Shown one piece after another: positions 1 through 36,824 of a stretch of DNA of 36,824 nucleotides. How positions within the stretch are numbered: position 1 is the first letter of the stretch; each line of letters starts with the position of its first letter. The notes under the pieces are model-generated. The model did no database searches and was not told the origin of the DNA. It was given only the letters and a program-made list of their open reading frames with translations. This DNA comes from a plasmid: the sequence record NZ_CP124639.1; one strand, given 5' to 3'. The position numbers were made by a program, and so were the translations under genes.

Positions 1-245
1 CCGGTCACGCGGATGCGGACTGGCCGTTGATCTACTAGCAGATCGAACGTGTCGCCATCGAGAACGCGGACGACCTTGCCTATCAGTTCTGGCGACTGCG
101 TGCCGGGCGCGACTTGCTGCCCTTCGGCCGCAGGAGCGTCCTTTTGCCGAGAGTCCGCAACGAAATACACAAGGGCGACGAGGCCTAGCGCCACGCCCAT
201 GAAGATATATAAGCCGCGCCCCGCCGTGCCATCCCGCCTAATCAT
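1..245 (-). CDS. Thermonuclease (staphylococcal nuclease-like), N-terminal part; the gene continues across the window boundary into 36824..36464
   Basis: Minus-strand translation from the ATG at 243-245 gives MIRRDGTAGRGLYIFMGVALGLVALVYFVADS…GKVVRVLDGDTFDLLVDQRPVRIRVTG, the classic SNase N-terminus after a TM/signal-like segment. The reading frame is still open at base 1 and continues in frame with the minus-strand ORF at the other window end (…IDAPEKDQPFG…). Confidence 0.75.
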   Translation of the reverse strand, partial: MIRRDGTAGRGLYIFMGVALGLVALVYFVADSRQKDAPAAEGQQVAPGTQSPELIGKVVRVLDGDTFDLLVDQRPVRIRVT

Positions 246-330
246 TGACACCAAGAAAACAAACCCGACCACGCTGCCCATCAGGCAAAGCGCCGGTATC
301 AGCCAGTCACTCATTCCCCTTTCCTCATTG

Positions 331-350
331 TTTGGATTGTGCAATCCAAA
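331..350. promoter_or_regulatory. Inverted repeat TTTGGATTG-tg-CAATCCAAA (9-bp arms, 2-bp spacer) in the divergent promoter region
   Basis: Read directly from the sequence; it sits immediately before the 22-bp operator copy at 350..371. Confidence 0.5.
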
Positions 351-371
351 TGATAGTCATTAGGCTATCAT
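350..371. promoter_or_regulatory. Copy of the 22-bp palindromic operator ATGATAG-TCATTAGG-CTATCAT
   Basis: Perfect 7-bp inverted arms ATGATAG/CTATCAT around an 8-bp core. Near-identical copies at 14804..14825, 14769..14790, 7365..7384 and a partial at 24375..24396. Confidence 0.55.
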
Positions 372-379
372 AAAGCAAG

Positions 380-488
380 TCCGACAAACGACCGTTTGAC
401 GGACACCCCGAAAAGTGTCCGCCAATGCCCTGTTGCATACGTTTGACGGACACATTAGAATAACGGACAATAAACGGACACAACGGAG
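380..488 (+). promoter_or_regulatory. Promoter/leader of ORF 498 carrying 5-6 copies of ACGGACA
   Basis: Direct 13-bp repeat GTTTGACGGACAC at 395-407 and 441-453. Palindrome GGACAC-N8-GTGTCC at 401-420. TTGACG -35-like hexamers. GGAGAG ribosome-binding site (RBS) 9 nt before the ATG at 498. Confidence 0.4.
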
Positions 489-497
489 AGCAACACC

Positions 498-836
498 ATG
501 AACGTCGAGAAACGCCAGCGCATCGAGCGCCGCATCGCACGCGAGGCCATCAAGGGGCTACTCGCCGAGGGCTTCAAGATTTCCGTCTTTGACGGCGAGG
601 AAACCGTACTGACCAAGAGCGTCAATCCGGCCGCCATCGAAAAGGCCATGTTCAGCACGGACGAGGATCAGTTTCACGTCGAGCGCGACGGCGGCGACAA
701 GCCGGAAACCGGCTGGGTGCTGTTCGTCTACGGCAACGACGGTTGGGACGTGATCGCCGACAACACCATGAACCTCGAACCGGCATTGAAGGGCGCGACC
801 GAGCTGGCCGACAAGATCGCCGAGGAAGAAGCGTAA
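498..836 (+). CDS. Hypothetical acidic protein (112 aa)
   Basis: Complete ORF with a GGAGAG RBS and high-GC codon usage; no motif recognised. Confidence 0.6.
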   Translation: MNVEKRQRIERRIAREAIKGLLAEGFKISVFDGEETVLTKSVNPAAIEKAMFSTDEDQFHVERDGGDKPETGWVLFVYGNDGWDVIADNTMNLEPALKGATELADKIAEEEA

Positions 837-891
837 TCCGTCAGGAAGGCCAGCCCGGCGGCTGGCTTTCCACACCACAGAGGAAAGGGAC

Positions 892-1299
892 ATGAGAGGG
901 CGCACATCACTAATCGTTGTTGTTGGGGCAGGCCTTGCATTCGCCGCGCTGGCGTTCGGTGTCATGCGGCGCAGCGAGGCAAACACGGATTTACGGCAAG
1001 CTGCTGTCGCTGACCTGCACGCGGCCGAGAACTACAACGGGTTCATTCAGCAGGTGGCCGAACACGCCCCGGAGGGCATGAAAAAGACCGTGGCCACCGC
1101 TTGGGCGAACTGCGCCCGCATCAGCACCAAATGGGTAGGCCGTCTGCCCGTATCGTCTGGCCCTTCGCAGCACGAACTAGACGTGTGCGAGGCCTCGGCC
1201 GTGCAGTTGGCCACCAGTCGCGGCCACGACGCCGCAGCATCAAGCCAATACGCCCAACGGCTCCGCGCTGCCAGCGCGGCCGTGCGGGCTTCTAACTAA
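892..1299 (+). CDS. Hypothetical membrane-anchored protein (135 aa)
   Basis: ORF with an N-terminal hydrophobic segment (LIVVVGAGLAFAALAFGV); an AGGAAAGGGA RBS-like purine run precedes the ATG. Confidence 0.55.
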   Translation: MRGRTSLIVVVGAGLAFAALAFGVMRRSEANTDLRQAAVADLHAAENYNGFIQQVAEHAPEGMKKTVATAWANCARISTKWVGRLPVSSGPSQHELDVCEASAVQLATSRGHDAAASSQYAQRLRAASAAVRASN

Positions 1300-1315
1300 G
1301 TAAGGAGACTCCGCT

Positions 1316-1930
1316 ATGTTGTTACATCTTGTGCCCCGCCTGTTCGCGTGCCGTGTCAACGAGCCGGAATGCGCCCTGATCGACTTTCATTGTCCTGCGC
1401 TCGGGCTGAAGCTGCGCAACGGCATCGAGCTGGTCGCCCGGCGACCCTACCCGAACAAGCACTATCTGGTGGCCTGCCGCAAAGTTGGCCAAAAGGCCAT
1501 GAACGGCTTTCTGGTCGAGACGACCGAGCGCGTGCGCGAGTTCACGACGCTGACCCGCTGGGCCGTCGGCGCTGATCGCATCGTCAACCATCAGGTGCAG
1601 TATTTCGTGCTCGATGACGAGCTGGACGCCATCACCGACTATATGCCGCTCTGGTATGCAACGTCGCCGAGTCTTGGCAGCTTCTCCAGTCGCTGGCCCG
1701 CCGTGGCCAACGACTGGACACCGGCCGCCGCACAGCCGCGCATGGAACTGGTCAGCCGCGACCGCGCTGGCCATTACGCCGACCGTCTCGATGATGCAGG
1801 CCGCGTGATCGAGCGGGCCGAAGTGTTTCAGTTGCATACCGTCGAGCGTGAGCGCGTTCTGTATCGCAGCAATTCATCCATTTATGACCGCATCCCGACC
1901 GCCGATATGGCGTTCCGGGCCACCATCTAA
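1316..1930 (+). CDS. Hypothetical protein (204 aa)
   Basis: Strong TAAGGAG RBS 8 nt upstream of the ATG; complete ORF, no recognisable motif. Confidence 0.6.
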   Translation: MLLHLVPRLFACRVNEPECALIDFHCPALGLKLRNGIELVARRPYPNKHYLVACRKVGQKAMNGFLVETTERVREFTTLTRWAVGADRIVNHQVQYFVLDDELDAITDYMPLWYATSPSLGSFSSRWPAVANDWTPAAAQPRMELVSRDRAGHYADRLDDAGRVIERAEVFQLHTVERERVLYRSNSSIYDRIPTADMAFRATI

Positions 1931-2024
1931 CCCACTCAAACCGACGCCGCCGGGCCTGCCGGTGGCGTCATGGAGACGTTGCCCAATGCGTGATCCTAAC
2001 GACCCCGGCACAATGGATATAGGG

Positions 2025-2615
2025 ATGACCACCCTTATCGGTTATGCCCGTGTCTCGACCGCTGACCAATCCCTTGATATGCAGATCGAGGCCTTGAAAA
2101 AGGCCGGTTGCGATCAGGTGTTCACTGATGTGGCCAGCGGGGCCAAGGCGGCCCGGCCGGGCCTAGATAAAGCCCTCGCATATCTGCGCGAAGGCGATAC
2201 GCTTGTAGTATGGAAGATTGACCGACTTGGCCGCTCGCTTCGCCATTTGGTGCAAACCGTGGACGAGCTGCGCGAGCGCGGCGTTACTTTCCGCTCGCTT
2301 ACCGACGCGGGAATTGACACCGCGACCCGGAACGGCAAACTACTGTTTAACCTGTTCGCCATGCTCGCCGAGTTTGAGCGCGACCTGATACGGGAGCGAA
2401 CCAAAGCGGGGTTGGCCGCCGCTGCGGCCCGAGGCCGCAACGGCGGGCGCAGGCATGTAGTAACACCGGCCAAGCTGGAAAGAGCACGTAAGCTGATGGC
2501 AACTAAGCGGATGACCGTCCGCGAGGCGGCCGCCGCTGTCAAAGTCGGCAAGACTGCCTTGTATGAGGCTTTGAAGGACGCCGGCGACGGCGACCGCACG
2601 GAGAGCGACGAATAG
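2025..2615 (+). CDS. Serine recombinase of the resolvase/invertase family (multimer resolution)
   Basis: N-terminus MTTLIGYARVSTADQSLDMQ carries the catalytic Ser in the GYARVS context. DRLGRS motif present. C-terminal HTH (TVREAAAAVKVGKTALYEAL). An alternative ATG at 2013 is possible; the long upstream extension from 1848 is implausible. Confidence 0.85.
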   Translation: MTTLIGYARVSTADQSLDMQIEALKKAGCDQVFTDVASGAKAARPGLDKALAYLREGDTLVVWKIDRLGRSLRHLVQTVDELRERGVTFRSLTDAGIDTATRNGKLLFNLFAMLAEFERDLIRERTKAGLAAAAARGRNGGRRHVVTPAKLERARKLMATKRMTVREAAAAVKVGKTALYEALKDAGDGDRTESDE

Positions 2616-2788
2616 GGCGGCCGGTGGCCGTCTCCGTTCGTTGACCTGTTTGGGTGCCAGTGTATCGGCTGGGCGGAATTGCAACGCTTTCAGCGTCCGC
2701 CACTGCGTTCCGGCCCAAGGGTGCAACAACCGCTTTCCAGCCGATTGACCACAGGCCCACAGGCCAACAACCGAACGGAGAAACCACC

Positions 2789-3037
2789 ATGAACTACACC
2801 GCCCTTTACTCGACCATCTACCGCGTGCGGAACCTTACCCGCACCGTCGCCAAAATCCTCGCTTGGGCGCTCGGTCTACAGCTCGCCATCCTCTACGGAC
2901 TGGCCACCGTCGCCGACGCGCCGCTGATGCAGCTTGCAGGCCCCGGCCTTCGCTTCGCGGCCGTGCTGGCCGTGGTGATCTTCGCCCCGCGAGTCTTCGA
3001 CGCCGCGCTACGCCGCATCGCCACCCGCCGGGCCTGA
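2789..3037 (+). CDS. Small hydrophobic membrane protein (82 aa)
   Basis: ATG preceded by GGAGAAACCACC; two predicted TM segments. The longer ORF from 2654 lacks an RBS. Confidence 0.45.
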   Translation: MNYTALYSTIYRVRNLTRTVAKILAWALGLQLAILYGLATVADAPLMQLAGPGLRFAAVLAVVIFAPRVFDAALRRIATRRA

Positions 3038-3171
3038 ACGGCTCGGCACCAAAGGGAAATTCCCGGCGCGGCGCTCGGCCGCCACCCAACTGCCCCGGCA
3101 AACCTCCCAGCAGCCCCTACACGGCCCGTTCGGCCCGTTGGCCTCCCTACCCTCTACCGCTTTTTCCTCCC

Positions 3172-3221
3172 GGCCCTCACAGGGCCTTTTTTGCGGCCAA
3201 AGAAAAAGGGCCGTGAGGCCC
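3172..3221. terminator. Back-to-back rho-independent terminators
   Basis: GGCCCTCACAGGGCC followed by TTTTTTG terminates plus-strand transcription. GGGCCTCACGGCCC followed by TTTTTCTTTGG (read on the minus strand) terminates the trb operon after the 156-aa ORF. Confidence 0.6.
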
Positions 3222-3268
3222 TTGCTTTCCTTGGTGTTGGTGGTCAGTCGTGGCGCTGACCTTCATCG

Positions 3269-3739
3269 TTAAAGGGAAATGCCGCCGCCCTTCGAGGCGC
3301 TGCGCTGTTGTTGTTGCGCCAGACTGGCGGCTTGGCCGGGCCGGGCGGTGCCCTTCCCGTTCACATAGCCGACCGTGTAGGTGCGACCGGCAACGATCTG
3401 GTCGCCCTTGGCTTCCAGATCGGCAAAGGCCGAGCGCGAATGCTCGACAATGCCCTTGCCGGAAAGCTGGTAGACCGCCTTGCTATCGACATGCAGAACC
3501 TGCCCGGTGTAGGCGGATTCCTTGCCATCCTTGCCGGTGTCCGGCTTGGTGGCTTCGGCCAGTTGGTAGATGCCCTTGGGCAGCCCGTTTTCCGGCAGAA
3601 CCTTGATAGTCATCCACTCGCCTTTCACCACCTGGTCGAGCTGGCGACTACCGTTCAGGACGCAGACCTTGCGCGAGCCTTCCGGCATCATCTTCGTGGT
3701 CGGCCCTATCGGGTTCAGGCTGTTGGGGGTGCTTGCCAT
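3269..3739 (-). CDS. Hypothetical protein (156 aa), last gene of the trb operon after trbI
   Basis: TAAGGAG RBS 8 nt upstream of the ATG at 3739 and a protein-like composition. The antisense 159-aa ORF (3308..3787) is a GC-rich shadow. Confidence 0.6.
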   Translation of the reverse strand: MASTPNSLNPIGPTTKMMPEGSRKVCVLNGSRQLDQVVKGEWMTIKVLPENGLPKGIYQLAEATKPDTGKDGKESAYTGQVLHVDSKAVYQLSGKGIVEHSRSAFADLEAKGDQIVAGRTYTVGYVNGKGTARPGQAASLAQQQQRSASKGGGISL

Positions 3740-3790
3740 ACGGTTTTACTCCTTACAGTGAAGGCGGCCGCGAACGGCCGCCGGTAGTCA

Positions 3791-5254
3791 TCAATTGCAG
3801 CCCTTGCCGGTGCTTCCGGCCATCGGGTGGCCTTCCCACGTCGGCAGGATAATGTCCTTCGTCACCATGATGTTGAACTCGTAGCCCGGACGGATTTCGA
3901 GCGTCGGCTGAATGTTCATGTTGCGTTGGGCCATCTGCATACCAATCTGCCCCATCTGCTGACCCAGCGACCCGGCGATGATTTGCGAGCTGCTGTAGTT
4001 CTCGCCGTTGCTGGCCTGCGGCTGCGAAAGCTGGATGCCTGCGGAGAAGACCGAAAGCAGCAAGCCACTGCCGAAGATGCGCAGATAATGGTTGTTCACC
4101 TTGTCATTGAAACCAGCATAGCCGCCCACATCAGCGCCCGGCATGTTGTCAATCGAGATCGAAGAACCATCCGGGTAGATGATGCGCCGCCAGACCGCGA
4201 GCGCCCGCTGCTGGCCGAGGGTTACGCCGCTGTCGTAGGTGCCAACCAAACGCGAACCCGGCGGGATCAGGCATTGCGTGCTGGTCGCGCTGTCGTACAC
4301 CGCTTCGCGCACCTGCCCGATGATTTGGCCCGGCAGATCGGAGTTGATACCGGAAATCATCACGCCGGGGATAACCCAACCGGCTTTGATTTCCTGCGAC
4401 GGAGCGACGGCCCCCTTGCGCTGGCGAGCCAAATAGACCTCAGCTTCTGGCGTGCCTGCGAGGAACGCTTGCTTGCGATCCTGTTGGTTCTCGGCCGCCA
4501 TGCTGTTGCCACCCATACCGCCACCGCCCATGCCCGGCATACCACCGCCCATGCCGCCCATACCTGCGGCCTGACCGTTCGCGGCCAAGTAGCGGTTCAT
4601 CAGCTCGTCCGCGTTGACGCGGTTCGCGCCCGCCTGCTGCATGGCCACCTGCTGGGTGCCGCCGTTCTGGCCGCCCTTGGTCGTGAAGCCCTGCACCGAG
4701 GCGTCACCGTTCAGGGCTTCGTCCCACTTGGCCAGTCGCTTGTCTTCGGCCTGCTGAATCTGCCGCAACCGGCGTTGCATGGCCTCAGACGGCGCGGCCG
4801 GAGCCGCTGCACGCTGCTGCCCTTCGGTCGGTTGTCCGCCGGTTTCGACCGGCTGCGCCGAGTCCGTGGGCATCTGCGGCTGACCTGCGGGGGGCACGTA
4901 GTCGTTGCCGTCCGGCCGCACAGGGGGAGCCGCTACCGTTGCCACTGGTGGCCCGTCGCCTTCGGCCTTCGGGGCAACCTGCGCCGCCTGCCGCTGGAAA
5001 AACGTGTAGCTGACGCCCGCCACAGCGAGCAGGATCACGCCACCGACAACGAACAACGGTTTGTTGTTCAGGCGGCGAACCCCCTTCCCTCTTTTTGGTG
5101 TCGCCAGATAGTCGGGCGAGCCGTTGCCATCCGCTCGCATATCAGGATCGTCGTGCATGTCCGCGTCGTCGTCATGCTCGCGGTCGTTATGCACTTCCGC
5201 ATCCTCAAGCGGCAGGTCGGTGTTCTGGTCGTTGTCTTTGTCGTGCGTGCTCAT
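3791..5254 (-). CDS. trbI: Conjugal transfer protein TrbI (VirB10 family)
   Basis: Acidic N-terminus, single TM segment (LFVVGGVILLAVAGV), Pro-rich linker, and the conserved VirB10 C-terminal domain (…IPPGSRLVGTYDSGVTLGQQRALAVWRRIIYPDGSSI…). ATGA overlap with the trbH stop. Confidence 0.9.
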   Translation of the reverse strand: MSTHDKDNDQNTDLPLEDAEVHNDREHDDDADMHDDPDMRADGNGSPDYLATPKRGKGVRRLNNKPLFVVGGVILLAVAGVSYTFFQRQAAQVAPKAEGDGPPVATVAAPPVRPDGNDYVPPAGQPQMPTDSAQPVETGGQPTEGQQRAAAPAAPSEAMQRRLRQIQQAEDKRLAKWDEALNGDASVQGFTTKGGQNGGTQQVAMQQAGANRVNADELMNRYLAANGQAAGMGGMGGGMPGMGGGGMGGNSMAAENQQDRKQAFLAGTPEAEVYLARQRKGAVAPSQEIKAGWVIPGVMISGINSDLPGQIIGQVREAVYDSATSTQCLIPPGSRLVGTYDSGVTLGQQRALAVWRRIIYPDGSSISIDNMPGADVGGYAGFNDKVNNHYLRIFGSGLLLSVFSAGIQLSQPQASNGENYSSSQIIAGSLGQQMGQIGMQMAQRNMNIQPTLEIRPGYEFNIMVTKDIILPTWEGHPMAGSTGKGCN

Positions 5255-5709
5255 TGCGCACCCCCTCGAACCGTGAACGGGGCACCCGGCAGGAGCTGGC
5301 CATTAGAGCCGCGCGGGTAGTACCGGCTGGCCTCGATGCCCTGATATTGCAGACGCAGCAGCACGCCGCTATCGAGCGGCGATGCGATGTAGCGCAGAGG
5401 CACACCCGCACCACCGGCCTTGCCGGTCTGCGGATCAACCAACGTCACGCCGTAGCCCCGCGCACGGAGCGCGGGCAGCATGGCCGCCGTCAGTGCGTCG
5501 TGATCCTTCGCGGCAGGAGGATCGAGCACAATGGTGGTTCGCGCAGGAGGAAGCGGATCGGCCAGATAGGCGACCGTATCGCTTGCGAGCGTCTGCGCAT
5601 CGCTGGCCGTCACGGTCGGTTCGACGTAGGACATGGTAGGCCGCGACGTTGCGCAGGCGCTCAGGAGAAGCGCCGCCGCGAGCGGCGCAATCAGGTGAAG
5701 GCGTGCCAT
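5251..5709 (-). CDS. trbH: Conjugal transfer lipoprotein TrbH
   Basis: Start MARLHLIAPLAAALLLSAC gives a lipobox (LSAC). Its position between trbG and trbI matches the trb order. The ORF-track extension to 5769 overlaps trbG and is rejected. Confidence 0.7.
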   Translation of the reverse strand: MARLHLIAPLAAALLLSACATSRPTMSYVEPTVTASDAQTLASDTVAYLADPLPPARTTIVLDPPAAKDHDALTAAMLPALRARGYGVTLVDPQTGKAGGAGVPLRYIASPLDSGVLLRLQYQGIEASRYYPRGSNGQLLPGAPFTVRGGAQ

Positions 5710-5710
5710 C

Positions 5711-6649
5711 TTATTTGCCCCCCGTGCGCGTAATGGTGACTTCGGTTTGGTTGCGGCCGACGCCGACAATCAGAGACGCCCGATCCGGCACCTTATCGAC
5801 CACGTAGCGATCGCCGATCGGGCGGTAATTGACGAGCTTCTCGGTAGCCTTCGAGAACAGGCCGCCATCGTTGCCCTTGGCCACCAGTGCCGGGGCCTCG
5901 CCGCCGAAGCTCGCCGATGGGAACTGAATGTAGGTCTTGGTGCCATCCGTGTAGACGCGCACCGGCTTCCAGCTCGGGCTATCACCGCCAATGCGGAAAC
6001 CGAAATCGAGGTTGGCCAGATTCTGGCCGGTCGGCATGGTGTTGTTGTAGACCTGCTTGGCGTGCTGCTCGCGGTACGCGGCCCACTGGCGTTCTACGTC
6101 GTCGGGATAGTCGAACGACAGCACCGGAATCCACTCGCGTTGCGTGCTGGCCAGCTTGATCGAGTACAGGCGGCGGTCAGTGGCCACGCTCAGGTTAGTG
6201 ACCAGTCCGGCGTCGGTAGGCTTGACCACAATCACGGTCGTAGCGTTCGCCCCGCTGCCCATCGTGGCCGGGGTGATTTTCCAACGTGCGTTGTCGCCCG
6301 CGTGAACGTCGTTCACTACCTCACCCGGTTGCAGCTCGATATTGCAGACCTGCAAGGGTGTGCAAACCAACGTCGGCAGGGTGGCACCAAAAAGGTATTT
6401 CACGCTGCCGTCTGCGCCACGGCGCGGGCGGTCAGGGTGTGACTTCCATTGATTGGCCAAGCGGATGCCGTAGGCCTCCTTGCCATCGAGCCGCACCTGA
6501 TCGGGCGACACCAGATTGACCGGCGGCAGAACTTCACCTTGGCCAGCAGCGAGCGCCGGAACGTCTTGCGCGAACGTGGGGGCAGCAATTGCGGCAACGA
6601 AAAGGCCCGCCATCCATTGAGTCTTTTTCATATATTCACCAGTCATCAT
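5711..6649 (-). CDS. trbG: Conjugal transfer protein TrbG (VirB9 family)
   Basis: Signal peptide …KKTQWMAGLFVAAIAAPTFAQD and the VirB9/CagX/TrbG fold sequence. The ATG overlaps the trbF stop (TAATGATG); an alternative ATG lies at 6631. Confidence 0.85.
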   Translation of the reverse strand: MMTGEYMKKTQWMAGLFVAAIAAPTFAQDVPALAAGQGEVLPPVNLVSPDQVRLDGKEAYGIRLANQWKSHPDRPRRGADGSVKYLFGATLPTLVCTPLQVCNIELQPGEVVNDVHAGDNARWKITPATMGSGANATTVIVVKPTDAGLVTNLSVATDRRLYSIKLASTQREWIPVLSFDYPDDVERQWAAYREQHAKQVYNNTMPTGQNLANLDFGFRIGGDSPSWKPVRVYTDGTKTYIQFPSASFGGEAPALVAKGNDGGLFSKATEKLVNYRPIGDRYVVDKVPDRASLIVGVGRNQTEVTITRTGGK

Positions 6650-7347
6650 TAGTTGCGAACGGGCCAAGAGAATTGGCGGACGTAGAGGCCAACCGGGTTG
6701 GCCATAAGCTGGGCTTCATCCTTCGGCGCAGCGATCAGGACGTTGGCCGTGAGCTGATAGCTTTGGGTGCCGATCAGCTTGCCGGAAGTGCGGTTTTTCA
6801 CCGTTTCCGTCCACTCGACTTGCCAAGTGTCTTTCGAGAGCTGGACAGGCGTTTGCATGGCCACCTCGACGGTTTCATTGGCGGCCCGCTGATACGGGTT
6901 GTGCTCCCGGTGATACGTGGCCAGCGTCTGATACGCGGCGCTGTCGGGCAGCGTCATCGCATAGGTCGCATCGACGACGCGCTTGGTTGCCCGGTTGTCC
7001 GCGTACACCGTGCGAGCACCAAGAACCCAATCTTGCAGCGCAGCGCGGATTTGTTCGGTCTTCGGCCCCGGCGTGGCCTGATCGGCCCGCCAGATTTCGC
7101 GGCTTTTGCCGTTGGCGTCGGTGTTGACGTAGTAGACCGCGATTTTCTCTTTGGAAGCCTGAATGACATTCCCGGCCGCCGAGAGAATCAGCGCGACACC
7201 AACGACAAACGCGGCCGTCCGCCAGTTGCGGGCGTCGATGATATGACTGCCATAACGCTCGTTCCACTCGCGGCGGGCTGCGAGGTAAGGCGTGCCGGGC
7301 GGGGCTTTCGGTGCCCGCTGACCCTTTTTCTTGCTATTGGGTTGCAT
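6649..7347 (-). CDS. trbF: Conjugal transfer protein TrbF (VirB8 family)
   Basis: N-terminus …YLAARREWNERYGS, a single TM segment, and the VirB8-like periplasmic domain typical of TrbF. Confidence 0.85.
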   Translation of the reverse strand: MQPNSKKKGQRAPKAPPGTPYLAARREWNERYGSHIIDARNWRTAAFVVGVALILSAAGNVIQASKEKIAVYYVNTDANGKSREIWRADQATPGPKTEQIRAALQDWVLGARTVYADNRATKRVVDATYAMTLPDSAAYQTLATYHREHNPYQRAANETVEVAMQTPVQLSKDTWQVEWTETVKNRTSGKLIGTQSYQLTANVLIAAPKDEAQLMANPVGLYVRQFSWPVRN

Positions 7348-7364
7348 AAGTACGTCCGTCCATT

Positions 7365-7384
7365 TGATAGTCTGTAGACTATAT
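7365..7384. promoter_or_regulatory. Operator copy (TGATAG-TCTGTAGA-CTATAT) 18 bp upstream of the trbF start codon
   Basis: Same 22-bp palindrome family as 350..371 and 14804..14825. It follows a hairpin at 7401..7432. Confidence 0.5.
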
Positions 7385-7400
7385 TATTGGCCAAAGTAAC

Positions 7401-7432
7401 CCCTCCTAGCAAGCACTAGGAGAGGCTTTTTT
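7401..7432 (-). terminator. Hairpin CCTCTCCTAG-N6-CTAGGAGG between the 101-aa ORF and trbF; possible attenuator or partial terminator
   Basis: 7-bp stem CTCCTAG/CTAGGAG with a T-run on the top strand and a weak U-tract (UUACUUU) on the minus-strand transcript. Confidence 0.3.
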
Positions 7433-7436
7433 CGGG

Positions 7437-7742
7437 TTAGTCCCGGCGATTGTTGCGTTGATGCTTCGACAGTTCTTCGAGGTCGTCCCACATGTCGCGG
7501 CTGCGACGGTTGCCGAACAGGGGAACCCTGCTCAGTCCGCGCCCTACGCTGACCATTGCGCCGCTCAGAGGGCGGAACAGCCAGCGCGTTTTTCGCTGGG
7601 CGGTGGACACTTTCGCGTCGATTTTGTCGAGCTGGTCACTGTAGCCTTTACGGCGCAACCACTGCCCTAACGCCCATAGTCCAAGGCCTATCAAAAACAT
7701 GGCCAGCAAGGGCAGGAAGAACAAGGCGAGTTCGGCGATCAT
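7437..7742 (-). CDS. Small membrane protein (101 aa) inserted between trbL and trbF
   Basis: N-terminal TM (LALFFLPLLAMFLIGLGLWALG) followed by a basic tail. Its ATG lies 3 nt after the trbL stop. It is not part of the canonical trb set. Confidence 0.55.
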   Translation of the reverse strand: MIAELALFFLPLLAMFLIGLGLWALGQWLRRKGYSDQLDKIDAKVSTAQRKTRWLFRPLSGAMVSVGRGLSRVPLFGNRRSRDMWDDLEELSKHQRNNRRD

Positions 7743-7745
7743 GGC

Positions 7746-9458
7746 TTACTCCCCCCCTTTGGTGTCTGGCTTGGCCGGGCCTGCATCGCTTGGCGATGCT
7801 GGCGACGGTTCTGCCGGGCGAATGACGTTCTGCGGTTCTGCACTGGCCGGGGCCGAGCTGGGAGCCATTGAGCCATCAGCGTCAGCACCGGAGCCGGGCA
7901 CCGGCTGCGGCGCACCGGCACCCAGCGACAGGCCTGCCGCGCCTTCCATGCCGGGAACGGCAATCGCGGAGAGGATGCCCGCACCACGGGTAATACCCGA
8001 CGCGATTTGATGGCCAGATACGCCGCTTTTGGCTTCGCCCTGCCCTTCGCCAGCTTGGGCCGCTGGCGACTGCGCAGAGGCGCTAGGGGCCGAGCTGGAC
8101 GCGGAGGCGTCCGCATTACCGGCCGGAGGCGTTTGCGCCCCTGCCGCCGTTTGCTGGCCCTTGTCGTCGTCACCACCCTGCGCGGCCTTCCCGGCCTGCT
8201 TGGCGGCCTGCTGCACACCGCTGCTAGGCTGCTGCGGCGCTGGCCCCGGCGATTGTGGCGCGGCGCTGCCGCCCACTCGGGCACCTGCCGACGACGCGCC
8301 CTTGGCCGCCGCTTGGCCGCCAGTGCTTGCACCGAGGCCGGAAGCTGCCCCGCCGCCGCCAGTTGCGGCCGCTGCGGGCGCACTGCCACCGGCAAAGCTG
8401 GAATTGATCGCAGCAGCCAGACCGCCACCACCAATGCCACCGGCCCCCGCTGCACCGGCTGCACCACCACTACCGGCCGCGCCAAGAGCACCGGCCGCCG
8501 CCGGAGCGGCCGCCCCGGCCGTGGCGATGGTTGCAATAGCTGCCGCTGCACCGGCTGCACCGGCCGCTGCCATGCCACCGATGGCCGAACCGCCGCCCAT
8601 CGAGGTGCCGCTAATCATGCCCGCAACCAGCTCGGGGATAGTCTTGGCCAGATAGGCGCAGACCAGAGCCAGCCCCACCATCGTCCACATGCTCGCGTCG
8701 TCGTGGTTGTAGGCCGCCTGCCACGTCTTGGCCGAGTCCACAATCAAGCCGACGATCAAGGTCAGGACGAACAGCTTGGCACCAACGGAAACGGCGTAAC
8801 GCACGATGGCCAACGCATATTCGCGTGTCCATTGCGAAGCACCGAAGCCCATAAACAGCACCGACGCATTGATGACCACATAGGATTCGATGATGGTCAG
8901 GCCCATGAACGCCGCAATGAAGGCGAAGCACAACAGCACCAGAAGCCCGGCCAGCGCGACCATAGTGGCCGTTAGCGGGTTCCACGTTTCCACGTCGCCG
9001 ATAGTGTTGGCCAGCTCGATAGACGTACCGAAAATGTCGCCCGGCCGGATTTGGGACGTACCCAGCCCGGCCGCCGACGCGCCCGCCGTTCGGAAGCTGT
9101 CCACCACCTTGTCGGCCCACTCTGCCGAGAACAGCAGCAGCGCGTAGAAGAAGCCAATCACCAAAATGAAGCGGATCAGCTCGCCGACAATCTCGCCGAA
9201 ATCGGCCTGTCGGAACACCAAAGGCATGAACGTCCATACGAACTGGATGGAGGCCAGCAGCCAGAACAGCGTTTTGGCATAGCCACGTAGCTTGCCATCC
9301 CACTGCGCCGCACTGTTTTTCACCAGATCGAGAAGGCCGGTAAATGAGCCGCTAGGGTCGTGCAGGTCAGCCGCTGACGCATTACTCGCAAAGGCGAACG
9401 ACGCGAGCAGCAGCAGCACGACCCACAACAAGAACTGATGTTGCTCGCGCCGTGCCAT
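7746..9458 (-). CDS. trbL: Conjugal transfer protein TrbL (VirB6 family) with a ~280-aa Ala/Gly/Pro/Gln-rich C-terminal low-complexity tail
   Basis: Multi-TM N-terminal domain with TrbL/VirB6 topology. The C-terminal half is GC-rich low complexity, which generates many shadow ORFs on both strands. Confidence 0.85.
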   Translation of the reverse strand: MARREQHQFLLWVVLLLLASFAFASNASAADLHDPSGSFTGLLDLVKNSAAQWDGKLRGYAKTLFWLLASIQFVWTFMPLVFRQADFGEIVGELIRFILVIGFFYALLLFSAEWADKVVDSFRTAGASAAGLGTSQIRPGDIFGTSIELANTIGDVETWNPLTATMVALAGLLVLLCFAFIAAFMGLTIIESYVVINASVLFMGFGASQWTREYALAIVRYAVSVGAKLFVLTLIVGLIVDSAKTWQAAYNHDDASMWTMVGLALVCAYLAKTIPELVAGMISGTSMGGGSAIGGMAAAGAAGAAAAIATIATAGAAAPAAAGALGAAGSGGAAGAAGAGGIGGGGLAAAINSSFAGGSAPAAAATGGGGAASGLGASTGGQAAAKGASSAGARVGGSAAPQSPGPAPQQPSSGVQQAAKQAGKAAQGGDDDKGQQTAAGAQTPPAGNADASASSSAPSASAQSPAAQAGEGQGEAKSGVSGHQIASGITRGAGILSAIAVPGMEGAAGLSLGAGAPQPVPGSGADADGSMAPSSAPASAEPQNVIRPAEPSPASPSDAGPAKPDTKGGE

Positions 9459-9461
9459 AGC

Positions 9462-9665
9462 TCAGTACCCCTTATCGCGGCCAGTGTTGACCGGATCAAC
9501 ATGGCGTAGGGTGTTTTTGCCCGGAGCCGGAGCCGGTGCCGGTTCGCAAGCGACCGGCTTCGGCTCAGGGGAAAACACGTTGAGAACGATGCTCGAACCG
9601 ACACCGCCGACGACTGCGGCGGCGATCAGGGAGGCTACGAACACCGACAGTTTGAGATTGAGCAT
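9462..9665 (-). CDS. trbK: TrbK-like small membrane protein (candidate entry exclusion), 67 aa
   Basis: Sits between trbJ and trbL as in Ti-type trb operons. N-terminal TM and Pro-rich tail. TAAATG junction with the trbJ stop. Confidence 0.45.
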   Translation of the reverse strand: MLNLKLSVFVASLIAAAVVGGVGSSIVLNVFSPEPKPVACEPAPAPAPGKNTLRHVDPVNTGRDKGY

Positions 9666-10454
9666 TTAATACCCCTTGTTGCTGCCGGTTTGTGTGATGG
9701 TGCCGCTACGGCGCTGCTGACGCAGAGCGTCATCGAGCTGGATGCGATCCTGTTCTTGCGCCATGTAGTTGCCCTGCATGTTGATTTGCGTGGCGATCAG
9801 GTCGCGCAGCTTTTGCAGTTGCTGCACGTTCTGCGAGGCAATTTCATTGCCCGCCTGAATCGCCTGCATCCGGCCAGCGGCCGACTGCGAGCGGGCCACC
9901 ATGCGGGAAAGCTGGGCGTCCTCAGACTCGAAAGTGCTGGTATTGAGGTTCGCCGCCTCCATCGCCGCTTTCACGTTGTCGCGGCCCTGTTCCGACCACT
10001 TTTCGTAACGGTCGGGCATCGTGCTCGATGCGGGAGCCTTGGCCGAGGCCGCGGCCGAATTCAGGTACGACTGAAAGCCGGGAAACTGCATGTTGAACTG
10101 CGAATCCATGTTCTGGATTTGGCGGCCCAAGGCCTGCGACTTCGTGTAGATGCTGGCAACGCTTTGCAGGTCTGCCGCGATGCTGCCGAACATGGAATTG
10201 GGCAGGCTCAGGCCCTGCGTTACCATGTTTTGATACTGCTGAATTTGCGTCTGTAGCTGCTGCGCGGTGTTCAGGGTAGTGTTGACCGCTTCGGCGTACT
10301 CGAACATCTGCTGATAGAACGTCGAGCAGTTTGAGCAGTAGATAGCGTAAGCCGGTGTCGGAGCTGCAAAGAACCCGGCACCAAGGGCAACGCTGGCCGT
10401 CACGGCCGCCGAAAGAACGCCATTACGCAGCTTTGCGCGAAAGATACTGTTCAT
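9666..10454 (-). CDS. trbJ: Conjugal transfer protein TrbJ (VirB5-like)
   Basis: Signal peptide MNSIFRAKL…AYA, a Q-rich coiled-coil body, and a strong AAGGAG RBS before the ATG at 10454. The ORF-track start at 10496 is an upstream extension. Confidence 0.85.
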   Translation of the reverse strand: MNSIFRAKLRNGVLSAAVTASVALGAGFFAAPTPAYAIYCSNCSTFYQQMFEYAEAVNTTLNTAQQLQTQIQQYQNMVTQGLSLPNSMFGSIAADLQSVASIYTKSQALGRQIQNMDSQFNMQFPGFQSYLNSAAASAKAPASSTMPDRYEKWSEQGRDNVKAAMEAANLNTSTFESEDAQLSRMVARSQSAAGRMQAIQAGNEIASQNVQQLQKLRDLIATQINMQGNYMAQEQDRIQLDDALRQQRRSGTITQTGSNKGY

Positions 10455-12930
10455 AATCAACTCCTTTGTGTTGCAACCAAAAAAGCGGCCAGTCATCGCC
10501 GTGATCGGCGATCAGGTTCCGCACCTCCGCCAAGTCCTCCTTGTCGGATACCGCTACAAAGGCCTTGGTAAGAGGCCCCAAGCCCAGCTCGAACACACGG
10601 CGACCGAGCGGCGACTTGTAGTAATACTGCCGCTTGTACTGACCGTTTTTCAGGATGCCGATTTCCTTGCTGTTCAGGCCAAACATGGCATAGAGGTCGG
10701 CCGGGCCGGGTGTCTCTTTGGTGCCATGCAGGTCGGCTTCCTTGTTCGGCAAGAGGATCTTCGTCGGGCACTGTTCCAGCAGCACATCGAGCAGCCCGGA
10801 CTTGACCGCATCCGACAGGCTTTGCGTGGCCATGATGACGAGGCAGTTTTTCTTACGCAGCTCTTTGAGCCATTCGCGCAGCTTCTCGCGGAACACCGGA
10901 TGACCCAGCATCACCCAAGCCTCATCGAGCGACAGCATGGCGGGCTGGCCATTCAGCGAACGCTCGAACCGGCGGAACAGGTACAGCAGCACGGGAATGG
11001 CGTTCGCGTCGCCCATTTTCATGAGGTCGTCAATCTCGAACACCGTGTAGTTGCTGATCTTCAACCCGTCTTCCTTGCCGTCGAGCAGGTGGCCCATCGA
11101 CCCGGAAATGGTGTAGTGCGTCAGCGCGTCCCGCACTTCGGCATCCTGTACCGTCGTGACGTAATCGGTCAGCGAACGGAACTCGCGGGGTGCCTCGCGC
11201 AGCAGGTTCATGGCCCGGTGAATCTCGGCCTTTTGCTGCGGCGTCGGCGGCTTTTTGGCCTGCAACTCGTAGCAGGTCGCAATCCACTCCTCAGCCCACA
11301 GGGCTTCTGACTCGCTATCAATGTCCACCAACGGCGTCAGCGCCGGGGTGTCGGCCTCATCGTTGCCAATGTCGTAGTGAACGCCGCTAGTCGCCTTGCA
11401 CAGCGCATACAGCGAGCGCCCCTTGTCGAACGCCGTCACCGTGGCCGGTGCCGTGCTGCCATCGCGGCGGCGACGGCTGCGATAGCGCCGGAACTGCGCT
11501 TGCAGGGTGGCCAGCAAGGTCGATTTACCGGCCCCGGTCGGGCCGAAAATCAGGGTATGGCCAACGTCGCCGACGTGCAGGTTGAGACGGAACGGCGTTG
11601 CGCCGGTCGTTACCGTGTGCATCAGCGGCGGCGACCCGGCCGGGTACAGATCACACGGGTTTTCGCGCAGGCCGGGCCACACGCTGGCCAGCGGCAGCAG
11701 GTCGGCGAGGTTGAGGGTATGCACCAAAGGACGGCGCACGTTCGGGTAGGTCTGTCCGGGCAGCGAGCCAAGCCACGCTTCCAGCGCGTTGACCGTCTCG
11801 ATACGGGCCGCGAAGCCCTTGCGTTCAAGCTCACGCTTGACGTAGCGGGCCTGTTCGGACAGGAAATTGCGGTCTTCGTGCATCAGCACCACGACCGGCG
11901 TGTAGTAGCCGTAAGCGACTAATCCCGACTTGGCGTCGTTGATAGCCACCTCAGTTTCCTGCGCCATTTTCAGGGCGTCGGTGTTAATCATGCCCTTCTG
12001 CGACTTGAAGACCTGCGACCAGAACCCTCGAATTTTCTGCTGCCACTTCAAGCGGTAGCGGTTGAGCGCGGCGACGGCTTCGTGCTGTTCAAGGAAGATG
12101 AACCGCGACGACCACCGATAGGACATTGGCAGGCCGTCGAGCATGTCGAGGATGCCGGGGAAGGAGTTGCCGGGGAAGCCTTCGATGGCCACGCACGAAA
12201 TGAACTTGTTGCCCAGCTTCGGCGTGTCGCCCGGCCACAGTTCGGGATAGCCCAGCCACGCATCCAGATACATCGGGCAATCGGGGATGCGCAGCGCGAT
12301 AGGCTCATTGGTCAGCACGTAGTGCAGGTAATTGCACAGCTCATCACTCTGGTAGGCCTCGTCGCCCTCGCCTACCGTGATGGTGCCCATGCGGCGCATG
12401 TGCATCAGATCGCCGAGGCCGTCTTGCAGGTCATCGAGCTTTTTCTTGAAGTCCAGCAACAGCCGGTCGGCCGGGTTGCTGTCGTCTACGCCGTCATCGT
12501 CGTAGACCAGTTCGCCCAGCTTGGAATCCCGCCGCGTCGGCGGCAGGTATTGCAGGACTAGCGCGTACTCGCTTTCAAACAGCGTATTTTCCTTGACGAA
12601 GGCCGCCCGACGCTCGGCGTCGATCAGGGCGGTAATCGGTTCAGGAAAGTGTGACTGCTCGGGGGCTGGATAGCCCGGCGAGGCCAAGCGCGAGGCGTCA
12701 GTCCATACAGCCCAGCCCGAACCGAACCGGGCCAGGTACTGGTTGACCAACGCGGTCAGGTAGTTGCGTTCTGACGTAGTGGCGGATGCTGCGTCGTCAC
12801 CACGAAAGAAGAAACCAGCCATCAGCGAGCCGTCTTTGCCCAATACAACGCCCTCATCAACGAGGGCGGCATAGTTGAGCAGATCGGGCAAGCCAGCGGC
12901 CTTGCTACGGAAGGGTGCTAACGCAAGCAT
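10423..12930 (-). CDS. trbE: Conjugal transfer ATPase TrbE (VirB4 family)
   Basis: Walker A motif GPTGAGKST and the VirB4/CagE architecture. The ATG at 12930 follows a TAAGGAG RBS and lies 14 nt after the trbD stop. 32-nt overlap with trbJ. Confidence 0.9.
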   Translation of the reverse strand: MLALAPFRSKAAGLPDLLNYAALVDEGVVLGKDGSLMAGFFFRGDDAASATTSERNYLTALVNQYLARFGSGWAVWTDASRLASPGYPAPEQSHFPEPITALIDAERRAAFVKENTLFESEYALVLQYLPPTRRDSKLGELVYDDDGVDDSNPADRLLLDFKKKLDDLQDGLGDLMHMRRMGTITVGEGDEAYQSDELCNYLHYVLTNEPIALRIPDCPMYLDAWLGYPELWPGDTPKLGNKFISCVAIEGFPGNSFPGILDMLDGLPMSYRWSSRFIFLEQHEAVAALNRYRLKWQQKIRGFWSQVFKSQKGMINTDALKMAQETEVAINDAKSGLVAYGYYTPVVVLMHEDRNFLSEQARYVKRELERKGFAARIETVNALEAWLGSLPGQTYPNVRRPLVHTLNLADLLPLASVWPGLRENPCDLYPAGSPPLMHTVTTGATPFRLNLHVGDVGHTLIFGPTGAGKSTLLATLQAQFRRYRSRRRRDGSTAPATVTAFDKGRSLYALCKATSGVHYDIGNDEADTPALTPLVDIDSESEALWAEEWIATCYELQAKKPPTPQQKAEIHRAMNLLREAPREFRSLTDYVTTVQDAEVRDALTHYTISGSMGHLLDGKEDGLKISNYTVFEIDDLMKMGDANAIPVLLYLFRRFERSLNGQPAMLSLDEAWVMLGHPVFREKLREWLKELRKKNCLVIMATQSLSDAVKSGLLDVLLEQCPTKILLPNKEADLHGTKETPGPADLYAMFGLNSKEIGILKNGQYKRQYYYKSPLGRRVFELGLGPLTKAFVAVSDKEDLAEVRNLIADHGDDWPLFWLQHKGVDYEQYLSRKAA

Positions 12931-12943
12931 TCTCCGCTCCTTA

Positions 12944-13258
12944 TCAGTAAATACGTGGCGACTTGGCCACCCGATAGGGCCGCGAGAACGGCCCGTAATA
13001 GTGCCCATACTTGAGCTGGCGAATGTAGACCTTCGACATGTTCGGATCGGCCTTCGCCATCTTGCGCAGGGCGTAGACGCATACCAACCAGATCGCTACA
13101 CCGATGACCGTGGCCACAAAGTTCAGGGCCGAAACGGTCAGGCCGCCCGCAACAAGCATGGAGAACAGCATCAATTCGCGTTCGCCCCCCATGATTTGCT
13201 GCGGGCGATGGAGCGCCCGGTGGAATGGCGTCAAACGACGCGATTCCATTACTTCCAT
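12944..13258 (-). CDS. trbD: Conjugal transfer protein TrbD (VirB3 family)
   Basis: 104 aa with a two-TM VirB3-like sequence. TGATG overlap with the trbC stop. Confidence 0.85.
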   Translation of the reverse strand: MEVMESRRLTPFHRALHRPQQIMGGERELMLFSMLVAGGLTVSALNFVATVIGVAIWLVCVYALRKMAKADPNMSKVYIRQLKYGHYYGPFSRPYRVAKSPRIY

Positions 13259-13749
13259 CAGCGACCCCCTACCCCGGTCAGGGCTGCGGCGTGAGCTTTC
13301 GCGTAGGCGGCCACATCAGCGGCAGAAATTGCAGCGTCGTGCGGCACCACAGCGCCAGAGAACAGCGCACCAGTCAGCAGCGTGTTAGCGAACACGATGA
13401 TGCAGACCACCAGAACGACGTAGATGATGCGGCGGGTGAACTCGGAGACTTCACCGCCCCAGATCAGCGTTGCGCCGCACGCGATGATGCCGAGCAGCGC
13501 GATTACGAAGGCCACCGGCCCGCTGATCGACTGCTTGAGCTTAGTAAGCGGGCCTTCCCACGGCAGGCCTGCGCCGCCGCCTTCCGTTGCGTCAGCCGCG
13601 TGCGCCGGTTCGATGGCACCAAAGAGAAGCACCAAGAACAGAGCGGCCATCAGCCAGAAGTAGGGATTGGTCAGCACCGCACGCGCTTTGGACATGAAGG
13701 GAGAAGCCTTCGACGCCATTGGCGAAGCAGACAGAGCATTTGCGATCAT
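13258..13749 (-). CDS. trbC: Conjugal pilin precursor TrbC (VirB2 family)
   Basis: Long leader, AHA signal cleavage region, two hydrophobic segments typical of TrbC/VirB2 pilins, and a C-terminal tail. traF (the processing protease) is present at 26570. Confidence 0.85.
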   Translation of the reverse strand: MIANALSASPMASKASPFMSKARAVLTNPYFWLMAALFLVLLFGAIEPAHAADATEGGGAGLPWEGPLTKLKQSISGPVAFVIALLGIIACGATLIWGGEVSEFTRRIIYVVLVVCIIVFANTLLTGALFSGAVVPHDAAISAADVAAYAKAHAAALTGVGGR

Positions 13750-13760
13750 GTGTTGGATTC

Positions 13761-14744
13761 CTATATCGGTTTAGTGAGGTATTGAGTGCCGTCGTGCCCT
13801 TCGACCGTGACGACTTCCTTGATCCGCCTCCCGCCTGCTGTTTTCTCAATCGAAACGATCAAGTCCACAGCCTCAGCGATCAGCGCGTGCATCGGCGCCT
13901 GCGTAGCCTCAGCCACAAGCTGTTCCATGCGGATAAGGCCCGCAGGTGCCGAATTTGCGTGAACAGTGGCGGCCCCGCCGGGGTGGCCAGTGTTCCAAGC
14001 CTTGAGCAAGGCCAACGCCGCGCCGTCGCGGACTTCGCCGACCAAAATACGGTCGGGCCGCAGGCGCATGGTTGCCTTGAGTAGCCGGGTCATATCGACG
14101 TGATCGACGGCCCGGAGAATGACGACGTTCTTGGCGGCGCATTGCAGCTCGCCCGTATCTTCGATGATGACGATACGGTCTTGCGGGCAGGCCTTCGCCA
14201 TGTAGTCGATGATGCCGTTTGTGAGGGTGGTTTTGCCGGTGCCGGTGCCACCAACGACCAGAACGTTGCGGCGGTTGCGTACAGCGGCCTCGATGGCCTC
14301 GCACTGCGCCTGCGTCATGATGCCCGACTCCACGTAGTTATCGAGCGTGAAAATCTTCGACGCCTTCTTACGGATCGTGAAAGTAGGCCCGGCCACAACC
14401 GGAGGAATCAACGCCTCAAAGCGCGAACCATCCAACGGTAGTTCGCATTCGAGAATCGGATTCAGGGCCGTGATTTGGGTGCGCAGCGTCGAGGCCACCG
14501 TACCCATGAGCGATTCGGCCCGAGAGGCCGGGAGCGTGCCAATCTTTTCCATTGGTGCCCCGAGCCGTTCAACCCACAACGTACCGTCGGGGTTGAGCAT
14601 GATTTCGATCACTGTCGAGTCTTCCAGCAGCTCGCATATTTGCGGCCCGAGTTCGCGCCGCAATTTTTCCGTTATGCGCTTATCGTGTTCTGCACGATTT
14701 GATGCGATGCTGGGAGACTTCGGATCGGATGCAGTTACGTCCAT
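13761..14744 (-). CDS. trbB: Conjugal transfer ATPase TrbB (VirB11 family)
   Basis: Walker A motif GGTGTGKTT and the VirB11/TrbB family sequence. GGAAGG RBS. Confidence 0.9.
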   Translation of the reverse strand: MDVTASDPKSPSIASNRAEHDKRITEKLRRELGPQICELLEDSTVIEIMLNPDGTLWVERLGAPMEKIGTLPASRAESLMGTVASTLRTQITALNPILECELPLDGSRFEALIPPVVAGPTFTIRKKASKIFTLDNYVESGIMTQAQCEAIEAAVRNRRNVLVVGGTGTGKTTLTNGIIDYMAKACPQDRIVIIEDTGELQCAAKNVVILRAVDHVDMTRLLKATMRLRPDRILVGEVRDGAALALLKAWNTGHPGGAATVHANSAPAGLIRMEQLVAEATQAPMHALIAEAVDLIVSIEKTAGGRRIKEVVTVEGHDGTQYLTKPI

Positions 14745-14768
14745 ATCCTTCCGTCCTACAGGTTGCCA

Positions 14769-14825
14769 AACATAGTCTAAAGCCTATCACTGCTTTCGCA
14801 GATATGATAGTCTATAGGCTATCAA
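14769..14825. promoter_or_regulatory. trbB promoter region with two tandem operator copies: AACATAGTCTAAAGCCTATCAC at 14769-14790 and ATGATAGTCTATAGGCTATCAA at 14804-14825
   Basis: Read directly; same palindrome family as 350..371, spaced 35 bp centre to centre. Confidence 0.5.
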
Positions 14826-14924
14826 TCGCGCAAGCGATTTGGCAAGCCTGAAAGACGAAGCCCCCACAAGTTTGGGGGGGCTTCTTGGCAGAACAGAGAC
14901 GGAAAGGGGACGAGTGTTGCAGAG

Positions 14925-15197
14925 TTACGACGGAGGAACGAGAAGCTGCCACAGCGGCACACCGACACATTTGGCCAGCTCGGCCATGTTGTCGATGTTG
15001 AGCGGTGACTTGCCCGTTTCTACTTCGCTGATCCATGACTGTGCGAACCCCGTCTTATCCTTGACTGCGCGCTGGCTTAGTTTTGCGGCCTTGCGTGCCT
15101 TACGGAAATTGCGGGCAAAAATCAGCCGCTCCGCTGGCACCGGCTTTTCGTTTTCGTTGCTATCGGTGTCGCGTCGGCTAGGCATTCGGCGTGGCAC
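14925..15197 (-). CDS. XRE-family HTH transcriptional regulator (TrbA-like position: upstream of trbB, divergent from rep)
   Basis: HTH_3 signature (AKLSQRAVKDKTGFAQSWISEVETGKSPLNIDNMAELAKCVGV) and a strong AAGGGAGG RBS. Confidence 0.75.
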   Translation of the reverse strand: MPRRMPSRRDTDSNENEKPVPAERLIFARNFRKARKAAKLSQRAVKDKTGFAQSWISEVETGKSPLNIDNMAELAKCVGVPLWQLLVPPS

Positions 15198-15342
15198 CTC
15201 CCTTGGTGTTGGTTGAACATCGCGCCATCGAACAGAAGGACAGACGCATGAAATTACTTGATCTTAGCAAAAATGGTGCCCCAAGCGGAGGGTTTTTGTC
15301 TATGACTCAGCGCAGGATCGGCACCAAAAAGGAGAGTTCCGA

Positions 15343-16584
15343 ATGAACGGACCTAAGCCAATCAGTGACATTGTGGGGGGCAATCTGCTGGCCAGACTAG
15401 AGCAGACGCACCAGAGGTATCGCGAAAAAGTGGAGGCCGCAGCCCTGCCCGGCGAGACGTTCGAGCAAGCCGAGAAGCGCCTACGCGAAGAAGGCGAACG
15501 CGAACAGAGGCGGAAAAGTAACGAGGTCGCCCAGCAACAAGCCGAGGCAACTTTGGCCGCACAGTTGCGCGATAGAAGCCCTATCCCGCGAAGCCCAATC
15601 CCTAACACATCGTCCCCCAGTGGACAGACCAAACGGAGCAATTCGGCCTCAATGCGTCGCCCTCCCGAGAGCGACCGACAGCCCGACTTTTTCGTGCCGG
15701 GTCTGTACGACGTAGCCACCAAGGACAACCGTAGCCTGATGGACGTTGCGCTGTTCCGCCTGTCAAAGCGCGACAAGCGAGCAGGCGAAGTGATCCGCTA
15801 CGACCTGCCGGACGGCTTCGTTGAAGTGAAGGCCGGGCCGGATGGCATGGCGTCGATATGGGACTACGACATTGTGCTGATGCTCATCTCACACCTAACC
15901 GAGTCGATGAATCTTTTCAATGCCGGGCGCGGTGCCATGCCGGGCAAGAAATTCGTCCCGCACGCCTCAGATATTGCCAAGTTCTGCCGCCGTGGCGACG
16001 GCGGGCGTCAGGTTGACCAGTTGGAAGCTGCGCTTGACCGTCTGCTGGGAACGACCATCAAGAGCGTGCGCGAGACACCATCACGCAACGGCAAGCGCGT
16101 CGTGCGCGAGACAGAAGCGGAAAGTCTCATTGGCCCCTACCGCGTCGTGTCCCGCACCGACACCGGCAAGGTGGCCAGTGTCGAGATTGAGGCACCAAAC
16201 TGGATTTACCGGGAAGTGACCGGAGGCAGGCAGCCGGACGTGCTGACCGTTCACCCGGACTACTTCCTGATCGAGCCGGGCCTTGGCCGGTTCGTCTACC
16301 GTCTCGCTCGCCGTGCTGCTGGCAAGAACACGGCCAAGTGGGCGTTCAAGACTATCTACGAGCGCAGCGGCAGCACGGGCACATTCAAAGAGTTCTGCCG
16401 CATGATGCGCCGCCTGATCGACGCCAACGACCTGCCCGAGTATGAATTGCGCGAGGAAGACGGCCAGAGCGGCCCGCTGCTACTCATCACGCGCCGTACC
16501 GACGCGGTGGAGCTGGCCGCCGAGGACGAACCCGATGCAGACGGCGACGAGCAGGAGAACGGCGAGAATGCGCCCGGTGTGTAA
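15343..16584 (+). CDS. repA: Plasmid replication initiator (iteron-binding Rep, TrfA/RepA-like)
   Basis: 413-aa ORF with an AAAAAGGAG RBS, immediately followed by iterons; its TAA stop lies inside the first iteron. Confidence 0.7.
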   Translation: MNGPKPISDIVGGNLLARLEQTHQRYREKVEAAALPGETFEQAEKRLREEGEREQRRKSNEVAQQQAEATLAAQLRDRSPIPRSPIPNTSSPSGQTKRSNSASMRRPPESDRQPDFFVPGLYDVATKDNRSLMDVALFRLSKRDKRAGEVIRYDLPDGFVEVKAGPDGMASIWDYDIVLMLISHLTESMNLFNAGRGAMPGKKFVPHASDIAKFCRRGDGGRQVDQLEAALDRLLGTTIKSVRETPSRNGKRVVRETEAESLIGPYRVVSRTDTGKVASVEIEAPNWIYREVTGGRQPDVLTVHPDYFLIEPGLGRFVYRLARRAAGKNTAKWAFKTIYERSGSTGTFKEFCRMMRRLIDANDLPEYELREEDGQSGPLLLITRRTDAVELAAEDEPDADGDEQENGENAPGV

Positions 16585-16770
16585 TAGACGGAGAGTTGCC
16601 CGGAGAGCCGCGCCGGGCCTCACTTTTATAGTCTGCGGTGTGTAATAGACGGAGGCAAAACCCGAAATGTGGATAAGTCTGTGGATGGCCCGTCTATTAC
16701 CCACCCGGTTCCGTCCATTACCCACCGCGACCCGTCTTTTACCCACCGGATTCCGTCTATTACCCACTCA
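16575..16770. repeat. oriV iterons: 2 direct copies GTGTGTAATAGACGG (16578, 16638) and 4 inverted copies CCGTCTATTACCCAC (16690, 16711, 16732, 16754) at 21-22 bp spacing
   Basis: Read directly. The regular 21-22 bp phasing is typical of Rep-binding iterons. Confidence 0.75.
16598..16630 (+). terminator. Hairpin GCCCGG-N9-CCGGGC followed by a TTTT-run after rep
   Basis: Read directly; placed between the two direct iterons. Confidence 0.35.
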
Positions 16771-16789
16771 TCCACAGGGCTAAGTCCTT

Positions 16790-16920
16790 GTCCTGTAAGG
16801 GAAAAATGACGATTTCCAGACCCTAAAACTTCTTTTAAAACATTAAATCTAAAAAAAAACGCTCTATCGAGCGGAAAAGCACTATCAAATTGATCTAACT
16901 GAAAAGAAGAAAGCGGAACC
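16790..16920. promoter_or_regulatory. AT-rich region (candidate DNA unwinding element of oriV)
   Basis: A-tracts (AAAAAAAAA) and about 65% AT set in a 63%-GC replicon, next to the iterons. Confidence 0.5.
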
Positions 16921-16985
16921 AATCGCATAGAATCGCGTACAGTCGCATTAAATCGCTTAGATTCGCGCAGAATCGCACTACAGCG
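16921..16985. repeat. Six tandem 10-bp repeats (A-ATCGC-NNNN), perfect 10-bp phase; left arm of a 47-bp perfect inverted repeat with 21229..21275
   Basis: TCGC at 16923, 16933, 16943, 16953, 16963 and 16973. Reverse complement of 16921-16967 equals 21229-21275 exactly. Confidence 0.8.
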
Positions 16986-17080
16986 CCCGGTTTGGACGCA
17001 TGTAGCGGCTGGAAGACAGGTTTAGACACCAAAAGGAAGGGCGAACGAGCCGTAGCGCCCAGCTCGACCACACCGGCCGA

Positions 17081-17524
17081 TCATTTCCCCTTTGGTGCCC
17101 CCTCCCCTTGATCCTTGGGATCAGCCGGATCGACCGCCTTGCCCTTTCTGACCGCCTTGGGCTTCGCGTGACCAGCCTTGCGCAAGGCTTTGCCGACCTC
17201 CCCCATGCCGTGCCAGATCGCGGCCGCCTGTTCAGGGCGCAGCTCCTGCCCTTCCCTGATGGCCTTGGACAGCGTGACCAGCCACCGATCCGCAGACATG
17301 GCCGTGTAGGCCTCCTGCGACTTCTGCGAGGCTTCCCGGCGCTTGGCCAGCCATTCGGCCAGCGTCTCGCGTTCGGCCTCTGTCAGCTCATCCAGCCCGG
17401 TCGTGGGCATTTCCGTCGTATAGCGGGCCAGTGTGGCAATGACCGTCTGCCGACCCCGGCCAATGGCCTTGTCGTACACGGTGCGGATGCACTGAATTTT
17501 GCGGCCCTGTTCACGTATCTGCAT
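17081..17524 (-). CDS. Hypothetical protein (147 aa) with a Lys-rich C-terminal tail; candidate autoregulated DNA-binding protein
   Basis: GGGGG RBS before the ATG at 17524. The palindrome TGCGGATAA-ATGG-TTATCCGCA lies 20-40 bp upstream. Confidence 0.55.
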   Translation of the reverse strand: MQIREQGRKIQCIRTVYDKAIGRGRQTVIATLARYTTEMPTTGLDELTEAERETLAEWLAKRREASQKSQEAYTAMSADRWLVTLSKAIREGQELRPEQAAAIWHGMGEVGKALRKAGHAKPKAVRKGKAVDPADPKDQGEGAPKGK

Positions 17525-17544
17525 GGTAGCCCCCTTTCCGTATG

Positions 17545-17910
17545 GTGCGGATAAATGGTTATCCGCAGTAATGATAGCACACTATCCGCAGGCGGATAAA
17601 AAATAAACATCACATTTCAGATAGAAACCTATCCGCATACAGCTATCATAGCAGCAGCATATGCCGATAATCGCACTATCTGCACATGCAGACGCTGCGC
17701 TATCCGCATACCGATGAAAAACTATCACGCTACATCATGTTAGATTTTCATCCGCATGCGGACGATTTATTATCCATTGTGCGGATACTTTCTTATCGGT
17801 ATGCCGGATAATCAGCTATCCGTATAGGCTTGCGCCCGGGCGCAGGCGGAAGATGCACCAAAGCAGATAACCGCCCGGTTAATATGCGGATAGAAAATTA
17901 TCCGAAATTG
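17545..17910. promoter_or_regulatory. AT-rich array of at least 9 TATCCGCA motifs, mostly arranged as inverted pairs (DnaA-box-like or operator array)
   Basis: 17545-17566 TGCGGATAA-N4-TTATCCGCA. 17582-17597 TATCCGC-AG-GCGGATA. Also 17628-17638, 17698-17710, 17751-17762 TCCGCATGCGGA, 17769-17786, 17814-17825 and 17884-17905. Confidence 0.55.
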
Positions 17911-17923
17911 TGACGGTTGCCTC

Positions 17924-17959
17924 TTGACAGGTTATCGTTTATAAACGACAATATCAGAC
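17924..17959 (+). promoter_or_regulatory. higB promoter: TTGACA -35 hexamer, 12-bp perfect palindrome CGTTTATAAACG over the -10 region
   Basis: Read directly. A palindrome overlapping the promoter is typical of toxin-antitoxin autoregulation. Confidence 0.45.
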
Positions 17960-18286
17960 ATGCAGCAGATACGGCACTACCTCGACCCCAACGGACGCGA
18001 CCACTTCGCCGAGTGGCGCGATCAGGTGCGCGATACCAAAGCGCGAATCGCCATCGACCGGCGCATCATGCGCTTGGAACTTGGCAACTTCGGCGATCAC
18101 AAGCCCCTGCGTGAAGGCGTGTGGGAGCTGCGCATCGACGTAGGGCCGGGCTACCGCGTTTATTACGCCAAGGCTGGCTTGACCGTCGTGCTGCTGCTCT
18201 GCGGCGGCGACAAGCGCAAGCAGAACGCCGACATTGACCGGGCCTGCGCCTATTGGCGTGACTGGCAGCAACGGACAGGAGATTGA
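17960..18286 (+). CDS. higB: Type II toxin, RelE/ParE superfamily (HigB-like addiction module killer)
   Basis: 108 aa; the sequence pattern …VWELRIDVGPGYRVYYAKAG…VVLLLCGGDKRKQNADIDRA matches HigB-type toxins. It is upstream of an HTH antitoxin with a 3-nt gap. Confidence 0.75.
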   Translation: MQQIRHYLDPNGRDHFAEWRDQVRDTKARIAIDRRIMRLELGNFGDHKPLREGVWELRIDVGPGYRVYYAKAGLTVVLLLCGGDKRKQNADIDRACAYWRDWQQRTGD

Positions 18287-18289
18287 ACG

Positions 18290-18601
18290 ATGAAAGATCG
18301 AGCACACGACACGGCTATGGCCGAAGTATTCCGCAACGACCCCGCCTACGCGGTCGAGCTGCTGAACAGCATTCTTGAGGATGGCGAACAAGGCGAACTC
18401 TTGATTGCCCTGCGCCAGATGGCCGAGGCCTTCGGAGGCGTGCGACAGGTGGCCAAGTCGGCCGAGCTGAACCCTAACCAGCTTTACCGCACGCTGTCAC
18501 AGACAGGCAACCCGGAGGTGCGCAGTCTGACCGCGATCCTTCGCGCTATGGGCCTGCGACTGGCCATCCAGCCGCTGCACCCTACCCCGGCCGCCCACTG
18601 A
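18290..18601 (+). CDS. higA: Type II antitoxin, HigA family (addiction module antidote HTH protein)
   Basis: 103 aa; …LRQMAEAFGGVRQVAKSAELNPNQLYRTLSQTGNPEVRSLTAILRAMGLRL matches the HigA antidote family. Confidence 0.75.
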   Translation: MKDRAHDTAMAEVFRNDPAYAVELLNSILEDGEQGELLIALRQMAEAFGGVRQVAKSAELNPNQLYRTLSQTGNPEVRSLTAILRAMGLRLAIQPLHPTPAAH

Positions 18602-18644
18602 TAGCCTGCGGGCTATACGCCCGCCCTTGTCCTTCCTTTTGGTG

Positions 18645-18680
18645 CAAAACAGAAGCCCGCCGATTGGCGGGCTTGTCTGT
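18645..18680. terminator. Bidirectional terminator hairpin AGCCCGCC-GATT-GGCGGGCT
   Basis: Stem-loop flanked by a CTGTTTTG tract for the minus-strand operon. Sits between the convergent higA and 122-aa gene. Confidence 0.5.
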
Positions 18681-18736
18681 ATGGGTGCCGGTGGTTTAGT
18701 TGGCAATCACATCGGCCGGGCGACCGTCCCGGCGTT

Positions 18737-19105
18737 CTACCTCGCATTTTTCCAGTAGGTCACGCCGTCGTCGCACTTGTAGGCGACCTGATCGGGCGTA
18801 TCATCGCCGATGATGTAGCCCACGCTGCCGCGAGTGGTGACGCCGATTCCGTTGTTGCTATGACCGTCACGCTTCGCCACGACCTTGCAGTTGTGTGCGG
18901 CCTTGAACGTTTCCCACTCGTCGGGCTTGGGTTCGTAGACGGCGAACATTCCGAATCCCATCAGCATGATGGCCAGAAGCCCCGGCATCATCGGCAGTTC
19001 GCCGTCCTTGAATGCACCGACCACGATCCACGCCAGAACCGCCAACAGGGGTACTAAGTAAGCGCCGACCACCCACGGGCTTAATTGTCCAATGTCTAAT
19101 CCCAT
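18737..19105 (-). CDS. Hypothetical membrane protein (122 aa, two TM segments plus a soluble C-terminal domain)
   Basis: GAGGAAAGGAG RBS; TM segments WVVGAYLVPLLAVLAWIVVGAF and LLAIMLMGFGMFAV. Confidence 0.6.
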   Translation of the reverse strand: MGLDIGQLSPWVVGAYLVPLLAVLAWIVVGAFKDGELPMMPGLLAIMLMGFGMFAVYEPKPDEWETFKAAHNCKVVAKRDGHSNNGIGVTTRGSVGYIIGDDTPDQVAYKCDDGVTYWKNAR

Positions 19106-19129
19106 GCTCCTTTCCTCTATGCGATGGCG

Positions 19130-19540
19130 TCAGAGGCCCGGCGTGCATTCGATCTTGCCAAACACACCTTCAACCTTTGAGCAGAAGCCATTCTTGTTTT
19201 GCCATTCCAGCGTGTACTTTTCGGCCACGCTTTTATCGTTCCTGATGTTCTGCTGAATTAACCGAAGCTCAGTAAGCTGCTCAGGTGAAGGCGTTGGCGC
19301 GTAGTAGCGCCAATCGCGGACAAAATCCGATACATGGGGATCGTTGAGCGATTGAAGCTCAACCAGAATTTTGTCCTGCTCGTTGACCCGCTGCGCGGTA
19401 TAGGCCTCAGTCGCAGCGTCCCGGCCATCGTCACGAAAGAACGCCATGTATGCGACCATGACGACCAGAAGAAACACCATCATTTTCATAAGTAGTTGCC
19501 TGTTTCGGGGAGGCACCGGGCCGTAGCCCGGCGGCCTCAT
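19130..19540 (-). CDS. Hypothetical exported/membrane protein (136 aa)
   Basis: ATGA overlap with the upstream gene. Internal MKMMVFLLVVMVAYMAFF signal/TM segment (alternative start at 19489). Confidence 0.5.
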   Translation of the reverse strand: MRPPGYGPVPPRNRQLLMKMMVFLLVVMVAYMAFFRDDGRDAATEAYTAQRVNEQDKILVELQSLNDPHVSDFVRDWRYYAPTPSPEQLTELRLIQQNIRNDKSVAEKYTLEWQNKNGFCSKVEGVFGKIECTPGL

Positions 19541-19992
19541 TTCAGAAGAACGACCACCAAGGCCGCCACGGCCACCAGAGCGGCGACCCCGGCCAAGGCC
19601 GCAGCCAGGTATGCGCCGGTCTTCGCCGCCTGCGCATCCCGGCCACTGGCCACCGCATCGCGGCTTGCGGCCTGCGCGTTGGCTATCTGCCGCCGCACGT
19701 CGTTGCCAGCATCGGCGAGGGCGGCAGTCACGGCCTGCCGCACCTGTTCGCTGACGTAGTTGGCCGCGTCGGTGATTACCTTTCCGGCCGTTTCCTTGGA
19801 CTGTTCGACCTGCTGTTGCAGGCTCACGGTCAAGGCCCTGTTGGCTTCGTCGTACTGGTCGGAAACCAGTTCGAGGTAGCGGCCCAAGACCATATCGCTG
19901 ACCGTGACCGTGACCAGTATCGGATCGTCCTTGCCGATCAGCACGTTGTGCTTGATCGCCACCTGTTTCCGTATCTCGTCAAAGTCGATCAT
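19537..19992 (-). CDS. Hypothetical protein (151 aa) with a C-terminal TM anchor, immediately downstream of parA
   Basis: GAGGGGG RBS; coiled/Ala-rich body and a C-terminal AALAGVAALVAVAALVVVLL segment. It occupies the position where a ParB/centromere-binding partner would be expected. Confidence 0.55.
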   Translation of the reverse strand: MIDFDEIRKQVAIKHNVLIGKDDPILVTVTVSDMVLGRYLELVSDQYDEANRALTVSLQQQVEQSKETAGKVITDAANYVSEQVRQAVTAALADAGNDVRRQIANAQAASRDAVASGRDAQAAKTGAYLAAALAGVAALVAVAALVVVLLK

Positions 19993-20003
19993 TGGCGACC
20001 CCC

Positions 20004-20954
20004 TCAGATGATGGTGGCCAACTGCTCGAAGATCGCCGTTTTGACCTTCGAGAGACGCGACTTGGACATGAGGCCGAAGTCTGGCGACTGCTTGATTTCA
20101 TCGAAGGTCAGCTTGCTATCGAGCATCAGTTTCACGTCCTCGCCGAACGTGCTGCCGGTCTGGCGAGCGATACGCACGATGCCGCGCACGCGATCCTTGT
20201 TGTTCTGGTAGACCTTCATTTCCTCGAAGGTTTTGCCTTCGGCCTCAATGTCGCCGAAGAACTCATTGAGCCAGACGACCAGCTCGGCATTGCCCGGCAT
20301 CTGCTCGGCCAGAGAGGCGAAGCCGCCGAGGGTGTCGCGCAGGGCTTGGCCGCCGGTGATGACCGTGTGAATGATGACCTGCTTGCCGTTCTCGCCAATC
20401 AGGTTGATGGCGTCGTTTTCGGCGATGTAGTAGGACAGCGGGATGAACGACGCCGCGCCGTTGTCGATCACGAAATTGGTGTCTTCCTCGACTACCTGCT
20501 CAATGAGGCGGTCGAAATTACGTTCGATCAGCGAGCCGTTTTCCATCAGCTCAAGGCGCTGGGTGTTAAACGCCTTGTAACCGGCGAGGGTGGCATTGAC
20601 CGGATCGGTGTCCACGGCCGTGACCGGCAGGCCCTTGCCGCCGAGGTACTGGACGAGCAGGGACGAGATAAAGGACTTGCCGACGCCGCCCTTGCCTTGC
20701 AGCGTGAAATGAACCTGACGGGCGAGGGTGTTCAGGGCCGGAGTGGTTACGTCGTTCATAGGTGCGGTGCTCCTTTCAGATGAGGTCGTCGCGGTCGTTG
20801 CCGCTGTTTGGGTTGTGCTGGAATCCGGGGCGCTTTTGGCCGGGTTTTTCGGCCGGGGTGCTGCTACCCCTTGCTTGGCCTCCTGCGGCTCCTGTAGGGG
20901 CCGGGGAGGGGCTTGGCGGGGCGATTTGCCCGGTGCCTTTTCTTTGGTGCCCAT
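20004..20954 (-). CDS. parA: ParA/IncC-type partition ATPase; the 316-aa long form is given here, with an internal start at 20759 (AAGGAG RBS) giving a 251-aa core
   Basis: Deviant Walker A motif QGKGGVGKS. The N-terminal 65-aa extension is low complexity (Pro/Thr/Ala-rich). Two candidate starts resemble IncC1/IncC2 of IncP-1. Confidence 0.85.
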   Translation of the reverse strand: MGTKEKAPGKSPRQAPPRPLQEPQEAKQGVAAPRPKNPAKSAPDSSTTQTAATTATTSSERSTAPMNDVTTPALNTLARQVHFTLQGKGGVGKSFISSLLVQYLGGKGLPVTAVDTDPVNATLAGYKAFNTQRLELMENGSLIERNFDRLIEQVVEEDTNFVIDNGAASFIPLSYYIAENDAINLIGENGKQVIIHTVITGGQALRDTLGGFASLAEQMPGNAELVVWLNEFFGDIEAEGKTFEEMKVYQNNKDRVRGIVRIARQTGSTFGEDVKLMLDSKLTFDEIKQSPDFGLMSKSRLSKVKTAIFEQLATII

Positions 20955-21159
20955 CGTCTTTTGCTCCTGTTATGTACCGGACGACGTAGCGATTGAATTG
21001 GGAATAGCTGATGCCCAATTCCGCCTCGCCGCCAAAGTCGTCGTAGATCGTGCGCTGTTCGTTACCCGCTGCGAGCAGTTCCCGGAACTGCTCTAAGCGG
21101 GCCAGAAACGCGACACGTCCTGCGCCCCGGCGGGGCTTTTTGCTTGGCGTGTCTGCCAT
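20776..21159 (-). CDS. 127-aa protein encoded out of frame over the 5' extension of parA (korA-like placement); putative DNA-binding regulator
   Basis: AGGAGG RBS before the ATG at 21159. HTH-like segment TIYDDFGGEAELGISYSQFNRYV. Its stop lies 17 nt before the internal parA start. Confidence 0.55.
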   Translation of the reverse strand: MADTPSKKPRRGAGRVAFLARLEQFRELLAAGNEQRTIYDDFGGEAELGISYSQFNRYVVRYITGAKDDGHQRKGTGQIAPPSPSPAPTGAAGGQARGSSTPAEKPGQKRPGFQHNPNSGNDRDDLI

Positions 21160-21210
21160 GCCTGTTTCCTCCTAGTGAAGCCCGCGAATCAATCGCGGCA
21201 CCTCAGTCTA

Positions 21211-21335
21211 CCCTATAACGCGATACTACGCGAATCTAAGCGATTTAATGCGACTGTACGCGATTCTATGCGATTGGGCAAGCCTTTTTATGCGATTCTA
21301 CGCGATACTATGCGATTGTGTGCGATTCATCGCGG
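21211..21335. repeat. About 10 tandem 10-bp repeats (GCGAT-type) in two phased clusters upstream of the korA-like/parA operon; candidate centromere/operator. Contains the right arm (21229..21275) of the 47-bp inverted repeat
   Basis: CGA at 21221, 21231, 21241, 21251, 21261 and 21271. GCGAT at 21292, 21302, 21312 and 21322. Flanked by AATCGCGG and ATCGCGG in the opposite orientation. Confidence 0.75.
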
Positions 21336-21399
21336 TTTTCGGCCCTTGGGCCGGGTTTTGGGTGGATCATCAGGGCACAGTCGCCTACAATCGCAGAGA

Positions 21400-21556
21400 G
21401 GTAGCAGGCAAGATGTGTGTTGTAGGCCTACGCTGCTACGCAGCTAGGGCCTCCACCACCGCCCCTTACTCGCCTGCGGCTCGACGGCATCTTGCTCTGC
21501 GAGGCTGACAGTCGCTGCCGCGACACCAACAAATCGACCGGGAGGACGAACTTGGA
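21400..21556 (+). promoter_or_regulatory. oriT: Candidate oriT and traJ promoter region
   Basis: Perfect 10-bp palindrome GTAGGCCTAC. Hairpin GCTGC-TAC-GCAGC. Downstream ATCTTGC at 21489-21495 resembles the IncP nic core ATCCTG/C. Sits immediately upstream of the MobC-like gene and the MobP relaxase. Confidence 0.35.
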
Positions 21557-21925
21557 ATGACAGATGAGGCACCAAAGAAAGGCCCACACGGGGGCCGCCC
21601 AAGAGGGCAACACATTAAGGTTTGGGTGAACAACGACGAAAAGGCCGAGCTGGCCGACCGGGCCGCTCAGGCCGGTTTATCGTTGTCCGCTTATATGAAG
21701 GTTGCCGGACTTAACGCGCCGATCCGGGCACGCTCCGACTTGTCGGCCGTGACCGATCTTGTGCGCGTGAATGGCGACCTAGGCCGAGTGGCCGGGCTGC
21801 TGAAATTGTGGCTTGCGGAGAAGCGAGGGCAGGGTGCCCGCCCGGTGGACGTGGAAGCCATGATGAAGGACTTTCGCGCCCTACAGGAAGAACTCCGCTC
21901 GATCATGATCCGGGTGGCGAGATGA
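21557..21925 (+). CDS. traJ: Relaxosome accessory protein (MobC/TraJ-like, ribbon-helix-helix)
   Basis: 122 aa; …IKVWVNNDEKAELADRAAQAGLSLSAYMKVAGLN… matches the MobC family. ATGA overlap with the relaxase start. Confidence 0.75.
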   Translation: MTDEAPKKGPHGGRPRGQHIKVWVNNDEKAELADRAAQAGLSLSAYMKVAGLNAPIRARSDLSAVTDLVRVNGDLGRVAGLLKLWLAEKRGQGARPVDVEAMMKDFRALQEELRSIMIRVAR

Positions 21926-24618
21926 TTGCCCACCGCATCGAGCGCAAGCCGCATCAGTCATCGAACCCGGCCAAGCTGGTCAGGTACATGGTGGCGGCTA
22001 AGGGCGGCATCGACCCGACGAGCTGGGAACGCACGGCCGACTACATTCTGGACACCGCGAACGACACCACCAAGGGCGAGAAGGTCGCCAGCTACCGCGT
22101 TACCAACTGCGGCACGGACGACCCCGCCGACGCTGCGATCCTGATCTTGGCCACACAGGGGGCCAACACCAGGTCAAAGACGGAAAAGACGTATCACCTT
22201 GTCTATTCCTTCCCGCCCGGTGAGCGGCCCGACATTGAAGTGCTGCACGCCATTGAGGACGAGCTTTGCGAAGCCATCGGCTTCGGCGACCACCAACGAG
22301 TGTCGGCCGTCCATATCGACACCGATCACCTGCATGTGCATGTCGCCATCAACAAGGTTCACCCGACAGGGCTGCAAAACATCGAACCGTACTACGACAA
22401 GCGCAGGCTGATGGAGGCGTGCGAACGCCTCGAATTGAAGTACGACCTACAGCGAACCAACCACGGACTAGAGGACAAACAACATGAGCACACCAGAGAA
22501 CGAAGCGACCGAATCCAGCTTGATCGAGGTCAGCGACCAGAGCAGCGCGATAGTAGATTTCGACGATATTTACGAGAGTCCTACGATCTCTCGTTTGCCG
22601 ATGAACCAGAGGCCAAAACCCTCAACGGTCTGCGAACGCTGTCCGGCTGCCGTATGGTTCGCGCTTCCGAAAGAACTTCGGTGCTATTGCCGGGTGATAC
22701 ACGCGGTGATCTACAGCAACGAGGAAAAGAACGCGCTAACGGCCTGCGACGGTCGGGACATGGCGATAGAACAGCTATTGGCCAAGCAGGAAGCGGCGGA
22801 CGCGGCCGGGTAAGCGGCAAAGCCGCCGACGCAGAGGCTCACAGCGGCATCGAGACGCTGACCGGATACGCGGCCCGCGAGCTGGCCCCGGCGATGCGAC
22901 AGGCGACGAGCTGGCAGGAGCTGCACGACGCAGCGGCCGAGCACGGCCTAGAGGTTCGCCAGCGCGGCGCTGGCCTTGTCATCGGCGAGCCAGATTTAGG
23001 CATTTGGGCGAAGGCCAGCAACGTCGGCCGCGACCTTTCCATGAAGGCCCTAACTGACCGTCTTGGCCCGTTCCAGCCTTCCGAACGGCAGGCCGAGGCG
23101 AAGGCGAACCGCAAGCGGTACGAGCCACGACCCCGGCGGCCGGATAACCCGACGACAGCGGGCCTGTTCAACCAGTACCAGCGCGAGCGACAGGCGGCCA
23201 TTTTGGCCCGCCGTCAGGGCCTCGACCAGATCAAGCGCGAGAGTGCGGCTTTCAATGCGCAGGTGAAGCAGTGGAGCCAGACAGAGCGAATGCTTTTGAA
23301 GGTCGCGGGCAAGGGGCCGACCAAACGCCTGATGTACGGCACTATCAAACAGCAGGCCGACGCCTCGCGCCAAAAGAACCGGCAGAGCGCAGACGCTCGC
23401 CGTCAGGCGCTGTTCAAACAGACGACGATGCCCACTTGGGCCGACTGGCTGACGCAGCAGGCCGAGCGCGGCAACGCCGAGGCGCTGGCCGTGCTACGCG
23501 ACCGCGAGGAACGGACACGCCGCTGGAACGGCGAGCTACTGACCGCCGACCGGGCCGACAAGGCCAAGGCTGTTGTTCTCGACAAGCTCAAGCCCAAGGC
23601 TCGGAAAGACGGGACGATGGCATACAGCACCATCGACGGCGGCATGGTGATCGACCGGAAGACGCACGTTCAGGCGCAGAAAGCCACGACCGGCGCGGCA
23701 CTGGTAGCGCTCGAACTGGCATCCAAGCGGTTCGAGGGCCAAGCCCTCATCGTGGAAGGCACGGACGAGTTCCGGCTTGAAGTCGCCCAGCTCGCCGGTA
23801 TGCACGGCCTCAAGGTCACGTTCACCGATCCGGCGATGGAGCAAATGCGCCGCGAGACGGCCGAGCACAAGGAAATGGAGAAGGCCTTTCAGGCCGAAAT
23901 CAAGGCATCGAGCCGCGACGACTTCGCCGAACTGGTGGACTTCGGCAAAGCGCCGTTCGAGCACATCAAGGGCAACCGCAAGAGCTACTTCGTCACGCTG
24001 CGCGACGGGAACGGCGAAGACCGAACCCTATGGGGCGTCGATCTTGAAAGGGCGGTGGCAAATAGCGGTGCGGCCGTGGGCGACCGCGTGCGTGTCAATC
24101 ACATGGGCAGCGAGAGCGTGACGCTACCGGACGGCCGGACGGTGGAGCGCAACGAATGGCGCATGGAGACAGCACCAAAAGGAAGCCAGACAGCCAAGCC
24201 GAAACCGAACCGTCCAACCCCTGCGCCGAACGACATGGATGCGGCGTTTTTGGCCGAAACTGGCCTGTCCGGCAAGACGACGGGAAACCGGACAGGCGGC
24301 AAGCCCGCGCAGCCCGTGGATTCTGGCCCGGCGGTGCAAAAATGGATTGAAGAACGCAACAAAAATAGAGACAAAATATCGTCTATAGACTATCATCGGC
24401 TTTGGCAATCCACCGACGCAGGCAGGGCCACATATCAAGGTCGCAGGCGCATGGAAGACGGTAGCGAAGTGCTGTTGTTGAAGCGCGGCGATGAAATGTT
24501 GGTCAAGCCATCCACCCCCCGCGTAGTCGCCAAGGCGGCGACATGGAAACTAGGTCGCGTCGTCCAGTTGGACGGACGTGGACGATTCACTGACAGGAGT
24601 AACGAGGTCGAACTATGA
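21922..24618 (+). CDS. traI: MobP-family conjugative relaxase (TraI-like), 898 aa with a long C-terminal extension
   Basis: Motif III HIDTDHLHVHVAINKVHP (3-His). N-terminal …YHLVYSFPPGERPD. ATG at 21922 coupled to the traJ stop. The ORF-track start at 21808 is an upstream extension. Confidence 0.85.
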   Translation: MIAHRIERKPHQSSNPAKLVRYMVAAKGGIDPTSWERTADYILDTANDTTKGEKVASYRVTNCGTDDPADAAILILATQGANTRSKTEKTYHLVYSFPPGERPDIEVLHAIEDELCEAIGFGDHQRVSAVHIDTDHLHVHVAINKVHPTGLQNIEPYYDKRRLMEACERLELKYDLQRTNHGLEDKQHEHTRERSDRIQLDRGQRPEQRDSRFRRYLRESYDLSFADEPEAKTLNGLRTLSGCRMVRASERTSVLLPGDTRGDLQQRGKERANGLRRSGHGDRTAIGQAGSGGRGRVSGKAADAEAHSGIETLTGYAARELAPAMRQATSWQELHDAAAEHGLEVRQRGAGLVIGEPDLGIWAKASNVGRDLSMKALTDRLGPFQPSERQAEAKANRKRYEPRPRRPDNPTTAGLFNQYQRERQAAILARRQGLDQIKRESAAFNAQVKQWSQTERMLLKVAGKGPTKRLMYGTIKQQADASRQKNRQSADARRQALFKQTTMPTWADWLTQQAERGNAEALAVLRDREERTRRWNGELLTADRADKAKAVVLDKLKPKARKDGTMAYSTIDGGMVIDRKTHVQAQKATTGAALVALELASKRFEGQALIVEGTDEFRLEVAQLAGMHGLKVTFTDPAMEQMRRETAEHKEMEKAFQAEIKASSRDDFAELVDFGKAPFEHIKGNRKSYFVTLRDGNGEDRTLWGVDLERAVANSGAAVGDRVRVNHMGSESVTLPDGRTVERNEWRMETAPKGSQTAKPKPNRPTPAPNDMDAAFLAETGLSGKTTGNRTGGKPAQPVDSGPAVQKWIEERNKNRDKISSIDYHRLWQSTDAGRATYQGRRRMEDGSEVLLLKRGDEMLVKPSTPRVVAKAATWKLGRVVQLDGRGRFTDRSNEVEL
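22484..22813 (+). CDS. Candidate overlapping gene inside traI (alternative frame), acidic 109-aa protein; TraH-like arrangement
   Basis: ATG at 22484 preceded by GAGGACAAACAAC; acidic N-terminus (ENEATESSLIEVSDQSSAIVDFDDIYES). By analogy, RP4 traH lies within traI in another frame. This is not proven to be coding. Confidence 0.2.
   Translation: MSTPENEATESSLIEVSDQSSAIVDFDDIYESPTISRLPMNQRPKPSTVCERCPAAVWFALPKELRCYCRVIHAVIYSNEEKNALTACDGRDMAIEQLLAKQEAADAAG
24375..24396. promoter_or_regulatory. Partial operator copy (AATATCG-TCTATAGA-CTATCAT) inside the 3' end of traI, about 220 bp upstream of traG
   Basis: The right arm and core match the 22-bp palindrome family; the left arm is degenerate. Confidence 0.35.
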
Positions 24619-26573
24619 GCGATAAAAATTCGTCGGCGGGTAAGCTGCGGCTTATCGGCGGCGTTTATTTAGTGCTGTTCATCATCGGTTTGAACAGCAT
24701 ATGTACGCAATTTATTGCGTACCGGGTTGGCTACCATCCGGCACTTGGGCCGTCACTGTTCGGGCAGCTTTATATGCCCTTCGACTGGTGGCGATGGCTG
24801 TTCAAGTTCTACGACTCAGCGCCCAATTCCTACAACTATGCCTTTGTGATTTTCGCGCTCGGCGTGCTGGTCGGTCTGCTGACCTATGTTCTCTGGATCG
24901 GCTTCAAGACGCGCAGCTCGCGCAAGCATGAAGACGTTCACGGAACGGCGCACTTCGCCACGCTGGACGAGGTACGGGAAACGGGCCTACTGCCGCGTGA
25001 GGGCAAGCAAGGGCAGGGCGTCTACTGCGGGGCGTATGACGACCCCGAAACCGGCACCACGTACTACCTGCGGCACGACGGCCCGGAGCATGTTTGCGCC
25101 CTTGCACCGACCCGTTCGGGCAAGGGTGTGGGCCTTGTCATTCCCACCCTGTTGAGCTGGCCCCACTCGGTGTTCGTGCTCGACCGTAAGGGCGAAAACT
25201 ACGCCATGACTTCGGGCTGGCGTCAGAAGCACGCCAACAACGTGATCCTGCGCTTTGACCCAGCGAAGCCGGGCACCGGCTGCGCATGGAACCCATTGGG
25301 CGAAATCCAGTTCCGCACCCGCTTTCAGGTCAGTGACGCGCAAAACATCGCGCTGATGGTCATCGACTCCGATGGCAAGGGCATCGAGTCCGACCACTTC
25401 CGTAGTGCCGCGTTCGAGCTGCTGGTAGGGCTGATCCTGCACGCGCTCTACAAGGGCGAACAGGTAGGCCGCACGCCCTGCTTGCAGGACATTGGCCACA
25501 TGCTGACCGGCGTGGGCGACTTCGCCGCGCCGGACACGGCCAACGACCTTGTAGACGACCCGGACGGCGACCCGAAAGCACTGGCCGGGCTGTTCGATGA
25601 AATGCGCGAGGTGTCCATCAATGACGGCGACCCGGCGAACCGGGAAGCGCAGCTTGTCATTACCGGCGTCGGCACCCGCATGGCCAACACCCCGGCCCGC
25701 GAGCTGGGCAGCATCATTTCGACGGCGAACAACGCCCTTGCGCTGTACCGCGATCCTATCGTTGGCGAGAACACTTCGCGCAACGACTTCAAGATTGCTG
25801 ACCTGATGGATCACGACCGGCCGGTGTCGCTCTATCTCATTTCGACGCCGAAGACGTCCAAGCGCCTTGTGCCGCTTACCCGCCTGTTGTTGACCATGAT
25901 CGTGCTCACGATGGCCGACGAAATGGAGTTTGACGACGGCCGGGCCAAGACGGCGCACAAGCACCGCTTGCTGCTGATGCTGGACGAGTTCCCGACGCTC
26001 GGCAAAATCGAAGTGTTCGAGGAAGCCTTGGCCTACATCGCCGGTTACGGCATGAAAGCCTACCTCATCACGCAGGACGTGCAGCAGCTCTACAAGGCTT
26101 ATTCAAACTACGAAAGCATCATTTCCAACTGCCACGTCCGCATCGCCTACGCGCCCAACAAGGTCGAGACAGCCGAATGGATGTCGAAGATGACGGGTAC
26201 CACCACCGTCGTCAAAGAGCAGGTGACGACTTCGGGCAAGCGGTTCGGTGCCGTCCTCGACAACGTTTCGCGCAGCTATCAGGAAGTGCAGCGCCCGCTG
26301 ATGACGCCCGACGAAATCATGCGCCTGCCCGGCCCGACCAAGGACGCCAGCGGGGAGAAGATCACCGCGCCGGGCGAAATGCTTGTGTTCGTCGCTGGCC
26401 AGCCGGTAATCCGCGGCCGCCAAATCCTCTACTTCTTTGACCCGGTTTTCTCCAAGCGGTCGAAGCTCAAGCCTGTACCGACTGACGTTGTGCGCGTGGC
26501 CCAGCAATCCAAGCCCACCCCGGCCGCCGCCGGGCCGTCTAACAACAGCAACGGGGGCTTTGTCGTCCAATGA
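24615..26573 (+). CDS. traG: Type IV coupling protein TraG (VirD4 family)
   Basis: N-terminal TM segments. Walker A in LAPTRSGKGVGLVIPTLL. Walker B-like LLLMLDEFPTLG. ATGA overlap with the traI stop. Confidence 0.9.
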   Translation: MSDKNSSAGKLRLIGGVYLVLFIIGLNSICTQFIAYRVGYHPALGPSLFGQLYMPFDWWRWLFKFYDSAPNSYNYAFVIFALGVLVGLLTYVLWIGFKTRSSRKHEDVHGTAHFATLDEVRETGLLPREGKQGQGVYCGAYDDPETGTTYYLRHDGPEHVCALAPTRSGKGVGLVIPTLLSWPHSVFVLDRKGENYAMTSGWRQKHANNVILRFDPAKPGTGCAWNPLGEIQFRTRFQVSDAQNIALMVIDSDGKGIESDHFRSAAFELLVGLILHALYKGEQVGRTPCLQDIGHMLTGVGDFAAPDTANDLVDDPDGDPKALAGLFDEMREVSINDGDPANREAQLVITGVGTRMANTPARELGSIISTANNALALYRDPIVGENTSRNDFKIADLMDHDRPVSLYLISTPKTSKRLVPLTRLLLTMIVLTMADEMEFDDGRAKTAHKHRLLLMLDEFPTLGKIEVFEEALAYIAGYGMKAYLITQDVQQLYKAYSNYESIISNCHVRIAYAPNKVETAEWMSKMTGTTTVVKEQVTTSGKRFGAVLDNVSRSYQEVQRPLMTPDEIMRLPGPTKDASGEKITAPGEMLVFVAGQPVIRGRQILYFFDPVFSKRSKLKPVPTDVVRVAQQSKPTPAAAGPSNNSNGGFVVQ

Positions 26574-27136
26574 AAGGTCGCCGCTTCGGAATCGCCGCCT
26601 TGTGCGCGGCCGCAGTGATCGGCGTTGCGATCACGACCGGCTATCACGCAGGCCTGCGCCTCAACTTCACGGACTCGGCCCCGCATGGGCTTTGGCTTGT
26701 GCAGACCGCCGAAGCGGCCAGCATCAAGCGTGGCGAGCTGGTCGAGGTGTGCCCGCCCGCCTCGCCGATTGTTCGCCTCATGGGCGAACGGGGCTACCTC
26801 GCGCCCGGTGACTGCGAGGATTCCGGCGTAACCCCGCTACTCAAGCCGGTGTCGGCGGTAGCGGGTGACGCCATCCAGTTCGAGCCGGGCCATCCCGTGA
26901 CCGTCAACGGCGTGGCCCTGCCGAACACCGCCGCTATGCCCGCGCTGCCGGGCTGGCCTGCCGGGCGCTACATCGTGCAGCCCGGCGAGGTCTGGCTGTT
27001 TTCCAGCTACAGCGCGGGCAGCTTCGACAGCCGCTACTTTGGCCCCGTTGTGCTGGCCAGCGTGCGCGGCATTGCCCGCCCGGTCGCCGTGATCGGCGAC
27101 CCGGCGGCCATCACTACGGGAGTAACCAAACAATGA
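26570..27136 (+). CDS. traF: Conjugative transfer signal peptidase TraF (S26-like; pilin maturation/cyclisation)
   Basis: 188 aa. N-terminal TM anchor, then an S26/TraF-like domain (…SMPHGLWLV…GDCEDSG…). Positioned after traG as in the IncP Tra1 core. Confidence 0.75.
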   Translation: MKGRRFGIAALCAAAVIGVAITTGYHAGLRLNFTDSAPHGLWLVQTAEAASIKRGELVEVCPPASPIVRLMGERGYLAPGDCEDSGVTPLLKPVSAVAGDAIQFEPGHPVTVNGVALPNTAAMPALPGWPAGRYIVQPGEVWLFSSYSAGSFDSRYFGPVVLASVRGIARPVAVIGDPAAITTGVTKQ

Positions 27137-28029
27137 TCGGCCTCGACATGATGATGGCGTGCGCGCCGAACGTGGCCCCGGCCACGATAGAGAAGGTCAT
27201 TCAGGTGGAGAGCGGCGGCAACCCCTTGGCGCTCAATGTGAACGTCAAGTGGGTGATCGAGCGTGACGAGAAGGGCAACCCGATCATGGTCACGGCCGCA
27301 GACGGCCAGACCAAGCCGAAGCGCCGCAAGGTCGTCTTCAAAAGCCCTATCGCCATCAAGACCGCGCAGGACGCCGTGACCGTTGCCTACATGGCCATCG
27401 ACGCGGGGCACTCCGTCGATATGGGCTACATGCAGGTCAACAGTACCAACCTTAAATCGCTCGGCTACACCGTCGAAGACATGTTCGACACTTGCAAGAA
27501 CCTCGCAGCCGGTGCGCGAGTTCTGACCGCGTTCTACAGCAACGCGCTGCCGAAATATCCGAACGAACAGGCCGCACTCCGGGCGGCCCTGTCCGCCTAC
27601 AACACGGGCGATTTCAACAAGGGATTTTTGAACGGCTACTTGGCCCGCTACGGCGTCGGCCAACAGGTCGCCGTGAGCGTTCCCGCGCTCAATCCGTACA
27701 CGGCCCCGACTGCCGTGTTTGTACGTCAACCGAGAAAGGAAGAAGCCATGAGCACCAAAGAAGAAGCGAGCAGCACCCAGCAGGTCGCGGAAGCGAAAAC
27801 CGCCTTGGCCCCGCGTGTCGATCCCGTCGTGAGCAAGTCGCCCGAAGACAGCGGCACGCCCGGCGTGCAGGTCGAGCACACGGCGGCCGAAGCGGAAGCC
27901 AACGGCGCGTTCAAAGAAACGGCCATGTCCGAAGCCGAGGCGTGGGCCTCGAACGCGGACTTGTCCGCTGACCCGGAAGGAACCGCCATCGTCGTGAACG
28001 GCAAGGCCGTGCGGAAGGGGGGTAACTAA
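27133..28029 (+). CDS. Lytic transglycosylase (SLT domain, VirB1-like)
   Basis: N-terminal …IEKVIQVESGGNPLALNVN… includes the catalytic Glu in the ES motif of the SLT domain. The Ser/Ala/Glu-rich C-terminal region is low complexity. Confidence 0.75.
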   Translation: MIGLDMMMACAPNVAPATIEKVIQVESGGNPLALNVNVKWVIERDEKGNPIMVTAADGQTKPKRRKVVFKSPIAIKTAQDAVTVAYMAIDAGHSVDMGYMQVNSTNLKSLGYTVEDMFDTCKNLAAGARVLTAFYSNALPKYPNEQAALRAALSAYNTGDFNKGFLNGYLARYGVGQQVAVSVPALNPYTAPTAVFVRQPRKEEAMSTKEEASSTQQVAEAKTALAPRVDPVVSKSPEDSGTPGVQVEHTAAEAEANGAFKETAMSEAEAWASNADLSADPEGTAIVVNGKAVRKGGN

Positions 28030-28031
28030 CG

Positions 28032-31000
28032 ATGAAAAAGGAATACGCCGAGGAAGTCGCGGCGCGGATCATAGAGCAGTTGGAGCAGGGCACCGCGCCG
28101 TGGCAAAAGCCGTGGCAGCCCGGCGAGCTGCGCTTGCCGTACAACCCGACCACCGGCAAGGAATACCGTGGCATGAACAGCCTTTGGCTGCACATGCAGG
28201 GCCACAGTGATCCGCGCTGGATGACCTACAACCAAGCCGCCGCCGAAGGCGCACAGGTGCGCAAGGGTTCCAAGGGAACCCATATCGTCTACTGGAAGTT
28301 CAGCGAGGAACGAAAGGCCACCGACGAGCAGGGCCGCCCGGTCATTGACCCGGACACCGGCAAGCAAAAGACCGTGACCGTGCAGCTCGAACGGCCGCGC
28401 TCATTCATGGCCGTGGTGTTCAACGGCTCGCAGATCGACGGCTTGCCGCCGCTGGAAGCGCGACCCACCGGGCCGGAGCCGGAGCGTCACGCCCGCGCCG
28501 AGGCCATCTTGGCCAATTCGGGCGCGGTCATTCGCCACGAACCCGGCGACCGGGCTTTTTACCGTCCCAGCACGGACAGCATCACACTGCCCGAGCGTAA
28601 CCAGTTCCCGACCGCCGACAACTACTACGCCACCGCGCTGCATGAGCTGGGCCACTGGACGGGGCACCCGTCGCGGCTTGACCGCGACCTTGCGCACCCG
28701 TTCGGTTCCGAGGGCTACGCCCGCGAAGAATTGCGAGCGGAAATTGCCTCGCTCATGTTGGGCGAACGCCTCGATATCGGCCACGATCCGGGCCAACACG
28801 CAGCCTATGTCGGTTCGTGGGTTAAAGCCTTGAAGGAAGATCCAAAAGAGATCTTCCGGGCCGCGTCCGACGCCGAACGCATCAGCGGCTACGTGATGGA
28901 TTTCGAGCGTGAGCAGGAGCTATCGCAGGCAGTTGAGGCCGATCTTGGCCCGCGCTGGACTGTAGAACACCGCGACACATTTGCGGCCAATCCCGAGCAG
29001 GTCGTGATCGGCGAAACCAATAGCGCAGTCGAGGCGCTGGCCCTATTCCGAAGCAGGCCAGACACAACCGTGACCGATAACAGAACGGAAACGGTTGAAG
29101 GGCGCACCTCTTGGGTTAGAGACGGTTCCGCGCCGGAGTGGTCGCCGTCGCCCAAGCTGGTCGCTATGGCCAACATGGAAGAACGGGGCGTCCCGCTTCC
29201 GCGTCAGCGCCCCGGTATATCCGCTGCCGACCATCGACTTGCCGAAACGCTGCTGCTCGCCGCCAATCATCCAGAGCCGGGGAGCCACAGCCAACAGTCG
29301 TTGATGAAAGCCGCCGCAGACGCAACCGCCGAGGCCTTCGGGGAGCCGCTGGCAGGCATACGCGCCGGAAAACTGCCGGAGCAATGGAATGGGACGGCGC
29401 GAGCGGTTCCAGTCACACAACGGGGCAGCTATGAGGCAGGCGACGAGGAATATGTACCCGTCGAACAAGGGCAACAGACTCATTGGTTTGTCGAGACTCA
29501 GGACACAGCCGGTAACTGGCATTGGTTCGCTAATGACTTCACGGAGGAAGCCACTACAGCGAAGCGTCTTAATACCATTGGCGAAGTCGCCGGGCTGTCA
29601 GCCGGGCAGGCCGACGCGCAGCAAGGTGTACCGGAACAGCAGGCCTACACCGTGCAGAGCCGCCGTGTCGTGCCGGAGAACGCCGCCAATCATGCAGGCC
29701 AAAACGCCGTCTATGTGCAGCTCGATGACGGCCGCAGGGCTTGGGGATTCGGCGCGACCGACGAAGCCGCCGAGCAATCCGCCGTAGAACGTGCGCAGCG
29801 CGTCGGCCTCGATGCCGACCGGGCACCGACCCGCACAGTTCTGCATGAGCAACCGGAGAAGCCTATGCAATCGCGCACCTATCTGGCCGTGCCCTATGCC
29901 GAAAAGAACGAGGCGAAGGCGCTGGGAGCCAAGTGGGATAAGGAAGCAAAATCATGGTACGCGCCCGAGGGCGTGGACGTAACCACATCGGGCCTTGCCC
30001 GGTGGAGCGTGGACAAGTCCAACGTCGTCACCGCGTCGGAACCCAAGCCCGCCATCGAGCAGTTCAAGGACGCATTGAAGGATGCGGGCTTGCAGCTCAA
30101 GGGTGAGGTCATCACGGACGGGAAGATGCAGCGGGTGCCCGTCGAGGGCGACCGGGGCGGTGCCACCAGTGGCGCATACGCCTACCACGAAGCCGGGCGC
30201 ACGCCGGGCGGTTTCATCCAGAACTACAAGACCGGCGAAGTCGTACATTGGAAGCCCGAAGGCAAGACGCCGGAACTCAGCGCCTCCGACCGTGCCCGGC
30301 AGGCCGCCGAGGCGGCCGAACAGCGCAAGGCACGCGATGCGGCCCGCCTGTCCGAGCACGGCGCGACCGCCGCCGCCGCGCAAGCGTTGTGGAACGAGGC
30401 CCCGGCCGCGACCGCTGACAATGCCTATTGCAAAGCCAAAGGCATCGCCAACCCGGTAGGCCTGCGCGTCGTGCCGGACAGCGTTTCGCCGGAGACTGCT
30501 GCGCACGGGATCAAGATCGCCAAGACAGCCAAGGAAGCCAAGGCGCTGCGCGAGGCTGACCCGGCCAACCGGGTTTTCAAAGCGGGCGACCTGCTGATAC
30601 CTGGCACAGACGGCGAGGGGAAATTGTGGACGCTGCAAAGCGTCAATCCCTACTTCAAATCGTTCATGAAGGGCGGCCGGAAAGCGGGCCTCTACACCGT
30701 TGCCGGTGCTGACGATCCGCGCAAGGCGCTGGCCCAAGACGGCGATTCCCCTTTGGTGCTCGCCGAAGGCTACGCCACAGCCGACACGGTTTCGCGTCTG
30801 CTGGGCGGTAAGCCGGTCATCGTGGCATTCGACAGCGGCAATCTCGACGCGGTGGCCACCGAGCTGCGCGAGCGTCACCCGTCGCGGCCGTTGCTGATCG
30901 CCGCCGACAATGACCACAACGCGCCGAAGGAGCTGGACGCCAACGGCAAGCCCAAGGTCAACGTCGGACTGGTGAAGGCCACAGAAACCGCCGAGAAGCA

Positions 31001-31643
31001 CGGCGGCGGCGTCATGGCCCCGCAGTTCAACGACGGCGAGAAGGGTTCCGACTGGAACGACCTCGCCGGGAGCCGGGGCGACGAAGCTGCCCGCCGGATG
31101 CTCGCCGAGCAAATGGCGGTAGCCAAGCGTGATGCCGCCATAACTGCCGAACGGCTGACCACCCTTGCGCGTACCCGCGACATGGAAGCCCGCAACGACC
31201 CGACGACGAGCGCCGACGATGCGGCCGTAGCAACAGAGCGCGGGCACGCGGCCGAAGTATTGGCCGGTGCGCAATCCGCGCTCAGTGAGGTGCGCAGCAT
31301 GGCCGCCGATGGCGTGACCGGCAACACCAAAGGGGCAACCCGTTCGGCTGCTGCCGTCAAAGCCGGGATCGACCGGAAGACCGAGGCGATGCACGACCGC
31401 GCCAAAGAGGAACGCGAGGAAGTGCTGAACCACGGCCAGACCGGCCCGCTCGATGGCGTCAACGCTGGCGTGTCGTGGAAAAAGCTACCCGAGCAAGCCA
31501 AACAGGCGCTCATCGAGGACGTGAAGAACGGCAAGGACGTGACCTTGCCGAAGGACGCCCCGGCCAAGCTCAAACAGATGGCAGGCCTTGAACCGACCCC
31601 CGCGCCGCGCTCGCGCAGCCGTGGGATTGATGCAGGCCTTTGA
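28032..31643 (+). CDS. traC: TraC1-like conjugative primase: N-terminal ArdC-like ssDNA-binding/zincin metalloprotease domain fused to a Toprim primase domain (1203 aa)
   Basis: ArdC N-terminal domain (…QGTAPWQKPWQ…). HExxH in ALHELGHWTGH. Central motif VPYAEKNEAKALGAKWDKEAKSWYAP. Toprim domain (VLAEGYATADT…LLIAADNDHN…GSDWNDL). Confidence 0.8.
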   Translation: MKKEYAEEVAARIIEQLEQGTAPWQKPWQPGELRLPYNPTTGKEYRGMNSLWLHMQGHSDPRWMTYNQAAAEGAQVRKGSKGTHIVYWKFSEERKATDEQGRPVIDPDTGKQKTVTVQLERPRSFMAVVFNGSQIDGLPPLEARPTGPEPERHARAEAILANSGAVIRHEPGDRAFYRPSTDSITLPERNQFPTADNYYATALHELGHWTGHPSRLDRDLAHPFGSEGYAREELRAEIASLMLGERLDIGHDPGQHAAYVGSWVKALKEDPKEIFRAASDAERISGYVMDFEREQELSQAVEADLGPRWTVEHRDTFAANPEQVVIGETNSAVEALALFRSRPDTTVTDNRTETVEGRTSWVRDGSAPEWSPSPKLVAMANMEERGVPLPRQRPGISAADHRLAETLLLAANHPEPGSHSQQSLMKAAADATAEAFGEPLAGIRAGKLPEQWNGTARAVPVTQRGSYEAGDEEYVPVEQGQQTHWFVETQDTAGNWHWFANDFTEEATTAKRLNTIGEVAGLSAGQADAQQGVPEQQAYTVQSRRVVPENAANHAGQNAVYVQLDDGRRAWGFGATDEAAEQSAVERAQRVGLDADRAPTRTVLHEQPEKPMQSRTYLAVPYAEKNEAKALGAKWDKEAKSWYAPEGVDVTTSGLARWSVDKSNVVTASEPKPAIEQFKDALKDAGLQLKGEVITDGKMQRVPVEGDRGGATSGAYAYHEAGRTPGGFIQNYKTGEVVHWKPEGKTPELSASDRARQAAEAAEQRKARDAARLSEHGATAAAAQALWNEAPAATADNAYCKAKGIANPVGLRVVPDSVSPETAAHGIKIAKTAKEAKALREADPANRVFKAGDLLIPGTDGEGKLWTLQSVNPYFKSFMKGGRKAGLYTVAGADDPRKALAQDGDSPLVLAEGYATADTVSRLLGGKPVIVAFDSGNLDAVATELRERHPSRPLLIAADNDHNAPKELDANGKPKVNVGLVKATETAEKHGGGVMAPQFNDGEKGSDWNDLAGSRGDEAARRMLAEQMAVAKRDAAITAERLTTLARTRDMEARNDPTTSADDAAVATERGHAAEVLAGAQSALSEVRSMAADGVTGNTKGATRSAAAVKAGIDRKTEAMHDRAKEEREEVLNHGQTGPLDGVNAGVSWKKLPEQAKQALIEDVKNGKDVTLPKDAPAKLKQMAGLEPTPAPRSRSRGIDAGL

Positions 31644-31700
31644 CAAGAGACGGCGGCCGGGCGCTGTCCGGCCGCTCAAGACTGAATAGGAGTACAACCA

Positions 31701-33728
31701 ATGACGACATTGGTAATCGTGGAATCCGTCAAGAAGGTAGAGAAGATCGGGCCAATGCTGGGCAACGGCTACAAAGTCATGGCGAGCGTCGGCCACGTCC
31801 GCGACCTGCCGCAGAAAGAGATCGGCATCGAGCTGCCATCGTATGCGCTGACCTACGAGCCTACCGACCGAGGCAAAAGCATCGTGGCCAAACTCAGGGC
31901 CGCAGCCGCCGAGTCCGACCGCGTTATCTTGGCCACCGACCCCGACCGGGAAGGTGAGGCCATCGCGTGGCATCTGGCGGAAATGCTGCGCCTCAAGAAC
32001 CCGGAGCGGGTGACGTTCACCGCTATCACGAAAGACAAAATTCTTGCGGCCTTCGCGTCACCCCGGCCGCTGGACATGCAGCGCGTCTACGCGCAGGAGG
32101 CCCGCCGGGCGCTCGACCGCATGATTGGCTATCGCGTCAGTCCTGCACTGTCGGATGCCACCGGGCAACGTCTTGGCGCTGGCCGGGTACAGTCTGCGGG
32201 CGTCCGCCTTGTGGTGGAGCGCGAGCGGGCTATTGCTGCCTTCAAATCGACCCAGCACTACGGGGCCGAGCTGGTCTTTAACAACGACGACGCGACGAGC
32301 TGGAAAGCGCAATGGGACACGAAACCGCACTTGGCGGATGGTGAAACGTACCTGCTCGATGCCGAGCTGGCCAAGCAGGCCGCAGCAGTCCGAAACGTAG
32401 TCGTCACCGACTACGAGGACAGCGAGAAGGGCAAGGCCCCGGCCGCGCCGTTCACGACCTCGACCATGCAGCTTGCCGCCGGTCAGCGACTGAAATTCAA
32501 GCCCAAGCGCACGATGGAACTGGCGCAAAAGCTGTACGAGCAAGGGGCGATCACCTATCACCGCACCGACTCCCCGAACATGGACGAGGAAGGTATTGCC
32601 GACATTGCCGCTTACGCTGCCGGTGCTGGTCTGCCAATGGCCGACAAGCCGCGAAAATGGAAGGCCAAAGACAACGCGCAAGAAGGGCACGAAGCCATCC
32701 GCCCGACACACGTTGCTGATTTGGATTGCGGCGAAGACGACGACGAAAAGGCCCTGTATCGCCTCATCTGGCAACGTGCCGTCGCCTCCCAGCTCGCCGA
32801 TGCCATGTACGCTGTCCGCACCGTTCGGCTCGCTGGCGATGCCGCAGGCACGCCCGTTTCGTTTAAGGCAACCGGGCGCACCCTGTTGTCGCCCGGCTGG
32901 CAGGCCGTCTACGCGGAAGACGCGAAGGACGAGAACGACGAACCGGACGAAGAAAGCAACAACCCGATTCCGGCCCTCGCGGTAGACGCCGCACTGGTAG
33001 CTGATGATGGCCGCGTGCTGACCAAGAAGACCAAGCCGCCGGTTCGCTTCAAGCAACCGACCCTTGTAATGGAAATGGAGCGGCTGGGGATCGGGCGACC
33101 GAGCACCTACGCGGCGATCATGGAGAACATCACCGCCCGCGAGTACATCATTGCGGACAAAAAAGAGTACCTGTCGCCTACGCCGGTCGGCGAACTTGTC
33201 TGCGATGGTTTGGTGGATCGCTTCCGCTTTATCGACCTCGACTACACCCGAGGCCTTGAGGAACAACTCGACCAGATCGCGGAAGGCAAGACCGACTACC
33301 TCAGCGTCGTCTCGGCGGCTTGGGCCGCACTCGATGACGAGCTGGGCAAGCTGGACTCGGCCGACCTGCCCGTGGCGCACCCGTGCCCGACGTGCAGCAA
33401 GCCGCTGCGCCGGATCAAGGGCCAACACGGGTTCTTTTGGGCCTGCTCAGACCGGGAATGCAAGACCACCTTGCCGGATGCCAAAGGCAAGCCCGGCGAG
33501 CGCAAGGCTCCACCACCGCCGACCGGCATTGCGTGCCCGAAATGCGGTAAGGAGCTGGCCCACCGCGTCGGTACGAGCAAGCCGGTCAAGCGTGGGATGA
33601 AGCCCCGTCCGTATGACTTCTATAGCTGCACCGGCTTCCCGAAATGCGATGCGAAGTACAACACCGGGCCGGATGGCAAGCCAGTGTTCGGCGATGACGC
33701 GAAACCTGCGCAGGAGGTTGAGGCATGA
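31701..33728 (+). CDS. topB: Type IA DNA topoisomerase (topoisomerase III, TraE-like)
   Basis: Toprim N-terminus MTTLVIVESVKK…ATDPDREGEAIAWH. Catalytic region …ITYHRTDS…. C-terminal zinc ribbons CPTCSK…CSDREC and CPKCGK…CTGFPKC. Confidence 0.9.
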   Translation: MTTLVIVESVKKVEKIGPMLGNGYKVMASVGHVRDLPQKEIGIELPSYALTYEPTDRGKSIVAKLRAAAAESDRVILATDPDREGEAIAWHLAEMLRLKNPERVTFTAITKDKILAAFASPRPLDMQRVYAQEARRALDRMIGYRVSPALSDATGQRLGAGRVQSAGVRLVVERERAIAAFKSTQHYGAELVFNNDDATSWKAQWDTKPHLADGETYLLDAELAKQAAAVRNVVVTDYEDSEKGKAPAAPFTTSTMQLAAGQRLKFKPKRTMELAQKLYEQGAITYHRTDSPNMDEEGIADIAAYAAGAGLPMADKPRKWKAKDNAQEGHEAIRPTHVADLDCGEDDDEKALYRLIWQRAVASQLADAMYAVRTVRLAGDAAGTPVSFKATGRTLLSPGWQAVYAEDAKDENDEPDEESNNPIPALAVDAALVADDGRVLTKKTKPPVRFKQPTLVMEMERLGIGRPSTYAAIMENITAREYIIADKKEYLSPTPVGELVCDGLVDRFRFIDLDYTRGLEEQLDQIAEGKTDYLSVVSAAWAALDDELGKLDSADLPVAHPCPTCSKPLRRIKGQHGFFWACSDRECKTTLPDAKGKPGERKAPPPPTGIACPKCGKELAHRVGTSKPVKRGMKPRPYDFYSCTGFPKCDAKYNTGPDGKPVFGDDAKPAQEVEA

Positions 33729-33967
33729 CGCTGTTCAGCGAGTACACCGACGCCGAGCTGGCCGCGTTGCCCGACACCATCGAGCCGCTGACCATGCTCG
33801 AACTGCGTTCCGTTCTGCTGGCCCTTGACGGCGATAGCTTTCCGCCGCGCTCGATGTACACCAAGGGCTTGGTTAGCGCGACCGAGAAGATGGAGCGGAT
33901 GCTTGACGAAGTGCGGGCCAGACTGGTGCGCGAGCGTTACCACAGACCGGCCCCGGTCGGGGACTAA
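33725..33967 (+). CDS. Hypothetical small protein (80 aa), translationally coupled to topB (ATGA)
   Basis: Start overlaps the topB stop; acidic helical composition. Confidence 0.5.
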   Translation: MTLFSEYTDAELAALPDTIEPLTMLELRSVLLALDGDSFPPRSMYTKGLVSATEKMERMLDEVRARLVRERYHRPAPVGD

Positions 33968-34036
33968 GACCCGGCAACACAAACCAAACAGGGGCCACGC
34001 CGCAAGGCTGGCCCTTTTTCTACGGAGGATCGACCG

Positions 34037-34744
34037 ATGTTCGAGAAACTGCGCCTCAACCGCGCATGGCGTGCCGAGCTGCGCGAGCTTGACCAGAAGA
34101 AGGCCCCGGCCCATCTGCCCAAGCCCGACGACAGCAGCCCCGGCCGCCTCCTTTGGTGTCTGCCGGTGCCCGGCAAACCTGATGTTTTCATGGCTCTGGA
34201 AAAGGGCGAGCACGCCGATCACGACAGGTTCGTGGTGCCTGTCAACGCCGTGGCGTTCAACCGGCTATGGCTGGCCGGGGGCCTCAATTCGCGGGAGCGG
34301 CCGGACGGGTGTCTGCTACGCCGGGACATGCCCGCCGATAGCAAATATCGTCACGCGGCCGCCTGCTTTGCCGAGGGGCGGCTGTCGCCCGTGCCGCTGG
34401 CCAGCGTCTCGCTGGAACGCGGGCGGGACGGCACACAATCGGTCAGCTTCGGCGACGGTGTGACGCGCACGTTTTGGCTGCTGGCCAACAACGTCGCGGC
34501 GTTTCCCGTCCTGATCGCAGGCGAGGCCGCCGCCAAGCAGCTCGCCCAGCTCGCCGGGACGGACGGCAGCACCTTGCGCGTGTCCGAGGCTTTCCGACAG
34601 GTCGAAAAGGCCCCGGCCAGCCCACAGAAGCCGGTCAGCACCAAAAAGGAAGGGGTAGGGCAGGTGCAGGCGAACAATGCGCCTCAGCGGGCCGCACAGG
34701 GCCACAGGAGGCCGTCCCGAGGTGGCGGCATAGGTATCGACTGA
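34037..34744 (+). CDS. Hypothetical protein (235 aa)
   Basis: Complete ORF followed by a strong terminator; no motif recognised. Possibly a plasmid fertility-inhibition-type accessory protein, but this is unverified. Confidence 0.55.
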   Translation: MFEKLRLNRAWRAELRELDQKKAPAHLPKPDDSSPGRLLWCLPVPGKPDVFMALEKGEHADHDRFVVPVNAVAFNRLWLAGGLNSRERPDGCLLRRDMPADSKYRHAAACFAEGRLSPVPLASVSLERGRDGTQSVSFGDGVTRTFWLLANNVAAFPVLIAGEAAAKQLAQLAGTDGSTLRVSEAFRQVEKAPASPQKPVSTKKEGVGQVQANNAPQRAAQGHRRPSRGGGIGID

Positions 34745-34753
34745 CCAGACAGC

Positions 34754-34778
34754 AAAAAGCCCCATACGGGGCTTTTTT
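34754..34778. terminator. Bidirectional rho-independent terminator AAAAAGCCCC-ATAC-GGGGCTTTTTT
   Basis: Perfect 6-bp GC stem flanked by an A5 tract and a T6 tract. Separates the convergent 235-aa gene and the lower-GC cassette. Confidence 0.8.
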
Positions 34779-34800
34779 GCGGGCTGCTCATGGTCACGTT

Positions 34801-35007
34801 TTACCGGGGGAGTTGAGCGAAAATTGCAGGCAGCTCATCAAAGCTACACTCTCGGAGGTCGTAAATGATATTTCTATCGTGGATCACTTCCCGTAGTTGT
34901 CTCTCTGCATTTTCCATCGACGTGGCCGTTAAAAAGTAAACGCTGTTCATAGTGATGTCATATCGGTATTTGCCAGCTAGGCGGTATTGATAAAGTTTGT
35001 ACTCCAT
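34801..35007 (-). CDS. Small protein (68 aa), second gene of the lower-GC two-gene cassette
   Basis: The ATG at 35007 lies 5 nt after the stop of the upstream membrane-protein gene and carries a GAGG RBS. Sequence MEYKLYQYRLAGKYRYDITMNSVYFLTATSMENAERQLREVIHDRNIIYDLRECSFDELPAIFAQLPR. The 119-aa ORF-track version would overlap the upstream gene. Confidence 0.5.
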   Translation of the reverse strand: MEYKLYQYRLAGKYRYDITMNSVYFLTATSMENAERQLREVIHDRNIIYDLRECSFDELPAIFAQLPR

Positions 35008-35011
35008 CGCC

Positions 35012-35467
35012 TCAAACCTCACCGTTGTCACGTTTGGGGCGGACTTGCTTGCTGATGAATTTGTATTTTTGGCCTTGTGATGGCATTGGCCGACTGTAAC
35101 TAAGGGCATGGCGTTCTCTGTCCAACCAGTGGAATACCTCGCCAAGATCGAGCCTGCCAAGTGAACGGGTCACGTCTTGCAGTTCTGCATAGGCCTCCAC
35201 GTCTACCGGATCATAGGCCGTCAATTGGTTATCCAGTGTCTCAGCCCACGACTTCGATAGCGGCGCGAACTGGTAGACCGCGATACCCACGGCCGCCCCG
35301 ATCAGGAACGTTATATAAACTCCCCAATTGCCCGCAATGAACGCCGTTGCGATGACCACGAGAACACCACTCAAAGCGGCAGAAGCGCGAGGCGATAGTG
35401 ATGGTTGTTCCATCCGGTAGAGCGAATATTTGATGTTGTTAAGCTGTTTCCAATGTTGTTTGCTCAC
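35012..35467 (-). CDS. Membrane protein (151 aa; two TM helices plus a cytoplasmic C-terminal domain), first gene of the lower-GC cassette
   Basis: TM pair SGVLVVIATAFIAGNWGVYITFLIGAAVGIAVYQFA. Region GC about 50% versus about 63% for the backbone. Start codon is GTG per the ORF track. Confidence 0.55.
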   Translation of the reverse strand: MSKQHWKQLNNIKYSLYRMEQPSLSPRASAALSGVLVVIATAFIAGNWGVYITFLIGAAVGIAVYQFAPLSKSWAETLDNQLTAYDPVDVEAYAELQDVTRSLGRLDLGEVFHWLDRERHALSYSRPMPSQGQKYKFISKQVRPKRDNGEV

Positions 35468-35527
35468 ATCTGCTACCTCATAGCTGATTAATAGTCCCGA
35501 GGCGGGTAGATAGGGCCGTCCTCTTTG

Positions 35528-36250
35528 TCAGTTGATGGCCAGCTCGAACGGCGCAGCGTTGCAATCGTCATTGCCGCACAGCAGCTTGAGGCCCGGCTTT
35601 CCCCACGCCTGCGCACCGCAGCAGGGGCAGCGGTACTTATCCCGGTTCGATTTGTTCCCGGCCGGGGCGAGCTGGATCAGGCCCTCGTTGTCGTCGCCGT
35701 CGTCGGCGTCACCGAAGATCGCCGCGATTTCGGTTCCTGCTGGCGGGTGCCTGTCGAACCATGTAATGCGGAAATCGGTCTTTAGCAGCGCCTCAGTGGC
35801 TTGCATGAAGGGGCCGCCGTCAATCGCATAGTCGGCCATCTTCTCGCCCGTTTTCTTCCCGCCGGGCTTGCCGGTATCGGAAGGCATCAGGCCGATGGAT
35901 TCCATTTTGTCGGCCCACTCTTTGTTGTGGTAGCCGCGTCGGCCCGGCTCGCCGAAATGGAACTGCCAAGCGTGCGCCATTTCGTGAACCAGAGTTTGCA
36001 ATATTTCGAGCAGCGGCACGACACCAAAATAGGATGGATTCATGGCGATTTCGTCGGTCATGGTCTTTTCGTGCCGGTTGGCGAACCGGCGCGACGAGAA
36101 ATAGCCATAGGTGCGCTTTTCGCGCTGCATCGTGATGAGACAGTGCGGGAGCTGGCCATCGAACAGAGCGGCGTTGTAGTGCTCAAACGCTGCCTGTAGC
36201 TCGCCATAGGCCTGAATCGTCGGGCTGGCCGTGGATTTAAGAGCTTTCAC
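35528..36250 (-). CDS. SprT-like zinc metalloprotease domain protein with a C-terminal zinc ribbon
   Basis: HEMAHAWQ (HExxH) and a CPCCG…CGNDDC ribbon. Likely GTG start at 36250 after a GGAAGGGGG RBS; the ORF-track N-terminal extension to 36397 is Cys/Arg-rich junk. Confidence 0.7.
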   Translation of the reverse strand: MKALKSTASPTIQAYGELQAAFEHYNAALFDGQLPHCLITMQREKRTYGYFSSRRFANRHEKTMTDEIAMNPSYFGVVPLLEILQTLVHEMAHAWQFHFGEPGRRGYHNKEWADKMESIGLMPSDTGKPGGKKTGEKMADYAIDGGPFMQATEALLKTDFRITWFDRHPPAGTEIAAIFGDADDGDDNEGLIQLAPAGNKSNRDKYRCPCCGAQAWGKPGLKLLCGNDDCNAAPFELAIN

Positions 36251-36467
36251 TGTTTCCCCCTTCCGAGCGGGCTTTGTTGACCTGATCCACGAACCGCAGA
36301 GCGGCCGCGAAATTGAACTTGCGCACCTTGGCCTTATGGTTGCCGAGCACTTCGGGGAACGGCACGCCGTGCAGCTTCCCGCTTGACCGCATCGCATGAA
36401 CTAGCTCGCCTTCGCTGATGTTCAGCAGGTCGGCGAGCTGCCGGGTGTTGATTGAAATACCGCTCAT
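36237..36467 (-). CDS. Small HTH DNA-binding protein (AlpA/excisionase-like, 76 aa)
   Basis: MSGISINTRQLADLLNISEGELVHAM… is an HTH signature. ATGA overlap with the nuclease stop. Confidence 0.55.
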   Translation of the reverse strand: MSGISINTRQLADLLNISEGELVHAMRSSGKLHGVPFPEVLGNHKAKVRKFNFAAALRFVDQVNKARSEGGNSESS

Positions 36468-36824
36468 TTGCCCGCGCTCACCATTTGGTGCCGCCACTTC
36501 CACGGCTCCACTGCGTTCGGCGCTGACCACAGGCCGACGCGACCGCTACGGGCCTGCGTTTCGAGTTTCAGCATTGCCGGATCGACGGCTTGGCCGTGGA
36601 AACGGTAAGCCCAAGCCATACCCGTCTTGACCTGTTCAGCGTTGACATAAACGGCGCGGCAAGGGGCAGAAGGGGCGCATATCTTGGCGTAGACCGCGCC
36701 GAGCCTGCGGCCGTAGCGGTCTGTGCCCTTTATGCGCACCGCTACAGGGTTTCCATCAACCATGCCCGCCAACGACTGCCGCGACCGCTGGCCAAATGGT
36801 TGATCTTTTTCCGGGGCATCAATG
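36464..36824 (-). CDS. Thermonuclease (SNase-like), C-terminal part; N-terminal part at 245..1, the same gene wrapping the window boundary
   Basis: Minus-strand translation from 36824 gives IDAPEKDQPFGQRSRQSLAGMVDGNPVAVRIKGTDRYGRRLGAVY…NAEQVKTGMAWAYRF…GLW, the conserved SNase catalytic and C-terminal motifs, in frame with …RIRVTG from positions 3..1. Confidence 0.75.
   Translation of the reverse strand, partial: IDAPEKDQPFGQRSRQSLAGMVDGNPVAVRIKGTDRYGRRLGAVYAKICAPSAPCRAVYVNAEQVKTGMAWAYRFHGQAVDPAMLKLETQARSGRVGLWSAPNAVEPWKWRHQMVSAGK

Follow-up and report, generated by a model that had tools for sequence, protein, structure and literature searches.

The window, that is, the whole stretch of 36,824 nucleotides that was analysed, is an entire plasmid belonging to the pSN1216-29 family. 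Plasmids are assigned here to this family (defined in PMC6232296) when repA/oriV and the backbone are more than 95% identical to pSN1216-29, pKPN-704, pJHX613 or pEC743_4, and such identity is found for the window, at 97-99% over 3 kb across trbB-XRE-repA. The reading frame of a secreted nuclease continues unbroken across the junction of the window ends, with the SNase domain in its C-terminal part. A resolvase gene lies at about 1986-2615, and no ParA/ParB partition system was recognisable on the plasmid. The features that bear on the proposed control circuit are given below; the palindromes and the hairpin at 7403..7422 are listed without strand, and scores are in bits from the symmetrised position weight matrix (PWM) described afterwards.

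1..323, minus strand: 5' part of the secreted SNase-type nuclease gene, the rest of which lies at 36464-36824, spanning the window ends
350..371: candidate operator in the divergent region between the nuclease operon (minus) and ORF498 (plus); PWM 32.2
350..378, minus strand: promoter-like element of the nuclease operon, TTGCTT (378..373), 17 nt, TATCAT (355..350), read from the sequence
6649..7347, minus strand: trbF (VirB8), first gene of the trbF-G-H-I block
7364..7385: candidate operator at the internal trbF (virB8) promoter, directly after a hairpin; PWM 32.3
7383..7412, minus strand: promoter-like element of trbF, TTGCTA, 18 nt, AATAAT, with the -35 in the hairpin loop and the -10 overlapping the operator edge
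7403..7422: terminator-like hairpin after orf7437, flanked by an A-run and a T-run
13761..14744, minus strand: trbB (VirB11), first gene of the putatively controlled mating-pair formation (Mpf) operon, from the annotation of close relatives
14769..14790: candidate operator O2 in the trbB leader, at about +12 to +33 and 35 bp from O1 on the gene side; PWM 27.3
14804..14825: candidate operator O1 at the trbB promoter, minus-strand sense TTGATAGCCTATAGACTATCAT, covering spacer and -10; best PWM score, 34.7
14828..14833, minus strand: putative -35 of trbB, TTGCGC, followed after an 18-nt spacer by the -10 TATCAT (14809..14804), which is an operator arm
14861..14878, minus strand: terminator-like hairpin between the XRE gene and the trbB promoter, with an equivalent kept in relatives
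14925..15185, minus strand: XRE-family HTH gene, 86 aa, matching PF01381; proposed repressor and positional analogue of TrbA
from 15343, plus strand: repA, replication initiator, divergent from the XRE gene
24368..24396, plus strand: promoter-like element of traG, GAGACA, 17 nt, TATCAT, the -10 being an operator arm
24375..24396: candidate operator within the 3' end of traI, 218 nt before the traG ATG; PWM 33.2
24615..26573, plus strand: traG (coupling protein), downstream of the traI-internal palindrome

The five palindromes share a 22-bp consensus with the halves ATGATAGTCTA and TAGACTATCAT, and the positions given for them in the original prediction were right to within 1-2 nt. A search with GATAGTCTATAGGCTATC allowing up to three mismatches finds exactly five loci in the window, against 0.00 expected from 100 dinucleotide shuffles. 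Scanning with the symmetrised PWM, the check suggested alongside that prediction, likewise returns these five sites only, at 27.3-34.7 bits, far above the next-best match in the 36.8 kb (14.6 bits). To call the copies near-identical was nevertheless an overstatement, as they differ from the best copy at two or three positions within the 18-nt core, and the perfect 7-bp inverted repeat ascribed to the arms is present at 350-371 but at none of the other four. The copy at 24375-24396, previously taken for a partial one, is a full 22-mer and the best conserved of all across lineages. When 35 non-redundant sites are aligned, the motif has full two-fold symmetry and a total of 27.9 bits, with near-invariant positions at A4/T19, T5/A18, G7/C16, C9/G14 and T10/A13; the gene-proximal arm, AGACTATCAT, varies far less than the distal arm. 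Such symmetry is typical of the site of a dimeric HTH protein.

Each site overlaps a promoter-like element, of trbB, trbF, traG or the nuclease/SprT operon, and at three of these promoters (trbB, traG and the nuclease operon) the gene-proximal arm, TATCAT, doubles as the -10 hexamer. For the trb genes, which lie on the minus strand, the placement of sites before trbB and upstream of trbF holds on that strand; 16 nt, not 18, separate the trbF operator from the ATG. The trbB promoter falls below the pass mark of a consensus scanner, and that of the nuclease operon below the scanner's threshold of 9/12 matches; the trbB hexamers too were read from the sequence. The arrangement at trbB, in which TTGnnn precedes the operator by 2 nt, is repeated in L002, L003, L008, L009, L011 and L013. 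The trbF promoter hexamers are kept in L002, L003 and L009, the hairpin before them is retained in relatives with compensatory differences, and an nnGACA element precedes the traI-internal motif in most lineages compared. The site at 350..371 persists in L001, L024, L025, L003 and, weakly, L002, regardless of which gene comes first in the minus-strand operon. The view of trbF and traG as internal points of control thus gains support, since both sites overlap promoter-like hexamers and are conserved across plasmids. A regulon can also be defined, albeit a small one of four promoter regions, for which the term global is generous.

A protein bound over a -10 hexamer would exclude RNA polymerase, and the position of the sites therefore points to repression. 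The opposite or a mixed direction, in which the XRE protein would activate from these sites, or switch between both modes with its concentration as the controller (C) proteins of restriction-modification systems do, is improbable. It would agree with the presence of C.BclI and C.AhdI among the nearest structures of the XRE protein, and the two tandem trbB sites, 35 bp apart, recall paired C-boxes. However, the operator lies on the spacer and -10 and not at about -40 to -60, and the -10 hexamers (TATCAT, TATAAT) are already good. The second trbB site is, moreover, specific to one lineage: O2 is confined to that of pSN1216-29 (L001, L024, L025 and L026), and is degenerate in relatives of the pMBUI2 type.

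Comparison with related plasmids, likewise put forward earlier as a check, finds the motif at homologous positions in many diverged plasmids. Its three positions at transfer genes are matched in about 18 diverged lineages, which have at least four replicon types between them (RPA, TrfA, RepA_C and pMBUI2) and in which the XRE protein is 60-92% and TraI 55-62% identical. A copy separates the XRE gene from trbB in 17 of the 18 Trb-type lineages examined; one is found 222-240 nt before the end of traI in 9/9, and one upstream of trbF in about 11 (including L002, L003, L009, L013 and L026, as well as L027, L028, L030, L032 and L033). The hosts of these plasmids range over the Gamma-, Alpha-, Beta- and Delta-proteobacteria, a spread that speaks against any one host factor as the binder.

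The copy inside traI separates the demands of the DNA from those of the protein. It encodes K-I-S-S-I-D-Y-H, and its 22 nucleotides are 0.90 identical across lineages, compared with 0.50 and 0.61 in the flanks. At conserved TraI residues, synonymous-codon identity is 0.95 within the motif and 0.33 outside it. The only two ATA codons of traI both fall in the motif, where the rare codons ATA, TCT, TAT and CAT are fixed while the encoded residues vary (SID, SLN, SIH). Synonymous codons frozen in this way indicate that the motif within traI is under selection at the level of the DNA.

These patterns also bear on whether the repeat is a site for a transcription factor at all. That it might instead serve recombination or resolution, partition or a host factor, or consist of symmetrical promoter elements, is very improbable, even though the plasmid does encode a resolvase, lacks a recognisable ParA/ParB pair, and carries -10-like hexamers in the arms on both strands. 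Resolution sites cluster by the resolvase gene, whereas these copies are placed exactly at gene starts; the symmetry is kept although trbB, trbF and traG need no bidirectional promoter; and where the XRE gene is lost, in the nearest Trb systems, the motif goes with it. Specifically, no copy was found in the Trb systems of Campylobacter pCC42, Acinetobacter pMsp65 (TrbB 62% identical in both) and IncP-1 R751, none of which has this XRE gene.

The 86-aa XRE protein is the candidate binder most strongly favoured by this distribution, as one of the two earlier suggestions had it. Its start is GTG 15197 in the open reading frame list and ATG 15185 in the annotation of relatives. Residues 32-82 match PF01381 (HTH_3) at 36.8 bits, against a gathering cut-off of 23, and the AlphaFold model (pLDDT 82) has five helices, at 18-33, 38-45, 49-56, 64-74 and 78-82, preceded by a flexible basic N-terminal arm (residues 1-17) of low pLDDT; the chain ends four residues past helix 5. 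Foldseek assigns the model a probability of 1.00 to NHTF, C.BclI, C.AhdI, ClgR and lambda cI, and its closest structures are dimeric operator-binding repressors. The symmetry of the operator is compatible with binding by this predicted fold as a dimer. The gene adjoins the motif, just upstream of trbB, in every lineage examined, and its product is the only conserved dedicated DNA-binding regulator common to all motif-bearing elements. In pDS5 the XRE gene and two sites are kept while ORF498 and p36237 are absent, and in L018 each of two tandem XRE paralogues is followed by a copy of the motif.

This association is confounded by synteny: the XRE gene and the motif travel in one conserved cassette, and any other conserved factor would give the same pattern. 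It is conceivable, if rather unlikely, that the palindrome is a genuine operator bound by some other plasmid protein (p36237, ORF498, HigA or a small unrecognised one), and that the XRE protein does something else. The site at 350 faces ORF498 and belongs to the control region of the p36237 operon, as would fit an autoregulated global regulator. The XRE gene's own promoter region contains no copy of the motif and thus lacks a mark that commonly goes with autoregulation. XRE homologues 59-79% identical are also encoded on plasmids of Xanthomonas and Xylella, in which no motif is recognisable; changes in the recognition helix are a poor explanation, since L013, L026 and L029 (E-to-A) and L027 (SQAFISN) all retain it. 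The presumed operator of HigA (17931-17952) also loosely resembles the motif.

Yet none of the named proteins fits well. The small HTH protein formerly suggested as a second binder (36237..36467) finds no backing: p36237 (36237-36530, 76/97 aa) has no match in Pfam, NCBIfam, PHROG or PDB, and thus no DNA-binding family, and it is missing from pMBUI2 and pDS5, in which the motif persists. ORF498 is acidic, matches PHROGs of unknown function and is absent from pDS5. The HigA of pDS5 is only 28% identical and the motif there is unchanged, and HigA has a distinct palindrome of its own, which scores 14-15 bits with the motif PWM.

Together, the positions, the promoter overlap and the selection within traI lend comparative weight to the notion of a palindromic operator for a dimeric HTH repressor. 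The 22-bp palindrome is probably the operator of the plasmid's XRE protein, which most likely binds it as a dimer and represses by occluding the promoter. In the proposed circuit, the dimer would bind at four promoter regions, namely trbB (O1 and O2), trbF, traG and the nuclease/SprT operon, overlapping the -10 and start region at trbF and covering the -10 with one arm at the other three. Its own gene, which has no copy of the motif, is next to trbB on the upstream side, is closed off by a terminator of its own and points away from repA. Expression of the mating-pair and coupling genes would be held low in established cells, and a new transconjugant may experience a burst of expression until the repressor has accumulated.

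With a single candidate repressor and five operators spread over four promoters, of which two are internal, the circuit is readily testable, and it should determine how often these plasmids transfer and what they cost in fitness. The pSN1216-29 and pMBUI2 types have a broad host range; they occur commonly in clinical Enterobacterales and Pseudomonas, and fusions of such plasmids with IncC resistance plasmids have arisen. No description of their regulation was found in the searchable literature. The site in traI offers a clear case of a regulatory site kept within coding sequence through frozen rare codons, and the conserved motif could mark this lineage of transfer systems in sequence data. 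The repressor gene, terminator and operator-promoter recur as a near-unchanged and perhaps portable cassette on plasmids with at least four replicons (RPA-RepA, TrfA, RepA_C and pMBUI2-Rep). These replicons are unrelated and hence presumably compatible. We tentatively suggest, as a possibility rather than an expectation, that the repressors recognise operators of other plasmid families and so form a trans-acting fertility-inhibition network, in which no node would be more conserved than the traI operator. Plasmids of different families that share a cell would then repress each other's transfer.

Among known regulators, IncP-1 TrbA provides the closest parallel in layout and logic. As in R751, the gene of a small HTH repressor (here a candidate) is the immediate upstream neighbour of trbB and is transcribed away from the replication-initiator gene, Mpf and Dtr expression would be linked, and a burst after transfer would be followed by repression. 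TrbA, which has a KorA-like C-terminal domain, also represses traGp. Unlike TrbA, the XRE protein has no C-terminal domain (86 aa compared with 120 aa for the TrbA of R751), is 23% identical to the latter over 52 HTH residues only, and scores 21.5 bits with NCBIfam NF010465 against an equivalog cut-off of 96. The trbB promoter region of R751 bears TTCGATATATCGTA instead of the motif, of which R751 has no copy (best PWM score 10.7). TrbA is described as repressing globally, through operators at trbBp and the traJ/traK promoters (PMC7314908); in the window no site was found at traJ/traK promoters, and there are additional ones at trbF and the nuclease/SprT operon. The XRE protein is best read as a functional analogue, and not an orthologue, of TrbA.

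The IncP-1 regulators KorA, KorB and KorC likewise reuse one palindromic operator at several backbone promoters, including that of a non-transfer operon, and KorC of RA3 is similarly a plasmid global regulator tying backbone modules together. Here, however, the proteins and operators are unrelated to these and the regulon is smaller, with its four promoter regions. The difference from the KorA and KorB operators noted in the original prediction is borne out: the consensuses GTTTAGCTAAAC and TTTAGCSGCTAAA, with up to two mismatches, match the window 0 and 1 times, which is chance level, while R751, in which TTTAGCSGCTAAA is seen, lacks the motif. With KorA, KorB and their operators all absent from the window, cooperation with KorB is impossible.

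In its predicted five-helix fold the XRE protein resembles the lambda cI N-terminal domain and the 434, NHTF and ClgR repressors, and it shares the flexible basic N-terminal arm with lambda cI and a two-fold symmetric (here putative) target of about 20 bp overlapping the promoter with repressors of the Cro/cI type. It differs from the latter in the sequence of its candidate operator, in being a single domain without a C-terminal oligomerisation or cleavage domain, and in serving plasmid transfer and not a phage. C.BclI and C.AhdI (E 3e-4, TM 0.67-0.88, 26% identity), among its closest solved structures, are also small single-domain XRE proteins, and C proteins act on paired palindromes. Their C-boxes, of the form GACT..AGTC, are probably different from this motif. 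No restriction-modification genes were found nearby or in annotated relatives; the neighbours are instead repA and trbB, and the position of the sites would imply repression only. As far as can be judged from the DNA, the circuit is most likely a new example of a familiar type of plasmid control, in which a small repressor keeps the transfer machinery down.

A search of the window with GATAGTCTATAGGCTATC, allowing up to three mismatches, retrieved five loci and no others, and 100 dinucleotide shuffles searched at the same threshold gave zero matches. These copies of the 22-bp palindrome, for which the mismatch search and a weight matrix both upheld the coordinates and placements of the original prediction, are:

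350-371: motif copy in the divergent region, at the nuclease gene
7364-7385: motif copy before trbF
14769-14790: one of two motif copies at trbB
14804-14825: the second motif copy at trbB
24375-24396: motif copy inside traI, at the traG promoter-like site

When the whole window was scored with a symmetrised 22-bp weight matrix, the five copies reached 27.3-34.7 bits; their consensus, ATGATAGTCTA-TAGACTATCAT, is perfectly palindromic. The copies had been called near-identical, and the one in traI partial; they are merely similar to one another, and the traI copy is complete. The best-scoring non-member, at 14.6 bits, is a different palindrome, GTTATCGTTTATAAACGACAAT, located at 17931-17952, 8 nt upstream of higB. 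It is kept in three of the related plasmids and contigs compared (L001, L009 and L027) and is presumably the HigA/HigBA operator. Several imperfect inverted repeats on TATCCGCA / TGCGGATA lie nearby, at 17583-17825, between orf17081 and higB.

The ORF of an SNase-type secreted nuclease (1-323 and 36464-36824) runs unbroken across the window ends, and the window is therefore a whole circular plasmid opened inside the nuclease gene. It belongs to the pSN1216-29 family (defined in PMC6232296): its trbB-XRE-repA region is 97-99% identical to that of the captured plasmid pSN1216-29 and of 35-38 kb plasmids from E. coli, Citrobacter, Proteus, Providencia, Klebsiella, Pseudomonas and Serratia. The Mpf genes are ordered trbB-C-D-E-J-L-orf-F-G-H-I on the minus strand, and the Dtr genes traJ-I-G-F, slt, traC and topA on the plus strand.

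The motif copies coincide with promoter-like sequences. At trbB, TTGCGC and 2 nt precede the first copy, O1, whose final six bases, TATCAT, lie 18 nt past TTGCGC in the gene sense. Similarly, the site at 350 contributes to TTGCTT-17-TATCAT pointing at the nuclease gene, and the traG site to GAGACA-17-TATCAT, which was picked up by the promoter scan. The trbF site immediately follows a terminator-like hairpin and overlaps TTGCTA-18-AATAAT, the -35 of which falls in the hairpin loop. The scan gave no match at the trbB and nuclease promoters, which were read by eye and have conserved geometry as their sole backing. Of the two arms, the gene-proximal one (AGACTATCAT) hardly varies among 35 non-redundant sites drawn from all lineages and the distal one is looser, which fits a gene-proximal arm that doubles as half-operator and -10. 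The second trbB copy, O2, 35 bp away from O1 in the leader, is confined to the pSN1216-29 lineage. Coverage of spacer, -10 and start site by the operator implies that a bound protein would repress by occlusion; the candidate is the XRE protein (86 residues; 14925-15185, minus strand). Between trbL and trbF, a small conserved ORF (7437-7742, 101 aa, no family match) ends just ahead of the hairpin-operator unit, an arrangement kept from Enterobacterales to Rhizobium.

The original prediction had proposed comparison of the motif with related plasmids, and this was carried out on pMBUI2, pMTY11353_3, the rearranged Sphingomonas plasmid pDS5 and further contigs from Pantoea, Pseudochelatococcus, Xenorhabdus, Rhizobium, Comamonas, Salmonella and several metagenome bins. 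The trb DNA of pMBUI2 and pMTY11353_3 is about 75% identical to that of the window and is joined to a different replicon; the replicons of the relatives are of RPA, TrfA, RepA_C or pMBUI2 type. Across these relatives the motif recurs at three homologous positions: in the XRE-trbB interval (77-106 bp past the XRE stop, wherever the distance was measured), before trbF (14-35 nt ahead of the ATG in most lineages, the gene call in L033 overlapping the site) and inside traI (222-240 nt before its end). The divergent-region site at 350 is retained in pSN1216-29-type and pMBUI2-type plasmids, also in those where the minus-strand operon begins with another gene. In L018, a metagenome contig binned as 'Bacillales' that is probably a mis-binned proteobacterial plasmid, two tandem XRE paralogues lie upstream of trbB (6075-6724), each followed by its own motif copy.

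Inside traI the 22-mer encodes K-I-S-S-I-D-Y-H. In pairwise comparison of seven non-redundant lineages, codon identity of the conserved residues reaches 0.95 in the motif versus 0.33 in the flanks, the codons ATA, TCG, TCT, ATA and TAT being fixed and CAT nearly so (CAC in one lineage). Only two of the 28 Ile codons of the window traI are ATA, both of them inside the motif. The encoded residues vary (SID, SLN, SIH, SIG) while the DNA pattern persists, and the 22-nt stretch of highest identity in the 154-nt traI alignment begins 2 nt before the motif (0.91 versus a median of 0.60). As read from these alignments, selection acts on the DNA of the traI motif.

Chance, a mobile repeat and a host-factor site were rejected as readings of the motif, given its placement, symmetry and phylogenetic distribution. 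The operator set is real and conserved, and the motif is very probably a functional protein-binding operator.

As to the binder, the XRE protein carries the only recognised regulator-type DNA-binding domain in the window, the relaxosome proteins and the antitoxin HigA aside. Its HTH_3 match scores 36.8 bits, and the structure predicted for it is a five-helix domain, modelled with confidence, whose basic N-terminal arm is disordered; the nearest structures are NHTF, C.BclI, C.AhdI, Stl-NTD, ClgR and lambda cI-NTD. Clustered at 90% identity, its family falls into 66 groups, all with generic names and none called TrbA. In all lineages with the motif, the trbB operator has as its neighbour the XRE gene, which is followed by a terminator. 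The product of 36237-36530 had been put forward as an alternative HTH binder, and ORF498, the plus-strand ORF facing the nuclease operon, was also considered; profile and structure-sequence searches found nothing for either, including no profile or PDB match for the former. A homologue of the 36237-36530 product is absent from pMBUI2, and pDS5, in which the XRE gene is kept along with two good sites, lacks homologues of both rivals. The HTH_3 match, the adjacency and the pDS5 pattern thus favour the XRE protein, one of the two candidates originally named, as binder. No motif was found in the nearest Trb systems without this XRE gene, namely Campylobacter pCC42 and Acinetobacter pMsp65 (TrbB 62% identical to that of the window) and IncP-1 R751 (53%).

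However, several observations do not fit. Xanthomonas and Xylella plasmids carry XRE homologues 59-79% identical, likewise directly upstream of a T4SS operon, and no motif was found in them; similarity of their Mpf proteins is far lower (TrbB 25-42% identical). The recognition helices of these homologues are different, yet carriers and non-carriers cannot be told apart by any simple residue rule: E-to-A and W-to-F variants of the helix retain the motif, whereas the Xanthomonas variants are without it, and covariation of recognition helix with operator bases across about 20 lineages gave no clean rule. A replacement palindrome was sought in the Xanthomonas plasmid L004, whose XRE homologue belongs to the group at 71-79% identity. 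There ATTAAATAAGCTTTATTTAAT, between the XRE gene and trbB (17270-17290), is single-copy, and the recurrent TTGCATGCTTGCATGCAA, at 5333, 30923, 33319 and 43684, seems unrelated. Furthermore, the XRE gene's own upstream region contains no motif, and the XRE-motif association is partly confounded by synteny. Owing to these exceptions, the full statement that the XRE protein binds the motif and represses is, from sequence comparison, only somewhat favoured; as a candidate repressor the protein is well supported.

Other repeats also occur in the window. An 18-bp near-perfect palindrome, TTGGATTGTGCAATCCAA (332-349; 9-bp arms, non-symmetric central TG), abuts the motif copy at 350 and separates the putative promoter of the nuclease gene from its start codon. 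This palindrome occurs once in the window, is kept beside the motif in five relatives (L001, L002, L003, L024 and L025), and probably serves a second, local regulator as its operator. Copies of CGTTTGACGGACA / ACGGACA, four to five in number and in direct and inverted orientation, are spread over 378-480 and overlap a further promoter-like site:

443-471: ORF498 promoter-like site, TTGACG-17-GACAAT

In pMTY11353_3 (L003) a GGGAC-type box replaces every one of the CGTTTGACGGACA-type copies; this joint change suggests a local regulator that co-evolves with them and may be encoded in the ORF498 operon. A dozen ~11-bp-phased repeats, (A/T)(A/G)CGCGAT(A/T)(C/T)T, lie at 21218-21335, with the traK start (21159, minus strand) on one side and the putative nick region on the other; they look like a phased binding-site array for a TraK-type oriT accessory protein.

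The XRE protein invites comparison with IncP-1 TrbA, which as a small HTH repressor governs promoters of both Mpf and Dtr genes (PMC7314908). Both are small HTH proteins encoded between a replication gene and trbB. In L003 (12202-12223) and in the relatives L008 (2705-2726) and L029 (8198-8219), a motif-like palindrome of TTATCGCCTAAAGGCGATAA type occupies the traJ-traK interval of the oriT region, which is also a site of action of IncP-1 TrbA; a motif copy sought in the window's oriT region, given those in L003 and L008, was not found. Nevertheless, the XRE protein falls outside the TrbA family. It scores 21.5 bits against the NCBIfam TrbA model (cut-off 96), is 23% identical to R751 TrbA over the HTH only, and lacks the TrbA C-terminal domain. 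The R751 trbB promoter region, read directly, has a different palindrome and R751 is without the motif; the window contains no KorA or KorB operators. No regulation is described in the searchable papers on this plasmid family. Of wider interest are an operator frozen inside traI and a control cassette common to unrelated replicons, the sharing of which raises the possibility of cross-repression between plasmids. By its arrangement the XRE protein would work like IncP-1 TrbA, and the operator set, previously undescribed, belongs to a well-known type of circuit for the control of plasmid transfer.

Follow-up and report, generated by a model that had tools for sequence, protein, structure and literature searches.

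Two small low-GC genes beside sprT in a pSN1216-29-family plasmid are better explained as separately acquired cassettes than as a paired defence module

Is the AT-rich stretch between the SprT-like gene and the fiwA terminator of this plasmid a two-gene accessory or defence-type module, as the original prediction proposed, or do its two genes have separate histories and separate roles? The window (the whole stretch of DNA that was analysed, 36,824 bp) is a complete circular plasmid whose record was opened inside a thermonuclease gene, so that residues 116-235 of the protein lie at 36823-36464 and residues 1-114 at 344-3. Comparison by megablast with pSN1216-29 (AP018710) showed that the two plasmids are collinear, with 90-98% identity over the full length apart from three indels, which are located inside the primase gene (28909-29642), in the orf80 region (33705-33988) and in the stretch studied here (34786-35501). 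The same repA, MOBP relaxase and VirB-type secretion and transfer genes are present in both, along with topA, fiwA, sprT and nuc, placing the window in the pSN1216-29 family, whereas pSN1216-29 is without the orf80 and primase-gene indel of the window and without the two genes of the stretch, referred to as genes A and B. pSN1216-29 is the prototype of a broad-host-range, self-transmissible group of MOBP/VirB-type plasmids that was first captured from cow manure; its replication and self-transfer into several classes of Proteobacteria were demonstrated, and the named relatives pEC743_4, pKPN-704, pJHX613 and pSRC119-A/C are all of clinical-isolate origin (Yanagiya et al. 2018, PMC6232296). The best database match to the window was pSRRSH1521 from Pseudomonas aeruginosa (99.9% identity across the region), and the stretch varies among plasmids that are otherwise 92-99.8% identical.

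The compositional break from which the prediction started, of about 50% GC compared with a backbone of about 63%, was confirmed. Positions 34779-35509 have a GC content of 50.8% relative to 61.5% for the whole plasmid and form its lowest-GC region of that length, with only 0.3% of 731-bp segments being as GC-poor and the plasmid minimum (0.502) beginning at 34771. At third codon positions, GC (GC3) was 0.58 in gene A and 0.51 in gene B, compared with 0.76-0.84 for sprT, fiwA, topA, pri and orf80. The proposed borders, a strong bidirectional terminator and an SprT-like gene, were also borne out. The terminator (34754..34778) consists of a perfect 10-bp inverted repeat (AAAAAGCCCC / GGGGCTTTTT) with a U-run on both strands, and its RNA folds at -21.3 kcal/mol on the plus strand and -21.2 kcal/mol on the minus strand (z of approximately -3.5; 0 of 200 shuffles as stable). 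A simple terminator scan missed this element. It closes a relaxase-primase-topA-fiwA operon on the plus strand, in which fiwA (34037..34744, plus strand; fertility-inhibition factor with a PFIN domain, Pfam PF22162, E 5.4e-23) is the convergent neighbour of the stretch, and a nuc-orf76-sprT-A-B operon on the minus strand. The upstream gene in the latter operon is the SprT-like zinc metalloprotease gene (35528..36250, minus strand; Pfam SprT-like, E 8.9e-14), for which the start annotated in related records (pSRRSH1521) gives a protein of 240 aa. A 60-bp spacer (35468..35527, minus strand) runs from the sprT stop to the start of gene A and carries the ribosome-binding site of gene A; the empty sites of pK1118-2 and pSN1216-29 have their right edges in it, and a TTGTCA microhomology (35525-35530) is also located here. 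Because a scan from sprT to the terminator identified no promoter-like or terminator-like site, A and B are probably the tail of the nuc-orf76-sprT operon and co-transcribed with sprT. No Rfam match was found over 34500-35700. A and B are surrounded by plasmid backbone rather than by a defence island.

Two close minus-strand genes of 151 and 68 aa are present as predicted, with a spacing of 4 nt and not the 5 nt first given. Gene A (35012..35467) has a GTG start with GAGGT 7 nt upstream and encodes a putative inner-membrane protein. Gene B (34801..35007) has an ATG start and encodes a soluble protein with a predicted beta-beta-alpha-beta-alpha order, in keeping with the beta-rich N-terminus and helical C-terminus that had been expected. 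Scans of Pfam, NCBIfam, PADLOC and PHROGs returned no match for A or B, which agrees with the earlier view that neither belongs to a recognised family, and scanning 76 relatives of A likewise yielded no match better than chance, the lone PADLOC match being a chance-level HerA. Likewise, no match was seen in a profile search of PDB sequences, no solved structure matched A or B, tblastn against a phage collection matched neither gene, and querying the literature with the protein accessions turned up nothing.

The pairing of A and B was examined through their distribution. Four states were seen in the pSN1216-29 family: some members have both genes, some have A alone, which is the commonest state, some have B alone and some have no copy of either. 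The A-only plasmids, among them pEC743_4 and pMH0621-12, are without 34816-35026 (gene B). The B-only state is found in metagenome contig OIER01000353 (L037), which carries a 97% identical B directly after the sprT stop and is without 35031-35523; the junction is within TTGTCA, a motif present in the window at 35025-35030 as well as in the spacer copy beside sprT, and this arrangement fits a microhomology deletion of A from an ancestor with both genes. Neither gene is present in pSN1216-29, in which the terminator is intact, or in pK1118-2, which has flanks 99.6-99.8% identical to the window and a CCCCATA / GGGCCG junction. An ancestral empty site was considered for pK1118-2 and rejected, as its junction removes half of the terminator, and because this different junction clips the terminator, pK1118-2 represents an independent deletion. 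Gene A has been lost at least two times by microhomology deletion. An IS26 element interrupts B in two plasmids (L028 and H11), and A stays in L028.

These states bear directly on the proposal that A and B are one functional toxin-antitoxin, abortive-infection or exclusion module. The arrangement resembles two-gene modules of this type in that two small genes 4 nt apart, one for a small membrane protein and one for a small soluble protein, lie on one strand of a plasmid, share a low-GC block and probably have a common transcript. However, A and B are not co-inherited: all four presence states occur in one plasmid family, A is found in 39 plasmid records compared with 6 for B, the only other B lineage has no A, the insertion of B in the 3' end of A duplicated its target, and loss of B to IS26 leaves A in place. 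No known toxin, antitoxin or defence family was matched by A or B, nor was any PADLOC, Pfam or NCBIfam model. A search for the pair in other replicons found A and B together in one narrow lineage only; beside A outside the pSN1216-29 family, B was present in none of the plasmids examined. If A and B were toxin and antitoxin, or effector and partner, the A-only and B-only states could not both be tolerated, and as both occur, a functional pair of this kind is not supported. A single joint module is thereby left as a most improbable reading, and the claim of a paired defence-type module fell. What the stretch holds is two ordinary-looking plasmid cargo genes, with no recognisable defence system.

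The boundary between the two genes indicates how they came to be neighbours. At the left edge of the B cassette is one copy of an imperfect direct repeat (CTCATGGTCACGTTT, 15 bp; 34787..34801, minus strand), a remaining duplicate of the last codons of A, and the right copy (CTCACCGTTGTCACGTTT; 35018..35035, minus strand) now serves as the functional 3' end of gene A. The two copies differ slightly, and between them lie B and its own Shine-Dalgarno region (GGTGAGGTTTGAGGCG, minus strand, up to approximately 35023), which is part of the cassette. In pEC743_4 and pMH0621-12, the same sequence as the left repeat (TCACCGTCACGCTTT) is the 3' end of A and adjoins the terminator; plasmids without B have a gene A that ends ...KRDGN/D followed by the stop, directly beside the terminator. 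DNA similarity to the Salmonella plasmid that carries a B homologue is confined to 34823-35020, and the Shine-Dalgarno region of B resembles that of this homologue (GAGGTTTGAGGCGATG vs GAGGTTGAAACGATG). No attC-like or IS-like feature was found at the cassette. B is thus a separate insertion that came after A, a minimal cassette of approximately 220 bp placed in the last codons of A with duplication of approximately 15 bp of A. A single insertion of A and B together was considered and rejected, since B has its own junctions inside A. Thus, of the horizontal acquisition that had been proposed, the accessory, compositionally foreign and variable nature of the stretch stood, and its origin as one insert did not, there being two nested ones. 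With all four states seen, B lost to IS26 with A retained, and B inserted in A, the anatomy of the two genes and their independence are considered highly likely from sequence comparison.

Both are genuine genes. The closest homologue of B outside the family is a Salmonella IncFII-type plasmid protein of 59-60% identity, with a dN/dS of 0.07, and because of this low ratio B is judged to be an actual protein-coding gene under strong constraint. In the Salmonella plasmids, which form the only other B lineage, the order is sprT-parA-orf77-B, convergent with a nuclease gene and without A. Gene B is rare, with three clusters in a 5.8-billion-protein index, 6 plasmid records and 2 metagenome loci. 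For gene A, an exhaustive profile search of 1.84 billion representative proteins identified a family of 190 clusters at E<=1e-3, nearly all of 130-180 aa and forming a coherent alignment, and the family profile retrieves relatives at 60-159 bits; by this measure gene A is an actual gene with hundreds of homologues. A word-indexed protein search retrieved few relatives. Close relatives of gene A are 70-99% identical to it, and its dN/dS is 0.5-0.9 in close comparisons and 0.27-0.41 in distant ones. That A and B might be neutral hitch-hiking DNA without a plasmid function would account for their frequent loss and for their absence from the self-transmissible prototype, but it is hard to reconcile with a dN/dS of 0.07 held by B across 40% protein divergence, with the distant ratios and invariant C-terminal domain of A, or with the retention of the position of A in backbones whose DNA identity is only about 77-80%, and this reading is regarded as very unlikely.

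The plasmids in which gene A relatives occur were then compared. By tblastn against plasmids, A was found in 39 records, 34 of which are typed as conjugative or mobilizable; a scan of genome contigs gave 3 loci, no copy was present on the E. coli chromosomes in the collections searched, and all contexts seen for the family were plasmids or conjugative-element-like contigs. The arrangement of the window recurs beyond its own family: p20-20P3, which belongs to another replicon cluster and has flanks approximately 77-80% identical, carries a 39% identical relative after sprT and facing fiwA, and a Pantoea contig (L013) has a 40-43% identical relative in the same sprT-A-fiwA arrangement. In R16a the order is sprT-ardR-A, and pMH0621-12 has an additional 105-aa ORF between sprT and A. 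The sprT-fiwA interval is a clear hot spot of single-gene gain and loss by microhomology, with A as its most persistent occupant, and the low GC3 of the window's gene A suggests that this allele was brought in from a lower-GC lineage by recombination.

More distant relatives are found elsewhere in conjugative plasmids. Five F-type Enterobacterales plasmids (pENT-812c, pENTAS01, p.Jk2_1, pJZ29-02 and pPAT9B05; profile scores of 60-69 bits) have a gene A relative between traB and traV, and six similar Phytobacter plasmids were likewise matched. This slot, which holds traP, trbD and trbG in the F plasmid, is a variable region that has also taken up rfaH-like and other small genes. A further contig (L044) has a relative between traK and traB, with a 4-base overlap of its end and the traB start, and this protein and the window family match each other reciprocally; in pYSCONJ a relative is directly 3' of the coupling-protein gene. 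Other relatives are found after ardR, adjoining dnaB, adjoining a BglII-like endonuclease gene, in a korA-A-repA arrangement and in a korC-A'-kleA arrangement beside klcA-klcB-korC, where A' is 113 aa and matches only the C-terminal half of A; Antirestrict and ArdcN genes lie near relatives. Because relatives also follow korA, korC or ardR, or lie beside dnaB or an endonuclease gene, the family is not tied to one machine, and in the plasmid family of the window gene A is unlinked to type IV secretion genes and is part of the nuclease/SprT operon instead. A conserved partner was sought by comparing neighbouring proteins of 287, 247, 228 and 215 aa and convergent proteins of 232 and 235 aa with SprT and FiwA, and no similarity was found. 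As no neighbour is conserved across contexts, gene A works as a single gene.

The predicted features of the gene A protein, a basic N-terminus followed by two transmembrane helices and a domain of approximately 75 aa, were all recovered. The N-terminal segment has five K/R residues and a net charge of +4, two hydrophobic helices follow at about 28-46 and 49-68 with only a very short turn between them, and the C-terminal part is 80 aa. On prediction, the two hydrophobic helices and the positive N-terminal segment place the protein in the inner membrane. An AlphaFold2 model built with 76 family members (mean pLDDT 90.6) has a helix at 2-20, then the transmembrane hairpin (26-45 and 47-67, separated by one to four turn residues), helices at 74-84, 90-103 and 108-125, and an extended tail. 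The family architecture is an N-terminal helix, a PR motif, a transmembrane hairpin and a C-terminal domain, and the gene A protein carries every conserved family position: L9 and I12 of the N-terminal helix and P26, and in the C-terminal part W74, D79, L82, Y85-x-P87, Y93, L96, W114, E118 and F137, the conserved three-helix domain spanning 74-125 and F137 lying in the tail. Differences between close relatives affect 3% of compared positions in the C-terminal domain, with residues 69-73 invariant, compared with 21-22% in the hairpin and tail, indels included; the high dN/dS in close comparisons can be attributed to this variable hairpin and tail. Given the positively charged N-terminus (the positive-inside rule) and a periplasmic loop that is nearly absent, both ends of the protein are expected to be cytoplasmic, with the anchor in the inner membrane. 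The hairpin has the look of an anchor, and the cytoplasmic module that of the working part.

Given this architecture, gene A was compared with the small inner-membrane proteins of known conjugation systems. F TraP (PF07296), which stabilises the pilus, is also a small non-essential inner-membrane protein, and relatives of A occupy the same traB-traV slot in at least five F-type operons, in which no traP is annotated between traB and traV. However, the hydrophobic-segment layout of A differs from that of TraP, and the window's own A is not in a transfer operon, following sprT where the distant relatives lie between traB and traV. Homology to TraP was rejected, as hhalign with the 76-member profile gave a probability of 0.1 and no PF07296 match was seen among the 76 members; the likeness is positional only. 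We tentatively propose that A is a non-essential accessory of the conjugation machinery at the inner membrane face, because of its conserved cytoplasmic module, its restriction to conjugative elements, its repeated placement beside traB and its dispensability, the last following from the self-transfer of the prototype pSN1216-29 without A (PMC6232296). In such a mechanism, the protein would be anchored in the inner membrane with its cytoplasmic module at the inner face, where it would act as a non-essential adaptor for a part of the apparatus (TraB/VirB10, the coupling protein or an ATPase) and would stabilise or tune transfer, much as has been proposed for F TraP, to which it is not homologous.

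Entry exclusion, in which A would block redundant transfer in the recipient in the manner of F TraS or SXT/R391 Eex, is a competing interpretation for the same protein. A resembles TraS and Eex in being approximately 150 aa, located in the inner membrane, carried by conjugative elements alone, dispensable and fast-evolving, with the changes among close relatives falling in the transmembrane hairpin and tail, and some of its relatives lie inside tra operons. The differences concern position and the pattern of conservation. Gene A of the window is 3' of sprT and not adjacent to traG/virB6, its relatives were never seen beside traG, where TraS and Eex lie, and at the usual eex position of VirB-type operons the plasmid family already has small ORFs, one of 67 aa in the virB5-virB6 gap and one of 101 aa in the virB6-virB8 gap. 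The most conserved part of A is its cytoplasmic domain, which is invariant among close relatives where a specificity determinant would be expected to vary; Marrero and Waldor reportedly found the specificity determinants of SXT/R391 Eex to be cytoplasmic. No homology to these proteins was detected and A has no family match. Exclusion is accordingly considered improbable, though not to the degree of the neutral or paired readings.

A role for A, B or both in establishment or anti-defence, together with the nuclease and SprT genes, is a somewhat stronger competitor, although still doubtful; the products would ease the plasmid's start in a new host, for instance by blocking restriction, CRISPR or another defence component. 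A and B end sprT-gene operons in two unrelated plasmid backbones, ardR lies between sprT and A in R16a, and relatives of A are found beside klcA-klcB-korC and near Antirestrict and ArdcN genes. On the other hand, a membrane hairpin would be unusual among known anti-restriction proteins, the IncP-type layout with oriT between traJ and traK implies that the region is probably not in the first-entering segment, and neither A nor B has a family match. The structural matches of B are weak and at the level of a generic fold, with ribosomal eL20/LX and PaaB scoring higher than the inhibitor matches. The order of elements in T7 Gp2 is beta-beta-alpha-beta, then a further helix, and the order in the model of B agrees with it; like inhibitor proteins of phages and plasmids (T7 Gp2, the YkzG/epsilon fold, the anti-CRISPRs AcrIE2 and AcrIF9), B is a single domain in the range of approximately 60-85 aa encoded by a stand-alone gene on a mobile element. 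For B, a small soluble protein of the binding or inhibitor type is the best guess.

Overall, the explanation that best accounts for the stretch is that A and B are two separately acquired and separately dispensable single-gene cassettes, nested one in the other at a variable spot where the nuc-orf76-sprT operon ends, with A as a proposed conjugation accessory; to this explanation as a whole we assign a probability of roughly 0.55. The stretch is very unlikely to be a new defence or toxin module, and a false lead is removed. It is conceivable, and put forward with a little more reserve than the role of A itself, that A represents a new and widespread class of inner-membrane accessory subunit of conjugative type IV secretion systems; it would be a membrane-anchored four-helix module in the cytoplasm, would dock on TraB/VirB10 or the coupling protein, would replace TraP in many F-type operons and would be carried on IncP-like plasmids as a stand-alone gene that tunes transfer. 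Separately, B might be a small inhibitor of a new kind that acts on a host function. The gene A family (approximately 190 clusters) is found repeatedly beside traB and is without a Pfam or NCBIfam model, and merits a curated one. Should the family affect transfer or host range, this would be relevant to the spread of the broad-host-range plasmids that clinical isolates carry.

In relatives of the plasmid, the gap between sprT and gene A, the 151-aa predicted inner-membrane protein gene, houses other small genes at three loci: a 105-aa ORF in pMH0621-12 (L004 2163-2480), an ardR gene in R16a (L007 4660-4905), and approximately 560 bp of unannotated sequence in p20-20P3 (L006 4349-4913). The gap between sprT and fiwA acts as an insertion hot spot for single genes. 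The entire insert is bracketed by an imperfect 21-nt direct repeat (16/21 identical positions; 34714-34734, GTCCCGAGGTGGCGGCATAGG, and 35494-35514, GTCCCGAGGCGGGTAGATAGG), the first copy lying within the fiwA 3′ end and the second just 5′ of gene A; this repeat may be due to chance. In one E. coli contig (L028 1-288), IS26 splits gene B, which encodes the 68-aa protein, at window coordinate 34952, and in a second plasmid, NZ_CP093551.1 (matches H11 and H32), the region is divided over two places.

Relative to the prototype plasmid pSN1216-29, the window has an indel internal to the primase gene (28909-29642). Identity to pSN1216-29 is 90% across the 3′ part of the primase gene and topA (29643-33704) versus 98% elsewhere, and this difference in identity suggests that the 3′ part of the primase gene and topA form a recombinant segment. 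Immediately downstream, nothing in pSN1216-29 can be aligned to 33705-33988, which contains an 80-aa ORF on the plus strand (33725-33967) overlapping the topA stop by 4 bases and present in several relatives. No Pfam match was found for this ORF, which is a further small variable cargo gene. Two additional low-GC spots, at approximately 16500-17000 (0.52) and 17500-18000 (0.47), adjoin the repA gene and the toxin-antitoxin pair; the AT-rich oriV region reported for pSN1216-29 probably falls within them. The window spans a complete circular plasmid and is linearised within a thermonuclease gene whose N-terminal protein half is encoded at 344-3 (window part 1-344) and C-terminal protein half at 36823-36464 (window part 36464-36824).

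In VirB-type operons, the virB8-virB6 and virB6-virB5 gaps are the customary positions of entry-exclusion genes. Both gaps are occupied by small ORFs in the window: a 101-aa ORF on the minus strand between virB8 and virB6 (7437-7742), for which no Pfam match was found, and a small ORF between virB6 and virB5 (gap near 9460-9665; 67 aa in pSN1216-29).

Relatives of gene A were also seen in other contexts. A 113-aa relative in the IncP-1-like plasmid pAV3334-2 (L035 3884-4225), located between korC and kleA, matches the C-terminal half of gene A only (query residues 72-142). Another family member lies between traK and traB of an F-type operon on a MOBH (TraI_2) element (L044 7001-7534), where its end shares 4 bases with the start of traB. 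This traK-traB placement is the tightest link of the gene A family to a secretion system seen.
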